Source: Fidelibacterota bacterium (GTDB lineage: Bacteria; Fidelibacterota; Marinisomatia; Marinisomatales; UBA1611). Taken from it: 64,000 nucleotides of DNA. The stretch spans positions 26,518-90,517 of the forward strand of contig JBJKZY010000024.1 in NCBI GenBank assembly GCA_045568995.1, in the 5' to 3' direction. Position numbers and translations under genes: made by a program. Positions 1-64,000 of this stretch are shown here, piece after piece. The notes beneath the pieces are model-generated. The model made no database searches, had not been told where the DNA came from, and saw nothing but the letters and a program-made list of their open reading frames with translations. Every line of letters starts with the position of its first letter. Position 1 is the first letter of the stretch.

Positions 1-3000
1 GTGAAAGTGAATACTCGCTTCCTGCATGCATTTCTACAACAATGATATCACTAAAATCTCTAACCGATTGAATTTGTTGTTTAATATAGTAGGGGGTCAT
101 GTATGCAAAACCAGATTTGTTTTCCCCAGCATGTAGAAAGGGTTGATAATTATTATATTGCCCTGTTCTATCACTTGTAGACAAAAATGCGATTGTTTGA
201 CCTTTTACTGATTTAAATGCAGGAATATATGCTTCATAGCTATCTAGTCCTGCTCCTGAATGTAGGATCCCTGCCTCATTTAAAATATTCATTGTTTGAA
301 TCATACCAGGTTCCATATAGTCAAGAATATGGTTATTGGCCAGCGAAACAACATCAATGCCTCCGTATAATAAACCACTTACATTTTCAGGAGCACAACG
401 GAAAACAACTCCTTTTGTTGGATGTGGTGTTCCTTGATTTGTGAGCGGGATTTCTAAATTAGCAACGGTTATATCTGAAGCATTTCCTAATAAATCAATA
501 GTTGGTTCGAAAAGTGCTTCTACACCTTGATTTGAAATAATTCCATCTGAATATTCAAAACGTCTACCCATCATAATGTCACCAACAAAATTAATTGTGA
601 TGGGAAAAGATGTATTGCCATGATCTATCTCTATTATTTCTGATGACCAATCTCTTTGACCAGTTTCATCTTCAACAACAAGTAGAACTGAATAATTATG
701 ATCATCTTCAATAGTGTAATCATGAATTGGATTAGGTAATTGGGATGTCGCACCGTCACCAAATTCCCAATAGTAGGAAAAGGAATATGAATCAGTATCT
801 TGAACCGTGCTTGAGAATGAAATGGAAACTATTTGACTCTCTTGTTCATTACGTGTTTCAATTTGTTCATAATGAATTGACACTTTTGGAGCAATGGGTA
901 AGTCTGGAGTGATATCTCTTACCATGCTAAAATTTATATTTCCCGGTGAGCTTTGTGCATCGTCATGGTCGTTTATGAAATGTATTTCATTTAAAATGGA
1001 GAGGCTATCGTACCAAGCTAGCCAATCATCACCAATGGGAAGTCGGTAGGATGCCCAATCTCCAATTGGATTTACTCCCTGATATACTGGTATCCAGTTT
1101 TCGATATTTAAAATTTCAGATCCAAAGAGTGAGTAGCGTATATGATTGACTCCGTCTGAGAATCCTATCGCTTGAATTTCAGAAATACTATCTACTTTCG
1201 CAAAAACCTGAAGAGTCGTTCCAGAATCTAAAGAAAAGGGTTCAATGGATATCGATTTCCAGGTATTCCCAAAAAGAGAAAGCGTAGGGCTACTTCCAGG
1301 AATAGTTTGGTTTGTATCTATAAAAAAGTTATCAATATCTTGATCTTCACCAATTATACTTGAAATGGAAATGTCATCATTAAATGATACTAACGTGTCT
1401 GGCAAACCATGACCGGGTAATCGGTTTGTAGCAGATTCAGACCATTCACCGATATTGTTGAAGTAATCAACGGCTCTAGCTTTCAGCCACCATTCTCGTG
1501 AATTATTTAGCCCATTGAGAAATTGTTCATTTTCTCGCATGTATTGTAGTCTATTATAGTCAACATAGTCAAATATGATCGGATTATTATACAATGTATC
1601 TAGATCTGCATAGATTTGATACGATTTAAAATTTGTATCAAAAACAGGTGACCAATTAAGATAAACCTGATCAGAGTTGTCAACATTATAAGCTCTAATT
1701 GATTCAATTTTATTTGGTTGGATAATGTCCGGAACTGTTTCCCAATTATTTAAGTATTCTAAAATAGCAGTTATAAATGGGTCATAAAATTCACGGAGCA
1801 TTTGAAAATTTTGGATACCAACTGGATAAGATCCGTTGTTATAGACTTGCAAATCAGAAAGTTCAAGTTCATCAAATAGCATAGGTTTCTCATCTAGTTC
1901 AACATGAACCCATGGTTCATATACTGAGAGACTGCTAAATTGGGATTGTAGAGCAAGCATTTGAACTCCATTGGAGGGGCCTTTGAGTTCTGTTGCAATT
2001 GTAATTGGAAATTCATCTGATCCATTGTCATAAACACAAGCATCATCATAAAAAACTTCATAATAATCAGTAACATGCAAAGGTTCAGAATTACCAAATT
2101 GATCTATATCAATAGGGTACTCATTCGTGAAGTTTACAATGTCCAGGTGATCATCGGTTATGTCTCTTATTGGTTTGGTTGTAAATGAATTTTGTCCACC
2201 TGCTGCCATTATTATTGATTTACGATTTAAATGCGTCAAATTGTCAAAACTATGTATAGCAAAGACTAGAGGCCAATGTGGATTTACTCCAACTAGGGGA
2301 TCTGTTATTGCATCTTGAAATTTTTGAAAAACTGTGTGTGGATAGCGTGAAGGATCTGAAGTGGATTTACTATTTGAATAGTCGCCAACCTCACTCCAGG
2401 AGTATTCTCGAGAAGCTCCAGCGATCATAAAGCCAAATGAGTCGGTTTTTAGAAATAGATCAAGCGCTATGTATGGAGCGATAAAATCATCGCAGGGGTG
2501 AGGGACTTGTATGAGAATTTGTTCTTTAAAAGCATCTGGGCTGATAATGTAAAGTCCCCATCCATTTCGAAATCCTCCTGTAACATCATCACTGTCTACT
2601 CCTGGATTATTATAATCAATATAGCTACTATCAAGTTGTTCTCTAAGTAAATGAAAAGTTCTCCCATACGTTGTGTCTTGGAAAACCACAATTTCATAAA
2701 AAAATGATTGAATTGAATCCTGCAAAAGAGAATCCACAAAAGTGGTATCACCTGCTACAAAATAAGTAAAAATAGTTTCCCAATAATCTAGAGTTGGTGA
2801 ATTTTCAGTTAAGACTCGGTGATTGCCAAATCCATTGGTCTGGATATCCAACCACTCAGGACCGTAATCGTTAAATCCTGGACTTGCTATGCCTTCAGTA
2901 ACGTGACTTAACCAATTTTCGTACGATGTTTCGGGAGAATTTCCAGCTATGAACTCCGTTAAAGATCCTTGTTCATAAATTATTTCTGAAAAAATTAGAG

Positions 3001-3034
3001 TTACAGTTAGAAGAGCAAGGATTATATGCTTCAT
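1..3034 (-). CDS. Secreted multidomain protein, partial (C-terminus lies beyond the left edge): unknown N-terminal domain, FN3-like and PKD-like segments, CapA/PGA_cap-type metallophosphoesterase domain
   Basis: Missing from the ORF track because it runs off the edge. My minus-strand translation from the ATG at 3034..3032 is stop-free down to position 2 (about 1010 codons). Signal-like N-terminus MKHIILALLTVTLIFSE. PKD-type motif YYWEFGDGATS at about nt 741-775. The last ~200 aa (FVGDIMMGRR...ANLEIPLT...GIDVVSLANNHILDY...HSGAG...IIVVEMHAGSEY) match the CapA-family pattern. Confidence 0.6.
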   Translation of the reverse strand, partial: MKHIILALLTVTLIFSEIIYEQGSLTEFIAGNSPETSYENWLSHVTEGIASPGFNDYGPEWLDIQTNGFGNHRVLTENSPTLDYWETIFTYFVAGDTTFVDSLLQDSIQSFFYEIVVFQDTTYGRTFHLLREQLDSSYIDYNNPGVDSDDVTGGFRNGWGLYIISPDAFKEQILIQVPHPCDDFIAPYIALDLFLKTDSFGFMIAGASREYSWSEVGDYSNSKSTSDPSRYPHTVFQKFQDAITDPLVGVNPHWPLVFAIHSFDNLTHLNRKSIIMAAGGQNSFTTKPIRDITDDHLDIVNFTNEYPIDIDQFGNSEPLHVTDYYEVFYDDACVYDNGSDEFPITIATELKGPSNGVQMLALQSQFSSLSVYEPWVHVELDEKPMLFDELELSDLQVYNNGSYPVGIQNFQMLREFYDPFITAILEYLNNWETVPDIIQPNKIESIRAYNVDNSDQVYLNWSPVFDTNFKSYQIYADLDTLYNNPIIFDYVDYNRLQYMRENEQFLNGLNNSREWWLKARAVDYFNNIGEWSESATNRLPGHGLPDTLVSFNDDISISSIIGEDQDIDNFFIDTNQTIPGSSPTLSLFGNTWKSISIEPFSLDSGTTLQVFAKVDSISEIQAIGFSDGVNHIRYSLFGSEILNIENWIPVYQGVNPIGDWASYRLPIGDDWLAWYDSLSILNEIHFINDHDDAQSSPGNINFSMVRDITPDLPIAPKVSIHYEQIETRNEQESQIVSISFSSTVQDTDSYSFSYYWEFGDGATSQLPNPIHDYTIEDDHNYSVLLVVEDETGQRDWSSEIIEIDHGNTSFPITINFVGDIMMGRRFEYSDGIISNQGVEALFEPTIDLLGNASDITVANLEIPLTNQGTPHPTKGVVFRCAPENVSGLLYGGIDVVSLANNHILDYMEPGMIQTMNILNEAGILHSGAGLDSYEAYIPAFKSVKGQTIAFLSTSDRTGQYNNYQPFLHAGENKSGFAYMTPYYIKQQIQSVRDFSDIIVVEMHAGSEYSLS

Positions 3035-3061
3035 TTTTATTAGAGATAACTATAATTGTGT

Positions 3062-6000
3062 TTATTTTAAATAAATAATTTTCTCTACGCTTTTTGAGTC
3101 TATTGAATGTAGTTTGACAAAGTATACTCCGGTACTTACTTCTTGACCTAATTTATTTTTAGCATTCCAAGAAATATTGTATTTTCCAGGAGTAAAATGA
3201 TTCATAGAAAATCTTTGAATTTCCTTTCCAAGAATATCATAAATTATAATTTCCGATTCTATATAATTAGCAATTTGGAATGGTATGGTGATTCTCCCAT
3301 TAAAAGGATTGGGATATGCAGTCAGAAGAGATGTTTCTTTAGGTAAAATTTGCTCAAGGTCTTTAGATGTAAGGTCTCCGATATTTTCTTCTCCAGGAGT
3401 TCCGTAGTCTTGAGAGGAAACCCATGATGCCGAAAGCGCATTATCCAAGTCTGGACTAATTAGCTCAAGGGTAGGTCCATTACCATCGGGTTCTATCGGC
3501 CAAGGATCAGTATCATCATAAGAGACGGAATCTTTAAGGATACCATCATAGTCAAATATGCGAATTTCATCTCCGCCGCCACCAAGGCCAAAATCAAATG
3601 GTCCTATTACTTGCTCTGTGTTTGGAAAGCTTGTATTAAAAAGATCAGGGTCTCGAGCAATGATTAAATAACTATTGCTGTTTAATATCGTTGATTCAGG
3701 AATATTGAATATATGATCATTATTATCGTCCTTAAAAATCCAGCCTGACATATCAAGGTCCAGTTCTCCTGAGTTAAACAATTCTACCCAATCACCAGGA
3801 TCAAAATCATCAGATGAGTTATAATTGATTTCATTTATCACCACATTTCCCAATGTTAATTCAGTGGGAGTAAATACTGCTGTAAGAGTAAATGGATTTG
3901 TTATATCAACCTGTATTGTCTGATTTGAATCTGGAAATTCAAGCCAGTGGCTGAAAATAAAACCATCCTTCTGTTTAGCACTTACATTAACAGGGATACC
4001 AGGAAAATAATATCCTGACCAGGAATTTTCATCAATGCTAAGAGTGTTTAAATTCACCGATCCTGCTCCACCAGGTGAAATATTTATTGTTAATTGGGCA
4101 AGGTTAGGTAGATCCAGTTCATTCCTTAAATGATTAATTGCATAAGATCGTCTGTTATTGCCAAAGTTTTCCATGATATTCAATCTCTCTTCCCAATTCA
4201 CGGTTGAGTTGGGCCAGTTTCCATTATTGTACCACCTTGATCGATGAGTGGGGATAACACTTTCAATATTTCCTGAAATAGAATCTAGGTGATTTGATAG
4301 AAACTCTGGCTGAAAAACGGTGTTAAGCATATCACAGTAAGTGTTAATAAAAATATTTTCAAACGTGTTATTTTCCATTAGCTTTCTAAAAACAAATGTG
4401 CTCCATGGAGGGTTTGGCCAACCTGGACCGTATGGATCTAGTGCAAAGCTTAGTGTGTTAAAAGTATAGGCGTACGAATCCCAAATACTAAAACCAAAAT
4501 CGGTGTCATAGAGAATCCATCTCCATTTTCCACCAACTCGATGATCTCTCCAAAACTTAATATTATTTCCAGGCCAATCTCGATTATCAATAAAAATCTG
4601 AAATGCCTGATAGCTCATGTATGATTCGATATCTATCCAATTTTCAATTGCATTCTCAACCAAGGGGTCATTCATTTCTTGAGTTTCAAGATAGTTCATC
4701 AAAACTTGATAATCAGTGTTGCTTCCATGTACAATATTTTCTTCATTAATACCCTGAATATCTAACAAATCAATATGCTCGGGCGCTATGGAGTGATTAG
4801 AAGAGATAAAGTGTTCATTAACTTTTTCTCGAATATTTTGAATTCCCCAAAATTCGCCATTTAAAAATAACAGTGCAGGCCTGTAACGTTGGTGGTCAAT
4901 ATTTAGGTCATCAGCAATACTTGTTATAAACCCGTCTCTCATTGCGGTTGATTCCCAATCATTTCCGGAATTACGTAAAACAAAAGCCTCATATTCATCT
5001 ATGTTGGAATCAGGGAACAGTGGATATTCAAAACTACTAGGACCAAAATGACTTCTTGCAAATATGGATAATGATTTTTGTGGAAAGGCTCTACTCCAAC
5101 CGCCAAAAATTTTTACTCCTGCATTAGCAGCATATCCAGAACCATCGGGTTCACGTATTTCGAAATGTATGGGTCGTTCCCAGTCTTCCCAGAAATTGGA
5201 TCCAAAGTAGGGAAAATTTTGTTCGTAGTTTGATCCATGTACATACATCCCCGTATCTTCATCAAAAAAACTGTTTGGGTCTGTGGTGATAAAAATTTTG
5301 GGTAATTCCTCCGAGTAATCCTGACCATATATAAAGGTTTTTGACTCTATTTCAGAAGGAACCCATCCTTCTTGGAAAGAACGAGCTCGAATTACAGATG
5401 TAGAAAACAATAAAATAGGTTCTTCATAAATAGATGACAGCTGATTCGGTTTAGTTCCATCTGTAGTGTAGTGTATGGTAGCGTTTTCATCTGAGCTCAT
5501 AATTTCAAGAATAAGAGGTGTAGAGTTAAAAAAACCAGATTCTAGAGAAAATTCTGGAGTATTAAGAGCACCTATAAAGGAAGGATTATCATTTGATTCC
5601 CAAGGGGTAGGATTGGAGAAAGTTCTCCAATCAGGTCCTTCCAATTGTCTTCCAAAAGACATATCTGTCTCTAGTACATCAACAAAAACAGAGTCCAAAA
5701 TATTTTCATTTTCATCGCTTAAGATTATTGTTTCGCCACCACTGCTAATTCTAAAATTTGTATGTAAAAAAGAATTTGGTAATTCCATTAATTCATTCGG
5801 CTCAATAATATCTTGAGTATGCAGATTGTAACCAACTGTTAGAAATGGTATACAACTTAAATCTGAGGAAGTTGAATTATAATTATGAACTTCAATAGCG
5901 AGGCTATTTAACCCATCTATAAGTGGATATTGATCCAGGTCTATCATGATTTGTTCTGGAAATCCTCCTGAATATATTTCTGCTTCATGGAGGGCAGTTG

Positions 6001-6631
6001 TTGTAGTGTTATAGTAGACAGGGGATCCAGGAGCCCCTAGGTTTCTGCGGGAAAATTCAACTCCATTTAAGTAAGCGACATATCCGTCATCATAATCAAG
6101 ATGGAATAATGCCTTAGAAATTATAGAAGCATCATCAATCCAAAAATCTTTTCTAACATATACGGATATAACTTGTGAAATATTTGTATTGTCATCGTTG
6201 TCACCATATCCAAACCCACTATTACCCGTTGACCATGAACTTATATTTGTATTTGGATCTTGCCAGTTTGAAATAGGGGCGCTGTTCGCCGGGAAAAAAG
6301 ACCATTCGTCTCCCCAATCTATAATTGCATCCCAGCTATGTATAATGTCAGTACGGTTTTTTTCCGATGCAAATACTACAAGGAATTCATCTGGGTTAAT
6401 GTTTATATCAGGAAAAACCCATTTGTGAAAGTCTTCAGCATTATCGCTCAGCCCAAAATTTGAAAGGTTAAGTGGCTCTGAACCATAGTTATAAATTTCA
6501 ATCCAGTCTGGTGTCTCACCATCTTCATCATATAGATTGTCACCATTGCTAGATACTATTTCATTTAATTGGACTGCCTGCCCAAGACTAAATGAAATGT
6601 GAAAGATAATTAGTAAGATTATATATCTCAT
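3062..6631 (-). CDS. Giant secreted CotH-family (atypical kinase fold) protein with two lamin-tail domains, a chitobiase-C/FN3-associated segment, an InlB-B-repeat-like Ig domain and a T9SS C-terminal sorting domain
   Basis: 1189-aa ORF with a signal peptide. LTD motifs LNEIVSSN...PDWIEIYNYG and VVINEINYNS...GDWVELFNSG. CotH-like core ...VLRNSGNDWE...LFLNGEFWGIQNIREK...DRDWPGNNIKFWR. HYTTDGTKP segment. CTD YPNPFNGRITIPF...GVYFVKL...IIYLK. Confidence 0.7.
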   Translation of the reverse strand: MRYIILLIIFHISFSLGQAVQLNEIVSSNGDNLYDEDGETPDWIEIYNYGSEPLNLSNFGLSDNAEDFHKWVFPDININPDEFLVVFASEKNRTDIIHSWDAIIDWGDEWSFFPANSAPISNWQDPNTNISSWSTGNSGFGYGDNDDNTNISQVISVYVRKDFWIDDASIISKALFHLDYDDGYVAYLNGVEFSRRNLGAPGSPVYYNTTTTALHEAEIYSGGFPEQIMIDLDQYPLIDGLNSLAIEVHNYNSTSSDLSCIPFLTVGYNLHTQDIIEPNELMELPNSFLHTNFRISSGGETIILSDENENILDSVFVDVLETDMSFGRQLEGPDWRTFSNPTPWESNDNPSFIGALNTPEFSLESGFFNSTPLILEIMSSDENATIHYTTDGTKPNQLSSIYEEPILLFSTSVIRARSFQEGWVPSEIESKTFIYGQDYSEELPKIFITTDPNSFFDEDTGMYVHGSNYEQNFPYFGSNFWEDWERPIHFEIREPDGSGYAANAGVKIFGGWSRAFPQKSLSIFARSHFGPSSFEYPLFPDSNIDEYEAFVLRNSGNDWESTAMRDGFITSIADDLNIDHQRYRPALLFLNGEFWGIQNIREKVNEHFISSNHSIAPEHIDLLDIQGINEENIVHGSNTDYQVLMNYLETQEMNDPLVENAIENWIDIESYMSYQAFQIFIDNRDWPGNNIKFWRDHRVGGKWRWILYDTDFGFSIWDSYAYTFNTLSFALDPYGPGWPNPPWSTFVFRKLMENNTFENIFINTYCDMLNTVFQPEFLSNHLDSISGNIESVIPTHRSRWYNNGNWPNSTVNWEERLNIMENFGNNRRSYAINHLRNELDLPNLAQLTINISPGGAGSVNLNTLSIDENSWSGYYFPGIPVNVSAKQKDGFIFSHWLEFPDSNQTIQVDITNPFTLTAVFTPTELTLGNVVINEINYNSSDDFDPGDWVELFNSGELDLDMSGWIFKDDNNDHIFNIPESTILNSNSYLIIARDPDLFNTSFPNTEQVIGPFDFGLGGGGDEIRIFDYDGILKDSVSYDDTDPWPIEPDGNGPTLELISPDLDNALSASWVSSQDYGTPGEENIGDLTSKDLEQILPKETSLLTAYPNPFNGRITIPFQIANYIESEIIIYDILGKEIQRFSMNHFTPGKYNISWNAKNKLGQEVSTGVYFVKLHSIDSKSVEKIIYLK

Positions 6632-6699
6632 AACATCAAAAATTAAAAGTTTATAGGCTTACATGTTATTTTAATTATAATGAAAATTTTGATTCTAAT

Positions 6700-9600
6700 A
6701 TGAAATTTATTGATTTAATTATATTATTTATTTTTCTAGCAAATAATGTGATATACACACAACCTGTTATTATAAATGAGTTTTTAGCATCAAATGTTAG
6801 AGATACCCCTGAAATGCAAGATTTTGATGATTATACTGATTGGGTCGAGCTATATAATTCATCGAATGAACAAGTTGCGCTTGACGAAGTTTTTCTTACA
6901 GATGATTTTGATAATCCTATAAAATGGAAAATTCCAAATGGTACATTAATTGACTCTGAAGGGTACTTAGTTATCTGGGCAGATGATTATAATGAAGGCC
7001 CTGATCATATATATACCAGACCTTACTGGCCATGGGATCAATTTGTAACTCAAAATTTTCATACCAATTTTAAATTAAATAAAAATGGGGAAGAGATAGG
7101 TCTATTCAAGGCTGAAGAATCTGGAACGGTTATGCTAGTTGAAGAAGGGGCCTTATGGAAGTATCTTGATAATGGCACCAATCAGGGGTTTGAATGGTTT
7201 GAAGCGAGTTATAATGATGAAGATTGGAATTCTGGATATGCAGAATTGGGGTATGGTGATGGTGACGAAATAACAATTGTAGGATATGGAAATGATGAAG
7301 ATAATAAATATACTACAACATATTTTAGACATATGTTTGTTGCTACTGATACGGAGAATCTTCAGAGTCTAAATGTAAGGTTAAAAAGAGATGATGGCGC
7401 AGTAGTATACCTAAATGGCAATGAAATTATTAGGGATAATATGCCAACAGGTTCAATCTACTATGATACTTTTGCAACTGATTATGTAGGCTCAGATGAA
7501 GAGGATGACTTTTTTAGTTGGTTCCTATCTAGTGATTTACTTCAGAACGGGGAGAATTTCATCGCTGTTGAGATTCATCAGGTCAGCGAATCCAGTTCTG
7601 ATATAAGTTTTGATTTAGAATTAATTGGAATCTCATATTCTAACATTGTTTTAATGGATTCCATTTCTTTTATTGACCAGATATCAGATGTTTCTTATGG
7701 AAGAACAAACAATGAATCGGGCTGGTCTTTTTTTGGTGAACCAACTCCTGGGATGCCAAACAATACTTCTGCAAGTACAACTGTGGAGGTCTCTAGCGAT
7801 GTAGAGTTTTCTGTTAGTCCTGGATTTTATGAATCACCACAAATGATTGAGTTATTTTCTGAGGACCCGATCTTTTACACTCTTGATGGAACCAAACCGG
7901 GATCAAATGACCTTCTTTACATTGATCCCATTCCTATTATGAATACGACTGTATTAAAGGTCCGGTCTATGGGATTGAATAAACTTCCAAGCGAAGTGTT
8001 AGCATCAACTTATTTTATTTCTGAGCAGAATTATTTACCTACTATTTCTCTGTCAGCAAAGCCTGAAACACTTTGGGATGAGGATATAGGGATTTATGAG
8101 AATGAGTATAAGCAAAGAGAAATACCTGTAACGATTGAATATTTTACTCCTGAAAATAATTACCAGTTTACGGTCAGTGCTGGTGCAAGGCTCGGAGGAG
8201 AAAATATTTGGACTAAGCCTCAGAAGCCTTTCACGATTTATACTAGAAATCGTTTTGGACAAGACTTTATTACTTACCCATTATTTAAAAATAAACCAAT
8301 TGCTAATTTCTCTAGAATAGTACTGCGTAATGGAGGGGATGATTGGGAAGAAACATTGATAAGAGATCCTATGACAGAAAGTCTAGTTGCCGGGATGATG
8401 GAGTGCGGATATATGGCTTATTCTCCATCTTCACTATTTTTAAATGGTGAGTATTGGGGTATACATAATATTCGCGAAAAATTTGACACTCAGTATTTTT
8501 CAGAAAATTTTAATGTGAACCCTGATAACCTTGATCATCTTGAATATACTAATACTCAAAGTGGAACGGAGATGCTCGTTATTGAAGGGACACGAGATCA
8601 CTATAATTCCATGATTGGTTACATAATGAGTCATGATCTAAATAATGTAAATGTCTATAATGAAATTCAACAACGAATGAATATAGATAGTTTTATTGAC
8701 CAGGTAACCATGACTATTTATTGTGCAAACACTAGTTGGGGGCACAATCGGGAGTGGTGGAGGCCTCGCGAAGAAGATGGTAAATGGCAGTGGCTAATTG
8801 TTGATTTGGATAGAGGATTTAATGAAAATAATAGCAACACCAATCTCATAGATAATTTAAAAGATGACTATGATTTGTTTCAATATTTATTAAACAGTTC
8901 ATTTTTTGTTGACCGGTTTGTTCAACGATCTGCAGCCCATTTGAGTAATACATTTTTTGCCGGAAGAATAAACTCTATAGTGGATAGTTTAGGAAGCATG
9001 ATTAATCTAGAAATGCCTAGGCATATAAATAGATGGGGAAATGAAGGTGGTATCCCGTCCATGAATATTTGGGAGAGTGAGCTGGATGGAATAAAACAAT
9101 TTGCTGAAAACAGGAGTACTACTGTTGAAAATCAAATGATTGATGAGTTGAACTTAGAAGGCACTACTGAGGTAATAGTCAATGTTCAGCCACAAGGAGC
9201 AGGAAAAGTAATGTTAAACGGTATTCCTTTAATTCATCCAGAAGGGAAGGGAAATTTTTTTAAAAATAAACCGCTTCATTTAACTGCATTTTCCATGCCA
9301 GGATATCAATTTGTTGGTTGGGGTGGAGTATCTGACTCAACAACAATTACTTATAATTGTACTATGGATACTACATTTATTGCAATTTTTGAAGTTTCAA
9401 ATGAAATTATACTTCCTGAGGTAATTGAGCAAAATACAATTCTTACCAACACTCATCCATATGTAGTAATTCAAGACCTATTAATACCCTCAGATATTTT
9501 ACTTACTATCCAGGAAGGGGCGGAGTTAAGAATGTTTCATGGAAGCAATATTTACGTGGAAGGTCAACTCCTTATTAACGGTACAGAGGAAAACCCAATT

Positions 9601-11310
9601 CAAGTTATGTCCCATAATTCTATTGGAAATAATCGATGGGGAGCAATTTGTTTTTCTAACGCTTCTGATACATCCTATATTTCTTACGCAAAAATTTCTG
9701 GTGCCTCAACAGGGGTAAACCCATCGGTTCATCATGGAGCGATCTCTAGTATCAACTCTCACATCGTTATAAGCCATATTGAAATAGAAGATGTTGTTTT
9801 TCCTATTTATGTTGAAGATGGTTCTATATCGATTAATGAGAGCGTATTGTCCTGCGATTATATTTGCGATTACATTAATGTGAAGGGAGGAGAGGCTCTT
9901 ATTGAAAACTGCACCTTTTTTGGTTCCGATGCAGAAGACACGGATGCTATTGATCTTGATAATGTGAACAATGGAATTGTTAGGAATAATCGTATTTATA
10001 ATTTTAATGGATCAAATTCGGATGGAATAGATATTGGAGAAGGCTCAGAAAATATATTAATCGGATCCAATTTAATTTATCATGCGTGGGATAAAGGGAT
10101 TTCTGTTGGCCAAAGTTCCTCTGTTATTTTGGAAAAAAATGTAGTTGTTGGAAGTAATCATGGAATTGCTGTTAAAGATAATTCTTTTGCCTATGTTACT
10201 AATAATACCTTCTTCAATAATGATACATCTATATCTTGCTACGAAAAAAATGAAGGTGCTGGAGGCGGTTCAGCAGAAATAATTAATACAATATTATCTG
10301 GTAATGTTTCATCATCAATTTATGTAGATGAACTTTCTAGTGCATCTGTAACGTATTCTCTTTCTGATTCTGAACTTTTGCAGGGAGAAGGAAATTTATT
10401 TTCTGACCCGCAGTATTTAGATCAGACTATATATAATTTAGAACTTTCAAGTAACTCTCCTTGCTTGGATTCAGGTAGCCCAAATTTTCCATTGGACCAG
10501 GATGGGACAAATTCTGATATGGGTTCTTATTACATGTACAACTCTGATGATTATCCTTTTGAAATCACTTATGACTTAATTGATCAATTAAAAATAAATG
10601 AATTATTAGCTGGGAATGATGCAACCAATACCGATGAGGCTGGTGAATTTGATGACTGGATTGAGTTATACAATCCAACGAATCAGAATTTGAATTTATC
10701 CGGATTATTTTTAGCAGAAGGTGCAGATCAGTGGCAATTACCAGATACTATGAGTACAATTTCTCCTGGAGATTTTTTGCTTATATGGTGCGATGATGAT
10801 GAGTCCCAAGGGCCATTACACACCAATTTTAAATTAAGTATGGATGGTGAGCAAATTAAATTGCTGAAATCAGATGGGGAAACTATTATTGATTCACTTT
10901 CATTTGGGCCACAAATAATTGATCAATCCTATGGAAGAATCCCAGACGGAAATGATGAGTGGGGGTTTATGCTACCTACTCCTGGTTTTTCAAATACAGA
11001 CCTATCTATCTTTATGAGCGCACAGATACCAGAGGATTTTGATTTATCTCAAAACTTTCCAAATCCATTTAATCCATCAACAGTAATTAGATACGCGTTA
11101 CCAAAAGATAGCTTTGTCTTTTTAAAAGTGATCGATTTAATGGGAAGAGAAGTCAAAACACTGGTAAATAGTTTTCAGACGAAAGGAAATAAATCTGTTG
11201 TGTGGAACGCGGTGAATAACCAAGGATTAACAGTCTCTGCTGGCGTTTACTTTTATTCTATTGAATCTGGAGAATTTATTAGCACCAAAAAAATGATACT
11301 GATCAAATAG
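6700..11310 (+). CDS. Giant secreted CotH-family protein with lamin-tail domains, right-handed parallel beta-helix (PbH1) repeats and a T9SS C-terminal sorting domain
   Basis: 1536-aa ORF with a signal peptide. LTD motifs (IINEFLASN...TDWVELYNSS; KINELLAGN...DDWIELYNPT). CotH-like core VLRNGGDDWE...LFLNGEYWGIHNIREK...NREWWRPRE. Beta-helix repeats NNRIYNFNGSNSDGIDIG.../GISVGQSS.../HGIAVKDNS. CTD NFPNPFNPSTVIRYAL...GVYFYSI...MILIK. Confidence 0.7.
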   Translation: MKFIDLIILFIFLANNVIYTQPVIINEFLASNVRDTPEMQDFDDYTDWVELYNSSNEQVALDEVFLTDDFDNPIKWKIPNGTLIDSEGYLVIWADDYNEGPDHIYTRPYWPWDQFVTQNFHTNFKLNKNGEEIGLFKAEESGTVMLVEEGALWKYLDNGTNQGFEWFEASYNDEDWNSGYAELGYGDGDEITIVGYGNDEDNKYTTTYFRHMFVATDTENLQSLNVRLKRDDGAVVYLNGNEIIRDNMPTGSIYYDTFATDYVGSDEEDDFFSWFLSSDLLQNGENFIAVEIHQVSESSSDISFDLELIGISYSNIVLMDSISFIDQISDVSYGRTNNESGWSFFGEPTPGMPNNTSASTTVEVSSDVEFSVSPGFYESPQMIELFSEDPIFYTLDGTKPGSNDLLYIDPIPIMNTTVLKVRSMGLNKLPSEVLASTYFISEQNYLPTISLSAKPETLWDEDIGIYENEYKQREIPVTIEYFTPENNYQFTVSAGARLGGENIWTKPQKPFTIYTRNRFGQDFITYPLFKNKPIANFSRIVLRNGGDDWEETLIRDPMTESLVAGMMECGYMAYSPSSLFLNGEYWGIHNIREKFDTQYFSENFNVNPDNLDHLEYTNTQSGTEMLVIEGTRDHYNSMIGYIMSHDLNNVNVYNEIQQRMNIDSFIDQVTMTIYCANTSWGHNREWWRPREEDGKWQWLIVDLDRGFNENNSNTNLIDNLKDDYDLFQYLLNSSFFVDRFVQRSAAHLSNTFFAGRINSIVDSLGSMINLEMPRHINRWGNEGGIPSMNIWESELDGIKQFAENRSTTVENQMIDELNLEGTTEVIVNVQPQGAGKVMLNGIPLIHPEGKGNFFKNKPLHLTAFSMPGYQFVGWGGVSDSTTITYNCTMDTTFIAIFEVSNEIILPEVIEQNTILTNTHPYVVIQDLLIPSDILLTIQEGAELRMFHGSNIYVEGQLLINGTEENPIQVMSHNSIGNNRWGAICFSNASDTSYISYAKISGASTGVNPSVHHGAISSINSHIVISHIEIEDVVFPIYVEDGSISINESVLSCDYICDYINVKGGEALIENCTFFGSDAEDTDAIDLDNVNNGIVRNNRIYNFNGSNSDGIDIGEGSENILIGSNLIYHAWDKGISVGQSSSVILEKNVVVGSNHGIAVKDNSFAYVTNNTFFNNDTSISCYEKNEGAGGGSAEIINTILSGNVSSSIYVDELSSASVTYSLSDSELLQGEGNLFSDPQYLDQTIYNLELSSNSPCLDSGSPNFPLDQDGTNSDMGSYYMYNSDDYPFEITYDLIDQLKINELLAGNDATNTDEAGEFDDWIELYNPTNQNLNLSGLFLAEGADQWQLPDTMSTISPGDFLLIWCDDDESQGPLHTNFKLSMDGEQIKLLKSDGETIIDSLSFGPQIIDQSYGRIPDGNDEWGFMLPTPGFSNTDLSIFMSAQIPEDFDLSQNFPNPFNPSTVIRYALPKDSFVFLKVIDLMGREVKTLVNSFQTKGNKSVVWNAVNNQGLTVSAGVYFYSIESGEFISTKKMILIK

Positions 11311-11412
11311 TTTTTATGTTTCCAGAATATTTTCCCAAGGTAATTTTAGTTTCAATCAATATAAAATGGTTTTATTCATTTTGTACTATTTATCCAAATA
11401 AGGATATGGTAG

Positions 11413-13044
11413 ATGTCTAGTTTTTCTATTTTGAGTTTTCTTTTAACAACAGTCAGTGTTATGGCCATGACTTATGTTATTGTATCTAAAATGAAAAAAT
11501 CGAATAGTCCTGTTGAAGAATATTTTACTGCAGGAAGATCGCTTAGCTGGCCAATTATAGGAGGATCTCTATTACTTACAAATATCTCAACAGAGCAACT
11601 CGTTGGCTTAAATGGTGATGTGTTTGGTGATAAGGCATTAGTAGGTATTGCTTGGGAGGCTCTTGCTGCATTTGCTATGATTGCAACAGCACTCATTTTT
11701 CTTCCTCGATATCTTGCAAGCGGTTTTACTACAACCCCAGCGTTTTTAGAAAAAAGATTTGATAGGACTACTCGTTCTTTAGTCTCTGGATTATTTCTTT
11801 TTGGTTATGTATCCGTTCTGCTTCCAATTGTTTTGTATACAGGTTCTTTGGTTTTAAAAGGGATGTTTTCTTTAGATGTTTCACTGTATGTCATTGTATT
11901 CATTATCGGATTGCTTGGTGGAGGATACGCAATTATTGGTGGTTTGAAAACCGTTGCTGTAAGCGATACTATTAATGGTGTGGGACTATTGATCGGGGGA
12001 TTAGCTGTTCCCATTTTAGGTCTTATAGAATTAGGGGATGGTTCTTTTTTCATTGGTATTGATAAACTACTGAATGATCAGCCTAAGTTTCTTTCTGTTC
12101 TTGCTCAAACAAATATAGATCACAAAGTAGTCTCTGTACCTTGGCCAACTCTTTTTACTGGTATGATGTTTATACAGGTTTTTTATTGGTCAACAAATCA
12201 AGTAATTGTTCAACGAGCTATGGCAGCTAAATCTCTTGCAGAAGGGCAAAAAGGTATATTGTTTGCTTCTTTCATGAAACTTTTAGGTCCAATTATGCTA
12301 TGCTTACCAGGAATAATTGCATTGCATATGATGGATGTCATTAATATTTCCACACAAGATCAAGTCTATGGTTCTATGGTGAGGCATGTGTTGCCATCTT
12401 GGTCAGTTGGACTTTTTGCCGCAGTTCTTCTTGGTTCAATACTAAGTTCTTATAATAGCGCATTGAACAGTGCCTCAACTTTATTTAGCTTACAATTTTA
12501 TAAAGGCTATTTAAAAAAAGAAGCGACACCTGAGGAAACAGTAATATCTGGAAAATACTTTGGTATAGTTTTGTCGATTATTTCCATTCTTATTGCACCT
12601 CAATTAGCAAAAATGGAATCTATTTTTACGTATTTACAAAAAATTAACGGTCTATATAGTGTACCAATAATTGGAATATTTATACTTGGTATCGCCACTA
12701 AAAAGGTTCCTGCAGTTGCAGCTAAGCTTGGGATGGTAGTTGGTATAATTATATATGCTTATTTTTCTTTTATTAATGTGAAGAATGTTCCAGAATTTTT
12801 TGCTGATTCAAGTGGTAACCTTCACTGGCTTCATGGTTATTTTATTAGTTTTGTTTTTTCAGTCTCTTTAATGTTAGTTATTGGTCATTTTTTTCCTAAA
12901 TCAAAAAAAGAAATTGATTTTAGTGAGAAAAAGAAAAGTGCCCCAGTAGATATGAATCCATGGGAGTACTCAAAAGCAGTCTCTTTTGGTATTGTTTTAA
13001 TTACGATTGGCATTTATTCTTTTTTTACATTTGTATCAAATTAG
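11413..13044 (+). CDS. Sodium:solute symporter family (SGLT-like) transporter, probably sugar uptake
   Basis: 543-aa polytopic membrane protein. Typical SSF N-terminus (EYFTAGRSLSWPIIGGSLLLTNISTEQLVGLNG) and about 13 hydrophobic segments. The sugar substrate is inferred from the neighbouring genes. Confidence 0.75.
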   Translation: MSSFSILSFLLTTVSVMAMTYVIVSKMKKSNSPVEEYFTAGRSLSWPIIGGSLLLTNISTEQLVGLNGDVFGDKALVGIAWEALAAFAMIATALIFLPRYLASGFTTTPAFLEKRFDRTTRSLVSGLFLFGYVSVLLPIVLYTGSLVLKGMFSLDVSLYVIVFIIGLLGGGYAIIGGLKTVAVSDTINGVGLLIGGLAVPILGLIELGDGSFFIGIDKLLNDQPKFLSVLAQTNIDHKVVSVPWPTLFTGMMFIQVFYWSTNQVIVQRAMAAKSLAEGQKGILFASFMKLLGPIMLCLPGIIALHMMDVINISTQDQVYGSMVRHVLPSWSVGLFAAVLLGSILSSYNSALNSASTLFSLQFYKGYLKKEATPEETVISGKYFGIVLSIISILIAPQLAKMESIFTYLQKINGLYSVPIIGIFILGIATKKVPAVAAKLGMVVGIIIYAYFSFINVKNVPEFFADSSGNLHWLHGYFISFVFSVSLMLVIGHFFPKSKKEIDFSEKKKSAPVDMNPWEYSKAVSFGIVLITIGIYSFFTFVSN

Positions 13045-13051
13045 TAATGTT

Positions 13052-14887
13052 TTAATTAGTTAAAACTATTTCAGAATATTGAGCTTTGGTTAATTGTGAG
13101 TCGTCATGAGAGAGAGTAGCTATCCCTACGTAAAATGATTTTCCCCATTTTGCAATATTTAATTCTCCGAGTTTTTCCCAATCATTACTATCCAAAACAA
13201 AAAATTCAATAATTTTACCCGATTTTTTTATTTTTAATCTTGCATTCTTTAAATCAATTTGGGGTCCAGATTTAGCTTTCATGGTCTCACCATTACTTGT
13301 TCTATAGCCAAACTCGGTATTACCGCTAGGGAACATATTAATTAACCCATGAGCAGAATTTGAATTGAGGCTTTTTCGGATCATGAGTCCTGCTTTAGCA
13401 TATTGATGAACATTATACAGTGAGTCAATTTTTATACTAAAGCTAAAGTCGGTATTTATTTTTTTATATGCATATCGGAACTGATCATTTGTATTCCAAA
13501 TATCATCACCACCTCCATAAAAAGACCAGTTGTTCCCATTTATTTTTTGTCCGCCTTTTAAGGGCCTTCCAATATCTCGGACTTTCCATGAAATTGGTAA
13601 AGGATCTTCATAAGGAGGTTTTATTATGGAAGGTGGTTTTGGAGGTAACTCATCTAAAACAGCTGGTTTATTATTTGTAGTAAGCCAATACTTTAGATCT
13701 TTATCTATAGATATTTCCATTTCTCCAAAAGAAATAAACCAATCACGTATTCCATTGTAAGAAGCGGTTTTTAAATCCACATAACTTATGTCTTTTGCAT
13801 TGGTTACCATGCCCCATGTCCCGTCTCCAACTCCTCCGTTTGCATCAAGAACTTTATAAGACCACATGGTTGCTGGCCAGTGTAGTGATTCATAAAAATC
13901 ATAATATCTCCGCATCATCTCTCCACCACCGGCACCTTTCAGTACAACGTTAAACTCTCCAATTAATAGAGGACTATTGAATTCTTCCATTTTAGCTACC
14001 CAATTTGGCAATCCTTCTAATAAAAATTCTGCGTGAATATATGGGGTTGCTGATCCCCATCCAAAAAAACCTGGATAGAAGTGCATGGTGTATATAACAT
14101 TACTTAGTTCCACAGATTTAATATTTTGATAAAAATCTATTCCACTAGTATGCCCTGGGAAAATCACTAAATGATTGTCATTGTTTTTCCTTATTTCTTT
14201 GTAGCACTTTAAAACAATTTTTTTCAAATTTTTCTCACTACTTCCCCATGGCTCATTTAAAAAGTCATATGCAGCAATCGTGGATTCATTTTTATACCGA
14301 TTGGATATTTGTTTCCATAGCCAGGCAGTTTGATCTTGAAAGCCTTTATTAGACCATAGCTTATTATAACCAACTCTTCCTGAGTGATCCATGCCGCTTT
14401 GCCTGCCTGGAGCTCCATGCATATCAAGTATTACATAGAGTCCCTTTTCTTTTGCAATTTTAATAGCTAGATCTAACCACTCCCAAGCATCGCTTTTTAA
14501 TTTGAATGGTTTTGTATCTGAATCCATTAGAAGTTTATAATCAAATGGTAATCTAATTGTATTCATGCCAAACGATTTGATAATATCAAAGTCACTCTCT
14601 TTCATCCAATGAGATCGATATATATCCATTAGTTCTTCAGCTTTTTCTTTTCCAAATCTATGTTCTAGAGTTTCAATGAATTCATGTTGATCCTCAATAC
14701 CTTTTCCAGCATAGTTCAGCATCCACATTTCTAGCATAAGCCAATTCCCTGTGTTAACGCCTTTCAGGAAAACTGGTTGATTGTTTTCATCAGTAATTTT
14801 TCCATTTTTTAGTTGTAATAAATCACTCCCAAAAAGAGTTGCAAAAGAAACTATTCCACATAAAACAATTTTTTTCATACTGCACAT
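13052..14887 (-). CDS. GH5 glucan beta-1,3-glucosidase-like enzyme with a C-terminal concanavalin/DUF1349-like domain; has a signal peptide and no CTD, so likely periplasmic
   Basis: GVNTGNWLMLEMWM, IRLPFDY, ILDMHGAPGRQSGMDHSG, FLNEPWG (acid/base Glu) and IGEFN (nucleophile Glu) follow the GH5 exo-beta-1,3-glucanase pattern. The start may be the internal MKKIV at 14878. Confidence 0.7.
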   Translation of the reverse strand: MCSMKKIVLCGIVSFATLFGSDLLQLKNGKITDENNQPVFLKGVNTGNWLMLEMWMLNYAGKGIEDQHEFIETLEHRFGKEKAEELMDIYRSHWMKESDFDIIKSFGMNTIRLPFDYKLLMDSDTKPFKLKSDAWEWLDLAIKIAKEKGLYVILDMHGAPGRQSGMDHSGRVGYNKLWSNKGFQDQTAWLWKQISNRYKNESTIAAYDFLNEPWGSSEKNLKKIVLKCYKEIRKNNDNHLVIFPGHTSGIDFYQNIKSVELSNVIYTMHFYPGFFGWGSATPYIHAEFLLEGLPNWVAKMEEFNSPLLIGEFNVVLKGAGGGEMMRRYYDFYESLHWPATMWSYKVLDANGGVGDGTWGMVTNAKDISYVDLKTASYNGIRDWFISFGEMEISIDKDLKYWLTTNNKPAVLDELPPKPPSIIKPPYEDPLPISWKVRDIGRPLKGGQKINGNNWSFYGGGDDIWNTNDQFRYAYKKINTDFSFSIKIDSLYNVHQYAKAGLMIRKSLNSNSAHGLINMFPSGNTEFGYRTSNGETMKAKSGPQIDLKNARLKIKKSGKIIEFFVLDSNDWEKLGELNIAKWGKSFYVGIATLSHDDSQLTKAQYSEIVLTN

Positions 14888-14893
14888 TCCATT

Positions 14894-17800
14894 TTATATA
14901 TTGTTATTAAATAAAAATTTTTCATGAATCTGAAATTCAATTTGGTTTACACTACCATCTCTATCAAAAACGGAAGAACTCCTTTTTTGATCAATAAGAT
15001 TTCCTTCTATTTTTACTTTGGAGTTATCCTTGAAAATTAAATTAATATGAGAATCCGTTTCGGATAGAGTGTATACTATAGGTACTTGGCAAAAAGTATA
15101 TGCTAGTTGCTTTTCAAGAATCTCCAGAGATCTTTTTGTTTTTGAAATATCAAAATAGGTAAATATTTTTTTTTGTGATAGGAATTCTTCTCTTAGTAAT
15201 AGAGATGTGTCAAACATTATGCATCCGTTTTGAACAAAGCATCCAAGTTCTCCAAACCTTGTCAAAATTTCTTCTTTGACTTGCCCCGTCATTCCCGGCT
15301 GTTGCGCTCCTGAATGTGATGGAGTGTGTGAGTACGGATCAAAAGGAAATGCTCCATATTCTTTTGGAGTTTTAGCTGCACTTAAACCATCTCTTATTTT
15401 ATAATAATAGTAACCTAAGCTTTGAATAATATTATTTTCAGAAGATTCGTTGTTTTTTGCTGAAAAGAATTTTTCTTGTGTAGCTAATAGTAATTTTGAG
15501 ATCATATGCCAATAGATTGATCCAATTCCTTCATAAGAAAACATTGTTCCAGATCTTCCTGTGAAATTTCTATGATTAAAAACAAGTTCATAAATTTTTG
15601 ATATGTATTCTAATTCTTCTTCGAATGATATATCTTCAGTCTTTGATTTGGGTAATTGTTTTAGTGCATAAAATAAATCAGATGTGTTTCGAAATTTGGG
15701 GTTAAAACGGAAATTCCCATCAAAGTCCTTTTCCACAATTAATGTATTTTTTTGATCAACCATTTTACTTAACAAAACACTTTTTTTAAGGTGTTCTGGT
15801 TCTATGATGTTTTTCTTTAGGAAAGGAGTAATCTCTTTTTCAGGATATAAAATAAAACTTTTCATATCCGCACGGTAGAGGCTGCTGGAAAAAAGTGATT
15901 TTAGAGTTGAAGCACTATTAAATGAATTTTGTGATTGGCAACTTAGCCCAGCTACTTGACCCTCTAGCATAAGGTCTAGCTTTTGTATATCTATAGATTG
16001 ATTTTTCGAATTAATATTTATTGTGTTATAGGCATCAAATAACCCATTATCTTTACGGTTATCAAGTATAGTTTCATTAAGATGATTACAGATTTTTGAG
16101 AGGAAATTTTCTATTTTATTTAAAGATAATTTTTCAAAAGTGCTAAACCCTGAAGAGTATATTTTTTCCCTGTAATTTTCAAATATTTTTCCTAATCCAG
16201 ATACATAATTCATTCTTTCTTTGTCAGAGCATGTAGTATGATTTATGTTTTTGTTTTCGGTTACTTCTGCATCTACTTCATTGAACCACAATAATACTTC
16301 ATAAGAAACATTAATATTTTTAGCTTTGATTTGATGGATAAGCTCTTTGAAAAAGTCAAGAAATCTTTTTAGATAATACACAGTTACCATCGAGCATCCA
16401 TTCCCAACTAATGCATTGTTTGCATCATTCCACTCAGGTCGTTGAGTATTGAGCCATATTCCTGCTCCTGGAACATAATTGCAAATTTTTGCTAGAGATA
16501 ACACGAGAATTTTTTCACATAAGTTTACGTGATAAATCTCTTTGTCTTTAGTAAGTAATAGTCTACCATCAGATCCTAGTTCATCAACTAAATCCATAAT
16601 TTTATCATGACATTCAAAATCAAAGTCAATCGTTTCTTTAGGGTTTTTCGCCATCTCTTTAAAACTTTTTATTTTGTAAGGAATATTTGCGTAGCTGAAA
16701 ATTGCATCGCCAAATAATTGTTCTAATCTTTTTGGATTAGTGTCATTTAAATGTTCTAGTAATTTTAAAAGATAAATAATCTGATGGTCGTTCCAGTATC
16801 CAATATGACTCCAAGAATCATCAGGCTCTATTACTTCCCAATCAATTCCGTAGCTTGTAATTCTGTAAGGATTATAGCCATCAGCCGATGTTGCATTTAA
16901 AAATATAGATACCATTGACTCCCATGCATTAGGATAACTAAGGCCTAATGCTTCCCAATTTTGGAATATATCTCTCCAGTTTCCTTCAAAATAAAGTACT
17001 GGTTGATCATTTATATCCTTTGTTAGAATATTAAAATGATTCCATGGCCTGCTAGGATCTCCATGTCTTCTTCCTAGAGTAAGTGGAAGGTATTCTCTGC
17101 AAAGTCTCCTTATAGATGGTTTATTTAACTTGTCACCAAATTCTATAAGATCTTTAATGTTAAAAGAATTGGGGAGTTGGCTAATATTGGCTTGATAAGC
17201 TTTAAATGTCTTTTTACTTCTTTTTTGTAAGAATAGTTCAAAGCTATTTTTTTGTATGGTGTAGTTATCAAAAAATATTCCGCCCCTTAAAACATTGTAT
17301 GTAACATTCGCCGTATGGTGTAAATCATTTGTATTAATATTTGTACATTGAAATCCATCAGCCATTCCAATATTTTTTTCAAATGCATTATAATTATCTG
17401 CTAAACTTTTTTCTAGCTCTTCTTCAATACGATCATTGCCTTTTAAATTTAAAATAATTGCACTGATGTCAGATTGGGATTTTTGCACATCGGCAATGAT
17501 ATACCAGATTATTTCGTGATCAGGGAGCAAGGGTTTATGAATATAATTTAAGAAGCTACCCTCTTTGCCTTTTAGCAAATGATCTTTCTCAAAGTAATTG
17601 TTTGATAGAAATGTGCTAACAGATTTTTCATTAACTGAGAGTTCAATATTTTCATTAGAGGATGACCAAACAATATTTGAAAACAGTGACTCGCCAGGGT
17701 CCGGCTTATCCATTAGCAATGCGTTCATGTAATATAGTGCATAATTATAATCTGAATTACCTTCGGATACTTTATATGCATTTGCAAGGTTACTCATTTC

Positions 17801-18301
17801 CTGTTGTGTTCTAAGGCCTACTCCAGCAGGAAGAATATTTCTTAAACCGTCAATTAGCTTAATATATAATTCTTTACCACTATGGTTTAACAACTTCGTC
17901 TTTTTAACAAAACCGTATTTTGTGGATGCTTGCCAGCTATAAAGAAATGTGAGTCCTAGAGTATGGTTGATTTCTTCAAAGACTATTTTATTACCTAAGC
18001 TATTTTTATAAAGGTTCTGATTTTTTTTATAATTATCAATTTGATCTGAGAAAGGCTGCCAAGAGTAATTTTTATTATCTACATCAATGGAAATGCATGT
18101 TATTGGACCAGTGAAATGTGCATTCTTATGTAATAAATCATCTGTCACATAAGGAAATAAAGCATGCTCAGCTTTTTGTCTTCCCGCACTTAAACATCCC
18201 GAACTACTAAGGTACATCCAGTGGTTGTCAGCACTTGTGATCGACATGAGGAAAGGATCAATATCTTTAAAATTTGATATTTTATACAGCTTATCTTTCA
18301 T
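14894..18301 (-). CDS. Large cytoplasmic GH94-clan-like protein; candidate beta-1,3-glucan (laminari-oligosaccharide) phosphorylase, GH149/GH161-like
   Basis: 1135 aa with no signal peptide, encoded in one operon with GH1 and GH30. The segment GIWLNTQRPEWNDANNAL resembles the (D/E)WND catalytic-Asp motif of GH94-type phosphorylases. RRHGDPSRPWNHF looks like a phosphate/sugar-binding segment. Size fits bacterial GH149/GH161 members. Family assignment is from memory and has not been searched. Confidence 0.45.
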   Translation of the reverse strand: MKDKLYKISNFKDIDPFLMSITSADNHWMYLSSSGCLSAGRQKAEHALFPYVTDDLLHKNAHFTGPITCISIDVDNKNYSWQPFSDQIDNYKKNQNLYKNSLGNKIVFEEINHTLGLTFLYSWQASTKYGFVKKTKLLNHSGKELYIKLIDGLRNILPAGVGLRTQQEMSNLANAYKVSEGNSDYNYALYYMNALLMDKPDPGESLFSNIVWSSSNENIELSVNEKSVSTFLSNNYFEKDHLLKGKEGSFLNYIHKPLLPDHEIIWYIIADVQKSQSDISAIILNLKGNDRIEEELEKSLADNYNAFEKNIGMADGFQCTNINTNDLHHTANVTYNVLRGGIFFDNYTIQKNSFELFLQKRSKKTFKAYQANISQLPNSFNIKDLIEFGDKLNKPSIRRLCREYLPLTLGRRHGDPSRPWNHFNILTKDINDQPVLYFEGNWRDIFQNWEALGLSYPNAWESMVSIFLNATSADGYNPYRITSYGIDWEVIEPDDSWSHIGYWNDHQIIYLLKLLEHLNDTNPKRLEQLFGDAIFSYANIPYKIKSFKEMAKNPKETIDFDFECHDKIMDLVDELGSDGRLLLTKDKEIYHVNLCEKILVLSLAKICNYVPGAGIWLNTQRPEWNDANNALVGNGCSMVTVYYLKRFLDFFKELIHQIKAKNINVSYEVLLWFNEVDAEVTENKNINHTTCSDKERMNYVSGLGKIFENYREKIYSSGFSTFEKLSLNKIENFLSKICNHLNETILDNRKDNGLFDAYNTININSKNQSIDIQKLDLMLEGQVAGLSCQSQNSFNSASTLKSLFSSSLYRADMKSFILYPEKEITPFLKKNIIEPEHLKKSVLLSKMVDQKNTLIVEKDFDGNFRFNPKFRNTSDLFYALKQLPKSKTEDISFEEELEYISKIYELVFNHRNFTGRSGTMFSYEGIGSIYWHMISKLLLATQEKFFSAKNNESSENNIIQSLGYYYYKIRDGLSAAKTPKEYGAFPFDPYSHTPSHSGAQQPGMTGQVKEEILTRFGELGCFVQNGCIMFDTSLLLREEFLSQKKIFTYFDISKTKRSLEILEKQLAYTFCQVPIVYTLSETDSHINLIFKDNSKVKIEGNLIDQKRSSSVFDRDGSVNQIEFQIHEKFLFNNNI

Positions 18302-18321
18302 TTGTACAATTCGTTTTATTT

Positions 18322-19665
18322 CTAGTTGCTAATTATGGTGAGAATAGATCTGGGGGGTATTGAAAAAGATTTAGATTTGATATTATTTTCATATGAAAAT
18401 GGTACGCTCTTCTCCTCTTTATTCATAATTGTTGTAGTTATTTTTTGATTTTTATCGATAGCGGAAAGGGCAAGAAGTGTATCGGTTGTATTCTCAATCT
18501 CAACAATCCTATCTCCTCTACTAAAAAATCTAGAAAAATGACCTAAGTAATAATAAGAGCTTTGAAAAAGTAATTCCTGTGTTTTGGTATTTACTATTAT
18601 AGGTGCACTGCAATAATTACCAACATGATTTGGTCCACCTCTTTCATCTAGTAACAGGTTCCAATCAATCCAAGCCACTGTCCATCTATTGAGATCGTTT
18701 ATAATAGAAGTTGCATATCGTTCTCCCAAATCCCAAGAACCAAGATGTGGTCCTTCCTCTTGACATCCTTCTGTAAATATTAATTCTTTGTCTGGGAATT
18801 CATCATGCACCTTTTGAACCTCGTCAAAATGATCACCATTGTACCAGTGAAATCCAGTACCCCATACGTATTTTGCAGCATCAGGATCTGATAAAACTGC
18901 TCTGGATCGTTTGACCATTACGTCTCGGTTGTGATCCCATATAATAAGTTTTTTATCAAGATATTTATTTTTTTCTAGAGCAGGGCCTAAAAACTTCTTT
19001 ATAAAATCTCGCTCTTCTTCACCTGAATATATACATGAGTCCCATGTCTGAACTGCCTCGGGTTCATTTTGTACAGAAATACCCCATATAGGAACACCAT
19101 CTTTCTCGTAAAACTCTATGTATTTACAATAATACTCAGCCCAGGTATCTTGGTATTTTTCTTTGAGTTTGCCACCATGATTCATTTGATTGTTTGTTTT
19201 CATCCAGGGAGGTGGGCTCCAAGGAGAAGCCATGATATGAATAGGTGCAGAGGCTTTTTCCAGAGCTGCCTTGATAAATGGGATAAGCATCTTTTTATCT
19301 CTTTGAATAGAAAAGTCAGCTAATCTTCGATCTTTAGTTTCGCAAAGGGCATAGTTCCCTAATGAGAAATCACAACTGTTTATATGAGTTCTACCCATAT
19401 TGTATTGATTTCCATCCTTACCAAAGTATGCTTCAATAATTTCATTTTTTTTATTTTTATCAAGTTGATCATAAATACTTGCAGATGCTTCAGTAAAAGC
19501 ACCACCAAATCCTAATATTTTTTGCCGACGTAAATTTGTGTGTAAGCGAATAGACTTCAATTCTGCTTTTGAGTCTGTTAGTATTTCACTTTCTGAAATT
19601 TTTTCAAGTCTACTATTTGAATCTTTGGAGGTTAAATAGAGGGAGATGTCTTTAGATAAATTCAT
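18322..19665 (-). CDS. GH30 glycoside hydrolase (glucosylceramidase/beta-1,6-glucanase-like), cytoplasmic
   Basis: GFGGAFTEA, SPWSPPPWMK, GISVQNEPE (acid/base Glu) and IFTEGC (nucleophile Glu region) are GH30 hallmarks. No signal peptide. Confidence 0.8.
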   Translation of the reverse strand: MNLSKDISLYLTSKDSNSRLEKISESEILTDSKAELKSIRLHTNLRRQKILGFGGAFTEASASIYDQLDKNKKNEIIEAYFGKDGNQYNMGRTHINSCDFSLGNYALCETKDRRLADFSIQRDKKMLIPFIKAALEKASAPIHIMASPWSPPPWMKTNNQMNHGGKLKEKYQDTWAEYYCKYIEFYEKDGVPIWGISVQNEPEAVQTWDSCIYSGEEERDFIKKFLGPALEKNKYLDKKLIIWDHNRDVMVKRSRAVLSDPDAAKYVWGTGFHWYNGDHFDEVQKVHDEFPDKELIFTEGCQEEGPHLGSWDLGERYATSIINDLNRWTVAWIDWNLLLDERGGPNHVGNYCSAPIIVNTKTQELLFQSSYYYLGHFSRFFSRGDRIVEIENTTDTLLALSAIDKNQKITTTIMNKEEKSVPFSYENNIKSKSFSIPPRSILTIISN

Positions 19666-19677
19666 TCGGATTTTCTC

Positions 19678-21036
19678 TTATTTATTATTTGAAATATAAT
19701 TTTTATACCAATGATAACTTTCTTTTGGAATACGCTCTAATGATTCGAAATTAACCCAAATAAGTCCAAACCGCTGACTGAAGCCTTGAGCCCACTCAAA
19801 GTTGTCCATTAATGACCAAGCAAAATAGCCTTTGCAGTCCACACCATCATTGATAGCTTTTTGTATTTCAATTAAATGAGTATGATGATAGTCTATTCTT
19901 CTTTTGTCGTTTATTTTATTTTCTTTATCTGGCCCATCTGAATAAGAGCATCCGTTTTCCGTAATAAAGATTGTTCCAACTCCATAATCTTTCTTTAATT
20001 GAATAAGTAAATCATATAAACCTGGGGGGTGTACTTCCCATCCAAAATCAGTTTTTGGGCCCATTTCAACATTCCTAGGTAAATTTTCTTCTTCACTAAT
20101 TTCTTCATCTCTAATCACACCTCGACTGTAATAATTGACGCCTAAAAAGTCTGTTTTCTGGGCTATAACTTCAAGGTCATCGCCTTTGATAAAATTTAAA
20201 TTCTCATCAGTAATCTCATGACGTTTTTTCAGTTCATCAAAGAGTTCAATCGGATATTTTCTATTGTAAAGAGGTTCTAGAAAGAGGCGATTAAACATGT
20301 TATCAAAAAAGTCGCGGGCTTTTTTATCGTGTTCACTGGGAGATGCGGGTATCGCAGTGTTCAAATTAAGTGTAATGCCGACTTGAGCATTTTTTGCATT
20401 GTTTCTTATCTCTGGCAAGGCCATTCCATGGGAGAGTAGTAAGTGGTGTGCTGCAGAAAGGCTTTTTGCCCATTCGTTTTTTAGTCCAGGTGGTTTATGA
20501 CCAGCAATATATCCAATATGACTAACGCACCATGGCTCATTATGAGTAATCCAATGATTAACTCGGTCTCCAAGATGTTTACTAGTGTGATAGCTGTATT
20601 TGACAAAAGCATCGACCATCATTCTTTCAGTCCATCCACCTTCATCTTCAAGACCTTGTGGAATATCCCAATGGTTTAGAGTTATGAAAGGAGTAATCCC
20701 TTTTTCAAGAAGATTATCTACTAACCGGCTATAAAAATCTAACCCCGCTTGGTTAGGTTTTTTTTCTTTACCTGTTGCAAGAATCCTAGGCCAGCTAATA
20801 GAAAATCGATATGAGTCTACTCCAAGGTTTTCTAAAAGTTTTAAATCCTTCGGCCATAAATGATAATGATCGCAAGCAGTATCCCCAGTATCTCCATTTT
20901 TTATAGTATCTTTTTTATGGCTAAAAGTATCCCAAACGGAAGGACCCTTTCCATCTATGTCTGGAGCACCTTCTATTTGATAGCTTGAGGTGGCGGTACC
21001 CCATAAAAAATCTTTTGGGAATTTATTATTGGTCAT
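19678..21036 (-). CDS. GH1 beta-glucosidase
   Basis: FLWGTATSSYQIEGA, TLNHWDIP, ITHNEPW (acid/base) and ITENG (nucleophile). I prefer the start MTNNKF (ATG at 21036..21034) to the track start at 21069. It overlaps the upstream ATPase stop by 11 nt. Confidence 0.9.
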   Translation of the reverse strand: MTNNKFPKDFLWGTATSSYQIEGAPDIDGKGPSVWDTFSHKKDTIKNGDTGDTACDHYHLWPKDLKLLENLGVDSYRFSISWPRILATGKEKKPNQAGLDFYSRLVDNLLEKGITPFITLNHWDIPQGLEDEGGWTERMMVDAFVKYSYHTSKHLGDRVNHWITHNEPWCVSHIGYIAGHKPPGLKNEWAKSLSAAHHLLLSHGMALPEIRNNAKNAQVGITLNLNTAIPASPSEHDKKARDFFDNMFNRLFLEPLYNRKYPIELFDELKKRHEITDENLNFIKGDDLEVIAQKTDFLGVNYYSRGVIRDEEISEEENLPRNVEMGPKTDFGWEVHPPGLYDLLIQLKKDYGVGTIFITENGCSYSDGPDKENKINDKRRIDYHHTHLIEIQKAINDGVDCKGYFAWSLMDNFEWAQGFSQRFGLIWVNFESLERIPKESYHWYKNYISNNK

Positions 21037-22700
21037 TATTTTCTTCCTTTTTTTCGAAATTTTTTCCAAGACTACTCAGCCAACCAGGAGAGGCTGCTTT
21101 GACTAACTGCTTTGTATACTCTTCTTTTGGGTTCTGAATTAGTTCTTCAGAGGAGTTTTCTTCTACTATAGATCCATTTTTCAATACAATTATTCTATCT
21201 GCTAAATATCTAGCAGAGGCTAGATCGTGGGTGATAAATAAGACAGTTAAATTATTTTCTTTTCGCATTTTTGCAAAAATTTCTAGTACATCCATTCTGA
21301 TGGAAACATCCAACATTGACGTTGGTTCATCCGCTACTATAATCTGTGGATCTAAGCTCAAAGCTCTTGCGATGGCAACTCGTTGCCTTTCTCCACCAGA
21401 CATTTCGTGAGGAAACTTCCACGCAAACTTATCTCCAGGAGTGAGACCAACCTTTTCTAATAAATGAACAATATATGGATACATTTCTGTTTGATTTTTC
21501 AAACCATGTCTAAACAAAGGTCTTGCCAAGTGATGGTATACTGTGTGCACTGAGTTAAGGGACCCAAATGGATCTTGAAATACCATTTGAACAGTTTTAC
21601 GATATTCAAGAGGGACATTACGTGATTCCGTAACTTTTTTATTTTTACCATTAAGGTAAATAGATCCTTCAGATGGTCGTATTAAGCGTGTTACTAATTT
21701 AGCTATTGTACTTTTACCACTTCCGGATTCTCCAACAAGGCCAACAATTTCTCCTTTAAAAACTTTAAAGGACACCTCATTAACAGCTATTAATTTATTT
21801 TTATTAAAAAGGCCAGGTGATTGAAACGTCTTTTTAAGTTTGCGAACTTCTAAAATAGGATCCTTTGAAAAATTTAATGAATCCGGTTTTGATAGAAGCC
21901 CTTTTTGACGTGTTCCTGATGCGGAAGGTATTGAACCAATCAATTTTTTAGTATAAGGGTGTTTCCCGCCTCTTTGAATATTTTTCACTTCATCCAATTC
22001 GACGATCTCTCCATGTTTCATTATAGCTAATCTATCAGCAAACTCTAACAGCAAGTTCAAATCATGAGTTATAAACAGAATGGTGAAACCTAATTTTTTT
22101 CTTAGATCGATAACCTTTGATATAATTTCACGTTCTACTATAACGTCCAGTGCTGTTGTAGGCTCATCCATAATGATTATTGGAGGCATAATTGCAAGAG
22201 CAATTGCGATGACTATACGTTGTTTCATTCCTCCAGATAATTGATGAGGGAAACTTTCTAATCGATCATACTCGATATCGACAAGAGACAGTAGCTCTTT
22301 AGCACGGTTATCGGCCTCTTTTCCAATTAAACCTTTATGTATTTTTAGAACATCATGGATTTGTTCTCGTATAGATAAAACAGGGGTTTAGAGCATTGAG
22401 AGCACTTTGCATTACAATAGAGATTTTTTTCCATCGAAAATTGATAATGTCAGATTCTGAAGCAGACATGATATCTTCATTATTGATAATGACTTTGCCT
22501 CTACTAATGAGGGCGGGGGGGGGAAGTATTCGCATCATTGCTTGCACGACTGTACTTTTGCCACTACCAGACTCTCCTACTAGGCCGAAGATTTCTCCAG
22601 GGTTAATTTCAAATGAAACGTCACGTACTGCTTGAATAGATTTTATATCTGTAATGTATTTAACAGATAAATTTTTTACTGAAATAAGAGAATTATTCAT
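21026..22700 (-). pseudogene. Fused double-domain Opp/Dpp-type ABC ATPase (DppD-DppF fusion), interrupted by a 1-nt frameshift; either a real pseudogene or a homopolymer sequencing error
   Basis: Track fragment 22353..22700 carries Walker A (GESGSGKST) of domain 1. Fragment 21026..22228 begins mid-domain (MKQRIVIAIAL...MDEPTTALDV) and holds a complete second domain (GESGSGKST...SGGERQR...ADEPTSMLD). Reading the third frame from the G4 run at 22383-22386 gives VLSIREQIHDVLKIHKGLIGKEADNRAKELLSLVDIEYDRLESFPHQLSGGMKQR, which restores the signature motif. Removing one base gives a 557-aa protein. Confidence 0.8.
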
Positions 22701-23631
22701 TGTGGTTAGATACAGGAGTTATGCCATGGCTAATTAGATCTTTTGGAACCTTACTACGCCATATTCTTTCTGAAATAAGTCGGGGATTGGATACTTCATC
22801 AATGCCAAAATTGATTAGTGTAAGTGCAAAGCTAACGATTGCAATACTGAGTCCTGTAGGCACGAATGTCCACCAGGATTCCGTAAGTAACGCTAGGTCA
22901 TTACTAGCCCAATAAAGGTTGGTCCCCCATGTAACAGTACTTACATCTCCAAGCCCTAGAAACTCAAGGCCGACTTGAGCTCCAATCGCATAGATTGATG
23001 CTCCAATAAAAGCAGACGCAAGTAAAGAAAGCATTCTAGGCATAATTTCAACAACAATTATTCTGATATTGGATTCTCCACTAATGATAGCTGCAGAAAC
23101 AAAGTCACGATTTCTAAATGTCATCATCTGAGATCGTATTACTCTGGCGTTCCAGGCCCAGCCAGTAAGCACTAAAACTCCTAATAATGTACCTGGAGAA
23201 GGAGGTAGCCAGCTAGCAAGGATTACCATAAGAGGGAGTCCTGGCATAACTAAAAAAATATTAATTATTAGGGACAGGATATCATCTATTCGCCCTCCAT
23301 AAAACCCGGAAATTCCACCAACTAAAGCACCAATTATCACAACTAAAATACCTGCGCTAAAACCCACAAAAAGTGTTTGTCTTGCACCGCATATTGTTTG
23401 GGAAAACACATCTTGACCTTGACCATTCGTCCCAAAAAAATATTCACCAGATGGCGCAGAAAGAGGTGTGCTTAGGAAGTCCGAAGGAGAGTGAATAAAG
23501 AATGGCATAAATATTGCAGCTAGAGCAAAAAATAAGATAATACAGCTTCCAGTAAATGCTTTTTGATTACTCATAATCCCAGAAATCCATCGAGAAAGGA
23601 TGCTATTTTGGTGCTGGTTATTATTATTCAT
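22693..23631 (-). CDS. ABC transporter permease, OppC/DppC-like
   Basis: 312 aa, six TM segments, binding-protein-dependent transport inner-membrane-component pattern. Overlaps both neighbouring genes by 4-8 nt. Confidence 0.85.
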   Translation of the reverse strand: MNNNNQHQNSILSRWISGIMSNQKAFTGSCIILFFALAAIFMPFFIHSPSDFLSTPLSAPSGEYFFGTNGQGQDVFSQTICGARQTLFVGFSAGILVVIIGALVGGISGFYGGRIDDILSLIINIFLVMPGLPLMVILASWLPPSPGTLLGVLVLTGWAWNARVIRSQMMTFRNRDFVSAAIISGESNIRIIVVEIMPRMLSLLASAFIGASIYAIGAQVGLEFLGLGDVSTVTWGTNLYWASNDLALLTESWWTFVPTGLSIAIVSFALTLINFGIDEVSNPRLISERIWRSKVPKDLISHGITPVSNHNE

Positions 23632-24614
23632 TTTCTTGTCCGGGGGTCAAAAAATAAGATGGCAATGTCTACGAGCCAGTTTGCCCCAAGCACCGCAAGT
23701 GTAATGGTCATGAAAATTCCTTGCATAAGTGGATAATCTTGAGTTTGAACAGCCTGTAAAAGTAGGAAACCCTGGCCTGGGTAAGAAAAAATCATTTCCG
23801 TCAATAGTGCCCCGCTTAACATGAAACCCAAAGCCATACCAAAACCGGTTAGGTTTGGAAGAATAGCATTTCGTGCAGCATAACGAAGCATAATTAAACG
23901 AGAAGGGATACCTTTTGCATTTGCAAAAGTAATATAATCCGAACCCAAAGTACTGATCATGGTATTGCGCATGGATAACATCCAACCTCCCAGACTCACA
24001 AAAATTAGAGTTAAGGATGGTAGAAAAGCATGATATAAGGCGCTCAATAAAAAAGGTAGATTTAGCCCAGGATTAACTTCATTTCCATAGGCACGACCAA
24101 TAGGAAACCAGTTCATGGAAAACCCAAAAAAATAAAGAAAAACCATTGCTAGCCAAAAATAGGGAAATGCTCCGAAAAATGCTAGCGCCGGTGGTAAAAC
24201 AGTGTCCAGTTTTCCTGTTCTGTTCCACGCAATGATAATGCCTAGAGTGGTTCCAATTGCAAAGGCAATTACCATAGAGCTTCCCGCTAAAAATATAGTC
24301 CAATAGAGTCCGCTACCAATAATTTTTGAAACCGGTTCAGGGAAATATGCAATTGAAATTCCTAAATCGCCTTGCAGAATACCTTTCAAATAAGAGAAGT
24401 ATTGAATAAAAATTGGATCAGTTGTTAAACCAAAACTCTCTCGCATTGCATCAATAGCTTCTGGTTTCAACTTGCCTTTGAAACGTGCAAAAATAATGGA
24501 AGCAGGATCTCCAGGCATTAGTCTTGGAATGATAAAATTCAAGGTTAAAGCTGCAAAAGCAGCTATGAGATAGAAACCAAATCTTCTTACAATGTATATT
24601 ACGGATTTGTTCAT
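23628..24614 (-). CDS. ABC transporter permease, OppB/DppB-like
   Basis: 328 aa. N-terminus IVRRFGFYLIAAFAALTLNFIIPRLMPGDP is the classic OppB/DppB start. Has 4-nt overlaps with both neighbours. Confidence 0.85.
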   Translation of the reverse strand: MNKSVIYIVRRFGFYLIAAFAALTLNFIIPRLMPGDPASIIFARFKGKLKPEAIDAMRESFGLTTDPIFIQYFSYLKGILQGDLGISIAYFPEPVSKIIGSGLYWTIFLAGSSMVIAFAIGTTLGIIIAWNRTGKLDTVLPPALAFFGAFPYFWLAMVFLYFFGFSMNWFPIGRAYGNEVNPGLNLPFLLSALYHAFLPSLTLIFVSLGGWMLSMRNTMISTLGSDYITFANAKGIPSRLIMLRYAARNAILPNLTGFGMALGFMLSGALLTEMIFSYPGQGFLLLQAVQTQDYPLMQGIFMTITLAVLGANWLVDIAILFFDPRTRK

Positions 24615-26254
24615 CGTTTTTTTACATTTAAAAGAGTAAGTGCAACACCAGATTCATTTGGAGATAAAGGTCCGTATGGATTTTCAGCATTTGGAAAATT
24701 TGTAAAATATTTTGAATTGTACTCTGCCCAGCTGAGTTCAGTAAAAAGGGGAATGCCAGGGGCGTGCTCAATAAATAGATTTTGCAACTTGTAAATGATA
24801 TTTTCCATTTTTTTTGGGTCAGATGTTTGTTCAAATTCTTTTATCAAAAGATCTGCTTCTTTAATCCCAAACCTGTGCCAATTAATGTCAGCAGTTTCGC
24901 CAATTGGTTTTACATACTCTGAGAACATCATACCTTTAAAAAAGTTGTATGGAGTCGTACCTTTATCTGCCCATCCGATCGCCATTTGGAATTCGCCTTG
25001 CTGCATTCTTACAATCCAGGCTCCAAAGTCATAAGTCCTTACCGTTGCTTTGATGCCGATTTTCTTCAGGTTTTGGCTTATGACTTGAGCAGATCGCACC
25101 CAGTCGCTCCATCCCGAAACTACGATTATGTCAAATTTTATTGGTGATCCATCTGCATTGACTCGTTCTTTTTTATTCTTCCACTTATAACCGGCATTAT
25201 CCAGTAATTCGTTCGCTTTTTCTAAATTAAATGCAGTCCAATTTTCTTTCTCATTAACTTCTGGTGAGTGCCATTTTGACATTGGTCCAGATAGGCTTGT
25301 GACATGTGCAGGAGTTGTGTAATCATACATCCCCACCTTTACTACCTGCTCACGATTTATTGCATAGCTTATTGCCTTTCGGACATTTGAATCCTTTAGG
25401 ATTGGGTCTTTTGTATTGGTATGTAAAAATGTAGAGTGTCCCGTATTTCGAAACCAATAGTGATGGTGTTCAGGGTTTTTATCAACAAAAATTCGTTGGA
25501 TAGCAGGAATAAATGCTCCTGCCCAGTCTAGCTTCCCGCTTAGAAGTGCAAGAGTTGTTTGCTCGTTACTTGAAAAAGTTGGGAAAATTAATTTTTCGAC
25601 GTGAGGTTTTCCTGGCTGCCAATAATTATGATTTTTGCCTAGTTCCCACACTTGGGTATTAAAGCGTAATATTTCCGTAAACGGCCCTGTACCAACAGGG
25701 TTAGGGTTGCTAAAGTCAAGAGGATCTTTTAGCTCGTCCCAGATATGTTTTGGAACAATGGGTGCGCCCGCAAGAGCTTCAAATCCAGGAACGTATACTC
25801 GTTTAAAATCAACTTCTACTAGTGTATCTGAAATTGCTATAACACTTTTAAGGTACTCCCACGCATTACGAGTATCTAGCGCAGGATATTCCTTCCATAA
25901 GTTCAAAGTGTAGGCTACGTCATGAGCGCTAAATGCCCTCCCGTCCGACCACTGCACTTCCGACCGTATAGTAAATAACAATTTTTTATTGTTATTTTTC
26001 CATTCATAATTTGTTGCTAACCAGGGAACCCAATCAGTTGTAATGGGGTTATTGAGGTATAGCGATTCGTATATTCCTCCTCTAGTAGGCCATCTACAAA
26101 TTGAAACTGGATTTAAAGGTTCAAAGTTTCTTACCCAGGATATTTGATTTTCTTGGTAAACAATTAGACCTTCTTTATCTCGAACTAATTTATTCTCACA
26201 CGAGGATAAGAAAAAAAATGATAAAAGAAAAATTACAGGTATGGTTTTCATCAT
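24611..26254 (-). CDS. ABC substrate-binding lipoprotein, family 5 (OppA/DppA-like); probably binds beta-gluco-oligosaccharides
   Basis: 547 aa with lipobox FFLSSC. SBP family-5 length and motifs (e.g. NPVGTGPF). The sugar specificity is inferred from the operon context. Confidence 0.75.
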   Translation of the reverse strand: MMKTIPVIFLLSFFFLSSCENKLVRDKEGLIVYQENQISWVRNFEPLNPVSICRWPTRGGIYESLYLNNPITTDWVPWLATNYEWKNNNKKLLFTIRSEVQWSDGRAFSAHDVAYTLNLWKEYPALDTRNAWEYLKSVIAISDTLVEVDFKRVYVPGFEALAGAPIVPKHIWDELKDPLDFSNPNPVGTGPFTEILRFNTQVWELGKNHNYWQPGKPHVEKLIFPTFSSNEQTTLALLSGKLDWAGAFIPAIQRIFVDKNPEHHHYWFRNTGHSTFLHTNTKDPILKDSNVRKAISYAINREQVVKVGMYDYTTPAHVTSLSGPMSKWHSPEVNEKENWTAFNLEKANELLDNAGYKWKNKKERVNADGSPIKFDIIVVSGWSDWVRSAQVISQNLKKIGIKATVRTYDFGAWIVRMQQGEFQMAIGWADKGTTPYNFFKGMMFSEYVKPIGETADINWHRFGIKEADLLIKEFEQTSDPKKMENIIYKLQNLFIEHAPGIPLFTELSWAEYNSKYFTNFPNAENPYGPLSPNESGVALTLLNVKKR

Positions 26255-26257
26255 TTT

Positions 26258-27553
26258 TCAGGTTGCCACATTGCTATTTTTAGAATACACTCTTACATAG
26301 TCTATTTCCATTCTAGATGGAAACACGCTATCATCTATTCCCTTAGCACCGCCCCAATTCCCTCCAACTGCAATGTTAAAAAGCAGATGAAACCTTTTGT
26401 CAAATGGCCATTTTGCCCATTTTTTGTCTTGCTTTGGATAATGCAAGGAAACTTTATCATTTACAATAATCTTAATTTCATCTTCAGTCCACTCTAATAT
26501 ATAATTATTAAACTGCTCACATGACTTTGGTTGTTTAAGATATCCGTGTTGATCTGTTCCTCCAATATTGCCAGCAGAAAGCGCAGCATTATGAAGGCTT
26601 GTAACTATTACGTCTTCATCATAACCAACATGTTCCATAATGTCAATTTCACCGCTCAATGGCCAATTCCCATATTCCCAATCCGTAGGTAATGCCCACA
26701 GGGCACTCCATGTTCCCTTACCAGGAGGAAGCTTTGCTCGAATTTCAAACCTCCCATATTTCCAACTGTTTTTTGTTTTTATTCGCGAGCTGGTATATTT
26801 AGATCCTTTGTAGGACTCTTTATGGGATTCAATAATTAATTTTCCGTTTTCAATCCTAACATTTTGAGGTCTATCTGTATAATACTGAGATTCATTATTT
26901 CCCCATCCACCACCAGTAACCCAGTTGATCTCTTTATCAATCCTGACTAAAGGAGGATCAATGGTTGATTGTTCCAGGTCTTTATTTTTAAAGTACGTAC
27001 CCTTTAGCCCTGGTTCTCCACTTGGTGCGGAAAGATGCGAGCTGGGCACTAATCTTTTTGAGAATCTTTCACTTTCCCATCCGAGAACCATTACCTCTCC
27101 TCCAGTCTGTTCAAAGTATTCAATTCGAATGGTATGTTTTTTATTTTTTCGTAAATTGATTACTCCTTTTCTTTCTGTTGCAGGTTGGGGTTTCCAGTTA
27201 TCAATTAAGATTTCATCATTAATAAATAGCCTTACCCCATCATCAGAAATAGTATGGAAAGTGTAGTCGGAGTCATAATCTATTTTGAGTTCTCCTTCCC
27301 AACGTACTGAAAAATTATCGGATGGAAAGTTTTCAGGTACGAAATGAGGAGAACTATAACCATATTCTTTAAAAGAAGGTGCACCTGTTCCTAGATCAAA
27401 AGTCCAATTTGATCTGTCAATTTTTTTATTTTCAAATTCATCCTGCCAAACAAGTTTCCAATCGACATTACTTGAGATGGGTTTTGTGGAGCATGAATAA
27501 AAAAGTATAATTATGCACGTAGAAGTAAAAGATCTGGTTACGTATTTAAACAA
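26258..27553 (-). CDS. GH16 laminarinase-type endo-beta-1,3-glucanase lipoprotein with a PA14 domain inserted into the catalytic jelly-roll
   Basis: Lipobox LFYSC. GH16 start WKLVWQDEF...WTFDLGTG, then PA14 (FSVRWEGELK...DDGVRLFINDE...IRIEYFEQTGG...GLKGTYF), then GH16 resumes at GGGWGNNESQYYT...GEIDIMEHVG (beta-bulge ExDxxE motif). Confidence 0.85.
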   Translation of the reverse strand: MFKYVTRSFTSTCIIILFYSCSTKPISSNVDWKLVWQDEFENKKIDRSNWTFDLGTGAPSFKEYGYSSPHFVPENFPSDNFSVRWEGELKIDYDSDYTFHTISDDGVRLFINDEILIDNWKPQPATERKGVINLRKNKKHTIRIEYFEQTGGEVMVLGWESERFSKRLVPSSHLSAPSGEPGLKGTYFKNKDLEQSTIDPPLVRIDKEINWVTGGGWGNNESQYYTDRPQNVRIENGKLIIESHKESYKGSKYTSSRIKTKNSWKYGRFEIRAKLPPGKGTWSALWALPTDWEYGNWPLSGEIDIMEHVGYDEDVIVTSLHNAALSAGNIGGTDQHGYLKQPKSCEQFNNYILEWTEDEIKIIVNDKVSLHYPKQDKKWAKWPFDKRFHLLFNIAVGGNWGGAKGIDDSVFPSRMEIDYVRVYSKNSNVAT

Positions 27554-27572
27554 AGTGATTTGAATATATATG

Positions 27573-28562
27573 CTAGTTTTGTGTGCTAGCTCTGATAATT
27601 ATTTCAACAGGAACCATAGAAAATTGTCTTATTATTTCATTGCTATCATTCACCATATTCTCAATTGTTCGTATTGCCCGCTTACCTAGAACATCAAAGT
27701 TGGTCGCAACAGAAGTAAGCTCTGGAGTAAAATTATCACAAAAGGATAGGTTGTCAAATCCTGCAATAATAAAATCTTCAGGGATTTTGTATTTAGCCTC
27801 TAAAGCCGATTTCATAAAGCCAAAACAAGTATGGTCATTACATCCAAAGATTGCCAGATTAGGGATGTTTTGATTTTTATAATCAGCGAATGCTGCTCTT
27901 CCAGATTCGCTGCTAAAATCCCCTTTGAATTCCCATGCAAGGTTAAGGTCTTGCTTTTCATTAATATGGTCGATAAAACCATTTTTTCGAAAAGCTGCAT
28001 CTATTGCGTCATGTGGGCCAGATATAATGCCAAAATTTTTATAGCCTTGCTCTTCAAAATGTTTTGCAATCATATAACCACCACTGTAAGAATCGAAGGA
28101 TACGGTGTCAATGGTAGGGTTTTTCATAGGAGTCAAAGATATAATTGGATATTTCCCAACACCTTTGCGGATACTTTTATAATCAATTTTTTCTAAGTTG
28201 GGTAAAAACAGACATATACCACTATACTTTTTACTAAGGTTAATGATATGCTGAACAGGATCATCGCTATGTTTTGCAAGGTTGACAAAAACAACATCCG
28301 ATTCAGAGTTCTTGCTGGAGTTATAAAACCCATTAAACAAGGATGAATAAAATTCGCCTTGGTGAACTTCTGTTACTAATGCTATAGTAAGTTGTTCACC
28401 TTCATTCAAATCACCAATAAAAGGATATCCAAGTTTTCTAGCTGAAGCGTAAATAATTTCTTCATTTTTAGAATATCTTCTTTTATTTCGGCGAAGAGCC
28501 CTTGAAACCGTAGCAATAGAAAGGCCAGTATCATCGGCTACTTGTTTTAGTGTTGTGCGCAA
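27573..28562 (-). CDS. LacI-family transcriptional regulator
   Basis: N-terminal HTH TLKQVADDTGLSIATVSRAL followed by a periplasmic-binding-protein-like sugar-sensor domain. Sits between the two divergent glycan operons. Confidence 0.85.
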   Translation of the reverse strand: MRTTLKQVADDTGLSIATVSRALRRNKRRYSKNEEIIYASARKLGYPFIGDLNEGEQLTIALVTEVHQGEFYSSLFNGFYNSSKNSESDVVFVNLAKHSDDPVQHIINLSKKYSGICLFLPNLEKIDYKSIRKGVGKYPIISLTPMKNPTIDTVSFDSYSGGYMIAKHFEEQGYKNFGIISGPHDAIDAAFRKNGFIDHINEKQDLNLAWEFKGDFSSESGRAAFADYKNQNIPNLAIFGCNDHTCFGFMKSALEAKYKIPEDFIIAGFDNLSFCDNFTPELTSVATNFDVLGKRAIRTIENMVNDSNEIIRQFSMVPVEIIIRASTQN

Positions 28563-28620
28563 GTATATATCTTTTAATTATTGGTGGAATACAATAAAAA
28601 AAGGTATTAAAGAAAAACAA

Positions 28621-28684
28621 TTATTGCAAATTTTTTTCATTAATTTGAAAAACTTTGAAAAAAGATTGCATTTTTTTGCAATAA
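28621..28684. promoter_or_regulatory. Candidate operator cluster: repeated TTGCAA/ATTGCA half-sites in the divergent promoter region
   Basis: TTATTGCAAA (28621-28630) is the exact reverse complement of TTTGCAATAA (28675-28684). A local palindrome ATTGCA-TTTTTT-TGCAAT lies at 28665-28682. A further TGCAAT is at 28772-28777. TGCAA-type half-sites are typical of LacI-family operators, but the spacing here is atypical. Confidence 0.25.
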
Positions 28685-28799
28685 TGAACTATTTTTGTAT
28701 AGTTGGAAAAATAATATGTGATTCCAATCAAATGTTTAGAGATGCAAATTTTGTAATATTAATAAAATCTCTGCAATACAATAATAAGGAGCAATTACA

Positions 28800-31700
28800 A
28801 TGAATAAATGGATAACAACATTCATTTTCGTTCTTTTACCTGCCATGTCATTTAGCCAGGTAATAAACAATTTTGATACAGAGCTAGAAGCTGATTATTT
28901 TGGCACGGAAAACTCTGATGCCGCAGATCCTACTCTAAGTAATACAACGGTAACTACCGTATCTCCTGGTTACAATAGTCCTGGTGCTATTCAGGTAGAT
29001 TACAGTGTTCATAACAGTGAAAGTTGGGGTGGGTATACTAAATTATACCATTACGCTAACCCATTTGGTGATGACGCAGGTTCTCCTTTAGAAGGAACTT
29101 GGATGTTGGCGCCAACAGCAGGGGCATTGAGAGTTGGTCCTGAGGCAGGTAGTGGAGAGTGGTGGTCAAATTCTGAAGAGGATGTTACCAATAGAGCCTG
29201 TGTCTTTGATGATCACTACGTCTTCAACGCAGATGGATCTTTTCAAAATGTTCAAGGTGAGGAGACTTGGTTAGAGCCATGGCAAGGATCTGATCCAGAA
29301 GCATGTGGTGCTCCAGTAGCTCCTCACAACGGGTCGAATCCTGCTACCTGGGAGTACAATGACGCCTCAGGAGAAGTTACTTTAACAGGATTGGGTGCAT
29401 ATCTAGGATTGCCAAAAGCTGTAAATGCAGGGGAACTGAGTTCAGACAATCCTCCTCCTGTACCGGAGTCGGTAACTTATACAGCTACTTTGGAAGGTGA
29501 TATGATGACGCTTGTTATTGAATGTGGTACCGGAGTTTTTTGGACGTTTACATTAATGTCACAGGCTCAGGATACACCTCTATCGGGTAGTTGGATGTTA
29601 TCTCCTGAAGCAGGGGCTTTACAGGTTGGACCTGCTGCAGGTAGTGGAGAGTGGTGGTCTATTTCGGAAGAAGATGTAATAAATAGATCTTGTCTTTTTG
29701 ATGATCGCTATGTTTTAAACGCAGATGGTTCGTTTCAAAATGTGCAAGGAGATCAAACATGGCTTGAACCTTGGCAGGGATCGGATCCGGAAGCATGCGG
29801 TGCACCTCTAGCACCTCATGATGGTTCGAATCCGGCAACGTGGGAATACGACGCTGTATCAGGAGAAGTTACTCTGACAGGGTTAGGAGCATATTTGGGT
29901 CTTCCTAAAGCTGTAAATGCAGGGGAACTGAGTTCAGACAATCCTCCTCCTGTACCGGAGTCGGTAACTTATACAGCTACTTTGGAAGGTGATATGATGA
30001 CGCTTGTTATTGAATGTGGTACAGGCGTGTTTTGGACATTTAAGTTAGTTCCCTCCCAAACTAGAGTTGCCGTTGCAGATTTTTCTGATGATATTTTCCA
30101 TTCTTTATTGGAAATGAGGCCTAGAGATGGACATGGTCCTTGGGATTGGTCTGGATACGATAGCCTTTCATTTTCTTACAACAATACACTTGCTCAGTGT
30201 GACAACAATGGTAACTGTGGTGATGCGGCGCCAGATCGTGTGCATTTAAGGCTAAACTTAAGTGACTATGCTGGTATTGCAGATCCTTTAAATTACACAG
30301 GCTTAGGTGAATATTTTTACTCCTTCCACTACATAATGGATACGGAGCCAGGTTGGAATACAGTTACCATTCCGTTGGTAAATAATTATAGTAGTAATGG
30401 AGATGGATTTAATTTGACTGGATGGGCTGGTGAATCGGATAATGGTGAATTGGATAAGCATGCTATAGGAGGCTTCCATTTTGAATTTTCTATAAGTGGA
30501 GGTGGAGATGGTGACTATGCATTTGGGACCATTATTTTTGATGAATTTCAATTGACAGGATCTCTAAATCAGTTGACCAACCCAGGGTTTGAACTTCCTG
30601 ACATGCAGGATGATGGTATGGGATGGGGTTCTGCTTTAGGTGGAGGATATGCTGATGTCGTAATGGATCCTTCCATGGCCCATAGTGGCGATAGCTACCT
30701 CAGTATTGGTGTTACGGACAACTGGGCTGTATACTATAATGAAGATACTGTGGCAGCGCAATTTGGGGAAACATGGAGATTGAGTGGCTATGGTAAAAAA
30801 ATGTTAGGTGATGATGTCGATGGAGCAGCATTTAAACTTGAAGGAAAAGATGCAGATGGTACTGTTCTTGGTACTACAGGCGATGTATTCCTACCTATAA
30901 CAGAGGAATGGGGAGAACACTCTATTGAATTTGTTATGCCAGAAGGAACAGAAACAGTCACAGCAGTCATTGTTGTTTCCAGATGGGATGGAGTAGAAGT
31001 TAACTACGCCTTTGATGATATGTTTTTAATGAGTATGGGTGTTTTAGATGTGATTCCGCCTCTTGCTGTTGAAGATATTGGAGCAGTCCCGGCAACAAAC
31101 TATAACCTAGTGACATGGTCAGATAATGCTGGTGAAGATGAAGAGACATACAATGTGTATGCGAGTACATCTCCAATTGAAGATCTTTCAGATCCTTCTG
31201 TTGATGTCGTTGCTGTTGGTGTTTTAGAGGGAAGTCAAGCTGCTGTGCACTATCTTTTTCATCCTTTGGAAGATACAGATGTAACCTATTATTATGCTGT
31301 CGTTTGTAAAGACGCATCCAATAATGTTGGTCCTCCAGGAACTTCTGCGAGCTCAATTACAAATACAGCTAAGGGTGTTCCGACTATTTCTCTTACCCCT
31401 CCATCTTCCTTTGCTGCGGATGGAGACTTAACGGAATGGTATGACAGTGGAATTGAACCTTTTATGATTGGGGCTACTGAAAACTCTTACGGTACTCCAA
31501 ATGTTGGAATGGGAACTGTGGATGATGATAATGATTTGCATGGTACTTTTTATGTAGCTGTTGATAATGATTATTTATACATCGCTGCAGAGGTGCTAGA
31601 TAATATAGTTGTTAATGATCAAACTAGTGGATGGTGGACTTCAGATGTTGTTCAAGTTTGTTTAGGTCTTTATGATCAGAGGGGTCCTAAACATGTTGGG

Positions 31701-32342
31701 ATGCAAAGAGGTGAACAGCCAGACTACAAAATGTATTTCCTCCCAGAGGGTGCCTATTCTGATAATGGTGCAGGCACTTTGGCTGAGCAGGGAGATGGTA
31801 ATTATTTCTATGAAACATATAACCCTGACTATGCGTTTGAGTTTCGTATTTCTTTGGATGATATCTTAATTGATGATGATGTTAGACTTACACCAGCTAA
31901 TGGGATGAGGACTCCATTTGAGCCAATGATTCATGACAATGATGGAGATGGTTGGGAGGGTCAATTAGTCCTTTCGGCAACCAATGATGATATGGCGCAC
32001 CAAACTTGTGAGGTCTGGTCTTCTACATGGCTTGGAGATCAAGCTACTATGGTAAGCACCGATGACGATATTGTGGTAAATGAGTTTGCTTTACATCAGA
32101 ACTATCCAAACCCATTTAATCCTCAGACAACGATCAAGTTTTCACTTCCTGAAGCACAGAGAGTTAACTTGTCTGTCTATAATATGATTGGTCAACAGGT
32201 GTTAACACTTGTTGATCAAGAGTTGCCAGCGGGTTATCATACTGCTAAGTGGTATGCCGGTAATATTGCATCGGGTGTATATATTTACAGATTAACATCC
32301 AATGGAAAATCGTTGACTCAGAAAATGCTATTGATGAAATAG
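28800..32342 (+). CDS. Surface glycan-binding protein: two tandem copies of a 164-aa Trp-rich module, a CBM4/9-like domain, an FN3-like domain, a CBM9/DOMON-like domain and a T9SS CTD
   Basis: 1180 aa with a signal peptide and an AAGGAG RBS. Repeated module ...GTWMLAPTAGALRVGPEAGSGEWWS...DDHYVFNADGSFQNVQGEETWLEPWQG.... CBM4/9-like NPGFELPD...HSGDSYLSI...YAFDDMFL. CBM9-like ADGDLTEW...DLHGTFYVAVDNDYLYIAAEV. CTD YPNPFNPQTTIKFSL...GVYIYRL...MLLMK. No catalytic motif recognised. Confidence 0.6.
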   Translation: MNKWITTFIFVLLPAMSFSQVINNFDTELEADYFGTENSDAADPTLSNTTVTTVSPGYNSPGAIQVDYSVHNSESWGGYTKLYHYANPFGDDAGSPLEGTWMLAPTAGALRVGPEAGSGEWWSNSEEDVTNRACVFDDHYVFNADGSFQNVQGEETWLEPWQGSDPEACGAPVAPHNGSNPATWEYNDASGEVTLTGLGAYLGLPKAVNAGELSSDNPPPVPESVTYTATLEGDMMTLVIECGTGVFWTFTLMSQAQDTPLSGSWMLSPEAGALQVGPAAGSGEWWSISEEDVINRSCLFDDRYVLNADGSFQNVQGDQTWLEPWQGSDPEACGAPLAPHDGSNPATWEYDAVSGEVTLTGLGAYLGLPKAVNAGELSSDNPPPVPESVTYTATLEGDMMTLVIECGTGVFWTFKLVPSQTRVAVADFSDDIFHSLLEMRPRDGHGPWDWSGYDSLSFSYNNTLAQCDNNGNCGDAAPDRVHLRLNLSDYAGIADPLNYTGLGEYFYSFHYIMDTEPGWNTVTIPLVNNYSSNGDGFNLTGWAGESDNGELDKHAIGGFHFEFSISGGGDGDYAFGTIIFDEFQLTGSLNQLTNPGFELPDMQDDGMGWGSALGGGYADVVMDPSMAHSGDSYLSIGVTDNWAVYYNEDTVAAQFGETWRLSGYGKKMLGDDVDGAAFKLEGKDADGTVLGTTGDVFLPITEEWGEHSIEFVMPEGTETVTAVIVVSRWDGVEVNYAFDDMFLMSMGVLDVIPPLAVEDIGAVPATNYNLVTWSDNAGEDEETYNVYASTSPIEDLSDPSVDVVAVGVLEGSQAAVHYLFHPLEDTDVTYYYAVVCKDASNNVGPPGTSASSITNTAKGVPTISLTPPSSFAADGDLTEWYDSGIEPFMIGATENSYGTPNVGMGTVDDDNDLHGTFYVAVDNDYLYIAAEVLDNIVVNDQTSGWWTSDVVQVCLGLYDQRGPKHVGMQRGEQPDYKMYFLPEGAYSDNGAGTLAEQGDGNYFYETYNPDYAFEFRISLDDILIDDDVRLTPANGMRTPFEPMIHDNDGDGWEGQLVLSATNDDMAHQTCEVWSSTWLGDQATMVSTDDDIVVNEFALHQNYPNPFNPQTTIKFSLPEAQRVNLSVYNMIGQQVLTLVDQELPAGYHTAKWYAGNIASGVYIYRLTSNGKSLTQKMLLMK
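29082..30065 (+). repeat. Intragenic tandem duplication (2 x 492 nt) with a 116-nt perfectly identical core
   Basis: W101 and W265 are homologous positions, giving a 164-aa period. nt 29415-29530 and 29907-30022 are identical base for base, while the rest of the repeat carries many synonymous differences. Confidence 0.85.
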
Positions 32343-32357
32343 CAGCAAACTACTACC

Positions 32358-32391
32358 AAAATATAATGGGCGATATCGCCCATTATATTTT
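32358..32391 (+). terminator. Rho-independent terminator / perfect 34-nt palindrome
   Basis: AAAATATAATGGGCGATATCGCCCATTATATTTT equals its own reverse complement. It has a GC-rich centre and a T-run, and starts 16 nt after the stop codon of the 28800..32342 gene. Confidence 0.7.
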
Positions 32392-32454
32392 GTGATCTTT
32401 TAGACCAATTATTTGTTTATTTTTAATGGTGATTCTTAATTAAATACTGTACAA

Positions 32455-35235
32455 ATGCTAAGATACCTGAGCTTTATTTTATTTGTTTCCTTGTCTTTTT
32501 CTCAAACTACAGGAAAAATTTCTGGTTTTGTGAATGATAAAGAAAAGGGAGATGCTCTTCCTGGAGCTAATATATATATAGTTAATTCTTCTTACGGTAC
32601 TGCTTCGGATGGTGATGGCAGATTTACTATTATCAATATACCTCCAGGAAAATATACCGTAAAAGTAGATATGATTGGATACAAGTCTGTTCAATTGGAT
32701 GAACTTATAGTTTCCGTAAATCGAACTACTTCACTTGATATTGAAATGGAGTCTACGGTTATTGAAGGAGAGGTTGTCACGGTTGAAGTCTCTCGATTGA
32801 CTCAGAAAAAAGATCAAACTGGTACGATAAAAAACATATCTAGCGAAGAGATAGACGCTCTTCCCGTAGAGAATATTGGCAGTGTAATTAATATGCAGGC
32901 AGGCGTTGTAAATGGTCACTTTCGAGGTGGTAGAAATACCGAAGTAACTTACATGGTTGACGGTGTGCAGGTAGATGAATCTTTTGGGGGAGGGAGTGCA
33001 GCTGTTGATATTCAGCCAGAAGCAGTACAAGACTTAGAAGTTATTACGGGTACTTTTAATGCAGAATATGGTCGTGCAATGAGCGGAGTCGTAAATATGG
33101 TTACTCGAGATGGAGGTCCAAGGTTTGAAGGATCCATATCTGCTGCTTCATCTTCTTTTTTTACTAATAGCAAAGATAGCAATGGGGATGATGTTTTTAT
33201 AGGGTTGTCTCCAGGCCTGAACCGTAGCGAAGATTTAAAGCTTAGCTTTGGCGGACCAATTTTGGGAGATAAGATTACCTTTTTTACTAACATTAGAAAA
33301 CAGGATAATCAAGGACACTTAAATGGGTTAAGGCGTTTTAAACCGTATGACATAAGTGACTTTACTTCCGATGAGCCTGAAGATTGGTTTTCAACTAGCT
33401 CAGGTGATAGTTCCTACGTGCCTATGAATACAGGAGACAACTTTTCTTCACTTTTGAAATTAGGATTTAATATTTTTAAAGGGATAAGATTTTCATTTCT
33501 CAATTCTTATAGCGATGATACTTGGTATTGGTATGATCATTCAATGAAGTATAATCCAGATGGTAGAGTAGGTAGCCATAAAGAAACTTTTTATTCTGCT
33601 TTTCAATTAAATCATATGATTACCCCAAAGCTTTTTTATGAACTTAAGCTAGCATATATGGAAAACAAGACAGGTACTTATTTGCATGAAGATCCATTTG
33701 CTTTTATTATCGCTGACGGCTCTAATTATGATCAGCTTTTTGATACAGGGTATGGTTCTATCCCTATTTATCATGACGGTTTACCACACGAAGAAGGCGA
33801 TACTGTATATCTTTATATTCATGATAGACATCTTGAAAATTATGGATCAGGATTTTTTACGGGTGGACAGCAGAAGGAAAATACAAAACACAGAGACCTA
33901 GACCGAACTGTTAAATTTGATTTGACATGGCAAGCAAATCACAATCATAGTTTTAAACTTGGACTGATGGGCATTACTCATAACGTAAATCATAAATGGC
34001 AAACCATACGGAATAAGTATGATGGTCAATCCAATATTGATTTTCTTCTTTATAAACCAGAAGTATTTGGAGATTCTACTGTATATGCTGACATTTATAA
34101 TGTAAAACCGAAAGAAGCGGCCGCATATTTACAAGATAAGATGGAATTCGAAAACATGGTTATTAATTTTGGTTTACGATATGATTATTTTGATCCTGCT
34201 AGCTATTACCCATCAGATAGTAGAAACCCTGCAAATCAATTAGTTCTCCCTGACTCGATGATGTCTGAACAGGTATCTGCTCCGGTGATTGATCAAATAA
34301 GTCCTCGGGTTGGCTTTGCATATCAACTTGGCAATCAAGCAGTTCTTCATTTTAGTTATGGGCACTTTTTTCAAATGCCTCCATTATATTCTATGTATCA
34401 GAACAAAAGCTTTTTAGTGGCTCCAAGCGACTATTCTACTACAATGGGTAGTGTTCTTCTTGAGCCTGAAAAAACAATTACATATGAGATAGGTCTGTGG
34501 CAAGAATTAACCCGTGGCTTAAATCTCGATGTTGCATTGTTTTATAGAGATATATACAATTTATTGAGCACAAAAATTATTTCAACCTATAACCAAATTG
34601 AATACGGCTTGTATAGCAATAAAGACTATGGTAATGCGCGAGGTTTAGAGGTTACATTGGATCTTGGATATGGTGCTCTTAAAGGGATGGCAAACTATAC
34701 CTTGCAGTATACAAGAGGGAATGCCGATAACCCCACTCAAACATTTGATAGAGCAGGTAATAACATGGACCCTGTTAATCGTTTCATTCCGATGAGTTGG
34801 GATCAGAGACATACTTTAAATGGTACTATGATGTTCCTTGGTGCTAAATATGGAGGAACTGTAACTGCTTACTATAATTCAGGTTCACCATATACTTTTT
34901 CACCACAAAGTGAAAGTGTTTTATCCAGGATAAATCTTTACCCCAATAATGATTATAAACCTTCAACGTATACAGTTGATGCCACTCTCTATTATAATTT
35001 TAAATTGTTCGATCGTTTTACTGGAAAAGTTGATCTTACTATTTATAATCTTCTTGATAGATTAAATGAAAATGGTGTGGATAGTGAGACTGGACGTGCT
35101 TACACAGCCGTTATTAGACAAACAGACTATGCTGGTCACAGAAGCGATTTCAATGAGTTTGAAGATAGAATAAAAAACCCATCGATGTTCTCCTCGCCAA
35201 GAATGATGAAGCTTGCTGTTGGGATAAATTTTTAG
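32455..35235 (+). CDS. TonB-dependent outer-membrane transporter with a CarboxypepD_reg-like N-terminal domain (SusC-like, but no SusD partner)
   Basis: 926 aa with a signal peptide. GKISGFVNDKEKGDALPGANIYI...GRFTIINIPPGKYTVKVDMIGYKS. Plug region (...DALPVENIGSVINMQAGV...TYMVDGVQV). Long beta-barrel ending ...KLAVGINF (terminal Phe). Confidence 0.85.
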   Translation: MLRYLSFILFVSLSFSQTTGKISGFVNDKEKGDALPGANIYIVNSSYGTASDGDGRFTIINIPPGKYTVKVDMIGYKSVQLDELIVSVNRTTSLDIEMESTVIEGEVVTVEVSRLTQKKDQTGTIKNISSEEIDALPVENIGSVINMQAGVVNGHFRGGRNTEVTYMVDGVQVDESFGGGSAAVDIQPEAVQDLEVITGTFNAEYGRAMSGVVNMVTRDGGPRFEGSISAASSSFFTNSKDSNGDDVFIGLSPGLNRSEDLKLSFGGPILGDKITFFTNIRKQDNQGHLNGLRRFKPYDISDFTSDEPEDWFSTSSGDSSYVPMNTGDNFSSLLKLGFNIFKGIRFSFLNSYSDDTWYWYDHSMKYNPDGRVGSHKETFYSAFQLNHMITPKLFYELKLAYMENKTGTYLHEDPFAFIIADGSNYDQLFDTGYGSIPIYHDGLPHEEGDTVYLYIHDRHLENYGSGFFTGGQQKENTKHRDLDRTVKFDLTWQANHNHSFKLGLMGITHNVNHKWQTIRNKYDGQSNIDFLLYKPEVFGDSTVYADIYNVKPKEAAAYLQDKMEFENMVINFGLRYDYFDPASYYPSDSRNPANQLVLPDSMMSEQVSAPVIDQISPRVGFAYQLGNQAVLHFSYGHFFQMPPLYSMYQNKSFLVAPSDYSTTMGSVLLEPEKTITYEIGLWQELTRGLNLDVALFYRDIYNLLSTKIISTYNQIEYGLYSNKDYGNARGLEVTLDLGYGALKGMANYTLQYTRGNADNPTQTFDRAGNNMDPVNRFIPMSWDQRHTLNGTMMFLGAKYGGTVTAYYNSGSPYTFSPQSESVLSRINLYPNNDYKPSTYTVDATLYYNFKLFDRFTGKVDLTIYNLLDRLNENGVDSETGRAYTAVIRQTDYAGHRSDFNEFEDRIKNPSMFSSPRMMKLAVGINF

Positions 35236-38200
35236 TGTCTTTCAGATCTTTTATAACCGTCTTTTCCATTTTATTTCTGGGTCTTGAATTTTCTTTTTCT
35301 CAGGGGAAGGAGTATGAAGGACCAGAAGATCCTGCTGGTGATATAGCTGCTGAAAAAGAAGGATATATGACCGGTAATAGAGTTTTTATTTATTTTCGTA
35401 ATACAACCGAACTTTCTGATTGGCCAAGGGTAAATGTATCAAAATGGCCTAACAATCCTGATGGGTTAAAAATGACGGATGGTATTGGGCTCATGATTGG
35501 AGCCAAAGTATACATAGAAGATGATGGAGACGAAAGTACTATTGATACTATACCTATGACAGATCTTCTAGATTTAATAAATCCAAATAATAATAGGCAT
35601 ACCCTTCACTATTTACAAACAAGCTACAGAGAAGAAATGGATCTTGACCCAACGGGAACGGTTGAATGGGGTTTCTATCCGGTCTTTGGATACTTTAATG
35701 AAACAGGTGAATATCCAGGGTTATCCAATTTGCCAAGTTCGTGGCCGATCAACGGGTGGCCTTCAACAGGTCTAGAAACAAAATGGCCTGGGGAGTGGAA
35801 TGGAAGATTTGGGCGCGGAGTCACGTATGCGGACCAAGAATCTTATTATGTTGTAAATGATGCTCAGGACCAAGAGAATTTAGGCTCAGAAGATAAGGTT
35901 AGATATTATCCAAGACCTGGACATTCCATTGGTGATTTAAAGTCAGACGTTACGATTCAACCAGGATCTCCATGGGGAGGACTTGGTTTACGAGTTTCTG
36001 TGAGAGGGTTCCAGTGGAACAATCCGCAAGCTAGAGATGCAATATTTTGGGAATATTCGGTTGCCAATGTTTCAGATTATGATTTGAGAGATGTCGCTTT
36101 TGGTTATTGGTTGGATAACTCTATTGGTGGAGATGGAGATGATGATCTTGGTTTTTTTAATAAGCAAGAGGACATGGCCTATTCTTGGGACATTAATGGT
36201 ATTGGCGCTGGAGGATTGCCTACAGGAGTAATGGGTTTTGCCTATCTAGAGAGTCCTGGACTTGCCTATGATAATATTGATAATGATAACGATGGCTTGA
36301 TAGATGAAAAAAGAGATAATGAGGCAACTGCATTAATTGGACCAACGGATGGGATAACTGATTTAAACGCCTTTTTAGATTTTTATAAACTGAATGTAGA
36401 AGATTTGAAAGAGCATTGGGACGCAGATGAGGATCAAGATTGGGAAGATGGTGATGATGCAAATGGGGATGGTATTTATCAAATATCAGAAGATTACGGT
36501 GACGACATAGGTGTTGACGGAGTAGGACCTGGCGAATTAAACTACACTGGACCGGATGCTGATGGAAGTGAGGGAAACCATCGTCCAGATTTTGTTGAAG
36601 GTGTAGGCTGTGAGCCGAACTTTAATACAACAGATGTGTCAGAGTCAGATATGGTAGGTCTTACTACATTTCGTATGTTTCCAATTCCAAGTCACGCTCC
36701 GTCTAACGAGACAACATGGTTTAAAAATGATGAAGCAATGTGGGGTCTTATTGGAGTGGATTCGCTAGAAGAATATCTTGATAATGTCTCCAATTTAGTT
36801 GAGGTCTTTGCTTCAGGACCTTTTCCTTTATATCAGGGTCGCGTTGAGAGAATCTCTATGTCCGAGCTTCACTCATATGATCCACTAGAAGGGTTAAGCT
36901 CGGATGATCATACCGCACCAGCTTTATATGAGTTAAAAAGAATCGTTCAGGTCATTTATGAAAAAGATTATAGGTTTGCTCAGCCTCCTAAAATGCCAAC
37001 GCTTACCGCTACTGCTGGAGATAGTAAGGTTGTACTTACTTGGGATGATGTGGCTGATACAAAAACAAGAGATCCCTTTGTTGGAAATATCAATGATTTC
37101 GAGGGATATAAAGTATATAGAAGCACAGACAAATACATGTCCGATCCTGAAATTATTACCGATGGATATGGAACTCCAATGTTTAAGAAGCCTATATACC
37201 AATGTGATTTAGTGGATGATATCTCTGGATTTACAGATTTTGGTTTGGTAAATGGAGCCGGTTATAATCTGGGTGCAGAGACTGGAATCACTCATATTTT
37301 TGTAGATAATACCGTTCAAAATGGTAGGACTTATTATTACGCTGTTGTTGCTTATGATTTTGGTGCTCCAAATATCGGGCCAGGTATTGCACCTTCAGAA
37401 AATAATGCAGTTATTGAACTAGGTGAAGCAGAAGAAATTCGATCTGTTGGTAAGAATGTTGCGGTGGTTACTCCGCATCAACGAGCTGCTGGTTATATTC
37501 CACCAACCATAGAGCTAGAAGAAAATGAATTGCTGGGAACAGGGCGAATAGATCCTTTAATACGTGCTCAGGGTAGTCTGAAACAAAATCATCAGTATGG
37601 TATAACCTTTGAAGTGGATACAATTGCTGAAATTGGTGGTTACGAATTTGGTTTTCAGTACGTTACAAATGGCGTAAAAATATTTGATGAAACAGATAGT
37701 ACTGTTTTGGTGTACTCAGAGGATACTTCAAAATATGTGGGACAAAATTTAGTTTTTAAAGATACTGCAAATTATTGGACATTAAATACTACAGAGCCAG
37801 TTTTAACGGATGTTTTTGATGGTCTACAAGTAGAAATTGACCAAGGAGTAGAGTTTCCAAAATATAGTTATGAAGGATCTGGATGGATTAATGGTTCTGG
37901 TATCATGAGAATTACTCCAACTAATATTGAAGCACTAAGACTTGCCTGGAAATATAATATTGTATTCACAGATGAAGATTCTGCTTATGTAGGCATCGCT
38001 AGATCAGGAACGGTAAGAGATGAAACAGGCTCTTCAATTGGTTCAAATAAGATTACCGAACCAGCGGTGAATTTTTACGTCCAAAATACTTCCTTTATTG
38101 ATACTGCTACTGGACAATATCCTTTGATGGATGTTGTTGTACATGATGTGAATAATAATGATACATTAGAAATTGGTATAGATAGATTTTTTATTGGGGC

Positions 38201-38705
38201 TACGGTTGGCTCCAGATGGCGTGCAACTGCTTTTGTAATGGATTTTCAATTGGATGCTGGTGCTAGTTACCCTTCAGGAGAAGCTGTATATCAAGTAAAT
38301 TGGGAGCGCCCATTTTTTATGACGGATACTGTTCGATTTACCGTTGGTGCGGAAAGTGCGATGGAAAGTTCTGTTGCTCTATCAGATTTGGACAGCATTA
38401 AGGTAGTTCCCAATCCGTATGTTATGACCAATATGATGGAATCAGCTGTTTCAAACCCATTTTTAAATCAGCGTAGAAAAATCATGTTTACTCATATTCC
38501 CGCAAATTGTAAAATTAAAATTTTCACAGTCAGCGGTGTCTTAGTGGATGAGATCGCGGTTCAAAATGAACCTAGTAATGGTATCATTCATTGGGACATG
38601 CTAACAAGAGAGAACCTTGAAATAGCTGCTGGCATGTACATTTACCATATTGATGCTCCAGAGATTGGTAAGGAAAAAGTTGGAAAATTTGCGGTGATCA
38701 AATGA
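35235..38705 (+). CDS. Large exported protein of unknown function: Asp-rich Ca-binding-like cluster, FN3-like domain, C-terminal T9SS-CTD-like beta-sandwich
   Basis: 1156 aa. GTG start overlaps the TBDT stop (TAGTG). Signal peptide. DNIDNDNDGLIDEKRDN and DADEDQDWEDGDDANGDG...DDIGVDGVGPGE lie at about nt 36117-36645. FN3-like PKMPTLTATAGDSKVVLTWDD...FEGYKVYRS. C-terminus VVPNPYV...KIKIFTVSGVLVDEI...AAGMYIYHI...KFAVIK. Confidence 0.5.
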   Translation: MSFRSFITVFSILFLGLEFSFSQGKEYEGPEDPAGDIAAEKEGYMTGNRVFIYFRNTTELSDWPRVNVSKWPNNPDGLKMTDGIGLMIGAKVYIEDDGDESTIDTIPMTDLLDLINPNNNRHTLHYLQTSYREEMDLDPTGTVEWGFYPVFGYFNETGEYPGLSNLPSSWPINGWPSTGLETKWPGEWNGRFGRGVTYADQESYYVVNDAQDQENLGSEDKVRYYPRPGHSIGDLKSDVTIQPGSPWGGLGLRVSVRGFQWNNPQARDAIFWEYSVANVSDYDLRDVAFGYWLDNSIGGDGDDDLGFFNKQEDMAYSWDINGIGAGGLPTGVMGFAYLESPGLAYDNIDNDNDGLIDEKRDNEATALIGPTDGITDLNAFLDFYKLNVEDLKEHWDADEDQDWEDGDDANGDGIYQISEDYGDDIGVDGVGPGELNYTGPDADGSEGNHRPDFVEGVGCEPNFNTTDVSESDMVGLTTFRMFPIPSHAPSNETTWFKNDEAMWGLIGVDSLEEYLDNVSNLVEVFASGPFPLYQGRVERISMSELHSYDPLEGLSSDDHTAPALYELKRIVQVIYEKDYRFAQPPKMPTLTATAGDSKVVLTWDDVADTKTRDPFVGNINDFEGYKVYRSTDKYMSDPEIITDGYGTPMFKKPIYQCDLVDDISGFTDFGLVNGAGYNLGAETGITHIFVDNTVQNGRTYYYAVVAYDFGAPNIGPGIAPSENNAVIELGEAEEIRSVGKNVAVVTPHQRAAGYIPPTIELEENELLGTGRIDPLIRAQGSLKQNHQYGITFEVDTIAEIGGYEFGFQYVTNGVKIFDETDSTVLVYSEDTSKYVGQNLVFKDTANYWTLNTTEPVLTDVFDGLQVEIDQGVEFPKYSYEGSGWINGSGIMRITPTNIEALRLAWKYNIVFTDEDSAYVGIARSGTVRDETGSSIGSNKITEPAVNFYVQNTSFIDTATGQYPLMDVVVHDVNNNDTLEIGIDRFFIGATVGSRWRATAFVMDFQLDAGASYPSGEAVYQVNWERPFFMTDTVRFTVGAESAMESSVALSDLDSIKVVPNPYVMTNMMESAVSNPFLNQRRKIMFTHIPANCKIKIFTVSGVLVDEIAVQNEPSNGIIHWDMLTRENLEIAAGMYIYHIDAPEIGKEKVGKFAVIK

Positions 38706-39771
38706 TTTATATGTTTCGAAAAACATTTTGTTTGTTTCTTTTATTTAACCTGGTTTTGTTAAACGCTCAAACTATAAATCGATACGGTACTACAGCAGCT
38801 AATTTTTTAGAAATAGGAGTGGGGAGTAGAGCAACTGCAATGGGAGATGCTTACGTAGCAGTTGCAAATGACGTCTCTTCAATCTATTGGAACCCTGCTG
38901 GTTTATCTCACGTTTCAAATACTTCTGGTCTTTTCATGATTCAACCTTGGCTTGTAGATATTGATATGTTATTTGCAGGGGGTGCTTTTGTAGTCCCCAA
39001 TATTGGTGTCTTAGGCCTTGGTATTACCCATCTTGATTATGGAGAAATGGATGTAACTAACTTAGAATACCAAGATGGAACCGGCGAAAGATTTGGTGCT
39101 TCAGATATTGCAGCGAGTTTAACCTTTTCAAGAAAAATAGTATCCTGGTTTTCCTTTGGAACTACGATGAAATATATTAGCTCTAATATATGGCATAGTT
39201 CCGCAAGTGCATTTGCTCTTGACTTAGGTGTTTTAGTCAAAACGGATTTCTTTTCTTTTACCGGGCAAGAAAAAGATGGAATGAATATTGGGATGAGTAT
39301 TTCAAACTATGGTACCAGGATGAAATATGATGGGATAGAAATTATCAGCCAATAGATATTTCAGAGTATGAAGAGGGTAATTATGGAGATGTTTCAGGTC
39401 AATTCAGAACTTCTGAATGGGAGCTTCCTCTTATTTTTCGAATTGGAGTTGCATTAAAACCTATTGTAACTAATGTAATAAACCTTACAGTCTCTGCAGA
39501 TGCGCTTCACCCAAATAATAACGCAGAATCATTAAATCTGGGTGCAATCTTAAATAATAAAATTCCAGGATTTGGCGAAGTTAGTTTAGCAATGGGTGCA
39601 AAAAGTGGGATGAGTGGAATTATGAAGGATGGGAATGACGTCAGTCTGACCCTTGGAGTAGGTGCGAAATTATTTTACCTGGGCAATAAATCCCTTTCTA
39701 TTGATTATACCTATAAAGCTATGGGAATTTTAGGTAATGTGCAGATGTATACTGTTGGATTATCTTTCTAG
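38702..39771 (+). pseudogene. PorV/PorQ-family outer-membrane beta-barrel, split by a 1-nt frameshift (real or a sequencing error)
   Basis: The N-terminal fragment (track ORF 38702..39355) has RYGTTAANFLEIGVGSRATAMGDAYVAVANDVSSIYWNPAGL. The adjacent frame, open from 39331 to the TAG at 39769-39771, encodes ...YQPIDISEYEEGNYGDVSGQFRTSEWELPLIFRIGVA...HPNNNAESLNLG...YKAMGILGNVQMYTVGLSF (barrel C-terminal Phe). Adding one A to the GAAATT at about 39338-39343 would give a 356-aa protein. The ATGA overlaps the upstream stop. Confidence 0.6.
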
Positions 39772-39780
39772 CAATGAATA

Positions 39781-41250
39781 ATGCGACTTCTATCTCCTTT
39801 AATTTTTATTTTTTCTTTTTATCTAGTCAGTTGTTCGGGAAAGCCTTCAGTTCCTAATAACGTTGTTCTTGCTAGGGTAGGTCCGAGTATTATAACTATT
39901 CAAGATTTTATCCGAAGGTCTGAATATACAATTCGACCAGATTTTTGCAGACAGGACAACTATATCCATAAAAAAATTATTTTAAATTCATTAATCAGCG
40001 AAAAATTAACTTCCCTAGAGTATAAAAAAAGCTTTAAAGAAGTAGATGCAAACTTTGAACCTTATTTAAAAGGAAGAAAAGAGCAGGCAATGCGACAAGT
40101 ACACTTTGCAGAAAAATTTTATTCAAAAGTTGATATATCTGAAATGGAAGTTCGAAAATTGTTTAAGCTAGCAGGAAGAAGAGTTCAAGTGCAATATTTG
40201 AATCTTCCTGATTCAAGTATTGTAGATAAAATTAAAAAACTCGATTCTCAAAATATTCCTTTAGATTCAATTTATAATGTTCTCTGGCAAGGTCAAGCAC
40301 CAACGAAAGAAATTTCTTGGTTTGATCGAGAAGTTGAAGATATACGTAATGCCATTTTTTCAGAAGATATCATAAAAGGTTCACTTCTTGGACCATTTGA
40401 AACTGAAGATAATACCTTTATGATCATAAAAATAAAAGGATGGACAAATAAAATAGCAATTACGGAATCAGATAAAGAGCTCTTATGGAATGATATCCAA
40501 GAAAAATTGACTGAAACCAAAGCAAAAAAAAGATACATGTCTTGGGTAGAGGATTTAATGAGTGGCAAAAAAATGGAATTGAATTCTAATATTTTCTATA
40601 ATTATGCTGAAAAAGTTGCTGATCACTATTTTAAAGCCGATTCATTAAAGAAGAATATGCTGGGGCAGGTGCTTTGGGATGATCAAGAATTTAAAGAAGA
40701 AGTTTTTTCTACGAATGATTATAAGATCGATAAGAAAGATGTAATCCTGAACTATGATGGTATACCTTGGACTGTTCAAGAATTAAATGACCAGTTAAAG
40801 TCTCACCCATTTGTTTTTCGTAAACGTAAAATGAAACGCAGTGAATTTCCAGAGCAACTTAGATTTGCAATTGCTGATTTAATTAGAGATGCTGAGATTA
40901 CAAAACAATGTTATTTAGAAGGTTATGATAAAAAATGGAATGTTTACCTTAACGAAGAAATGTGGAGAGATGTGTCAAAAAGTAAAAAGTATGCATCCAA
41001 ACTTCGATCTCAGAATGAAAACATTACTAGTGAAAGCCAGTGGATAGACTTTATGAACCCTAGAATAGATTCACTTCAAACTCTATACTCGGATCAAATT
41101 GAAATTAATATGAGCGCTTTTGAAAAGATAAAATTAACGACAACAGATATGATGGTTATACAAAGGGGAGTTCCCTATCCAATTTTAGTACCTTCTTTTC
41201 CTATTCTTACTTCCGATCATAAGCTGGATTATGGTAAAAAGATTAATTAG
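39781..41250 (+). CDS. Lipoprotein, possibly a SurA/PpiD-like periplasmic chaperone (function uncertain)
   Basis: 489 aa with lipobox LVSCSG. VLARVGPSIITIQDFIRRSEY and the later ...GSLLGPFETEDNTFMIIKIKG resemble SurA-N / parvulin-like chaperone segments. No SusD-like features. Confidence 0.4.
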   Translation: MRLLSPLIFIFSFYLVSCSGKPSVPNNVVLARVGPSIITIQDFIRRSEYTIRPDFCRQDNYIHKKIILNSLISEKLTSLEYKKSFKEVDANFEPYLKGRKEQAMRQVHFAEKFYSKVDISEMEVRKLFKLAGRRVQVQYLNLPDSSIVDKIKKLDSQNIPLDSIYNVLWQGQAPTKEISWFDREVEDIRNAIFSEDIIKGSLLGPFETEDNTFMIIKIKGWTNKIAITESDKELLWNDIQEKLTETKAKKRYMSWVEDLMSGKKMELNSNIFYNYAEKVADHYFKADSLKKNMLGQVLWDDQEFKEEVFSTNDYKIDKKDVILNYDGIPWTVQELNDQLKSHPFVFRKRKMKRSEFPEQLRFAIADLIRDAEITKQCYLEGYDKKWNVYLNEEMWRDVSKSKKYASKLRSQNENITSESQWIDFMNPRIDSLQTLYSDQIEINMSAFEKIKLTTTDMMVIQRGVPYPILVPSFPILTSDHKLDYGKKIN

Positions 41251-43041
41251 ATGAATCAGTTATTAATTTTTTTGATGATATGTTCAAATTACAGTTTTTC
41301 ACAGAATTATCGTGGAGCTGAGCTAAGGACACTGGATTCATTCCTTTATGGAAAGTTCGAAGTACGTTATAAACCAGCGCAAGGAGAGGGAATAGTTTCT
41401 TCATTTTTTACCTACAACGATGATGCTCCCAATACAGACTGGAATGAAATTGACATTGAGCTTTTGGGTAGATTCCCAAACGTGGTAGATATGAATGTAA
41501 TTACAAACACAAGTCATCTTCGTACTCATTATACTTCGTTAAATACTCATCTGGACTTTTCTGTATATGGTTTTGAATGGACACCTGAATATGTTGCTTG
41601 GTTTATAAACGGAGAAGAGGTCTATCGGCAAACGGATGATCACATAGAAGACTTGATACATCCTTCAAAAATAATGATGAATATTTGGAATCCAACTTAT
41701 GATGATTGGGTTGGTATTTGGGATGATCGTGTATTACCTAGATTTGCCTACTATGATTGGGCTCAATATTCTTCGTACACTCCAGGAAATGGAAATGTTG
41801 GTACAGATAATAATTTTACTCTTGAATGGCAGGATGATTTTGATGAATTTGATGAGGAACGATGGGAAAAAAGTCACAACCATACCTGGGGAGGGAATCA
41901 GTCTCTCTTCATCCAAGAGAATATAGTTTTTCAAAATGGAAACTTAATTCTATGTTTAACTGACGATGAAAATATAGGTTTTCAAGATCAAGAGAAACCA
42001 TATTTATTGTGGGCAAGAGCGAATGAGGATTCTATTATTATACAGTTTAGTGAAGAACTAGACACCATATCTTCCCAAATAGTTAATAACTACACCATAC
42101 CAGGCGTTTCTATCAATGAGGCGGTTTTGATGAATAATTTTAGCACGGTTCATTTAAAAGTATCTGATTTAAATGTAAATAACGATTATACTTTATATGT
42201 CCTTGGAATTCAAGACGATGCTTATCCTCCCAATACACAAGTCACACATTCTTGTCAAATAGATATGCCTCAACCACTATCATTTCCCCTAAGAATTAAC
42301 AATGCTGGTGGAGGATACAATAACCACCTGAATGATCAATTGTGGTCATCGTCGGTCGAGTATGGACATATGAATGGAAATTATCAAGTCACGGGTGAAG
42401 ATATAGGTAATACGGATCAAGATGAATTATATCGTGAGAGCTTAAATAGGCTAGTTGCTTATAAGATTAGGGTACCAAAAGGACTGTTTTCTGTAACATT
42501 AAAATTATCTGAAAATTTTTATGATGATCTGGGAGATCGTTCTTTTGATGTTTTTATTGAGGATTCCATGTGGATTTCTAATCTTGATATTTATTCATAT
42601 GTTGGAATGTTTAATGCTTTTGATACCACCTTAAGTGATATAAAAATTGAGGATGGCGTATTAGATCTATATTTTTCTGCAGTAAGATATGGAGAAGGAT
42701 ATGAGTATGCAGGTCCATTCTTAAATGGCCTTGAAATAAATTTATTAGAAGAATTAGCGACTCAATCGGATAATCCTGAAGAGTTCTCACTTTTAAGTAT
42801 TTATCCAAATCCATTTAATAATCGTCTGAAAATTCTCTTAGAGCTAACAAAGCCTGAACTTTGTAATATTTCAGTATACAATATTAAAGGTCAGTTAACT
42901 AAAACTATTTATGATGGTCTATTGCAGCAGGGAAAGAATCATCTGTTTTGGGATTCAAAAAACACTTCTAGCGGACTATATATCATCCAATCAAAAATAA
43001 ATAATAAAATAAAAAATGAAAAAACAATTTTACTTAAATAG
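41251..43041 (+). CDS. GH16 licheninase-type beta-glucanase + Ig-like domain + malectin-like domain + T9SS CTD
   Basis: N-terminal GH16 with the regular ExDxE motif NEIDIELLG (no beta-bulge), as in bacterial beta-1,3-1,4-glucanases. Malectin-like INNAGGGY...DRSFDVFIEDSMWISNLDIY. CTD YPNPFNNRLKILLEL...GLYIIQS...ILLK. Confidence 0.8.
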   Translation: MNQLLIFLMICSNYSFSQNYRGAELRTLDSFLYGKFEVRYKPAQGEGIVSSFFTYNDDAPNTDWNEIDIELLGRFPNVVDMNVITNTSHLRTHYTSLNTHLDFSVYGFEWTPEYVAWFINGEEVYRQTDDHIEDLIHPSKIMMNIWNPTYDDWVGIWDDRVLPRFAYYDWAQYSSYTPGNGNVGTDNNFTLEWQDDFDEFDEERWEKSHNHTWGGNQSLFIQENIVFQNGNLILCLTDDENIGFQDQEKPYLLWARANEDSIIIQFSEELDTISSQIVNNYTIPGVSINEAVLMNNFSTVHLKVSDLNVNNDYTLYVLGIQDDAYPPNTQVTHSCQIDMPQPLSFPLRINNAGGGYNNHLNDQLWSSSVEYGHMNGNYQVTGEDIGNTDQDELYRESLNRLVAYKIRVPKGLFSVTLKLSENFYDDLGDRSFDVFIEDSMWISNLDIYSYVGMFNAFDTTLSDIKIEDGVLDLYFSAVRYGEGYEYAGPFLNGLEINLLEELATQSDNPEEFSLLSIYPNPFNNRLKILLELTKPELCNISVYNIKGQLTKTIYDGLLQQGKNHLFWDSKNTSSGLYIIQSKINNKIKNEKTILLK

Positions 43042-44095
43042 CATTATTTGCTCTATCTCTCTTATCTCTATTTTATTTTCAAAGCCTTACAAAGGTGGAG
43101 AGTTACGAACAGAAGACACATTTAGGTACGGGCGATTTGAAGTAAGAATGAAGTCTGCTTTTGGAAATGGAGTGGTAAGTTCATTTTTCACTTACAAAGA
43201 TTTTTGGCAAGAAGGGCTAACAAATAGTTATTGGAATGAGATTGACTTTGAGTGGCTTGGTAATTATGAAGATAAAGTTCAAACAAATCTCATAATTCAA
43301 AACGAATGGGATCTACCAGAGCTTACTGCTTTAAATGTAAATCCTCATGAAGATTTTCATACCTATGCTATCGAATGGACTCCCTTAAATATCAATTTTT
43401 TTATTGACGATCAATTGATTCGATCGGTAACCAATTTTTACACAGATTCGTTGTATCATTATCAAAAGCTTATGATGAATATCTGGCAGCCGACATACGA
43501 AGATTGGGTCGGCGAGTTTGATTCGAGTATTTTACCCGTCTACGCATTCTATGATTGGGTAAAATACTACGCTTATGTTCCGAACTCAGGGAATGCGGGT
43601 ACAGATAATGATTTTATTTTAATGTGGACAGATGATTTTGATTATTACAATGCTTCTCGTTGGGACAAAGCAAATCATACTTGGGATGGGAATAATTGTG
43701 ATCTTATTTATTCTAATGTTGTTTTTGAGTATGGCTATTTAATCTTATGTTTGACTAATTCGACCAATACAGGATACAATGGAGATCCTCTTGCAGTTCA
43801 ATTAGACCCGCTACCAAAAACTATTTCGATTGGACCACCATTCCCAAATCCTTTTAATAACAATGTAGTATTTCCTGTTACCACCATGGAATCGGGCTTT
43901 GCAGAATATTCTATTTTCGATGTAAAAGGAGAAAAAATAAAGTATGAAAAAAATTTGGTTATTGATAGTGAAACCAAGATCATTTTTTGGGATGGAAAAG
44001 GAACGAATGGAGAAGAAATTTCTTCAGGAACCTATTTTTTCCAGATAAAAAATAAAAATCATTCTGAGGTTAGAAAGGTATCTTTTTTAAAGTAA
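43016..44095 (+). CDS. GH16 licheninase-type beta-glucanase + T9SS CTD
   Basis: 359 aa. YKGGELRTEDTFRYGRFEVRMK...NEIDFEWLG (ExDxE)...YAIEWTP. CTD FPNPFNNNVVFPV...GTYFFQI...VSFLK. Overlaps the upstream gene by 26 nt. Confidence 0.8.
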   Translation: MKKQFYLNSIICSISLISILFSKPYKGGELRTEDTFRYGRFEVRMKSAFGNGVVSSFFTYKDFWQEGLTNSYWNEIDFEWLGNYEDKVQTNLIIQNEWDLPELTALNVNPHEDFHTYAIEWTPLNINFFIDDQLIRSVTNFYTDSLYHYQKLMMNIWQPTYEDWVGEFDSSILPVYAFYDWVKYYAYVPNSGNAGTDNDFILMWTDDFDYYNASRWDKANHTWDGNNCDLIYSNVVFEYGYLILCLTNSTNTGYNGDPLAVQLDPLPKTISIGPPFPNPFNNNVVFPVTTMESGFAEYSIFDVKGEKIKYEKNLVIDSETKIIFWDGKGTNGEEISSGTYFFQIKNKNHSEVRKVSFLK

Positions 44096-44133
44096 TTGTT
44101 TTTTTCAAAAACATAAATAATGGAAACAAAGAC

Positions 44134-47007
44134 ATGAAATATTTTTTTGGTACTGTCGTACTTCTTTTTAGTTTTTTATTTTCTAACAATTTGCAAGTTG
44201 AGCAATATCAATTAGAAAATGGTATGACTGTAATGTTAAACGAAGATAAAGAAGCCTCCGGGGTGTATGGTGTGGTAATTGTAAAAGGAGGTGGGAAGCA
44301 GGATCCATCAGATGCTACTGGGATTGCTCATTATCTAGAGCATATGCTTTTCAAAGGTACCACAGAATTGGGTACTGTAAACTATAAAAAAGAAAAGGTA
44401 TATCTAGACAGCATTGCTTTATTATATGATAATCTTAGTTTAACAAAATCAGATGATAAAAGATTAGAGATCCAGAAAAAAATTAATGATCTCAACCTTA
44501 AAGCTTCAGAGTACGCTATTCCTAATGAATTTGATAGAATATTAGAAGGAATGGGTGGAACAGGTATCAATGCATTTACAAGCAACGATGTAATAGCTTA
44601 TTTTAATCAGTTTCCTCCTCATCAGATAAACAAGTGGCTTGAGGTCAATAGCCACAGGTTTATAAATCCTGTTTTTAGATTATTCCAATCTGAATTAGAG
44701 GTTGTCTATGAGGAGAAAAACAGAGCAATGGACAATCCTTTTAGAAAACTAATTGAAGAATATTTTGAACATTTTTGGAAAAAGCATCCCTATGGGCAGC
44801 AAACAGTTCTTGGTACTGTAGATCACCTTAAAAATCCATCTCTAACCAAAATGAGAGAATATTATGATAAATATTATATAGCCAATAACATGTATCTCTT
44901 GCTAGCAGGTAATTTTCAATCAATAAACATAAAACCTCAGATCGAAAATACTTTTGGAAGGTTACAGTCAGGACCCGCTCCAAAATTTGTAGATGTAGAT
45001 GAAGTGTCTTTTAACGGAAGGGAAGTAGTAAAGAACAGGCTCACTCCAGTACGTTTTGGTATCCTCGGATACAGAGTGCCACCGAATAGTCATGAGGATT
45101 CAGAAAAAATTCAGGTAATTAAAAATTTATTAAACAATCGATCTTCTACAGGATTATTAGATAGGTTAAGTATAGAAAATAAGTTGACCTCTTGTTCTGC
45201 GGTAGATGGTTTCGGAGGATCTGATCATGGATCTATGGCATTTATTTTTATACCCAAGCTAGTATTTCAAACTTTTCGCGGAGCAGAGAACCAGGTTTTA
45301 AAACAAATTGAAAAAATTAAGAATGGTGAGTTTAGTGAGGAGTTTTTGGAGTCTGTTAAGCTTTCTATGATTCAAGATCATGAGACAGGGCTTGAGAATG
45401 TAAGCAATCGTCTTTCGTATGCTCTAGAGGTAGTGAATTACAATAAGACTTGGGAAGGTATTTTTAATTATCCTGAGGTTATTGAATCAGTAACAAAAAA
45501 GGACGTTATCCAGATCGCAAATAAATATTTTAATGACGACTATCTAGTATATCAGTCCAGAATGGGGTTCCCTAAAAAGGCTAAATTAGATAAACCTCCA
45601 TTTAAAGCAATTAAGGCGAAAAATTCGGAAAAAGTATCTGAATATCGAAGTAAACTAGAAAACCTATCAGAAGACCCCATTAAATTTGATTTTATAAATC
45701 TTGAAAGAGATATGCAGTATGGGGAGATAAAGAATAATTATCATTTATATCATAACATGAATCCAAAGAATTCAATTTTCACTATGAAAGTTGAATACGG
45801 TATAGGCACTAAGGAAGATCCAACATTACAATATGCGGCTGAATTGGGTAATATGATAGGTAATGAAAAGTATTCGTTTAATGTTCTCAAAGAAGAGCTT
45901 CAAAAAATTGGAGCTACAATTAATTTTTATAGTTCTGGAGATTATTTTGGATTAGACATTAAAGGATTTGATAAAAACTTTGACAAAACGATGAATATGG
46001 CTAGCGAGTTTTTACAAACAATGAAAGTTAGAAAAGAGGATAAAAAGAAATTAAAAAAACTGATTCAGGGCAGTACAATTGAAAGGATGATCGAAGGAAG
46101 AGATGCATCAACGAAAGGAAATGCTTTAAGGGATTATGCTTTGTGGGGTCAGAATTCTAATTGGTTAAAACGATCGACGATTAAAGAAGTCAAAAAGATG
46201 GATACAGAATTTTTGTTAGATAAAATTTCTACAGCCATGACATATGAGACGACTATATTTTTCACAGGAACATTAGATTTTACGGAAGTAAAAAATTCTG
46301 TAAAGAAGAATTTTATTTTTAATAATCAATTAAAAAAATCGTCTTCTCCCATTGTGTATGAGCAACAATTAAAAGACAAGAATACTATATATTTTTACAA
46401 CGATAAAAAAGCCGTTCAGAGTCAGATTCATGTTCTTATACCAGGTTCTAAAATGGAATTGGATGAAAGACTTACTTCCAGAACTTTTAACAAATATTTT
46501 GGAAGTGGGATGAGCGCGCTAGTTTTTCAAGAGATAAGGGAATTTAGATCCCTTGCATATTCCGCATACGGTGTGTATCAGGTTCCGTGGTATTTAGATG
46601 GTCAAGGATACTTTAGAGGTTACATGGGTACTCAGGCAGATAAAACCGTTAATGCTATAAAAGCTTATCTTGACCTTTTGAAAAAAATGCCCGAGAAACC
46701 GTTAAGGATGGAAGGAATTAAATCTGGATTGCTACAATCACTTGTTACCTCAAAGCCTAATTTCAGATCTTTAGCTCGTACTGGAAGAAATTGGAAATTG
46801 CAGGGGTATGATGAGAATCCTAATGTTTTATATAAAGACAACTATGAATCTGTTGATTTTAAAACTGTTGTTAACTTTTATGAGGAAAACCTAAAAGAGA
46901 AGCCGTATACTATCGCTATTGTAGGCAATCGAGAAAAAATAGATATGCAAAAGCTTGCTGATTTCGGGGAATTAATTGAAGTAGATAAAAAAGATATTTT
47001 TAATTAA
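44134..47007 (+). CDS. M16 (pitrilysin/insulinase) family zinc peptidase, two-unit type
   Basis: 957 aa with a signal peptide. Inverted zinc motif HYLEHMLFKGT (HxxEH) with a downstream Glu region (ELEVVYEEKNR). The second half is an M16-like inactive unit. Confidence 0.85.
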   Translation: MKYFFGTVVLLFSFLFSNNLQVEQYQLENGMTVMLNEDKEASGVYGVVIVKGGGKQDPSDATGIAHYLEHMLFKGTTELGTVNYKKEKVYLDSIALLYDNLSLTKSDDKRLEIQKKINDLNLKASEYAIPNEFDRILEGMGGTGINAFTSNDVIAYFNQFPPHQINKWLEVNSHRFINPVFRLFQSELEVVYEEKNRAMDNPFRKLIEEYFEHFWKKHPYGQQTVLGTVDHLKNPSLTKMREYYDKYYIANNMYLLLAGNFQSINIKPQIENTFGRLQSGPAPKFVDVDEVSFNGREVVKNRLTPVRFGILGYRVPPNSHEDSEKIQVIKNLLNNRSSTGLLDRLSIENKLTSCSAVDGFGGSDHGSMAFIFIPKLVFQTFRGAENQVLKQIEKIKNGEFSEEFLESVKLSMIQDHETGLENVSNRLSYALEVVNYNKTWEGIFNYPEVIESVTKKDVIQIANKYFNDDYLVYQSRMGFPKKAKLDKPPFKAIKAKNSEKVSEYRSKLENLSEDPIKFDFINLERDMQYGEIKNNYHLYHNMNPKNSIFTMKVEYGIGTKEDPTLQYAAELGNMIGNEKYSFNVLKEELQKIGATINFYSSGDYFGLDIKGFDKNFDKTMNMASEFLQTMKVRKEDKKKLKKLIQGSTIERMIEGRDASTKGNALRDYALWGQNSNWLKRSTIKEVKKMDTEFLLDKISTAMTYETTIFFTGTLDFTEVKNSVKKNFIFNNQLKKSSSPIVYEQQLKDKNTIYFYNDKKAVQSQIHVLIPGSKMELDERLTSRTFNKYFGSGMSALVFQEIREFRSLAYSAYGVYQVPWYLDGQGYFRGYMGTQADKTVNAIKAYLDLLKKMPEKPLRMEGIKSGLLQSLVTSKPNFRSLARTGRNWKLQGYDENPNVLYKDNYESVDFKTVVNFYEENLKEKPYTIAIVGNREKIDMQKLADFGELIEVDKKDIFN

Positions 47008-48215
47008 TGAAATTCTATTTTTTAGTTTTCACATTCTTTAGTTTCATTTTATGCTCTTGTAGTGAGGAAGGGGATAAAGTGCCATCCGGTGATCAAATTT
47101 CTACTTTTTCTTCAAATTGGGAATTGTTGTGGTCAGATGAATTTGATGGAGCAGATCTTGATATCTCTAAGTGGAATAAACTGAGTTGGAGACCTGGGTG
47201 GGTCAATAATGAGCTCCAGGCATACACTGAAAGGGACACTAACATATTTTTGGAGAATGGCTATTTAGTTTTGCAAGGCTTGATAGATCCAGGTTTTTCT
47301 GGAACTGATTATAATGGGAATAATTATAATGCGGATTACACTTCTGGGAGAGTAAATACGGATGGTAAATTTTCAACAACGCACGGGAGATTTGATATAC
47401 GAGCTAAACTTCCGAAAGGTAAGGGGTCATGGCCAGCGATCTGGATGCTGGGAGAAAGTATAAGCTCAATTGGATGGCCTGATTGTGGTGAAATAGATAT
47501 TATGGAGCATGTTGGATACGATGAGGGTATGATTCATGGTTCTATACATACAGAAGAATATAATCATATGTATAATACTCAAAGGTCAGGCTCAAAGTAT
47601 ATTGAAGATGTCACCAATACATTTCATGTGTATTCTTTAGAGTGGAGTCCATTTTATCTACGTTATTTAATCGATGATGAGCCTTTTTTCTTCGTGTACA
47701 ACGACAGTAAGGGAGATAATAGCAAGTGGCCATTTGATGATCCACATTATATTATTTTAAACCTCGCTATTGGAGGCGATTGGGGAGGCGTACAAGGTAT
47801 TTCTACGAGTGACTTCCCCATGCGGATGATGGTTGATTATGTTAGAGTATTTAAACAATCAAATTCTTATAATAATATTGACGTAACATTTAGGGTGAAT
47901 ATGAAAAATGAAAACGTGAACAGTACTGGAGTCTGGCTTTCCGGAGGGAATTTAGGCTCTGGGCAACCCGGTGGAATTCAAATGGAACAATCATCGGATC
48001 AAAATATTTGGCAAATTACTTTGACACTCCCTCCTAATTCTAATTATACTTACAAATATAGGAACGGTTATTTCCCTAATTCTTGGCAAGGTGGTTGGGA
48101 AGTTCTAGATAATAGCTGTGGTGTAGGAGATCATAATGATAGATCACTTTCGATAAGTGATACTGACACTTTGCTTGCACCCATTTGTTTTGGAGATTGT
48201 GTAACATGCGAATAA
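47007..48215 (+). CDS. GH16 laminarinase-type endo-beta-1,3-glucanase lipoprotein with a C-terminal CBM20/48-like beta-sandwich
   Basis: Lipobox ILCSCS. WELLWSDEFDG...GWVNNELQAYT...GEIDIMEHVG (beta-bulge motif)...DYVRVF. C-terminal IDVTFRVNM...WQITLTLPPNSNYTYKYRNG. Confidence 0.85.
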   Translation: MKFYFLVFTFFSFILCSCSEEGDKVPSGDQISTFSSNWELLWSDEFDGADLDISKWNKLSWRPGWVNNELQAYTERDTNIFLENGYLVLQGLIDPGFSGTDYNGNNYNADYTSGRVNTDGKFSTTHGRFDIRAKLPKGKGSWPAIWMLGESISSIGWPDCGEIDIMEHVGYDEGMIHGSIHTEEYNHMYNTQRSGSKYIEDVTNTFHVYSLEWSPFYLRYLIDDEPFFFVYNDSKGDNSKWPFDDPHYIILNLAIGGDWGGVQGISTSDFPMRMMVDYVRVFKQSNSYNNIDVTFRVNMKNENVNSTGVWLSGGNLGSGQPGGIQMEQSSDQNIWQITLTLPPNSNYTYKYRNGYFPNSWQGGWEVLDNSCGVGDHNDRSLSISDTDTLLAPICFGDCVTCE

Positions 48216-50179
48216 TAATTATTTCAATATTAGTTTCTGGTCTTACTTTTGCTCAGGGGTTCCTGCATAATATGAATGGGGAAGTTGTTGATGGAAACGG
48301 AGAACCCATTTTACTACGAGGATTTGGGCTTGGTGGTTGGCTTGTTCCAGAGGGGTACATGTTGCATAATCAAGCTTGGATTGAGGGGTTTGAATCTCCA
48401 ACAGATATAGAAAATCACGTAATGGATTTGATTGGACAAGATGCTGCTACAGATTTTTGGAATTTATACAGAGCAAATTATGTTGCTCAAGCAGATATAG
48501 ATAAAATTGCAGAATGGGGTTTTAATCATATTAGAGTTCCATTCCATTACAAACAATTTTATGATTCTACTGGAACAGAGACACCGATTGGATATGGTAT
48601 TGTTGATGAACTTATTTCCTGGTGTGAGCCACATAACATATATATTATATTGGACATGCACTGTGCGCCTGGAGCTCAGAATGGAGGTCCAATTAGTGAT
48701 AGTGACGGAATCGCTCGTTTATGGTTAGAAGACAGCTATAAAGAACTTACTATTCAAATTTGGAAAGAAATTGCTACTTATTATTCAGATCATACTCTCA
48801 TTGCAGGATATGATTTGATTAATGAGCCCGTTTTGCCAGGTGGAGTTACTCTTCAGGAATTCAAACAATTATATGTAGACATAACTGAGGCAATAAGAGA
48901 AGTGGATAACAATCATCTCATTTGGATAGAAGGAAATTGGTACGGAACGGATTTTTCTGGTCTTACCCCTCCATGGGATGATAATATGGGCTATTCATTC
49001 CATAAATATTGGGGGCAGACTGATATTTCAACCATCCAATCCTATATAAGTATGCGTAATACATATGGAGTCCCTTTATGGATGGGAGAATCAGGAGAGA
49101 ACTCTAATCATTGGTACTATGAAGTGTTTAAGTTGCTTGAAGAAAATAATATTGGATGGAATTTTTGGACGCATAAAAAAGTAGATAAGATAACAAGTCC
49201 ATATTCTGCTTTAGTAACCCCTCAATATCAAACGATAATTAATTATTTAACAGGTTCGATTAGTCAGCCAGATCCTAATATTGCAGGGATGGGTCTTACA
49301 AGTTTTGCAAATAGTTTAAAAATAGAAAATTGTATTACACGACCAGGAGTGATTGCTTCCCTAACTGACCCAGAATACGGTGAAATTTCAAAACCTTTTA
49401 AAAGCCATTCTATTCCTGGAACTATTGCAGCTGCATATTATGACATAGGCGCGAGAGGTCTTTCATACACGGATAGTGATTATTGGAATGATGGTGATGG
49501 TGGTTACAATGATGGGTGGGTTGGAAGAAATGATGGAGTCGACTTAGAAGGTAGCGATGATGATCCAGATATTCCTTTTACGGTTGGCTATACTGAAGCG
49601 GGTGAATGGTTAGGTTATACCATTCAAGAGGTAACTACGGGAACATATGATGTGAGTTTTCGTATATCTGCACCAGGTTCAGATGGACTATTCTACGCTC
49701 AATTAAGCGGCCAAAATTTAGGAGTGGTTGAAGTACCATCCACTGGAGGTTGGTATAATTGGGAAGATACCCCTGCTCAAACTATTGCGATCGAGGAAGG
49801 TGAAAAATTTTTAAAAATTCAGATTGTTCAATCTGGCTTCAATATTCAAAGCATTACTTTTAGTCCTGTGTTGAGTAATGAGGATGAAAAAATAAACCCA
49901 AATAGTTTTACACTTGGGACGCCATACCCAAATCCATTTAATCCATTTGTGAAAATGGAGCTTTCATTAGAAAATAGTGGTAAATACCAGATTAATATTC
50001 ACAACATTAAAGGTGAGTTAATTGATAACTGGGATGTGAACTTTACGCGTAAAGGGAGTCACATTATACAATGGGACGCAACGAACCATGATGGGAAAGT
50101 AGTGCCGAGCGGATTATTTTTTATAAGCGTTAGAAATCAGAATGAAAGTAAACAGAAAAAAGTAATACTCCTTAGGTAA
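48206..50179 (+). CDS. GH5 beta-glucanase/glucosidase + CBM6-like domain + T9SS CTD
   Basis: I prefer the start MRIIIISILV (ATG at 48206) to the track start at 48185. FGLGGWLVPEGYML, IRVPFHY, ILDMHCAPGAQNGG, LINEPV and MGESGEN. CBM6-like IPGTIAAAYYD...GEWLGYTIQ...YDVSFRISAP. CTD YPNPFNPFVKMELSL...GLFFISV...VILLR. Confidence 0.75.
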   Translation: MRIIIISILVSGLTFAQGFLHNMNGEVVDGNGEPILLRGFGLGGWLVPEGYMLHNQAWIEGFESPTDIENHVMDLIGQDAATDFWNLYRANYVAQADIDKIAEWGFNHIRVPFHYKQFYDSTGTETPIGYGIVDELISWCEPHNIYIILDMHCAPGAQNGGPISDSDGIARLWLEDSYKELTIQIWKEIATYYSDHTLIAGYDLINEPVLPGGVTLQEFKQLYVDITEAIREVDNNHLIWIEGNWYGTDFSGLTPPWDDNMGYSFHKYWGQTDISTIQSYISMRNTYGVPLWMGESGENSNHWYYEVFKLLEENNIGWNFWTHKKVDKITSPYSALVTPQYQTIINYLTGSISQPDPNIAGMGLTSFANSLKIENCITRPGVIASLTDPEYGEISKPFKSHSIPGTIAAAYYDIGARGLSYTDSDYWNDGDGGYNDGWVGRNDGVDLEGSDDDPDIPFTVGYTEAGEWLGYTIQEVTTGTYDVSFRISAPGSDGLFYAQLSGQNLGVVEVPSTGGWYNWEDTPAQTIAIEEGEKFLKIQIVQSGFNIQSITFSPVLSNEDEKINPNSFTLGTPYPNPFNPFVKMELSLENSGKYQINIHNIKGELIDNWDVNFTRKGSHIIQWDATNHDGKVVPSGLFFISVRNQNESKQKKVILLR

Positions 50180-50287
50180 TTATTTATGAAGTATTGCTTT
50201 TATTTTAAAAGTATAATAATTTGAAACAAATTCTATTTAATTACATTTAACATTTAAAAAAATAAAGTTAAAAATAAGGTATATAAT

Positions 50288-52024
50288 ATGAGATTATTTT
50301 TTCAATTTTCTGCTTTAGGACTACTGATCTTAATTGCTAGTTGTTCCAAGGACCTTGGGCCCACAGGATTATCCGATGCCGAGATTATTCAAATGATTCA
50401 AAATTCGGATTTAGAAGATATCTCAAAAAGTGATCTTCCCTCTGAATCTCAAGACGTTGTAGATAACGATTACTTTGATTATATGAACGTAGCAACCAGG
50501 CAAGCATCAGGTCTTGGATATGAGGTAGCACTTGCCGGGAGAGGATATAGAGTAGGATCCAGACATGAGGTGTATTTTAACCTAAGGGGTAGAAAATTAG
50601 ATCCAAATGACTGGGGCGATAAACGTGGTTGGGATAAAGATGGATACGGTAGAGAATTTGGTAATAAAGAAGATTGGAGATGTTTTGATTTAGTGTTTCC
50701 TCTAACCTATAATATGCCAGATGGATCTTCTATTACGGTTGAAAGTGATGAGGAAAGTAATTGGAGTGAAATTAAAGATTGGTATGAAGAAAATCCTGAA
50801 TTGGAAGAGAAACCTGAGTTGCAATTTCCGGTTGTAATATTCTACGAAGATGAGTCCGTAACACTTTCTAACTTTGAAGAGCTTCGTGGTGCATATTCTA
50901 GATGTGAACCCAGAAGAGTTAGAGATGATCACAAAAGAAGTCGACAATGTTTTACTCTAGTTTATCCTTTGAGCTATACAATGCCCGATGGTTCAGTGAT
51001 GGAAGTTACTGGAGATGACGAGGAAGGCTGGTCTGCATTAAAAGCTTGGTATGAAGTAAATACTGGATACGAAGAAGTAATGCCAAATCTAAATTACCCT
51101 GTAGATGTTGTATTTGAAGCAGAAGAAGGTGAAGATTTTGTTACTATCAACTCTGAAGAAGAAATGCAGGAAATGAAGGAAGAGTGTCAGGATGATTGGG
51201 GATTTAGAGAGTGCTTTACTTTAGTTTATCCTTTGAGCTATACAATGCCTGATGGTTCAGTGATGGAAGTTACTGGAGATGATGAGGATGGTTGGACTAC
51301 ATTAAAAAATTGGTATGAAGAAAACCCTGGTTATGAAGAAGTAATGCCAAATCTAAATTACCCTGTTGATATTGTATTTGAAACGGAAGAAGGTGAAAAT
51401 GTTGTTACCGTCAACTCTGAAGAGGAAATGGAATTGGCAAAACGTGATTGTAGAGAAGATTGGGAAGAAGAAGGTGAAGGAGAGGAAGAAGGTGAAGATA
51501 ATGACAGGGAATGTTTTGAGATGGTACTGCCAGTAACATTTGTGATGCCAGATGGTTCTTTACTTACTGTTTCAGAGGATAGTGACTGGTTAAATGTTAG
51601 ACTCTGGTATGAAGAAAATGGTGATGTAGAAGAGGAGCCAAGTTATCAGTTTCCAGTTGATATTGTATATGAAACAGAGGATGGAAACAATACGGTTACT
51701 ATTAATAGTCAAGATGAGTTGGAATCGGCAGAGGAAGAATGCTGGGAAGAAGAAGGTGAAGATAATGACAGGGAATGTTTTGAGATGGTACTGCCAATAA
51801 CATTTGTGATGCCAGATGGCTCTTTACTTACTGTTTCAGAGGAAAATGACTGGCTAAATGTTAGACTCTGGTATGAAGAAAACGGTGATGTAGAAGAGGA
51901 GCCAAGTTATCAGTTCCCCGTCAATATTTCATATGAAACAGAGGGTGGTTATAATACAGTTACTATTCAAAATCAAGAAGAGATGGAAGCGGCAGAAGAA
52001 GAATGTTGGGAGGATGAAGGATAA
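50288..52024 (+). CDS. Acidic lipoprotein with five Cys-bounded ~88-100-aa repeats (unknown family) and a PepSY-like N-terminal segment
   Basis: 578 aa with lipobox LIASCS. N-terminal GLGYEVALAGRGYRVGSRHEVYFNLRGRKL is PepSY-like. It is followed by five modules of the form CF.(L/M)V.P(L/V)(S/T)(Y/F).MPDGS...W..(L/I)K.WYEEN...(F/Y)PV...E.E.G...VT(I/V)....E(E/L)M....EC. Confidence 0.6.
   Translation: MRLFFQFSALGLLILIASCSKDLGPTGLSDAEIIQMIQNSDLEDISKSDLPSESQDVVDNDYFDYMNVATRQASGLGYEVALAGRGYRVGSRHEVYFNLRGRKLDPNDWGDKRGWDKDGYGREFGNKEDWRCFDLVFPLTYNMPDGSSITVESDEESNWSEIKDWYEENPELEEKPELQFPVVIFYEDESVTLSNFEELRGAYSRCEPRRVRDDHKRSRQCFTLVYPLSYTMPDGSVMEVTGDDEEGWSALKAWYEVNTGYEEVMPNLNYPVDVVFEAEEGEDFVTINSEEEMQEMKEECQDDWGFRECFTLVYPLSYTMPDGSVMEVTGDDEDGWTTLKNWYEENPGYEEVMPNLNYPVDIVFETEEGENVVTVNSEEEMELAKRDCREDWEEEGEGEEEGEDNDRECFEMVLPVTFVMPDGSLLTVSEDSDWLNVRLWYEENGDVEEEPSYQFPVDIVYETEDGNNTVTINSQDELESAEEECWEEEGEDNDRECFEMVLPITFVMPDGSLLTVSEENDWLNVRLWYEENGDVEEEPSYQFPVNISYETEGGYNTVTIQNQEEMEAAEEECWEDEG
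50681..52021 (+). repeat. Intragenic tandem repeat array, 5 units (starts at 50681, 50948, 51212, 51512, 51776)
   Basis: Each unit starts on the conserved Cys codon. The periods are 267, 264, 300 and 264 nt. Units 2/3 and units 4/5 are near-identical at DNA level. Confidence 0.85.
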
Positions 52025-52062
52025 ATCCTTTTTCTAGAGATTTTATTTAAAAAATATTTTTA

Positions 52063-52095
52063 ATAGCCTTCTTTTATTAGTAGGCTATTTTTTTA
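52063..52095. terminator. Hairpin terminator between convergent genes
   Basis: ATAGCCT (52063-52069) pairs with AGGCTAT (52082-52088) across a 12-nt loop and is followed by a T-run. Confidence 0.55.
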
Positions 52096-52110
52096 GGACA
52101 CAGTTTTAAC

Positions 52111-52755
52111 TTATTTTTTCATTTCTTCTTTCATTACTTTTTTTGACGCAGCCCAGGAGCAGATCTCACATTGTTCTAAATTATGGCTTCTTGCTGGGCA
52201 AAATTCTCTTCCGAAAAAAATAATTTGCAAGTGCAATTTATTCCATAATTCCTTAGGCCAAATTTTTTTCAAATCCCGTTCTGTCATTTCAACATTTTTC
52301 CCTTTTGTAAGACCCCATCTTTTTGCAAGCCTGTGAATATGAGTATCTACAGGGAAAGCAGGGAATCCGTACCATTGCGACATGACGACACTTGCTGTTT
52401 TATGTCCAACACCGGCTAATCCTTCTAGAAACTTCCATTCTCCGCGTAGACCTCCACTATCAATTATTTGTTCTGCCATTTTTTTTAAATTTTTAGCTTT
52501 CGTTGGAGCAAGACCAATCTCTTTTATAATACTTTGAATCATTTTCACTTCCAGTAATGCCATTTTATTTGGAGTGTCTGCGTATTGAAAAAGATTGGGA
52601 GTTACTTGATTCACTTTTTTATCTGTAGTTTGGGCAGATAACATAACTGCTACTAGTAATGTGTATGCACTGTTATGATCTAATGGTATAGGAGTTTCAG
52701 GATATAGTCTCTCTAAAATATTTGCGATCTTTTTTCCTTTTTCATCCCTTTTCAT
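52111..52755 (-). CDS. nth: Endonuclease III (DNA glycosylase/AP lyase)
   Basis: 214 aa. HhH-GPD elements LAGVGHKTASVVM and VDTHIHRLAKRWGL. C-terminal Cys cluster (CPAR...CEIC). Confidence 0.85.
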   Translation of the reverse strand: MKRDEKGKKIANILERLYPETPIPLDHNSAYTLLVAVMLSAQTTDKKVNQVTPNLFQYADTPNKMALLEVKMIQSIIKEIGLAPTKAKNLKKMAEQIIDSGGLRGEWKFLEGLAGVGHKTASVVMSQWYGFPAFPVDTHIHRLAKRWGLTKGKNVEMTERDLKKIWPKELWNKLHLQIIFFGREFCPARSHNLEQCEICSWAASKKVMKEEMKK

Positions 52756-52803
52756 TGATTGAAAACTAATTAATTATAAAGTTTTAATTCGGTAACTTTT
52801 GAA

Positions 52804-53271
52804 ATGAAAGTACTTTTTTTATTCTTCTCTTTATTAATAGGTTCCCAGGACTCCACAATTATTAGAAAATATGGAGTATTTGATCATGCAACAATAGAAC
52901 GAATTGAGAATTCAGTAAGAAATGGTGAAATGACTAGAAGAGAAGCAGATAGTCGCTATGTATATTATTTACAAAACAATCTTAACCGATTAAAAAAGAA
53001 AGAAAGTGTAATAAAAAACAACTTCCAAGAAGTTGGGATTTATGATTTGGATAAGATAAGAAATGAAATGCTTATTATGGATTTTCCAGCAAAGAAAATA
53101 GAGCCGTCTTTAAGTGGAATGTTGCGAGTTATACATGCGATGAAAAAAGGGAAAAATAAATATGAGATTAGTCCTAGACTACAGTCTTATTTCCAGGAAA
53201 GATTAGAATTAAGAAGTTATCAAATAGATTATATTATGAAAAAATCTGAAAAAATAGCTCAAACTAATTAA
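52804..53271 (+). CDS. Hypothetical secreted protein
   Basis: 155-aa ORF with a signal-like N-terminus. Its stop overlaps the start of the downstream TonB-dependent receptor (TAATG). No recognisable motif. Confidence 0.4.
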   Translation: MKVLFLFFSLLIGSQDSTIIRKYGVFDHATIERIENSVRNGEMTRREADSRYVYYLQNNLNRLKKKESVIKNNFQEVGIYDLDKIRNEMLIMDFPAKKIEPSLSGMLRVIHAMKKGKNKYEISPRLQSYFQERLELRSYQIDYIMKKSEKIAQTN

Positions 53272-55712
53272 TGCAATATCTTCTTTTTTCTATATTTTTT
53301 TTATCAGGTCTACTCCTTTCTCAAACTAATACTGCTAGTATAAATGGATTTGTTCGGGATAACGCAAGTGGAGAACCAATATCATATGCTAATGTTTTTT
53401 TAAGCAATTCGTCCATTGGAGCAGCCTCAAATAGTGATGGATATTTTGTAATGTCCGGAATTCCTTTAGGGCTATACGAAATAAATGCTACAATGATAGG
53501 CTATGCTGTATTTAAAGAACAAGTTGATTTGTCATCTGCAGAAGCGGTTAGATTAGAAATAAGGTTAAAAGAAGAGGCGATTAAAGGAACAGAGGTTTTA
53601 GTAACAGCAGAACGGCAGAAATTCCAAAGATCTATGGAAAGTAGTCAGATAGCACTAGACCTAAGAGAAATCAATTCTGCTCCTGCTTTTGTAGAACCAG
53701 ATGTATTTCGCACTCTGCAGATGCTTCCGGGTGTACAAACAACCAGTGATTTCTCAAGTGCATTATATGTTCGAGGAAGTACTCCAGATCAAAATTTAAT
53801 TATGCTAGATGGAATTGCTATTTATAACCCCTATCATCTAGGAGGAATCTTTTCCACATTTAACACAGATGCGATTAAAGAAGCAGATTTTCATGCAGGA
53901 GGATTTCCTGCTAGGTATGGTGGAAGGATGGGAGCCATACTTAATGTAATTAATAGGGAAGGGAATACAGAAAAGATAATGGGTTCAGCTAACTTATCGC
54001 TTATTTCTAGTAAGGCTCTCATTGAAGGTCCTATTCCAAAGTGGAAAGATATGAAAGGATCGTGGATGATTTCAGGAAGGAGAACATACATTGATAAGGT
54101 TGTTGATGCATTAAATCTTCCAAGTGGTTCGAAGAATACAGATGGCTCAGATGTACCTCTAGAGTTTCCTTATTATTTTTATGATTATCAGATCAAAGCT
54201 AATATCGATTTTAATCAGGATCATCGTCTGACTTTTACTAGGTTTTATGGAGATGATGTTCTTGACTTTTCCTATGAAGATCCTTCTGAAACTATAAGTA
54301 ATGAGAATGTAACCATTCAGCAAGAATCTAAGTTTGGCTTGGATTGGCCATGGGGGAATCAAACGAATGGCCTTACTTGGAGATGGATTGTTTCTCCTAA
54401 AATAATAGCAAAAACATTTTTATCTAATAGCCGTTATCGTTTTGATTTTGATCTTTCCTTTCAAAACAGAGATACATATACATATGTAGATTCAACTGTA
54501 ATCAATTTCACAAATTTTAATTGGAATATATATGATATTATTAAAGACCAAACATTGGAGTCTGAAGTACAGTATAAACATTCAAATGATCATGAAATTA
54601 CAAGTGGGTTTCAGATCAAGAAGATAAAATTTGATTTAGGTATTAGATATGATTTAGGTACTCAAGATACCTCTTTCACTTGGAATCCTCTTTCTTTAAA
54701 AAACACTACTCAGGAAATTTCCTTCTTTTTACAGGACCGGTGGGAAGTATCAGATAATCTCAAAATACGAGGAGGCCTTCGTTTCACAGATTATAATTTG
54801 CATAAGAAAATTTATGTAGATCCAAGAGTTGGGATAAAATACCATTTTTCTGACGATATTGCCCTGAAAGCAAATTGGGGTCTATATCATCAATTTTTAA
54901 CTACTGCAAACAATCAAGACGAGAACTTGAGACTTGTTGAGCTTTGGTTAGGAATACCAAAAGAAAAACCAGCTAGTGTTTCAGAACACGTTATTGGTGG
55001 TGTAGAATATATGTCACCGCGAAATATTTTCTATCGAATTGAATTATATCAAAAAACGTTTGAAAATTTGCTCACTCTTAAGCAAGATAATGCAAATGAA
55101 TTTGAAGGCACATCTCAAAATTCAACAATCAATGAATTTTGGGATACAAGAGGAAATAGCAATGGCCTTGAATTATTGGTAAAAAAATCATCAGGGAAAT
55201 TCAATGGATGGATTGGATATACTTTATCAGAAACTAAATATTTTACGGAAGCAAGCGGATGGCATAATCCCAATTTTGATAGGACTCATACCGTCAATAT
55301 TGTTGGGAATTATGAACTAACTGCAGATCTAGAATTGAGTGCTGCTTTGACACAATCAAGCGGGAACCCGTACACAAAAATTTTAGGTCGAGTATATGAT
55401 TGGGAACAAAGTCTATATAACAATTCTTATTGGTATCCAATTGATAGCTATCTGGTTGGAGAAAAGAATACAGAAAGATACGATGATTATTTTAGGGTTG
55501 ATATTGGCATGACTCGTAAGGGCGGTAATCTTTTTGGTTTAGAGTATGATACCTATTGGCAAATTATGAATCTCACAAGACATGTGAATATTTTAAGTTA
55601 CCGTTACCGAACCAAAACAGATCCTCTTACGGGAAATCAACTTGGCGTACAGCGTCAGCCGATACCAATGTTTCCTCTAATCTTTACTTTTGGAGTTAAA
55701 TTTGAGTTTTAA
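53271..55712 (+). CDS. TonB-dependent receptor with a CarboxypepD_reg-like N-terminal domain
   Basis: 813 aa. ASINGFVRDNASGEPISYANVFL...GYFVMSGIPLGLYEINATMIGY. Plug (...LQMLPGVQTTSD...YVRGSTPDQNLIMLDGIAIYNPYH). Barrel ends ...FGVKFEF. Confidence 0.8.
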   Translation: MQYLLFSIFFLSGLLLSQTNTASINGFVRDNASGEPISYANVFLSNSSIGAASNSDGYFVMSGIPLGLYEINATMIGYAVFKEQVDLSSAEAVRLEIRLKEEAIKGTEVLVTAERQKFQRSMESSQIALDLREINSAPAFVEPDVFRTLQMLPGVQTTSDFSSALYVRGSTPDQNLIMLDGIAIYNPYHLGGIFSTFNTDAIKEADFHAGGFPARYGGRMGAILNVINREGNTEKIMGSANLSLISSKALIEGPIPKWKDMKGSWMISGRRTYIDKVVDALNLPSGSKNTDGSDVPLEFPYYFYDYQIKANIDFNQDHRLTFTRFYGDDVLDFSYEDPSETISNENVTIQQESKFGLDWPWGNQTNGLTWRWIVSPKIIAKTFLSNSRYRFDFDLSFQNRDTYTYVDSTVINFTNFNWNIYDIIKDQTLESEVQYKHSNDHEITSGFQIKKIKFDLGIRYDLGTQDTSFTWNPLSLKNTTQEISFFLQDRWEVSDNLKIRGGLRFTDYNLHKKIYVDPRVGIKYHFSDDIALKANWGLYHQFLTTANNQDENLRLVELWLGIPKEKPASVSEHVIGGVEYMSPRNIFYRIELYQKTFENLLTLKQDNANEFEGTSQNSTINEFWDTRGNSNGLELLVKKSSGKFNGWIGYTLSETKYFTEASGWHNPNFDRTHTVNIVGNYELTADLELSAALTQSSGNPYTKILGRVYDWEQSLYNNSYWYPIDSYLVGEKNTERYDDYFRVDIGMTRKGGNLFGLEYDTYWQIMNLTRHVNILSYRYRTKTDPLTGNQLGVQRQPIPMFPLIFTFGVKFEF

Positions 55713-56784
55713 TTCTTTTTTAAAAACTATTTTTCTTTCAATTCTACTCATATTTTTCAGTTGTTTAGGAGAAAATTCATGGGAGGATCTAGAATCAGAA
55801 TATGACCATGTGCTAAATGTATTTGGGCTTGTAAGTTTAGATTCACTTCAGCCAAGTTACATTGGTCTTTACAGCACAACAGATTTAGATGAAATTTCCC
55901 AGATATTTGTAGGTGTAGATACATTGGGCTGGTGTGACTGTGATGATGATGAATGTGGTTTGGATTGTGATACCAAAGAAATTGAGGGGTACTGGATTTT
56001 AGATTCCTTGTTTGAACCGGCTGCTTTGATAAAAAATGCATCGGTTGCGATCACAGATGATAATGGCACTAATTATGATTTTTCTTATGTAGATAACATC
56101 TCCTTGGTAGATACAGTCTACTTTGACACCACATTTGTTATTTACGGAACAACTATTGAGTGGGATACGACAATTTTTGATACAAATAATTTCAGAATAA
56201 ATCTTTATATAGATAGCTCAGGTACTTTTAATCCTGAGCCAATGACTACTTACAATTTAAATATTAATGCACCTGGATATGACCCAGTGACGGGATCTTT
56301 AACAACTCCCAATTCTCCCACTATTGATTCGTTAACTCAACTCGGGAATAATATTGATACAGTAATTATTAATGAACCGTTTAATATTTATTGGGATCTT
56401 TTAGAAGAGGGAAAGGGAATGGTAACCGGCGAAGTTATTTTGGGAAATTGGTGGGATGATTCTTTGGGAAATGATTGGTGTGGAGGATATTTTGATCCTT
56501 TTGTTGTTGATCTTTCTGATAACGGATTAACCCCTCACACTGTTTATCCTTGGATATGTTCAGAAAATTTGAATCAAGGGGATGAAACTAGAGACTACCT
56601 TATACGACTTACTGCTATGGATGAAAACTATTATGATTATTTTGTAGTAGGAGAATCAGGAGAATATTCGAACGCACTACTCAATTACCCTACCACGAAA
56701 GGTAGATCCGTGGGAATTCAAGGAGGGTTTGGTTTTTTTGGCTCTATAGCATCGGACAGAATGTTACTAAAAATAACTAGATAA
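55690..56784 (+). CDS. Lipoprotein, possibly DUF4249-like partner of the upstream TonB-dependent receptor
   Basis: 364 aa with a non-ATG (TTG) start in the track and lipobox IFFSCLG. The position directly after a CarboxypepD_reg-type TBDR is the usual DUF4249 context. The family call is by context only. Confidence 0.35.
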   Translation: MELNLSFNSFLKTIFLSILLIFFSCLGENSWEDLESEYDHVLNVFGLVSLDSLQPSYIGLYSTTDLDEISQIFVGVDTLGWCDCDDDECGLDCDTKEIEGYWILDSLFEPAALIKNASVAITDDNGTNYDFSYVDNISLVDTVYFDTTFVIYGTTIEWDTTIFDTNNFRINLYIDSSGTFNPEPMTTYNLNINAPGYDPVTGSLTTPNSPTIDSLTQLGNNIDTVIINEPFNIYWDLLEEGKGMVTGEVILGNWWDDSLGNDWCGGYFDPFVVDLSDNGLTPHTVYPWICSENLNQGDETRDYLIRLTAMDENYYDYFVVGESGEYSNALLNYPTTKGRSVGIQGGFGFFGSIASDRMLLKITR

Positions 56785-56801
56785 TATCTCTATATTTAAA
56801 T

Positions 56802-57977
56802 ATGTTATTTCGTTTACTAATTATTGTTAATCTTTTATCTTCCTATCTTTTAATGGCAGATTGTTCTGATCTCACTTATGACGAATGTATATATTGGTCA
56901 GGATTCTGTGAGTGGAACGAAGATACTGGATTATGCCAAGATCTTGCTGGAGGTGGTGATGGTGGAGATATTGAATTTGGTCCCTATCAGTTTGATTACT
57001 TAACAGAAGCAGATAGCATTAGAAATAGTGATTTGTATAACGGAACTTTACTTTATTATCCGTTAGATGCTAACCCTCCATATGCGAGTATTGTACTTAT
57101 TGATGCATTTGGTGATGAGTTTGGTTTACAAAGTTGGGCCCAGTATTTTTCTTCTTATGGCTTCATAGCGATGACAATAGGAAATTTTGATAGAACTGTA
57201 CGAGATGGTGATTCTGAATGGGATTATGCAGATAGAGCGTTGGGGTTACTTGATGCCATTGAGACTATAAAGCAGGAAAATGTAAGAGACCTTTCTCCCT
57301 TATTTGAAAAGGTAGATACAAGTCGCTTTGCAGTTTCTGGCTACTCCACTAGTGGAGGCGGTGCTCACACGGCTGTTACGATGGATTCAACTTTAAAAAC
57401 GGCAATTCTTCTAAATCCTGCAGTAGCATTTTTGGATTCTATAAATTGCTCAGCCGAATCAAACTACTATTGTCTTATCGAAGAACATTTGGATCATGAT
57501 GTTCCTGTTTTAATTTTTGCTGGTGAAAATGAATATGATGAACTTGTTAGTCCAGACGATCCAACTTATTCAAATATGTGGGCATTACCTCAATATGAAT
57601 ATGTACCAGAGACAACAGATAAAACATATTTTGAATCTGCTGGTGAAGGGCATGGTTCATCAGTTTTCCCATTTGGTGATGTCGCAGGTTATTCACTAGC
57701 CTGGCTCCGATATTTTTTATTGGATGAGGAATTATATTGCGATTTTCTAGTTGAAGCGCCTCAAAGCACCTCACAGTTTTTCACCACACTGCAATGTACC
57801 AATACCATTTCATATGACATTAATAATGATGGGCAGATTAATAATGAAGATTTAATTACAGCTGTTGTATCTATAGTTAACAATAGCCAAACAGAAAATA
57901 GCTTGGATTTAAACTTTGACTCCTATGTAGATATTTTTGATTTACTTCTACTTTCTGACTATCTACTAGATATGTAG
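56802..57977 (+). CDS. Secreted alpha/beta hydrolase (cutinase/PET-hydrolase/dienelactone-hydrolase-like) with an N-terminal 4-Cys motif and a C-terminal dockerin-like domain
   Basis: The nucleophile-elbow-like VSGYSTSGGGAH resembles the GxSxGGGG of cutinase/PETase-type enzymes. N-terminal CSDLTYDECIYWSGFCEWNEDTGLC. The C-terminus has two EF-hand-like loops, DINNDGQINNED and DLNFDSYVDIFD. Confidence 0.55.
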   Translation: MLFRLLIIVNLLSSYLLMADCSDLTYDECIYWSGFCEWNEDTGLCQDLAGGGDGGDIEFGPYQFDYLTEADSIRNSDLYNGTLLYYPLDANPPYASIVLIDAFGDEFGLQSWAQYFSSYGFIAMTIGNFDRTVRDGDSEWDYADRALGLLDAIETIKQENVRDLSPLFEKVDTSRFAVSGYSTSGGGAHTAVTMDSTLKTAILLNPAVAFLDSINCSAESNYYCLIEEHLDHDVPVLIFAGENEYDELVSPDDPTYSNMWALPQYEYVPETTDKTYFESAGEGHGSSVFPFGDVAGYSLAWLRYFLLDEELYCDFLVEAPQSTSQFFTTLQCTNTISYDINNDGQINNEDLITAVVSIVNNSQTENSLDLNFDSYVDIFDLLLLSDYLLDM

Positions 57978-58023
57978 ATCAGGCTATGAACTGTTATTAT
58001 AAATAATAGTTGGAATGTAAAAT

Positions 58024-58626
58024 TTGACCTTAACAAGTTTTAAAAAACGGTATTTCTTTTTAATAGTAATTCTTTTTGCATCATTCTCCTATAGTAACTC
58101 CTTAAATTCATTTCCTAAAAATATGCCGCTCCATACAAAAATTTTATGGGGCGAGAAGGGAATTTTCAGGAAAGTTAAACTAGCTCCTGAAACAAGGCAA
58201 AAAGAGCTACAACTTAGAATAAAGATGCTTCAATTGCATCAAAAGATAGCTTTAGGAGCTCTAACAGCTTTTTTTTATCAATCTTATTTAGGAAAACAAT
58301 TAGTAGATGGTAATTATCAAAATTATGATCTGCATTCAAAAATGAGTAAAGTGGTTTGGTCAGCATATATGACAAGTGCAGCACTCAGTTATTTTGCGCC
58401 TCCTGGAATGAAATATTCTAAAAAATTAAGTTCTATGAAAATTCATAGGCTTCTTTCTTGGGTTCATTTTACAGGAATGGCATCTATACCTTGGCTAGGA
58501 TATAACATAAGTACAAAAACTAGCCTTGGTGAAAGAGATAATGCCATCAAACTTCATCAAAACGTAGCCTACGCGACTCTTTTCACTATGTCTTTCTCAG
58601 CCTTATTAAGTTTTCTTCCTTATTAA
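58024..58626 (+). CDS. Integral membrane protein, 4-5 TM; possible b-type cytochrome (speculative)
   Basis: 200 aa with a TTG start in the track. His residues sit at helix starts (LHQKIALG, IHRLLSWVHF, LHQNVAYA). Lies directly upstream of a YceI-like gene, echoing the E. coli yceJ-yceI pairing. Confidence 0.35.
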   Translation: MTLTSFKKRYFFLIVILFASFSYSNSLNSFPKNMPLHTKILWGEKGIFRKVKLAPETRQKELQLRIKMLQLHQKIALGALTAFFYQSYLGKQLVDGNYQNYDLHSKMSKVVWSAYMTSAALSYFAPPGMKYSKKLSSMKIHRLLSWVHFTGMASIPWLGYNISTKTSLGERDNAIKLHQNVAYATLFTMSFSALLSFLPY

Positions 58627-58631
58627 ATAAT

Positions 58632-59159
58632 ATGAAAATCCTTTTTTCCGCTACACTTTTTTTTTCTATTTCATTCTCAGCAGACTATAGATTGGAAAAT
58701 AGTAAGATTACTTATTTTGGCGATCATTATCTTCATAAATGGGAAGGATCTACAAGTGATGTAAGTGGTGATGTTTTTTACGATGAGAACAAAAAACAAT
58801 ATAATTGTTCTGTTACGGTGCCTTTAAGTACTTTTTCTAGTGGGAATGATAGTAGGGATTCTAATATGCTCATCTACTGTAAGGCATTTGATTTTCCAAA
58901 TATTATCTTCGAGTCTGCATCAATAAAAGTGAATGAGAATTCCTTAGATATCGAAGGCATTGTTGAATTTGCAGGTAAAAAGAAGAAAATAAAGTCAATT
59001 GCTCAATTAAATAACCTTCAAGGTAATCAATTCTCTGTTGAAGGTGAGTTTGGGATTTTGTTATCAGATTTTGATATCGAACGACCCAGTCTTTTGTTTG
59101 TGAAGATGGAAGATCTTGTAGTAATAAAATATTCAATTCAAGGAGTACAAAATGAATAG
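58632..59159 (+). CDS. YceI-like periplasmic (polyisoprenoid-binding family) protein
   Basis: 175 aa with a signal peptide. ...YRLENSKITYFGDHYLHKWEGST...VTVPLSTFSSGNDSRDSNM...FPNIIFES follows the YceI pattern (S.tGn..RD). Confidence 0.6.
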   Translation: MKILFSATLFFSISFSADYRLENSKITYFGDHYLHKWEGSTSDVSGDVFYDENKKQYNCSVTVPLSTFSSGNDSRDSNMLIYCKAFDFPNIIFESASIKVNENSLDIEGIVEFAGKKKKIKSIAQLNNLQGNQFSVEGEFGILLSDFDIERPSLLFVKMEDLVVIKYSIQGVQNE

Positions 59160-59604
59160 GCGTGATTTTTTAACAACCTCGAGTAAGGCTGCCTGTGCTT
59201 GTGCATTAGGCGCAGGATCGCTTCTTATAAATAGTTGTTCTAACCCAAACGAGTCTTCTACACCTATAGATTCAACTGGTGTAGAATTAGATTTTGACCT
59301 TACAACAGATGAATTTATTCCACTGCAGATTGATGGAGGATCTGTTGCTACAGGAATAAATGATATTGATTCAGCAGGTTTATTATTGCTTCGCTCAGGT
59401 AATAATGTCAAAGCATTTACAAGAAGATGCACCCATCAAGGTGTTCAGTTAAATGCATTCTCCAACGGTGTTTCTGTTTGTGCCTATGGGCATGGAGCGC
59501 AGTTTAATGCAAATGGGCAGCACATATCTGGTCCTGGAGATGGATCCTTAAAATCATACGATACTTTACTTGACGAAAATAACTTGACGGTGTACGGAGG
59601 CTAA
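59152..59604 (+). CDS. Tat-exported Rieske-type [2Fe-2S] domain protein (atypical second motif)
   Basis: Twin-arginine signal MNRRDFLTTSSKAA. CTHQG...(14 aa)...CAYGHGAQF, i.e. CxH...Cx3H rather than the canonical CxH...CxxH. Overlaps the YceI-like gene by 8 nt. Confidence 0.6.
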   Translation: MNRRDFLTTSSKAACACALGAGSLLINSCSNPNESSTPIDSTGVELDFDLTTDEFIPLQIDGGSVATGINDIDSAGLLLLRSGNNVKAFTRRCTHQGVQLNAFSNGVSVCAYGHGAQFNANGQHISGPGDGSLKSYDTLLDENNLTVYGG

Positions 59605-59747
59605 TTTTTCTTTTTCAAGTATTATGTAATAACTCTCCTGACAATTTGCGTGCCTCAGCTTTTTTTTGACGGTTTACCAGCATTCTCTTTTAACACTGAA
59701 AATGAATAGCTGGTTTTATTTAGCCAATTAATTTTATATTTGAATAA

Positions 59748-60848
59748 ATGAGAACACCTTTATTTTTATCTATACTTTTTTATTTTTCATGTAGTAACAG
59801 CTTATTGAATCAATTAAATAAATCAGAAGATTATGAATCCCCGATAAAAGAAGCCATAGAAAAGGTATCGCCAGAGCAACGTTTTGCGATGGAGTGGCTA
59901 ATATCTCATATGCCGAAATCGGACTTGCAAAATCTTTCTTCTGAATATCTAATGGATAATTCAAAATATGCTTTCAAGGCAAAAAAGAACTTTCCCTGGG
60001 CAAAGAGCGTGCCGGATGAAATTTTTCTTAATTATGTATTACCCTATGCTAGCTTAAATGAAAGGAGGGATGGATGGAGAAAAGATTTTTTTTATAAATT
60101 TTCTCCATTAGTAAAAGATGCTAGTTCTGCCTATGAAGCTGCTGTAATCTTGAATAATAATATATTTGAAATGGTTGGAGTAATATATTCAACAAAGCGT
60201 CCAAAAGCAGATCAGTCACCATATGAAAGTATTGAGGCGGGATTAGCCTCCTGCACGGGTCTTAGTTTCTTACTGATTGATGCTTGTAGGAGTGTCGGTA
60301 TACCTGCAAGATTTGTCGGAACTCCAATGTGGCATAATGATTCAGGTAACCATTCATGGGTTGAAATTTGGGATGGAGAATGGCATTTTACCGGTGCAGC
60401 TGAGCCTGTAGAAAACCAACTAAACCAAGCATGGTTTGCTGATTTGGCTAGTAAAGCAAAAACAGGAGATATGAAATATGGAATTTTTGCAGCAACTTGG
60501 AACAAGACTGAATTATACTTCCCCATGGATTGGCTTCCTGGGATAAAAAAATATAATGCCGTAGATGTTACAGATCGATACATGAATCAAGCTAAAATTG
60601 ATTCGGGATTAGTTGCTATAAGTATTCGCGCATTAAATAATTCAGGTGAAAGAGAATCTGTTAACGTAATTATTACGGGCGAAAATAATTATTTTTTTGA
60701 AGGGCAGAGTAAGAATGAAACTTATGATATGAATGATCATTTGACTGTATTTCTTCCAAAAGGAAAAGCATTTACTATAAAAACCAGAGATGATTCTCAA
60801 ATTATAGAAATAGAAAATGAATGTATTATAAGTTTAGCCGTAAAATAA
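59748..60848 (+). CDS. Transglutaminase-like (cysteine protease fold) lipoprotein
   Basis: 366 aa with lipobox YFSCSN. Core GLASCTGLSFLLIDACRSVGIPARFVG...HSWVEIWDGEW (Cys/His of the transglutaminase-like catalytic core). Confidence 0.7.
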   Translation: MRTPLFLSILFYFSCSNSLLNQLNKSEDYESPIKEAIEKVSPEQRFAMEWLISHMPKSDLQNLSSEYLMDNSKYAFKAKKNFPWAKSVPDEIFLNYVLPYASLNERRDGWRKDFFYKFSPLVKDASSAYEAAVILNNNIFEMVGVIYSTKRPKADQSPYESIEAGLASCTGLSFLLIDACRSVGIPARFVGTPMWHNDSGNHSWVEIWDGEWHFTGAAEPVENQLNQAWFADLASKAKTGDMKYGIFAATWNKTELYFPMDWLPGIKKYNAVDVTDRYMNQAKIDSGLVAISIRALNNSGERESVNVIITGENNYFFEGQSKNETYDMNDHLTVFLPKGKAFTIKTRDDSQIIEIENECIISLAVK

Positions 60849-60923
60849 TTTTATAAAGGTGTTTTGACTCAATATTATATGAGTGCAAATTATGTGTACT
60901 AAAATAAATAATTTTAATAAGAC

Positions 60924-61406
60924 ATGAACAGAAATTTAGTAATCATCGCATTAATCCTTTTAGCAGTAGTCACTAGACTTTTACCTCACCCGCCAAACTT
61001 TACTCCCATTGCTGGTATGGCTTTATTTGCCGTAAATAGGTTTTCTGATAAAAAATTAGCTTTTTTGCTGCCTATTGTTTGTATGATTCTTACTGATATT
61101 TTTATTGGATTTTATTCAATAACTCCTTTCGTTTATATATCAATAATTGGCATATCATGCATTGGATATTTTTCCAAAAAGATAAATAATGTCGCAATTT
61201 TGAAAAGTTCTTTGTTGTTTTTTTTCATATCAAATTTTGGTGTCTGGCTTTTAGGTTATCCTAATACAATATCTGGTTTCATAAGTTGCTATACTTTAGC
61301 TCTACCCTTTCTCATAAACACAGTTCTAGGAGATTTTTTCTTTTATCATTCTCTGAACTTTAGTTTTAATAAGATAGAAAAAAGGTACCCAGTTTTAGCT
61401 TCATAA
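60924..61406 (+). CDS. Small integral membrane protein (DUF6580-like?)
   Basis: 160 aa with about 5 TM segments. The N-terminus VVTRLLPHPPNFTPIAGMALFA resembles a conserved Bacteroidota membrane-protein family of unknown function. Confidence 0.45.
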   Translation: MNRNLVIIALILLAVVTRLLPHPPNFTPIAGMALFAVNRFSDKKLAFLLPIVCMILTDIFIGFYSITPFVYISIIGISCIGYFSKKINNVAILKSSLLFFFISNFGVWLLGYPNTISGFISCYTLALPFLINTVLGDFFFYHSLNFSFNKIEKRYPVLAS

Positions 61407-61458
61407 ATTCACTATTATATCATCTTGCACAGATATAATATTATATCCTTGCCAACGG

Positions 61459-61488
61459 TTGACTTTCCTGGGTAAAGTAATTTATAAT
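61459..61488 (+). promoter_or_regulatory. Candidate sigma70-type promoter
   Basis: TTGACT (61459-61464), an 18-nt spacer, then TATAAT (61483-61488). It ends 41 nt upstream of the ATG at 61530. Confidence 0.3.
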
Positions 61489-61529
61489 TTAGCAACTTCT
61501 AGAAGAGTAAGAGCGTGAATATTAGTAGT

Positions 61530-64000
61530 ATGAGAACAACCATATTTTTATTAGCAATAATGTGCTTTGAGATCAATGCACAATCCTTTGGACAGAATAA
61601 AGTCCAGTATAAAGATTTTGATTGGAACTATATCCAAACATCTCATTTTGATATATATTACTATGATGGTGAGCAAAATCTAGCTGAATTTGTTGCAGAC
61701 GTCGCTGAAGAGTCCTACGAACAAATTTCTATCCATTTAAGATGGAATTTAAAAAATCGAGTATCAATAATGGTTTATAATTCTCATAATGAATTTCAGC
61801 AAACAAATGTTGTAAGGCCATACATGCGAGAAGGGGTTGGAGGTGTCACAGAATTATTCAAAAATAGAGTAGTTTTTCCCTTTGAAGGTAATTACGAACA
61901 GTTCCGACATGTGATTCATCATGAGCTTGTGCATGCTGTGATAAATGATATGATTTACGGTGGCAGAATGCAGAATATTATTTCTAGTCGTGCAAAAATT
62001 AGAGTCCCGATTTGGTCAAATGAAGGATTAGCTGAATATCTAAGCTCAAACTGGGATACAAAAGCTGATATGACAATGAGAGATATTGCTGTACATGAGA
62101 GAATGCCTTCCGTAAAAGAATTAAACTACTTTATGGCTTATAAAGGCGGCCAGTCCCTATGGCGTTTTATTACAGGAAAATACGGAAGAGAAAAAATAGC
62201 AGATGTTTTTCGATCAATGAAACGTACCCAAAATGATGAAAAAGGATACGAGAGTGCACTCGGTATGAATTATGACGATTTAACAAAACAATGGCATAAA
62301 TATTTGAAGAAAGAATACTGGCCGGATGTTAAAGATCGAGACCCAATAGAAGATATGTCCGAAAAACTAACAGATCATAAAAAAGCAAATAACTTTTATA
62401 ATGTAAGCCCAGCACTCTCTCCAGACGGTAGTATGGTAGCATTTCTTACGGATCAGAATGGGTACTTTGATATTCATATATCAGATGCTATGACAGGGAA
62501 ACGTATTAAGAAACTTGTGAAAGGTAATCGATCCGTTGATTTTGAAGAATTAAAGTGGCTTCAGCCAGGTTTGTCATGGTCACCCGATAGTAAAAATATT
62601 GTTGTTGCCGCCAAAGCAGGTAAGAGCGATGTCCTTCACTTTATAGATATAGAAACAAAAAAAAGCAAAAAATATGAATTAGGTTTGGATGGTGTTTTTT
62701 CAGCAGCATGGAGTCCTAATGGTAGTGATATTGCATTCGTAGGCCAGGATGGCGAATCAAGTGATATTTATATTTTCAATATGGATAATGAGCAAAAAAG
62801 AAAAATAACGGATGATATTTTTTCAGATTCATACCCTTCATGGAATAAAGAGGGTACTGAAATAGCATTTGTATCCGATAGAGGAAGTTTTATTTCAGGT
62901 GATTTTGACGGGGAAATATATAATCATGACTATGGACAAACAGATATCTACATTGTTAATGCAAATGATAGAGATATAAAAAGAATTACAGAAACAAAAT
63001 ATAATGAATCTCATCCTGTGTGGGCGAATACTGAAGAAGCATTGCTTTACACTGCTGATTATAATGGTGTATGGAATTTATTTCTACACCCGTTAGAAAA
63101 TATTGATTCTCTAAGCAGTATTTCGGATAATATTATTCAATATCCTATTACTAATGTCTTAACCGGCTTACAGCAACCTACTATATCCAGAGATGATAAC
63201 TCTCTTATTTTTGCAGGTTATTCTGGGATAGGTTGGGATTTATATAGTTTGAACCAACCCTTGACGCTAAAAAAGAAAGTTGTAGCGCCAACTCAGTTTC
63301 ATATGAGTGACAAATTAGATCTTGAAGATATTGTAGATCTTAGGCGTCATAAAAGCAACAATCGTGTATACCCAAATGAATCTATATCATACTCAAATTG
63401 GGTTTTTGCTAGAGGATATGAGAACTTTAATGCACCGTTGAAAGGTAGCGAAGCTGATTTTGAAACTATCTCTATGGATTCAACAAATATTGATGGCCAT
63501 TACATTCCTAAATCTTATAAAACTAGATTTACATTGGACCTCGTGAGTGGCAATCTGCAGCTAAGTAATGTTTTTGGAGCTACAGGAATGACATATTTTT
63601 CTTTTAGTGATATCCTGGGGGATCATCAAATTGCCTTTGGAACAGAAATGGTTCTGACTTTAGAAAACAGTGATTACTTTTTCCAATATGGTTATTTAAA
63701 AAACAGGCTAGATTATTATTTTACGGGGTTTCAAAATGCGAATTTTTTTCAGGTAGATTATTGGTCTTTAGTTAGGCTCCGTCATTATGGTTTACAGACA
63801 TCAATTTCTCATCCGTTTAGTCGTTTTCAAAGAATGGATTATGGAATTTCTTGGCATAATATTAATTATACTAGATTAGTCCAAAGCTACAATGAATTTG
63901 GGCAATATGAATATTTCCCAATAGAAGACTCAACTTATTCAACTATTTTACCTTCATTGAGTTGGATTTTCGATAATTCTGTTTATGGTTTCACTGGACC
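61530..64000 (+). CDS. Outer-membrane protein, partial (continues beyond the right edge): HExxH peptidase-like N-domain + TolB-type PD40 beta-propeller repeats + beta-barrel region
   Basis: Missing from the ORF track because it has no stop in the window. My translation from ATG 61530 is open to 64000. Signal peptide. HHELVHAV...SNEGLAEY (HExxH...E). PD40 repeats (SPDGSMVAF, WSPDSKNIVV, WSPNGSDIAFV, EGTEIAFVSDR). The later beta-strand-rich segment is Omp85-like. Confidence 0.55.
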   Translation, partial: MRTTIFLLAIMCFEINAQSFGQNKVQYKDFDWNYIQTSHFDIYYYDGEQNLAEFVADVAEESYEQISIHLRWNLKNRVSIMVYNSHNEFQQTNVVRPYMREGVGGVTELFKNRVVFPFEGNYEQFRHVIHHELVHAVINDMIYGGRMQNIISSRAKIRVPIWSNEGLAEYLSSNWDTKADMTMRDIAVHERMPSVKELNYFMAYKGGQSLWRFITGKYGREKIADVFRSMKRTQNDEKGYESALGMNYDDLTKQWHKYLKKEYWPDVKDRDPIEDMSEKLTDHKKANNFYNVSPALSPDGSMVAFLTDQNGYFDIHISDAMTGKRIKKLVKGNRSVDFEELKWLQPGLSWSPDSKNIVVAAKAGKSDVLHFIDIETKKSKKYELGLDGVFSAAWSPNGSDIAFVGQDGESSDIYIFNMDNEQKRKITDDIFSDSYPSWNKEGTEIAFVSDRGSFISGDFDGEIYNHDYGQTDIYIVNANDRDIKRITETKYNESHPVWANTEEALLYTADYNGVWNLFLHPLENIDSLSSISDNIIQYPITNVLTGLQQPTISRDDNSLIFAGYSGIGWDLYSLNQPLTLKKKVVAPTQFHMSDKLDLEDIVDLRRHKSNNRVYPNESISYSNWVFARGYENFNAPLKGSEADFETISMDSTNIDGHYIPKSYKTRFTLDLVSGNLQLSNVFGATGMTYFSFSDILGDHQIAFGTEMVLTLENSDYFFQYGYLKNRLDYYFTGFQNANFFQVDYWSLVRLRHYGLQTSISHPFSRFQRMDYGISWHNINYTRLVQSYNEFGQYEYFPIEDSTYSTILPSLSWIFDNSVYGFTG

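What the first reader, a model, noticed from the sequence alone, without database searches (positions are those of the whole stretch)
13052..50179. A ~37 kb laminarin/beta-glucan island with compartment-sorted enzymes and a hybrid TonB + ABC + phosphorylase import route
Seen: two divergent operons flank a LacI regulator, and the sorting signals partition the proteins cleanly.
- T9SS-CTD cargo (cell surface): the 1180-aa binder, two ExDxE-type GH16s and GH5-CBM6.
- Lipoproteins: two ExDxxE-type GH16s and the family-5 SBP.
- Signal peptide only: the GH5 at 13052.
- No signal peptide (cytoplasm): GH1, GH30 and the 1135-aa phosphorylase candidate.

I recognised no SusD, MFS transporter, GH3 or GH17, which are the usual parts of flavobacterial laminarin PULs.

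Inference: a 'selfish' uptake pathway assembled from different parts, in the order T9SS-displayed endoglucanases, TBDT, periplasmic trimming, Opp-type ABC import, then cytoplasmic debranching (GH30) with hydrolysis or phosphorolysis.
Basis: partly seen in the sequence, partly recalled or inferred. Interest (0 to 1): 0.6.

Follow-up and report, generated by a model that had tools for sequence, protein, structure and literature searches.

The report
SAR406 beta-glucan uptake gene island
This is a conserved gene island that an uncultured marine SAR406 (Marinimicrobia) bacterium most likely uses to capture, import and digest algal beta-glucans, and its outer-membrane core is a widespread cassette, for which my capped literature searches found no description, that stands where Bacteroidetes have the SusC/SusD pair.

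Summary
HMM and PDB searches confirm two GH5, four GH16, GH1, GH30, a true GH149 beta-1,3-glucan phosphorylase, an Opp-type ABC importer, LacI, a TonB-dependent transporter (TBDT) and four T9SS C-terminal domains (CTDs).

The frame changes in five ways:
- **Host.** It is Candidatus Neomarinimicrobiota (SAR406), not a flavobacterium.
- **Conservation.** The whole divergent two-operon layout recurs in other Marinimicrobia lineages, so it is inherited rather than an ad hoc hybrid.
- **Precedent.** GH149 + Opp-type ABC + LacI is already published as the "type I" GH149 cluster.
- **Substrate.** The two T9SS-displayed GH16s are lichenase-type, so mixed-linkage glucan is probably a target as well as laminarin.
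- **Missed genes.** These are a 1156-aa CTD protein, a PorV/PorQ-family barrel, a SurA/PrsA-like lipoprotein and an M16 peptidase.

The ABC ATPase and the PorV-family gene each carry a one-base homopolymer frameshift here. Both genes are intact in independent 99–99.9 % identical assemblies.

The main new result concerns the triad TBDT → 1156-aa protein → PorV-like barrel. It recurs in 63/66 and 67/70 assessable metagenomic loci (GC 33–63 %), flanked by CBM/CTD proteins, LacI, sugar transporters and varied glycoside hydrolases.

Verdict: a new variant of a known kind.

The parts
11413..13044 (+). Na+/solute symporter (SSF, YidK-like). It is adjacent to and convergent with the island and may be an accessory monosaccharide importer.
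   Evidence: PF00474. NCBIfam NF007790 scores 600 bits against a cut-off of 401. It is absent from relative L001, but SSF genes recur upstream of the cassette in 5 metagenomic loci.
13052..14887 (-). GH5 enzyme with a signal peptide and no CTD; candidate periplasmic beta-glucanase.
   Evidence: PF00150. Best PDB relatives are 9KU5, glucan 1,3-beta-glucosidase 8Z2W, CelC and Candida exo-1,3-beta-glucanase. N-terminus MKKIVLCGIVSFATLFG.
14894..18301 (-). GH149 beta-1,3-(oligo)glucan phosphorylase, cytoplasmic.
   Evidence: NF058639 scores 1441 bits against a cut-off of 1150. PDB 6HQ6 scores 1015 bits over the full length. No signal peptide.
18322..19665 (-). GH30 (my reading: GH30_1-like, from its best PDB relatives), cytoplasmic; candidate beta-1,6 debranching glucosidase.
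   Evidence: PF02055 at 1e-81. Best PDB hits are SrfJ 2WNW and glucosylceramidases. Best NCBIfam hit is the BT3312 endo-1,6-beta-glucanase, but below cut-off.
19678..21036 (-). GH1 beta-glucosidase, cytoplasmic. The true start is the ATG at 21036.
   Evidence: TIGR03356 scores 570 bits against a cut-off of 478.5. PF00232 at 5e-164.
21026..22700 (-). Fused OppD-OppF (YejF/GsiA-type) double ABC ATPase. In this assembly it is split by a +1 frameshift in a C4 run at about 22375-22378.
   Evidence: It is an intact 545-557 aa protein in L005, L008 and L094-L096. The 99 % identical assemblies differ by exactly one gap.
22693..24614 (-). Two Opp/Dpp-type ABC permeases: OppC-like 22693-23631 and OppB-like 23628-24614.
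   Evidence: PF00528, OppC_N and BPD_transp_1_N.
24611..26254 (-). Family-5 solute-binding lipoprotein; candidate beta-gluco-oligosaccharide binder.
   Evidence: PF00496. Lipobox LSSC. Closest PDB relatives are the Vibrio chitooligosaccharide-binding proteins 6LZW/1ZTY (240 bits), then Thermotoga family-5 binding proteins 2O7I, 4JSD and 4PFT, which I recall as sugar binders; only 4PFU carries a mannoside label.
26258..27553 (-). PA14 + laminarinase-type GH16 (GEIDIMEH) lipoprotein.
   Evidence: PF07691 and PF00722. Motif and N-terminal Cys.
27573..28562 (-). LacI-family regulator, first gene of the leftward operon.
   Evidence: Peripla_BP_3/1/4 and LacI HTH. Conserved at this position in L001, L005, L006, L008 and L085.
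28617..28682 (.). Conserved core of the divergent intergenic region (ATTATTGCAAATTTTTTTCATT … TGAAAAAAGATTGCAT, including the palindrome ATTGCATTTTTTTGCAAT); candidate operator/promoter.
   Evidence: It is almost fully conserved (a few mismatches and one 1-nt gap in the spacer) with L085/L087, where LacI is only 59 % identical. The palindrome was found once, but about 0.36 are expected by chance, so conservation is the evidence, not the palindrome.
28800..32342 (+). 1180-aa surface protein with CBM4_9 (weak), CBM9 and a T9SS type A CTD; candidate surface glycan binder.
   Evidence: A CTD protein (often with CBM9 or CBM4_9) precedes the TBDT in most related loci.
32357..32392 (+). 16-bp-stem hairpin followed by a T-rich tail, after the 1180-aa gene; possible attenuator or terminator.
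32455..35235 (+). TonB-dependent transporter (CarboxypepD_reg + Plug + barrel); not SusC-family.
   Evidence: TIGR04056 scores only 61.5 bits against a cut-off of 368, and only over the N-terminal region.
35235..38705 (+). 1156-aa secreted protein of an unannotated family. It is beta-rich with Ca-loop, FN3 and beta-sandwich regions and a PorZ/PorU-like CTD. It overlaps the TBDT stop by 1 nt.
   Evidence: No Pfam hit. Weak CTD hits. AF2 pLDDT 81. Foldseek top hit is PorZ 5M11. In a profile search only the CTD matches PorZ/PorU. The family has 3553 representative clusters.
38702..39771 (+). PorV/PorQ-family outer-membrane barrel. It is split here by a 1-nt deletion (TTT→TT) at about 39340.
   Evidence: The intact 356-aa version in L088-L091 scores 200 bits on NF033709 (cut-off 90) but falls below the PorV and PorQ equivalog cut-offs.
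39781..41250 (+). 489-aa lipoprotein with a SurA/PrsA-like (parvulin-type chaperone) fold.
   Evidence: No sequence-family hit. AF2 pLDDT 79, pTM 0.76. All top Foldseek hits are SurA, PrsA or PEB4. Rotamase_2 genes occur among the two ORFs sampled downstream of the PorV-like gene in 7 paralogous loci.
41251..43041 (+). Lichenase-type GH16 (NEIDIELLG) + malectin + T9SS CTD.
43016..44095 (+). Lichenase-type GH16 (NEIDFEWLG) + T9SS CTD.
44134..47007 (+). 957-aa M16 (pitrilysin-type, HYLEH) peptidase with a signal peptide; a lineage-specific insertion in the operon.
   Evidence: It is absent from the orthologous positions in L085-L087 and L006 and present in the same population (L088).
47007..48215 (+). 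Laminarinase-type GH16 (GEIDIMEH) lipoprotein with an acidic stretch after the Cys.
   Evidence: PDB 3ILN laminarinase scores 224 bits..
48185..50179 (+). GH5 + CBM6/35 + T9SS CTD. The likely start is the ATG at 48206.
50288..52024 (+). 578-aa lipoprotein made of five ~85-aa acidic, Cys-containing repeats. It may be the last gene of the rightward operon and is not conserved in relatives.
   Evidence: It is absent in L085.

Best explanation
The island is a beta-glucan utilisation locus of an uncultured SAR406/Marinimicrobia bacterium. Its layout is conserved in that lineage.

**Shown here:** the family assignments, the sorting domains, the synteny and the taxon.

**Inferred:** the following sequence of steps.
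1. T9SS exports a CBM9 binder, two lichenase-type GH16s and a GH5-CBM6 to the cell surface. A laminarinase-type GH16 lipoprotein may join them there. Together they cut laminarin and mixed-linkage beta-1,3/1,4-glucan into oligosaccharides.
2. A non-SusC TBDT takes up the oligosaccharides. It works with the translationally coupled 1156-aa protein, which I propose is held on the surface through its PorZ/PorU-like CTD by the dedicated PorV/PorQ-like barrel encoded next to it. The SurA/PrsA-like lipoprotein is proposed to assist assembly of these components.
3. In the periplasm, the PA14-GH16 lipoprotein and the signal-peptide GH5 trim the oligosaccharides.
4. The family-5 SBP lipoprotein, two permeases and a fused double ATPase import them.
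5. In the cytoplasm, GH30 removes beta-1,6 branches, GH149 phosphorolyses beta-1,3 chains to glucose-1-phosphate, and GH1 hydrolyses the rest.

LacI, acting at the conserved divergent intergenic element, is proposed to control both operons.
For: - **Family assignments:**. GH149 and GH1 score above equivalog cut-offs.
- **Sorting signals:**
- **SBP:** its nearest solved relatives bind oligosaccharides.
- **Leftward operon:** conserved in L001, L005, L006 and L008. Vibrionaceae carry homologous ABC+LacI+GH149 clusters (PMC5827456).
- **Whole layout:** the divergent two-operon arrangement is conserved in L085-L087.
- **Outer-membrane genes:** they are better conserved than the enzymes in L002 (TBDT 84 %, PorV-like 79 %, 1156-aa protein 76 %, against GH149 57 %). 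Start/stop codons overlap at 35235 and at 38702-38705.
- **Triad:** conserved in 63/66 and 67/70 assessable distant loci, whose neighbours are glycan-related.
- **Frameshifted genes:** both are intact in independent assemblies.
- **Taxon:**
Against: - There are no expression or biochemical data.
- Substrate calls rest on family-level similarity. GH5 specificity is ambiguous. The lichenase-type GH16s score below the NCBIfam equivalog cut-offs.
- Signal peptides and lipoprotein sorting were judged by eye. Surface versus periplasmic placement of the lipoproteins is unknown for this phylum.
- The role of the 1156-aa protein is inferred only from synteny and CTD resemblance. The fold search gave low TM-scores.
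- In this particular assembly the ATPase and the PorV-like gene are frameshifted.
- The M16 peptidase inside the operon is not explained by the model.
Confidence: 0.72

Rival explanations
1. It is a variant flavobacterial (Bacteroidota) laminarin PUL that has lost SusD and gained an ABC transporter.
For: Low GC, T9SS CTDs and a GH16/GH30/GH149 content like the Formosa and Polaribacter laminarin PULs (PMC6246565; PMC10108472).
Against: - Flavobacterial GH149s are only about 45 % identical, against 57-88 % for Marinimicrobia-type contigs.
- One island protein is 100 % identical to a Candidatus Neomarinimicrobiota MAG protein.
- None of about 60 Bacteroidota GH149 loci has the ABC cassette, the 1156-aa protein or the PorV-like gene.
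- The TBDT fails the SusC model.
Confidence: 0.03
2. The ABC system is a genuine oligopeptide importer that works with the M16 peptidase, so the island couples peptide uptake to glucan use rather than importing oligosaccharides.
For: - Best NCBIfam hits of the SBP, permeases and ATPase are Nik/Opp/Dpp/YejF/GsiA, all below cut-off.
- An M16 peptidase sits in the rightward operon.
- Formosa induces peptidases and 'peptide' ABC components on laminarin (PMC6246565).
Against: - The SBP's best solved relatives, by a wide margin, are family-5 proteins that I recall as sugar binders (240 and 186 bits, against 85 or fewer for Ni or peptide binders).
- The cassette is embedded between GH16 and GH1/GH30/GH149 in five lineages.
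- The M16 gene is absent from orthologous loci that keep the ABC cassette.
- The same cassette type accompanies GH149 in Vibrionaceae and was linked to Thermotoga laminarin uptake (PMC5827456).
Confidence: 0.1
3. The locus is decaying. The transporter ATPase and the PorV-like gene are pseudogenes, so the import route is non-functional.
For: There are two 1-nt frameshifts in the window.
Against: - Both are homopolymer-length changes (CCC→CCCC, TTT→TT), and the downstream reading frames remain fully open.
- Three assemblies (99.0 % nt identity) and four assemblies (99.8-99.9 %) of the same population have the intact genes and differ by exactly one gap each.
- The closest long contig, L001, is a pilon-polished assembly riddled with similar breaks.
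Confidence: 0.07
4. The 1156-aa protein and the PorV-like barrel are housekeeping T9SS attachment-complex paralogs (PorZ/PorQ-like) that merely lie next to a TBDT. They are not partners of the transporter.
For: - CTD similarity to PorZ and PorU.
- Foldseek top hit is PorZ.
- The barrel is a PorV/PorQ family member.
Against: - The order TBDT → 1156-aa protein → PorV-like barrel is kept in 63/66 and 67/70 loci spanning 33-63 % GC.
- Several contigs carry two or more cassettes (L171 in tandem; L136 and L160 on one contig; L124). Marinimicrobia have paralogs (P0387, P0394, P0438). Both facts fit substrate-specific modules.
- Overlapping stop/start codons link it to the TBDT.
- Neighbours are CBM proteins, LacI, sugar transporters and GHs.
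Confidence: 0.15

Closest known systems
Type I GH149 gene clusters of Proteobacteria (Kuhaudomlarp et al. 2018, PMC5827456)
   Same: Opp-type ABC cassette (family-5 SBP, two permeases, ATPases) + LacI + GH149 phosphorylase. Homologous cassettes were found here in Grimontia, Photobacterium and Vibrio loci at 31-47 % identity.
   Different: Type I clusters were described as lacking an extracellular laminarinase and an outer-membrane transporter. Here the operon also encodes GH16, GH1, GH30 and GH5, the ATPases are fused, and a divergent operon supplies a TBDT and T9SS-displayed glucanases. The host is SAR406.
Bacteroidota laminarin PULs (Formosa, Polaribacter, Aurantivirga; PMC6246565, PMC10108472)
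   Same: GH16_3-type laminarinases, GH30_1 and GH149 clustered with a TonB-dependent transporter. Surface capture followed by periplasmic processing.
   Different: There is no SusD, and the TBDT is not SusC-family. GH3 and GH17 are absent. The inner-membrane step is an ABC importer rather than an MFS. GH30 and GH149 are cytoplasmic partners of GH1. Surface enzymes are anchored by T9SS CTDs and are of lichenase type.
Thermotoga maritima Opp-family oligosaccharide ABC transporters (cited in PMC5827456; PDB 2O7I, 4JSD, 4PFT)
   Same: Family-5 'oligopeptide' binding proteins recruited for import of beta-linked oligosaccharides produced by an extracellular glucanase.
   Different: The Thermotoga system has no TBDT or T9SS layer and is phylogenetically distant. 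Those proteins score 186 bits with the SBP here, against 240 for the Vibrio chitooligosaccharide-binding proteins.
PorZ-PorQ and PorU-PorV pairs of the Porphyromonas T9SS attachment complex (PDB 5M11, 6ZA2)
   Same: A large beta-rich surface protein whose CTD resembles those of PorZ and PorU, encoded next to a PorV/PorQ-family barrel.
   Different: - It scores below the PorV, PorQ and PorZ equivalog cut-offs.
- It is encoded in a strict triad with a TBDT inside glycan loci.
- Multiple copies occur per contig or phylum.
- Its N-terminal 1000 residues have no sequence match to PorZ.
SAR406 CAZyme inventory of Thrash et al. 2017 (PMC5596340)
   Same: It reports the same parts in SAR406 bins: GH5/CBM6, GH16, GH30/CBM9, oligopeptide transporters, TonB receptors, and Por CTD proteins near GH16.
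   Different: The parts were read separately as cellulose, agar/sulfated galactan and xylan degradation plus peptide uptake. They were not recognised as one beta-glucan locus, and neither GH149 nor the TBDT-CTD-PorV cassette was noted.

Membership tests
GH149 beta-1,3-glucan phosphorylase | Scores above the curated equivalog HMM cut-off and aligns full-length to a characterised member. | tested here: met
   NF058639 scores 1441 bits against 1150. PDB 6HQ6 (Pro_7066) scores 1015 bits over residues 4-1128.
GH149 beta-1,3-glucan phosphorylase | Phosphorolysis of beta-1,3-gluco-oligosaccharides to glucose-1-phosphate. | not testable with these tools
   Needs an enzyme assay.
Bacteroidota PUL (SusC/SusD type) | A SusD-family lipoprotein gene adjacent to the TBDT. 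| tested here: not met
   No SusD Pfam or NCBIfam hit in any ORF. The only lipoprotein of similar size (489 aa) has a SurA/PrsA-like fold.
Bacteroidota PUL (SusC/SusD type) | TBDT belongs to the SusC/RagA family (TIGR04056). | tested here: not met
   61.5 bits against a cut-off of 368; only the N-terminal 200 residues match.
Type I GH149 cluster | Family-5 SBP + two Opp-type permeases + Opp-type ATPases + LacI/AraC regulator next to GH149. | tested here: met
   The definition comes from PMC5827456.
Type I GH149 cluster | No extracellular laminarinase or outer-membrane transporter in the cluster. | tested here: not met
   Four GH16, two GH5 and a TBDT are present.
GH16 laminarinase type (beta-bulge ExDxxE) | ExDxxE catalytic motif and closest similarity to characterised endo-1,3-beta-glucanases. 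| tested here: met
   GEIDIMEH occurs in both. The 402-aa protein scores 224 bits against Rhodothermus laminarinase 3ILN. For the PA14-GH16, only the motif and Pfam were checked.
GH16 lichenase type (ExDxE) | ExDxE motif and closest similarity to 1,3-1,4-beta-glucanases. | tested here: met
   NEIDIELLG and NEIDFEWLG. The 19 best PDB hits are lichenases, with laminarinases at 34 bits or fewer. Best NCBIfam hits are BglS and ExoK.
GH16 lichenase type (ExDxE) | Equivalog-level match to BglS/ExoK, or a CAZy subfamily assignment. | tested here: inconclusive
   150 and 136 bits against a cut-off of 300. dbCAN subfamily HMMs were not available.
T9SS type A cargo | C-terminal sorting domain scoring above the TIGR04183/PF18962 cut-off. 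| tested here: met
   Met for the 1180-aa protein, both lichenase-type GH16s and GH5-CBM6, and also for both CotH proteins.
T9SS type A cargo | The same test applied to the 1156-aa protein. | tested here: inconclusive
   TIGR04183 scores 17.2 bits against 23. There are weak matches to the PorZ and PorU C-termini. The C-terminal ~100 residues are conserved family-wide, with VVPNPY…GxYxY…GKFxxxK.
PorV/PorQ family outer-membrane protein | Scores above the NF033709 cut-off. | tested here: met
   200 bits against 90 for the intact 356-aa version from the same population.
PorV or PorQ proper | Scores above the equivalog cut-offs NF033710 / NF033711. | tested here: not met
   98 bits against 250, and 100 bits against 220.
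SurA/PrsA-type chaperone (489-aa lipoprotein) | Parvulin or SurA_N domains detectable by sequence. | tested here: not met
   No Pfam, NCBIfam, PHROG or PDB sequence hit.
SurA/PrsA-type chaperone (489-aa lipoprotein) | Fold similarity to SurA or PrsA. | tested here: met
   The model has pLDDT 79. The top 29 Foldseek hits are all SurA/PrsA/PEB4-type, with probability 0.75-1.00 (≥0.95 for 27 of them) and E down to 7e-6, although global TM is low.

The most novel reading that the evidence does not exclude
The triad TBDT → ~1100-1500-aa CTD protein → PorV/PorQ-like barrel would be the outer-membrane core of a distinct class of glycan-utilisation loci for which I found no published description. It is usually preceded by a CBM/CTD protein and a LacI regulator, and often followed by a SurA-like chaperone, sugar ABC or MFS importers and glycoside hydrolases.

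This class occurs in Marinimicrobia, candidate division KSB1 and MAGs that NCBI labels 'Bacteroidetes bacterium'. In it, a T9SS-delivered protein held by its own PorV-like barrel would play the substrate-capture role that the SusD lipoprotein plays for SusC. The island in this window would then be the beta-glucan member of that class.
Probability: 0.4. Interest if true: 0.8.

Novelty: new variant of a known kind. Interest (0 to 1): 0.62.

Why it matters
SAR406/Marinimicrobia is one of the most abundant uncultured bacterial groups in the ocean, and its carbon sources are poorly known. Seven capped full-text searches covered Marinimicrobia, Marinisomatota or SAR406 combined with laminarin, GH16, CAZymes or TonB, and Ignavibacteria with PorV. 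I read targeted passages in four of the returned papers, and none of those passages linked the group to laminarin or GH149.

A conserved, complete beta-glucan uptake and phosphorolysis locus gives a concrete, testable claim: this clade consumes laminarin-type and mixed-linkage glucans, which are among the largest fluxes of marine organic carbon.

The locus also exposes a recurrent TBDT + T9SS-cargo + PorV-like cassette. If this is a functional analogue of SusC/SusD, polysaccharide-utilisation loci in phyla outside the Bacteroidia could be recognised by a new signature. It would also assign a role to a protein family of more than 3500 clusters (at 50 % identity) that today is annotated only as 'hypothetical'.

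Tried and rejected
- **Exact look-up of the GH149 protein:** not on record.
- **Genome-collection scan with a GH149 profile:** The best species representatives were only 44-51 % identical, so the source genome was not recovered that way. The taxon was settled later through the 489-aa protein.
- **No tRNA or phylogenetic marker genes in the window**.
- **The 489-aa lipoprotein as a divergent SusD:** rejected, because the fold is SurA/PrsA-like.
- **PHROGs search for the 489-aa protein:** nothing.
- **The ATTGCA-N6-TGCAAT palindrome as an operator:** one match against 0.36 expected by chance. It is therefore not significant on its own, and only its cross-lineage conservation is retained.
- **Sigma-70 promoter scan:** no more informative than shuffles (25 found against 18 expected).
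- **Pseudogene reading of the two frameshifts:** rejected.
- **Literature searches for a described TBDT-PorV cassette or a SAR406 laminarin locus:** nothing found. The library lacks most subscription journals, so absence is not proof.

Full report
**1. What is in the sequence**

ORF listing and Pfam/NCBIfam scans confirm the inventory.

The leftward operon (minus strand, gaps of 0-20 nt) reads, in order of transcription:
- LacI, 27573-28562
- PA14+GH16, 26258-27553
- family-5 SBP, 24611-26254
- two Opp-type permeases, 22693-24614
- ABC ATPase, 21026-22700
- GH1, 19678-21036 (TIGR03356, 570 bits against a cut-off of 478.5)
- GH30, 18322-19665
- the 1135-aa protein, 14894-18301
- GH5, 13052-14887

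The 1135-aa "phosphorylase candidate" has no Pfam domain. It is nevertheless an unambiguous GH149: NF058639 scores 1441 bits against a cut-off of 1150, and it aligns end to end with the crystallised, biochemically characterised Pro_7066 (6HQ6, 1015 bits).

The rightward operon reads:
- a 1180-aa CBM4_9/CBM9 protein with a T9SS CTD, 28800-32342
- a TBDT, 32455-35235
- a 1156-aa protein, 35235-38705
- a PorV/PorQ-family gene, 38702-39771
- a 489-aa lipoprotein, 39781-41250
- GH16+malectin+CTD, 41251-43041
- GH16+CTD, 43016-44095
- an M16 peptidase, 44134-47007
- a GH16 lipoprotein, 47007-48215
- GH5+CBM6+CTD, 48185-50179
- a 578-aa repeat lipoprotein, 50288-52024

No SusD, MFS, GH3 or GH17 was found. 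The TBDT fails the SusC/RagA model (61.5 bits against 368).

**2. Two frameshifts, and why they do not matter biologically**

The ATPase is a single fused OppD-OppF gene. It is an intact 545-557 aa protein in relatives. In the window it is broken by an extra C in a C-run at about 22375-22378, and removing one C restores …ALNALNPVLSIREQIHDV….

The PorV-family gene is broken by a missing T (TTT→TT) at about 39340.

Independent assemblies of the same population have both genes intact. They are 99.0 % identical over 19692-26631 and 99.8-99.9 % identical over 36782-44250, and each differs from the window by exactly one gap in those intervals. I treat the frameshifts as assembly errors or strain-private indels.

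**3. Who carries it**

- The 489-aa protein is 100 % identical to an NCBI protein of a Candidatus Neomarinimicrobiota MAG.
- The 1156-aa protein has more than 120 clusters at 72-87 % identity. Every named one is Marinimicrobia/Neomarinimicrobiota.
- The closest named GH149 is Marinimicrobia at 57 %, whereas Flavobacteriaceae are about 45 %.

The window therefore comes from SAR406 (Marinisomatota/Fidelibacterota), not from a flavobacterium. That removes the surprise of "no SusD".

**4. Conservation**

A tblastn matrix over 84 GH149 loci gives three patterns:
- The LacI-GH16-SBP-permeases-ATPase-GH1-GH30-GH149-GH5 operon occurs in L001 (86-94 % aa identity), L005, L006 and L008 (the last a Candidatus Neomarinimicrobiota MAG).
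- Four Vibrionaceae loci (L027, L034, L050, L060) have the homologous ABC+LacI+GH149 core. A fifth, Enterovibrio L043, shows only LacI and GH16 hits.
- About 60 Bacteroidota loci have no ABC cassette at all.

L085-L087 show the complete divergent arrangement in a second lineage: …SBP←GH16←LacI | CBM9-CTD→TBDT→1156→PorV(356)→491→GH16-CTD→GH16→GH5-CBM6-CTD.

A more distant Marinimicrobia lineage (L002-L004) fuses the modules differently and has no ABC cassette: TBDT-1168-PorV-497-GH16/malectin-GH30-GH149-GH5-GH5.

The outer-membrane genes are the best conserved parts in L002: TBDT 84 %, PorV-like 79 % and the 1156-aa protein 76 %, against GH149 57 %.

**5. Substrate**

- The lipoprotein GH16s are laminarinase-type (3ILN, 224 bits).
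- The CTD-bearing GH16s are lichenase-type. Their 19 best PDB hits are 1,3-1,4-beta-glucanases, led by the Fibrobacter enzyme at 162 bits, while laminarinases score 34 bits or fewer. Their best NCBIfam hits are BglS and ExoK.
- Both GH5s are nearest to exo-1,3-beta-glucanases and CelC.
- I read GH30 as GH30_1-like, from its best PDB hits SrfJ and the glucosylceramidases; no subfamily HMM was run.
- The SBP groups with binding proteins for chito-oligosaccharides and, from my own knowledge of the Thermotoga entries, for cello-, laminari- and manno-oligosaccharides. Nickel and peptide binders score far lower.

The surface layer, however, points to mixed-linkage glucan in addition to laminarin.

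**6. What is already known**

Kuhaudomlarp et al. (PMC5827456) defined three contexts for GH149:
- type I clusters: Opp-type ABC + LacI/AraC + GH149, in Proteobacteria
- type II clusters: TBDT + GHs + MFS
- Bacteroidetes SusCD PULs

The leftward operon here is an enlarged type I cluster. The "hybrid TonB + ABC + phosphorylase" idea is new only in combining type I with a TBDT/T9SS operon, and in its host.

Thrash et al. (PMC5596340) listed the same parts in SAR406 bins. They read them as cellulose, agar and xylan degradation plus oligopeptide uptake.

The searches I could run found no paper linking SAR406 with laminarin or GH149.

**7.

*The 489-aa lipoprotein.* It has no sequence-family hit. 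Its AF2 model (pLDDT 79, pTM 0.76) matches only SurA/PrsA/PEB4 chaperones.

*The 1156-aa protein.*
- It has no Pfam or PDB sequence hit.
- Its model (pLDDT 81) is beta-rich with FN3-like and beta-sandwich regions.
- Its conserved C-terminal ~100 residues resemble the CTDs of PorZ and PorU.
- The family is large: 3553 clusters at 50 % identity. Named members come from Marinimicrobia, KSB1 and "Bacteroidetes bacterium" MAGs, and all are annotated "hypothetical".

*The conserved triad.* A metagenome scan with distant paralogs (30-36 % identical to the window protein) returned 80 loci of 33-63 % GC.
- A TBDT lies immediately upstream in 63 of 66 assessable loci.
- A PorV-family gene lies immediately downstream in 67 of 70 assessable loci.
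- Some contigs carry two cassettes.

*Neighbour census by Pfam.*
- Upstream: Por_Secre_tail 38/85, FlgD_ig 31, LacI-type 8-10, CBM9 7, SSF 5, CBM4_9 3.
- Downstream: Por_Secre_tail 23/93, SBP_bac_1/8 13, permeases 7, Rotamase_2 7, Laminin_G_3 6, MFS 5, GH16 4, GH3 3, GH94 2, GH9 2.

The window's rightward operon thus instantiates a widespread template: [LacI]-[CBM/CTD protein]-TBDT-[1156-like]-[PorV-like]-[PPIase / sugar importer / GHs].

**8. Mechanism**

*Shown:* families, sorting domains, synteny, taxon, and the intact state of the genes in the population.

*Inferred:*
- the order of steps given under "best explanation"
- tethering of the 1156-aa protein to its PorV-like barrel through an uncleaved PorZ/PorU-like CTD
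- its cooperation with the TBDT, suggested by the overlapping stop/start at 35235 and the strict synteny
- a biogenesis role for the SurA-like lipoprotein
- LacI control through the ~60-nt intergenic core, which is almost fully conserved with L085/L087 although LacI itself is only 59 % identical

*Not explained:* the M16 peptidase, which is a lineage-specific insertion absent from L085 and L006, and the 578-aa acidic repeat lipoprotein.

**9. Verdict**

The island is a new variant of known kinds (GH149 type I cluster; PUL-like locus) in an ecologically important uncultured phylum.

Its function is still an inference.

Noticed in passing
window 22375-22378 and about 39340: There are two single-base homopolymer frameshifts (CCC→CCCC in the fused ABC ATPase; TTT→TT in the PorV-family gene). 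Both genes are intact in 99-99.9 % identical independent assemblies. The closest long contig (L001, a 'pilon' assembly) is full of similar breaks, which suggests a long-read origin for such errors.
   Followed up: yes
window 44134-47007: A 957-aa secreted M16 (HYLEH) peptidase sits in the middle of the glucanase operon. It is present in the same population (L088) but absent from the orthologous loci L085-L087 and L006. This recalls the unexplained co-induction of peptidases with laminarin in Formosa (PMC6246565).
   Followed up: partly
window 50288-52024: This 578-aa lipoprotein is built from five ~85-aa very acidic repeats, each with conserved Cys residues (…RECFxLVYPLSYTMPDGS…WYEEN…EEC). It has no family hit apart from a spurious-looking PB1 match, and it is not conserved in relatives.
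   Followed up: no
window 3062-6631 (-) and 6700-11310 (+): Two giant CotH-kinase + lamin-tail-domain + CHB_HEX_C proteins with T9SS CTDs flank the island. CotH/LTD/CTD proteins also lie next to the GH149 operon in L001, L002-L004 and L008. The association is therefore conserved but unexplained.
   Followed up: partly
window 28617-28682: A ~60-nt core of the divergent LacI|CBM-protein intergenic region is almost fully conserved (a few spacer differences) with a lineage whose LacI is only 59 % identical. It contains inverted TTGCAA/ATTGCA half-sites.
   Followed up: partly
window 32357-32392: A perfect 16-bp-stem hairpin with a T-rich tail lies between the 1180-aa CBM/CTD gene and the TBDT gene. 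It may be an attenuator that sets the ratio of binder to transporter.
   Followed up: no
window 53271-57977: A second, unrelated outer-membrane module: a TBDT (CarboxypepD_reg + Plug) followed by a DUF4249 protein, then a PET-hydrolase-like esterase with a dockerin-like tail.
   Followed up: no
window 11413-13044; loci L111, L146, L153, L156: A Na+/solute symporter (YidK-like, 600 bits) abuts the island. It is missing in L001, yet SSF genes recur upstream of the TBDT cassette in several distant loci.
   Followed up: partly
L171 (two tandem cassettes), L136 + L160 (same contig Ga0209163_1000055), L124, L145: Some genomes carry several copies of the TBDT/1156-like/PorV-like cassette close together, much as Bacteroidetes carry many SusC/SusD pairs.
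   Followed up: partly
window 2-3034 (-): A protein of more than 1011 aa with a signal peptide, a PKD domain and a PGA_cap (capsule-synthesis/metallophosphatase-like) domain runs off the left end of the window.
   Followed up: no

Follow-up and report, generated by a model that had tools for sequence, protein, structure and literature searches.

Introduction

Several described systems resemble parts of the protein analysed here. Surface lipoproteins of the SusD, BtuG and HmuY types are partners of TonB-dependent transporters, while calsequestrin, a high-capacity cation binder, combines a very high aspartate and glutamate content with a low pI across its folded domains and acidic linkers. The PB1 domain, a cytoplasmic scaffold domain of eukaryotes, uses its acidic OPCA motif to recognise a basic patch of another PB1 domain. 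Members of the PepSY_like/DUF2874 family (PF11396), such as BVU2987 (3DUE), BT0923 (3DB7) and BDI_1975 (3U1W), are usually built from two to four copies of a helix and antiparallel-sheet unit with an LP...YEV...YF..G motif, and the PepSY/DUF2874/BLIP superfamily has been proposed to bind and inhibit partner proteins (PMC2954215); the word "calcium" in two PDB titles of PepSY_like structures finds no backing in that paper. In laminarin loci, the surface glycan-binding protein (SGBP) lipoprotein Cf-SGBP carries four tandem CBM repeats and its relatives carry up to eight (bioRxiv 10.1101/2023.09.07.556657).

Here we analyse a lipoprotein gene of an uncultured marine bacterium of the Marinimicrobia (SAR406) lineage, found within a window of 64,000 nucleotides (the whole stretch of DNA that was analysed). 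The encoded protein consists of a PepSY-like head followed by five hyper-acidic modules and belongs to a large unannotated cell-envelope family of the FCB group. The anatomy of the protein is secure; its proposed role as a surface polyanionic capture scaffold is hypothetical.

The gene and the location of its product

The coding sequence occupies positions 50288–52024 of the forward strand, on which the other features given below with coordinates also lie; it was taken from the open reading frame list, encodes 578 amino acids (stop codon included in the coordinates) and has more than 651 homologues. As first described, the gene has its own AT-rich upstream region (50100–50287, with a GC content of 0.20 at 50100–50299) and a terminator-like hairpin followed by a T-run at 52062–52094 (AATAGCCT, a 12-nt loop and AGGCTATT). 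The hairpin was missed by a simple scan because its loop is longer than 8 nt; the 84-nt stretch around it folds at -14.1 kcal/mol (z -1.8), and as it sits between two convergent genes it could serve both. A weak sigma-70-like match was found upstream at 50247–50275; promoter-like matches were at chance level (7 seen versus 6.8 expected).

The product is predicted to be exported and lipid-anchored at its N-terminus. The predicted signal peptide and lipobox (50288–50344) read MRLFFQFSALGLLILIAS followed directly by Cys19, the predicted lipidated residue, and then by S-K-D-L; the lipobox L-I-A-S-C, read from the sequence, conforms to the pattern [LVI][ASTVI][GAS]C of Lgt/LspA substrates. Relatives keep the same N-terminus, with a cysteine count of 2n+1 for n modules. 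A surface-export signal, C-x-K-(D/E)2 starting at the lipidated cysteine, has been defined by experiment in Bacteroidota (PMC5080379); the C-S-K-D-L of the window protein has the lysine at +3 and a single acidic residue, and belongs to Marinimicrobia, not to the phylum in which the signal was defined. Among distant lipoprotein members of the family, lysine is found at +3 in 49%, an acidic residue at +4 in 56% and at +5 in 45%, and about half bear a signal resembling C-x-K-(D/E)2. In three relatives (P0121, P0123 and P0194) that share these modules, a type IX sorting domain at the C-terminus (PF18962, E between 1e-10 and 1e-13) takes the place of the lipid anchor, and the module therefore acts outside the cytoplasm. 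This sorting domain was not found in a Pfam scan of the window protein, which ends in ...ECWEDEG. The initial annotation had placed the protein in the periplasm or at the surface; export and lipid anchoring hold, and the type IX tails and export-like signals narrow the location towards the surface or extracellular side.

Five tandem modules on short linkers

A profile HMM of the module identified exactly five full-length copies in the gene (E 1e-32 to 1e-36) and none elsewhere in the window, placing them exactly at the five cysteine-to-cysteine units of about 80 residues marked in the initial annotation. Module 1 (aa 132–206, 50681–50905, E 5.9e-32) is of type A and has a short second hairpin. 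Modules 2 (aa 221–300, 50948–51187, E 1.9e-34) and 3 (aa 309–388, 51212–51451, E 8.5e-36) are of type B, and modules 4 (aa 409–485, 51512–51742, E 1.9e-33) and 5 (aa 497–573, 51776–52006, E 1.6e-32) are of type C, the second of each pair being a recent paralogue of the first. The five units align with 26 invariant columns, including C1, F2, P7, MPDGS, W, WYE.N, P-V, VT and the terminal C, which bears out the repeat motif first read from the DNA. Tandem Repeats Finder reported 264-nt arrays at 50951–51430 (score 769) and 51485–52020 (score 883). Units 2/3 and 4/5 are indeed the youngest pairs, but their DNA is not near-identical as had been claimed, being 86% and 89% identical, respectively (77% and 84% at the protein level).

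The modules are autonomous units of about 80 residues on short disordered linkers. The head is joined to module 1 by a W/Y/G-rich linker of mixed charge (50618–50680, DKRGWDKDGYGREFGNKEDWR) that is predicted to be disordered and corresponds to a stretch of pLDDT below 50 in the AF2 model (model residues 94–111). The initial annotation described the linkers as extremely acidic; this is correct for linkers 3–4 (51452–51511, REDWEEEGEGEEEGEDNDRE, of low complexity) and 4–5, but linker 1–2 (50906–50947, EPRRVRDDHKRSRQ) is basic and predicted to be disordered, and linker 2–3 is short, the charges of linkers 1–2 and 3–4 being taken directly from the sequence. The mature protein has about 151 acidic residues (D+E) against 36 basic residues (K+R), with a net charge near -115; D+E makes up 21–27% and K+R 1–7% of the modules, compared with 12.8% and 8.8%, respectively, in the other open reading frames of the window.

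Growth of the array by duplication, for which a survey of repeat number had been suggested, is supported by the two to nine copies found among relatives. The five-module form is no assembly artefact, because an independent assembly of a 98% identical protein (P0001) carries the same five modules. The contig of a near-identical three-module variant (P0003) is 1.3 kb long, and its assembly may be truncated or collapsed.

Fold of the module

The initial annotation could not place the module in a described family, and our searches leave it unplaced. No whole-model match was found in Pfam or in NCBIfam, the latter giving two chance matches only, far below cut-off, and neither a PDB sequence search nor Foldseek returned a PDB relative. 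The AF2 model of module 2 (pLDDT 89.9) has the order beta-beta-alpha-beta-beta-alpha, and its two halves align with each other in hhalign (probability 90.6%, E 1.3e-6); on this model the module is an internal duplication of a beta-hairpin-plus-helix pair. The cysteine pair behaves as the intramodule disulfide that had been thought probable: both cysteines are present in 916 modules, neither in 24 and one alone in 8, and the two form the strongest co-evolving pair (z 10.7). A disulfide between the first and last residues thus probably closes each module. Direct pairing of strands 1 and 3 is seen in couplings 2-53, 4-51, 5-52 and 6-50, and the sheet is likely to have the order beta2-beta1-beta3-beta4 with one helix packed on each hairpin. 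Position 14 is acidic (D14) in 90% of modules and columns 70–71 are acidic in 78%. A ferredoxin-like fold, circularly permuted at the position of the disulfide, was also considered and rejected; it needs pairing of strands 2 and 4, whereas the couplings give the order 2-1-3-4.

Many relatives bear a precomputed PB1 label. The underlying PF00564 match spans profile positions 39–69, or about 30 of 84 positions, at 18–24 bits per module, and the total of 50 bits that passes the Pfam cut-off is the sum of four partial matches. The likeness is to the OPCA motif and resides in the second hairpin and helix of the module (Y-E-T-E-D-G-x-x-V-T-I-x-S-x-E-E-L), and both domains have the element order beta-beta-alpha-beta-beta-alpha. 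In the beta-grasp fold of PB1, however, a fifth strand separates strands 1 and 3, whereas the module pairs these two directly and its AF2 model contains no fifth strand; with 4ic7_B and 2o2v_A, both PB1 structures, the module has a Foldseek TM-score of 0.23, and PB1 is cytoplasmic, unlike the extracytoplasmic module. We therefore rule out a PB1 domain: the match is partial, fold and sheet pairing differ, and the Pfam label on the family is misleading.

The PepSY-like head

The N-terminal region of about 85 residues (50363–50617; family profile A4, E 7e-31) is consistent with a divergent PepSY-like/DUF2874 (BLIP-like) domain, probably a distant relative of the described ones. Its AF2 model (pLDDT 70–85) has the order helix-strand-helix-three strands (H-E-H-E-E-E). 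Foldseek matched this model to 3due with a probability of 0.99 and an rmsd of 2.8 Å over 65 columns, yet at an E value of 0.17, followed by 4ipb, 4hbr, 4k61, 3db7 and 3u1w. A profile of the head found 3u1w and 3db7 among PDB sequences (E 2e-3), and six of 55 family N-termini matched PF11396 (best E 2.7e-5), that of P0200 scoring 22.2 bits against a cut-off of 28.3; the N-terminus of the window protein had no PF11396 match at E <= 10. Foldseek, profile and Pfam results agree, each of them being weak. Both families are exported and occur in the FCB group. Unlike the described PepSY_like proteins, the window protein has a single unit, and it fuses this unit to a different repeat array, whereas DUF2874 had no co-occurring domains when described in 2010 (PMC2954215). 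Kinship between the module and the head was ruled out (hhalign probability 0.6%).

An acidic family of the FCB group

At 50% identity the family comprises no fewer than 1,539 clusters from Marinimicrobia and Bacteroidota, and its 90% clusters contain up to 446 sequences each. Nearly all members have a signal peptide followed by a cysteine, as in lipoproteins. The pI of the module is below 6 in 144 of 149 distant representatives; this extreme acidity is conserved family-wide, which makes a role as a polyanion or in cation binding reasonable. Metal binding by the lipoprotein is plausible, and no Ca2+- or metal-binding motif or family (EF-hand, RTX, TSP3, Calx-beta, cadherin and similar) was matched in Pfam or NCBIfam at E <= 10. 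The likeness to calsequestrin is compositional, with no kinship in sequence or fold, and the window protein differs in being bacterial, extracytoplasmic, lipid-anchored and putatively disulfide-stapled. Literature searches for an acidic Marinimicrobia lipoprotein returned nothing relevant.

Gene neighbourhood and alternative explanations

A gene for a secreted, basic, helical protein of 155 residues (pI 9.7) is located at 52804–53271 and is a possible partner. Homologues of this protein were found in 25 of 82 related loci, mostly in the same orientation as the lipoprotein gene and directly 3' of it, and these basic secreted neighbours have pI values of 8.9–10.1; in the window itself an endonuclease III gene in the opposite orientation separates the two. 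The 155-aa protein has no Pfam or PDB relative, and neither it nor the lipoprotein matched a PADLOC defence model. The recurrence of the pair suggests that the two proteins may be functionally linked. It would also suit a protein-binding regulator, inhibitor or anchor, in which the PepSY-like head and acidic hairpins bind a defined basic protein, such as the 155-aa protein, a secreted hydrolase or a cationic toxin, lysozyme or peptide arriving from outside, and the array holds, masks or neutralises this target at the envelope. The proposed inhibitory function of the PepSY/DUF2874/BLIP superfamily (PMC2954215) and the OPCA-like second half of each module fit such a role, but inhibition by PepSY-like domains is itself conjectural, and the likeness to PB1 is confined to a short stretch and to composition. 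Most loci outside Marinimicrobia moreover lack the basic-protein gene, apart from a weak homologue (E 4.7e-9) in L003/L004 that is not adjacent, and a copy number of two to nine is better suited to avidity or length than to inhibition at a 1:1 ratio. We consider this explanation unlikely.

The lipoprotein gene lies between GH16, GH16 and GH5-CBM6 genes on one side and a TonB-dependent transporter and DUF4249 pair on the other, and the same beta-glucan placement was found in at least seven non-redundant Marinimicrobia loci (L001, L007, L067, L037, L060, L082 and L089), whose family proteins are less than 70% identical to each other. The lipoprotein could accordingly be read as the surface glycan-binding protein of a laminarin-type cluster, its tandem modules forming a new CBM that keeps polysaccharide close to the transporter and to the secreted GH16 and GH5 enzymes. 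As in Cf-SGBP, a lipoprotein with a non-repeat N-terminal domain carries a variable number of recently duplicated modules next to GH16 and transporter genes, and aromatic residues are conserved (W34 in 87% of modules, and F/Y49). These aromatics, however, fit the hydrophobic core, because couplings tie them to strands; the module is a small hyper-acidic alpha/beta unit of about 80 residues, unrelated in fold and sequence to the usual beta-sandwich of SGBPs, and so high a negative charge is unusual for binding of a neutral glucan. No fusion to a glycoside hydrolase or known CBM was found among 269 family proteins examined, nor did a Pfam scan match the window protein to any CBM family. The description of the gene as next to a glycan island applies to one Marinimicrobia clade; elsewhere this synteny is absent, and many members lie amid heterogeneous housekeeping genes (e.g. 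HSP90, AcrB, PanB, exonuclease VII and GAPDH) with no conserved partner. A glycan-island-specific function is ruled out for the family as a whole, and glycan binding by the window protein appears improbable.

Rapid change in copy number, with three, four or five modules among proteins 60–98% identical (three at the same genomic position in the single-cell genome L001, at 67% identity), a linker 3–4 whose length differs between strains in EEEGEG units (indels relative to P0001 and P0003) and the stand-alone gene with its own upstream region and hairpin might suggest a passive surface coat, a negatively charged brush of variable length that has no specific ligand, changes copy number under diversifying selection as in variable surface lipoproteins, and keeps particles, phages, grazers and other cells away or merely projects the N-terminal domain; but the module sequence, including its turns and acidic positions, is well conserved across phyla, which points to a function under constraint and not to a simple spacer, and the PepSY-like domain adjoins the membrane anchor rather than the tip, making this explanation a rather poor prospect.

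Proposed function

We tentatively prefer, as a possibility at less than even odds, that the lipoprotein captures cations or basic ligands at the surface as a polyanionic scaffold. The protein would be an extended, polyanionic stalk anchored in the outer membrane on its external side; unequal recombination between modules would tune the length of the stalk, and the PepSY-like domain would make protein-protein contacts at the membrane. In seawater the stalk would be loaded with Mg2+ and Ca2+ and may act as an electrostatic scaffold that enriches the cell surface in cations or in basic ligands or partners, probably acting together with the co-encoded basic 155-aa protein, feeding a neighbouring TonB-dependent transporter, or both.

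A role beside transporters would resemble that of the SusD, BtuG and HmuY types, as the family's outer-membrane lipoproteins are repeatedly encoded near CarboxypepD_reg-type transporters. TonB-dependent transporters account for 11 of 142 genes within three positions on either side and for 1 of 84 farther away (Fisher p 0.035), a statistic that ignores shared ancestry in genomes that commonly contain such transporters. In two unrelated lineages (L083 and Fulvitalea axinellae pFA4, the latter in the cultivable strain DSM 100852 with the protein WP_338395715.1) the gene lies directly 5' of an ECF sigma factor, FecR and transporter set, in that order. The window protein differs from these transporter partners in having no homology to them, in an association that is statistical and weak, and in that the transporter in the window is already paired with a DUF4249 gene. 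The weak transporter association also speaks against the capture scaffold, as do the lack of any matched metal- or Ca2+-binding motif or family, the single acidic residue after the lipidated cysteine, the many members amid housekeeping genes and the endonuclease III gene that parts the pair in the window; the high acidity could serve solubility or charge repulsion instead.

A more far-reaching version is speculative and, taken as a whole, doubtful. The cysteine-closed module would be an undescribed pseudo-dimeric hairpin-helix fold (order 2-1-3-4, circularised by the disulfide), and its hyper-acidic arrays would serve abundant marine FCB bacteria as a surface concentrator of cations, trace metals or basic ligands that works with a co-encoded basic secreted protein and passes cargo to TonB-dependent transporters, under ECF sigma/FecR control in some lineages.

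Few heterotrophs in the ocean are as abundant as Marinimicrobia (SAR406) and marine Bacteroidota, and the majority of their envelope proteins lack annotation. Defining the module as a domain would correct a frequent "PB1" label and make a common surface component easier to study. If the array is a charged spacer only, it would be a routine entry among bacterial surface repeats; if the polyanion does capture cations or basic ligands for TonB-dependent transporters, it would represent a new type of accessory protein in marine nutrient and trace-metal uptake.

Repeat array of the lipoprotein gene

The five-module repeat array of the acidic lipoprotein gene (50288..52024, forward strand, 578 aa) is a genuine, well-delimited feature. 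The product begins with a signal peptide and lipobox (MRLFFQFSALGLLILIAS followed by CSKD), and a repeat profile located five full-length copies (E 1e-32 to 1e-36) of the approximately 80-residue Cys-to-Cys module on the forward strand, at 50681-50905, 50948-51187, 51212-51451, 51512-51742 and 51776-52006, with starts identical to those of the initial annotation and no further copies elsewhere in the window. Tandem Repeats Finder reported two 264-nt arrays in the same gene. All five units share 26 invariant columns, which include the one Cys at each end that had been read from the sequence. Unit pairs 2/3 and 4/5 are the youngest duplicates of the array, and their DNA identities of 86% and 89% fall short of the near-identity first ascribed to them. 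Similarly, the description of the linkers as Glu/Asp-rich applies only to linkers 3-4 and 4-5, whereas linker 1-2 (EPRRVRDDHKRSRQ) is basic. The AT-rich upstream region and the terminator-like hairpin were both confirmed: GC content is 20% in the 200 nt upstream, and 3′ of the gene, at 52062-52094, an 8-bp hairpin precedes a run of seven T.

Assembly artefact had been considered as a source of the repeat number, but an independent assembly encodes a 98% identical protein (P0001) in which all five modules recur and a linker differs by a six-residue EEEGEG indel. Another family protein, P0003, lacks exactly module 2; it derives from a 1.3-kb contig, possibly a collapsed or truncated one. In more divergent relatives whose contigs are long (300 kb to 1 Mb), the array has 4 or 5 modules; this, together with the agreement of P0001, indicates that the five-module array is real and that copy number varies naturally. 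In the acidic linkers (51452-51511 and 51743-51775) near-identical strains (P0001, P0003) differ by whole EEEGEG hexapeptides, which looks like slippage within linker DNA.

The module is a new domain family

The module, which currently carries a wrong PB1 label, is a new domain family in an already known general class, the bacterial surface repeat lipoproteins. The Pfam PB1 (PF00564) score of 50 bits is the sum of four partial matches to the acidic OPCA hairpin-helix (profile positions 39-69), with single modules scoring 18-24 bits. Searches of NCBIfam and PDB sequences for module relatives returned nothing meaningful, in keeping with the original failure to place it in a known family. Precomputed Pfam labels on family proteins P0001-P0120 were PB1, Mitoc_L55 and DUF1521, with Rib or RibLong on some distant members; these labels are misleading, since each of them comes from short, incomplete matches to the acidic hairpin.

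Alignment of one half of the module with the other gave an hhalign probability of 90.6% (E 1.3e-6), which indicates that a hairpin-helix unit has been duplicated within the module. Mean-field coupling analysis of 933 unique modules recovered both hairpins, coupled each helix to its own hairpin, and placed strand 1 (residues 2-6) antiparallel to strand 3 (residues 50-54), from which we infer a sheet order b2-b1-b3-b4 with a pseudo-two-fold axis. This order rules out both a beta-grasp core and a permuted ferredoxin-like fold. The top coupled pair was the two Cys (z 10.7), and a disulfide probably closes each module, as supported by the both-or-neither distribution of the pair (both in 916 modules, neither in 24, one only in 8). 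In six proteins (P0125, P0189, P0192, P0161, P0234 and P0257), exemplified by a Fulvitalea axinellae protein, both Cys have been lost together from every module, thus the disulfide is not strictly required for the fold.

A PepSY-like N-terminal domain

Residues 26-110 (50363-50617, forward strand) were modelled by AF2 as helix-strand-helix-three strands with pLDDT 70-85. Foldseek matched this domain to the PepSY_like/DUF2874 structure 3due (prob 0.99, rmsd 2.8 Å over 65 columns) and also to 4ipb, 4hbr, 4k61, 3db7 and 3u1w; the N-terminal family profile matched the PDB sequences of 3u1w and 3db7 (E 2e-3), and PF11396 was matched by 6 of 55 family N-termini (best E 2.7e-5). These three independent weak signals point to a divergent PepSY_like/DUF2874 relative below the Pfam threshold. 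Kinship between this domain and the module was rejected on comparison. A protein-binding or inhibitory role has been proposed for DUF2874, with no co-occurring domains noted (PMC2954215), and the fusion to a module array is a new architecture; that the lipoprotein itself is a specific protein binder or inhibitor seems unlikely. In Bacteroides, iron limitation induces the PepSY-like proteins BT0922/0923 3.7-5-fold (PMC10434189).

Family distribution, acidity and probable surface location

The nearest genome match was the single-cell genome Candidatus Marinimicrobia AG-457-F09 (locus L001), with a 67% identical three-module homologue whose gene order matches. Among 5.8 billion proteins searched there were more than 651 homologues, all without a protein name, whose lengths of approximately 390, 480 or 575 aa correspond to 3, 4 or 5 modules and whose Cys count is 2n+1 for n modules. 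Against 1.84 billion cluster representatives the module profile matched 1,539 proteins at E <= 1e-3 and 964 at E <= 1e-10; the copy-number survey proposed in the initial annotation here gave 2-9 modules per protein. Nearly all members start with a signal peptide and lipobox Cys, and one lies on a plasmid of Fulvitalea axinellae (Bacteroidota), annotated 'hypothetical protein' or 'Lipoprotein'. The overall architecture is well established: the protein is exported and lipid-anchored, belongs to a large undescribed family, and carries a PepSY-like head followed by five hyper-acidic modules, each probably closed by a disulfide.

The mature lipoprotein contains 27% D+E and 6% K+R (approximately 151 acidic versus 36 basic residues), compared with 12.8% and 8.8% in other ORFs of the window. 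Module pI is below 6 in 144 of 149 distant representatives, and some acidic positions are strongly conserved (D14, 90%; columns 70-71, 78%). The acidity is a trait under selection across the family. That the array is just a charged, passive spacer or a variable coat is improbable.

In distant members that are lipoproteins, the positions following the Cys (K at +3 in 49%, D/E at +4 in 56% and at +5 in 45%) agree with the surface-export signal C-x-K-(D/E)2, which was defined by experiment in Bacteroidota (PMC5080379). C-S-K-D-L of the window lipoprotein matches this signal in part, and its surface exposure is likely. Three proteins (P0121, P0123 and P0194) combine the same modules with an ordinary signal peptide and a C-terminal type IX secretion sorting domain, which places the working module outside the cytoplasm and, in those three, on or beyond the cell surface.

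Genomic neighbourhood and candidate role

Upstream lies a beta-glucan-type cluster (41251-50179, forward strand) encoding GH16-malectin, GH16, an M16 peptidase, GH16 with a CBM-like tail and GH5-CBM6. Three of its proteins end in type IX sorting domains (PF18962), and type IX-style secretion of glycanases thus appears to operate in the source Marinimicrobia genome. Downstream, a CarboxypepD_reg TonB-dependent transporter and DUF4249 are encoded by overlapping ORFs (53271-56784, forward strand), a pair kept in loci L007, L067, L037 and L089. The order GH cluster, family gene, transporter, DUF4249 recurs in 7-8 non-redundant Marinimicrobia loci. In the remaining 20 contexts the surroundings are different, for the most part housekeeping genes. 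A role as a glycan-binding accessory to the beta-glucan locus is, like that of passive spacer, improbable. Endonuclease III (HhH-GPD; 52111-52755, reverse strand), which separates the lipoprotein gene from the gene that usually follows it, occupies the same position in L001; its absence there from L007, L067, L037 and L082 makes it look like a local insertion or rearrangement. A PETase-like protein (dienelactone hydrolase fold) with a dockerin-like C-terminus is encoded at 56802-57977 (forward strand), and in the distant relative L002 two PETase-like paralogues (9793-12132) directly follow the family gene.

TonB-dependent transporters were enriched within three genes of the family gene (11/142 versus 1/84 farther away; Fisher p 0.035, uncorrected for shared ancestry), and the order family gene, ECF sigma, FecR, CarboxypepD_reg transporter is shared by two unrelated lineages (L091, Fulvitalea axinellae plasmid pFA4, 7968-13619; L083, 7311-12330). 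At 52804-53271 (forward strand) lies a gene for a 155-aa secreted basic helical protein (pI 9.7) with no Pfam or PDB relative. Homologues (pI 8.9-10.1, no known family) occur in 25 of 82 related loci, where their gene mostly follows that of the lipoprotein immediately and in the same orientation. The 155-aa protein is a possible electrostatic partner of the acidic lipoprotein.

The cation-binding role first suggested for the lipoprotein would be compatible with these observations. Our favoured reading, a tentative one, is that it may be a polyanionic scaffold on the cell surface that captures cations, or else basic ligands or partners, and may act together with the basic neighbour protein and the TonB-dependent transporter.
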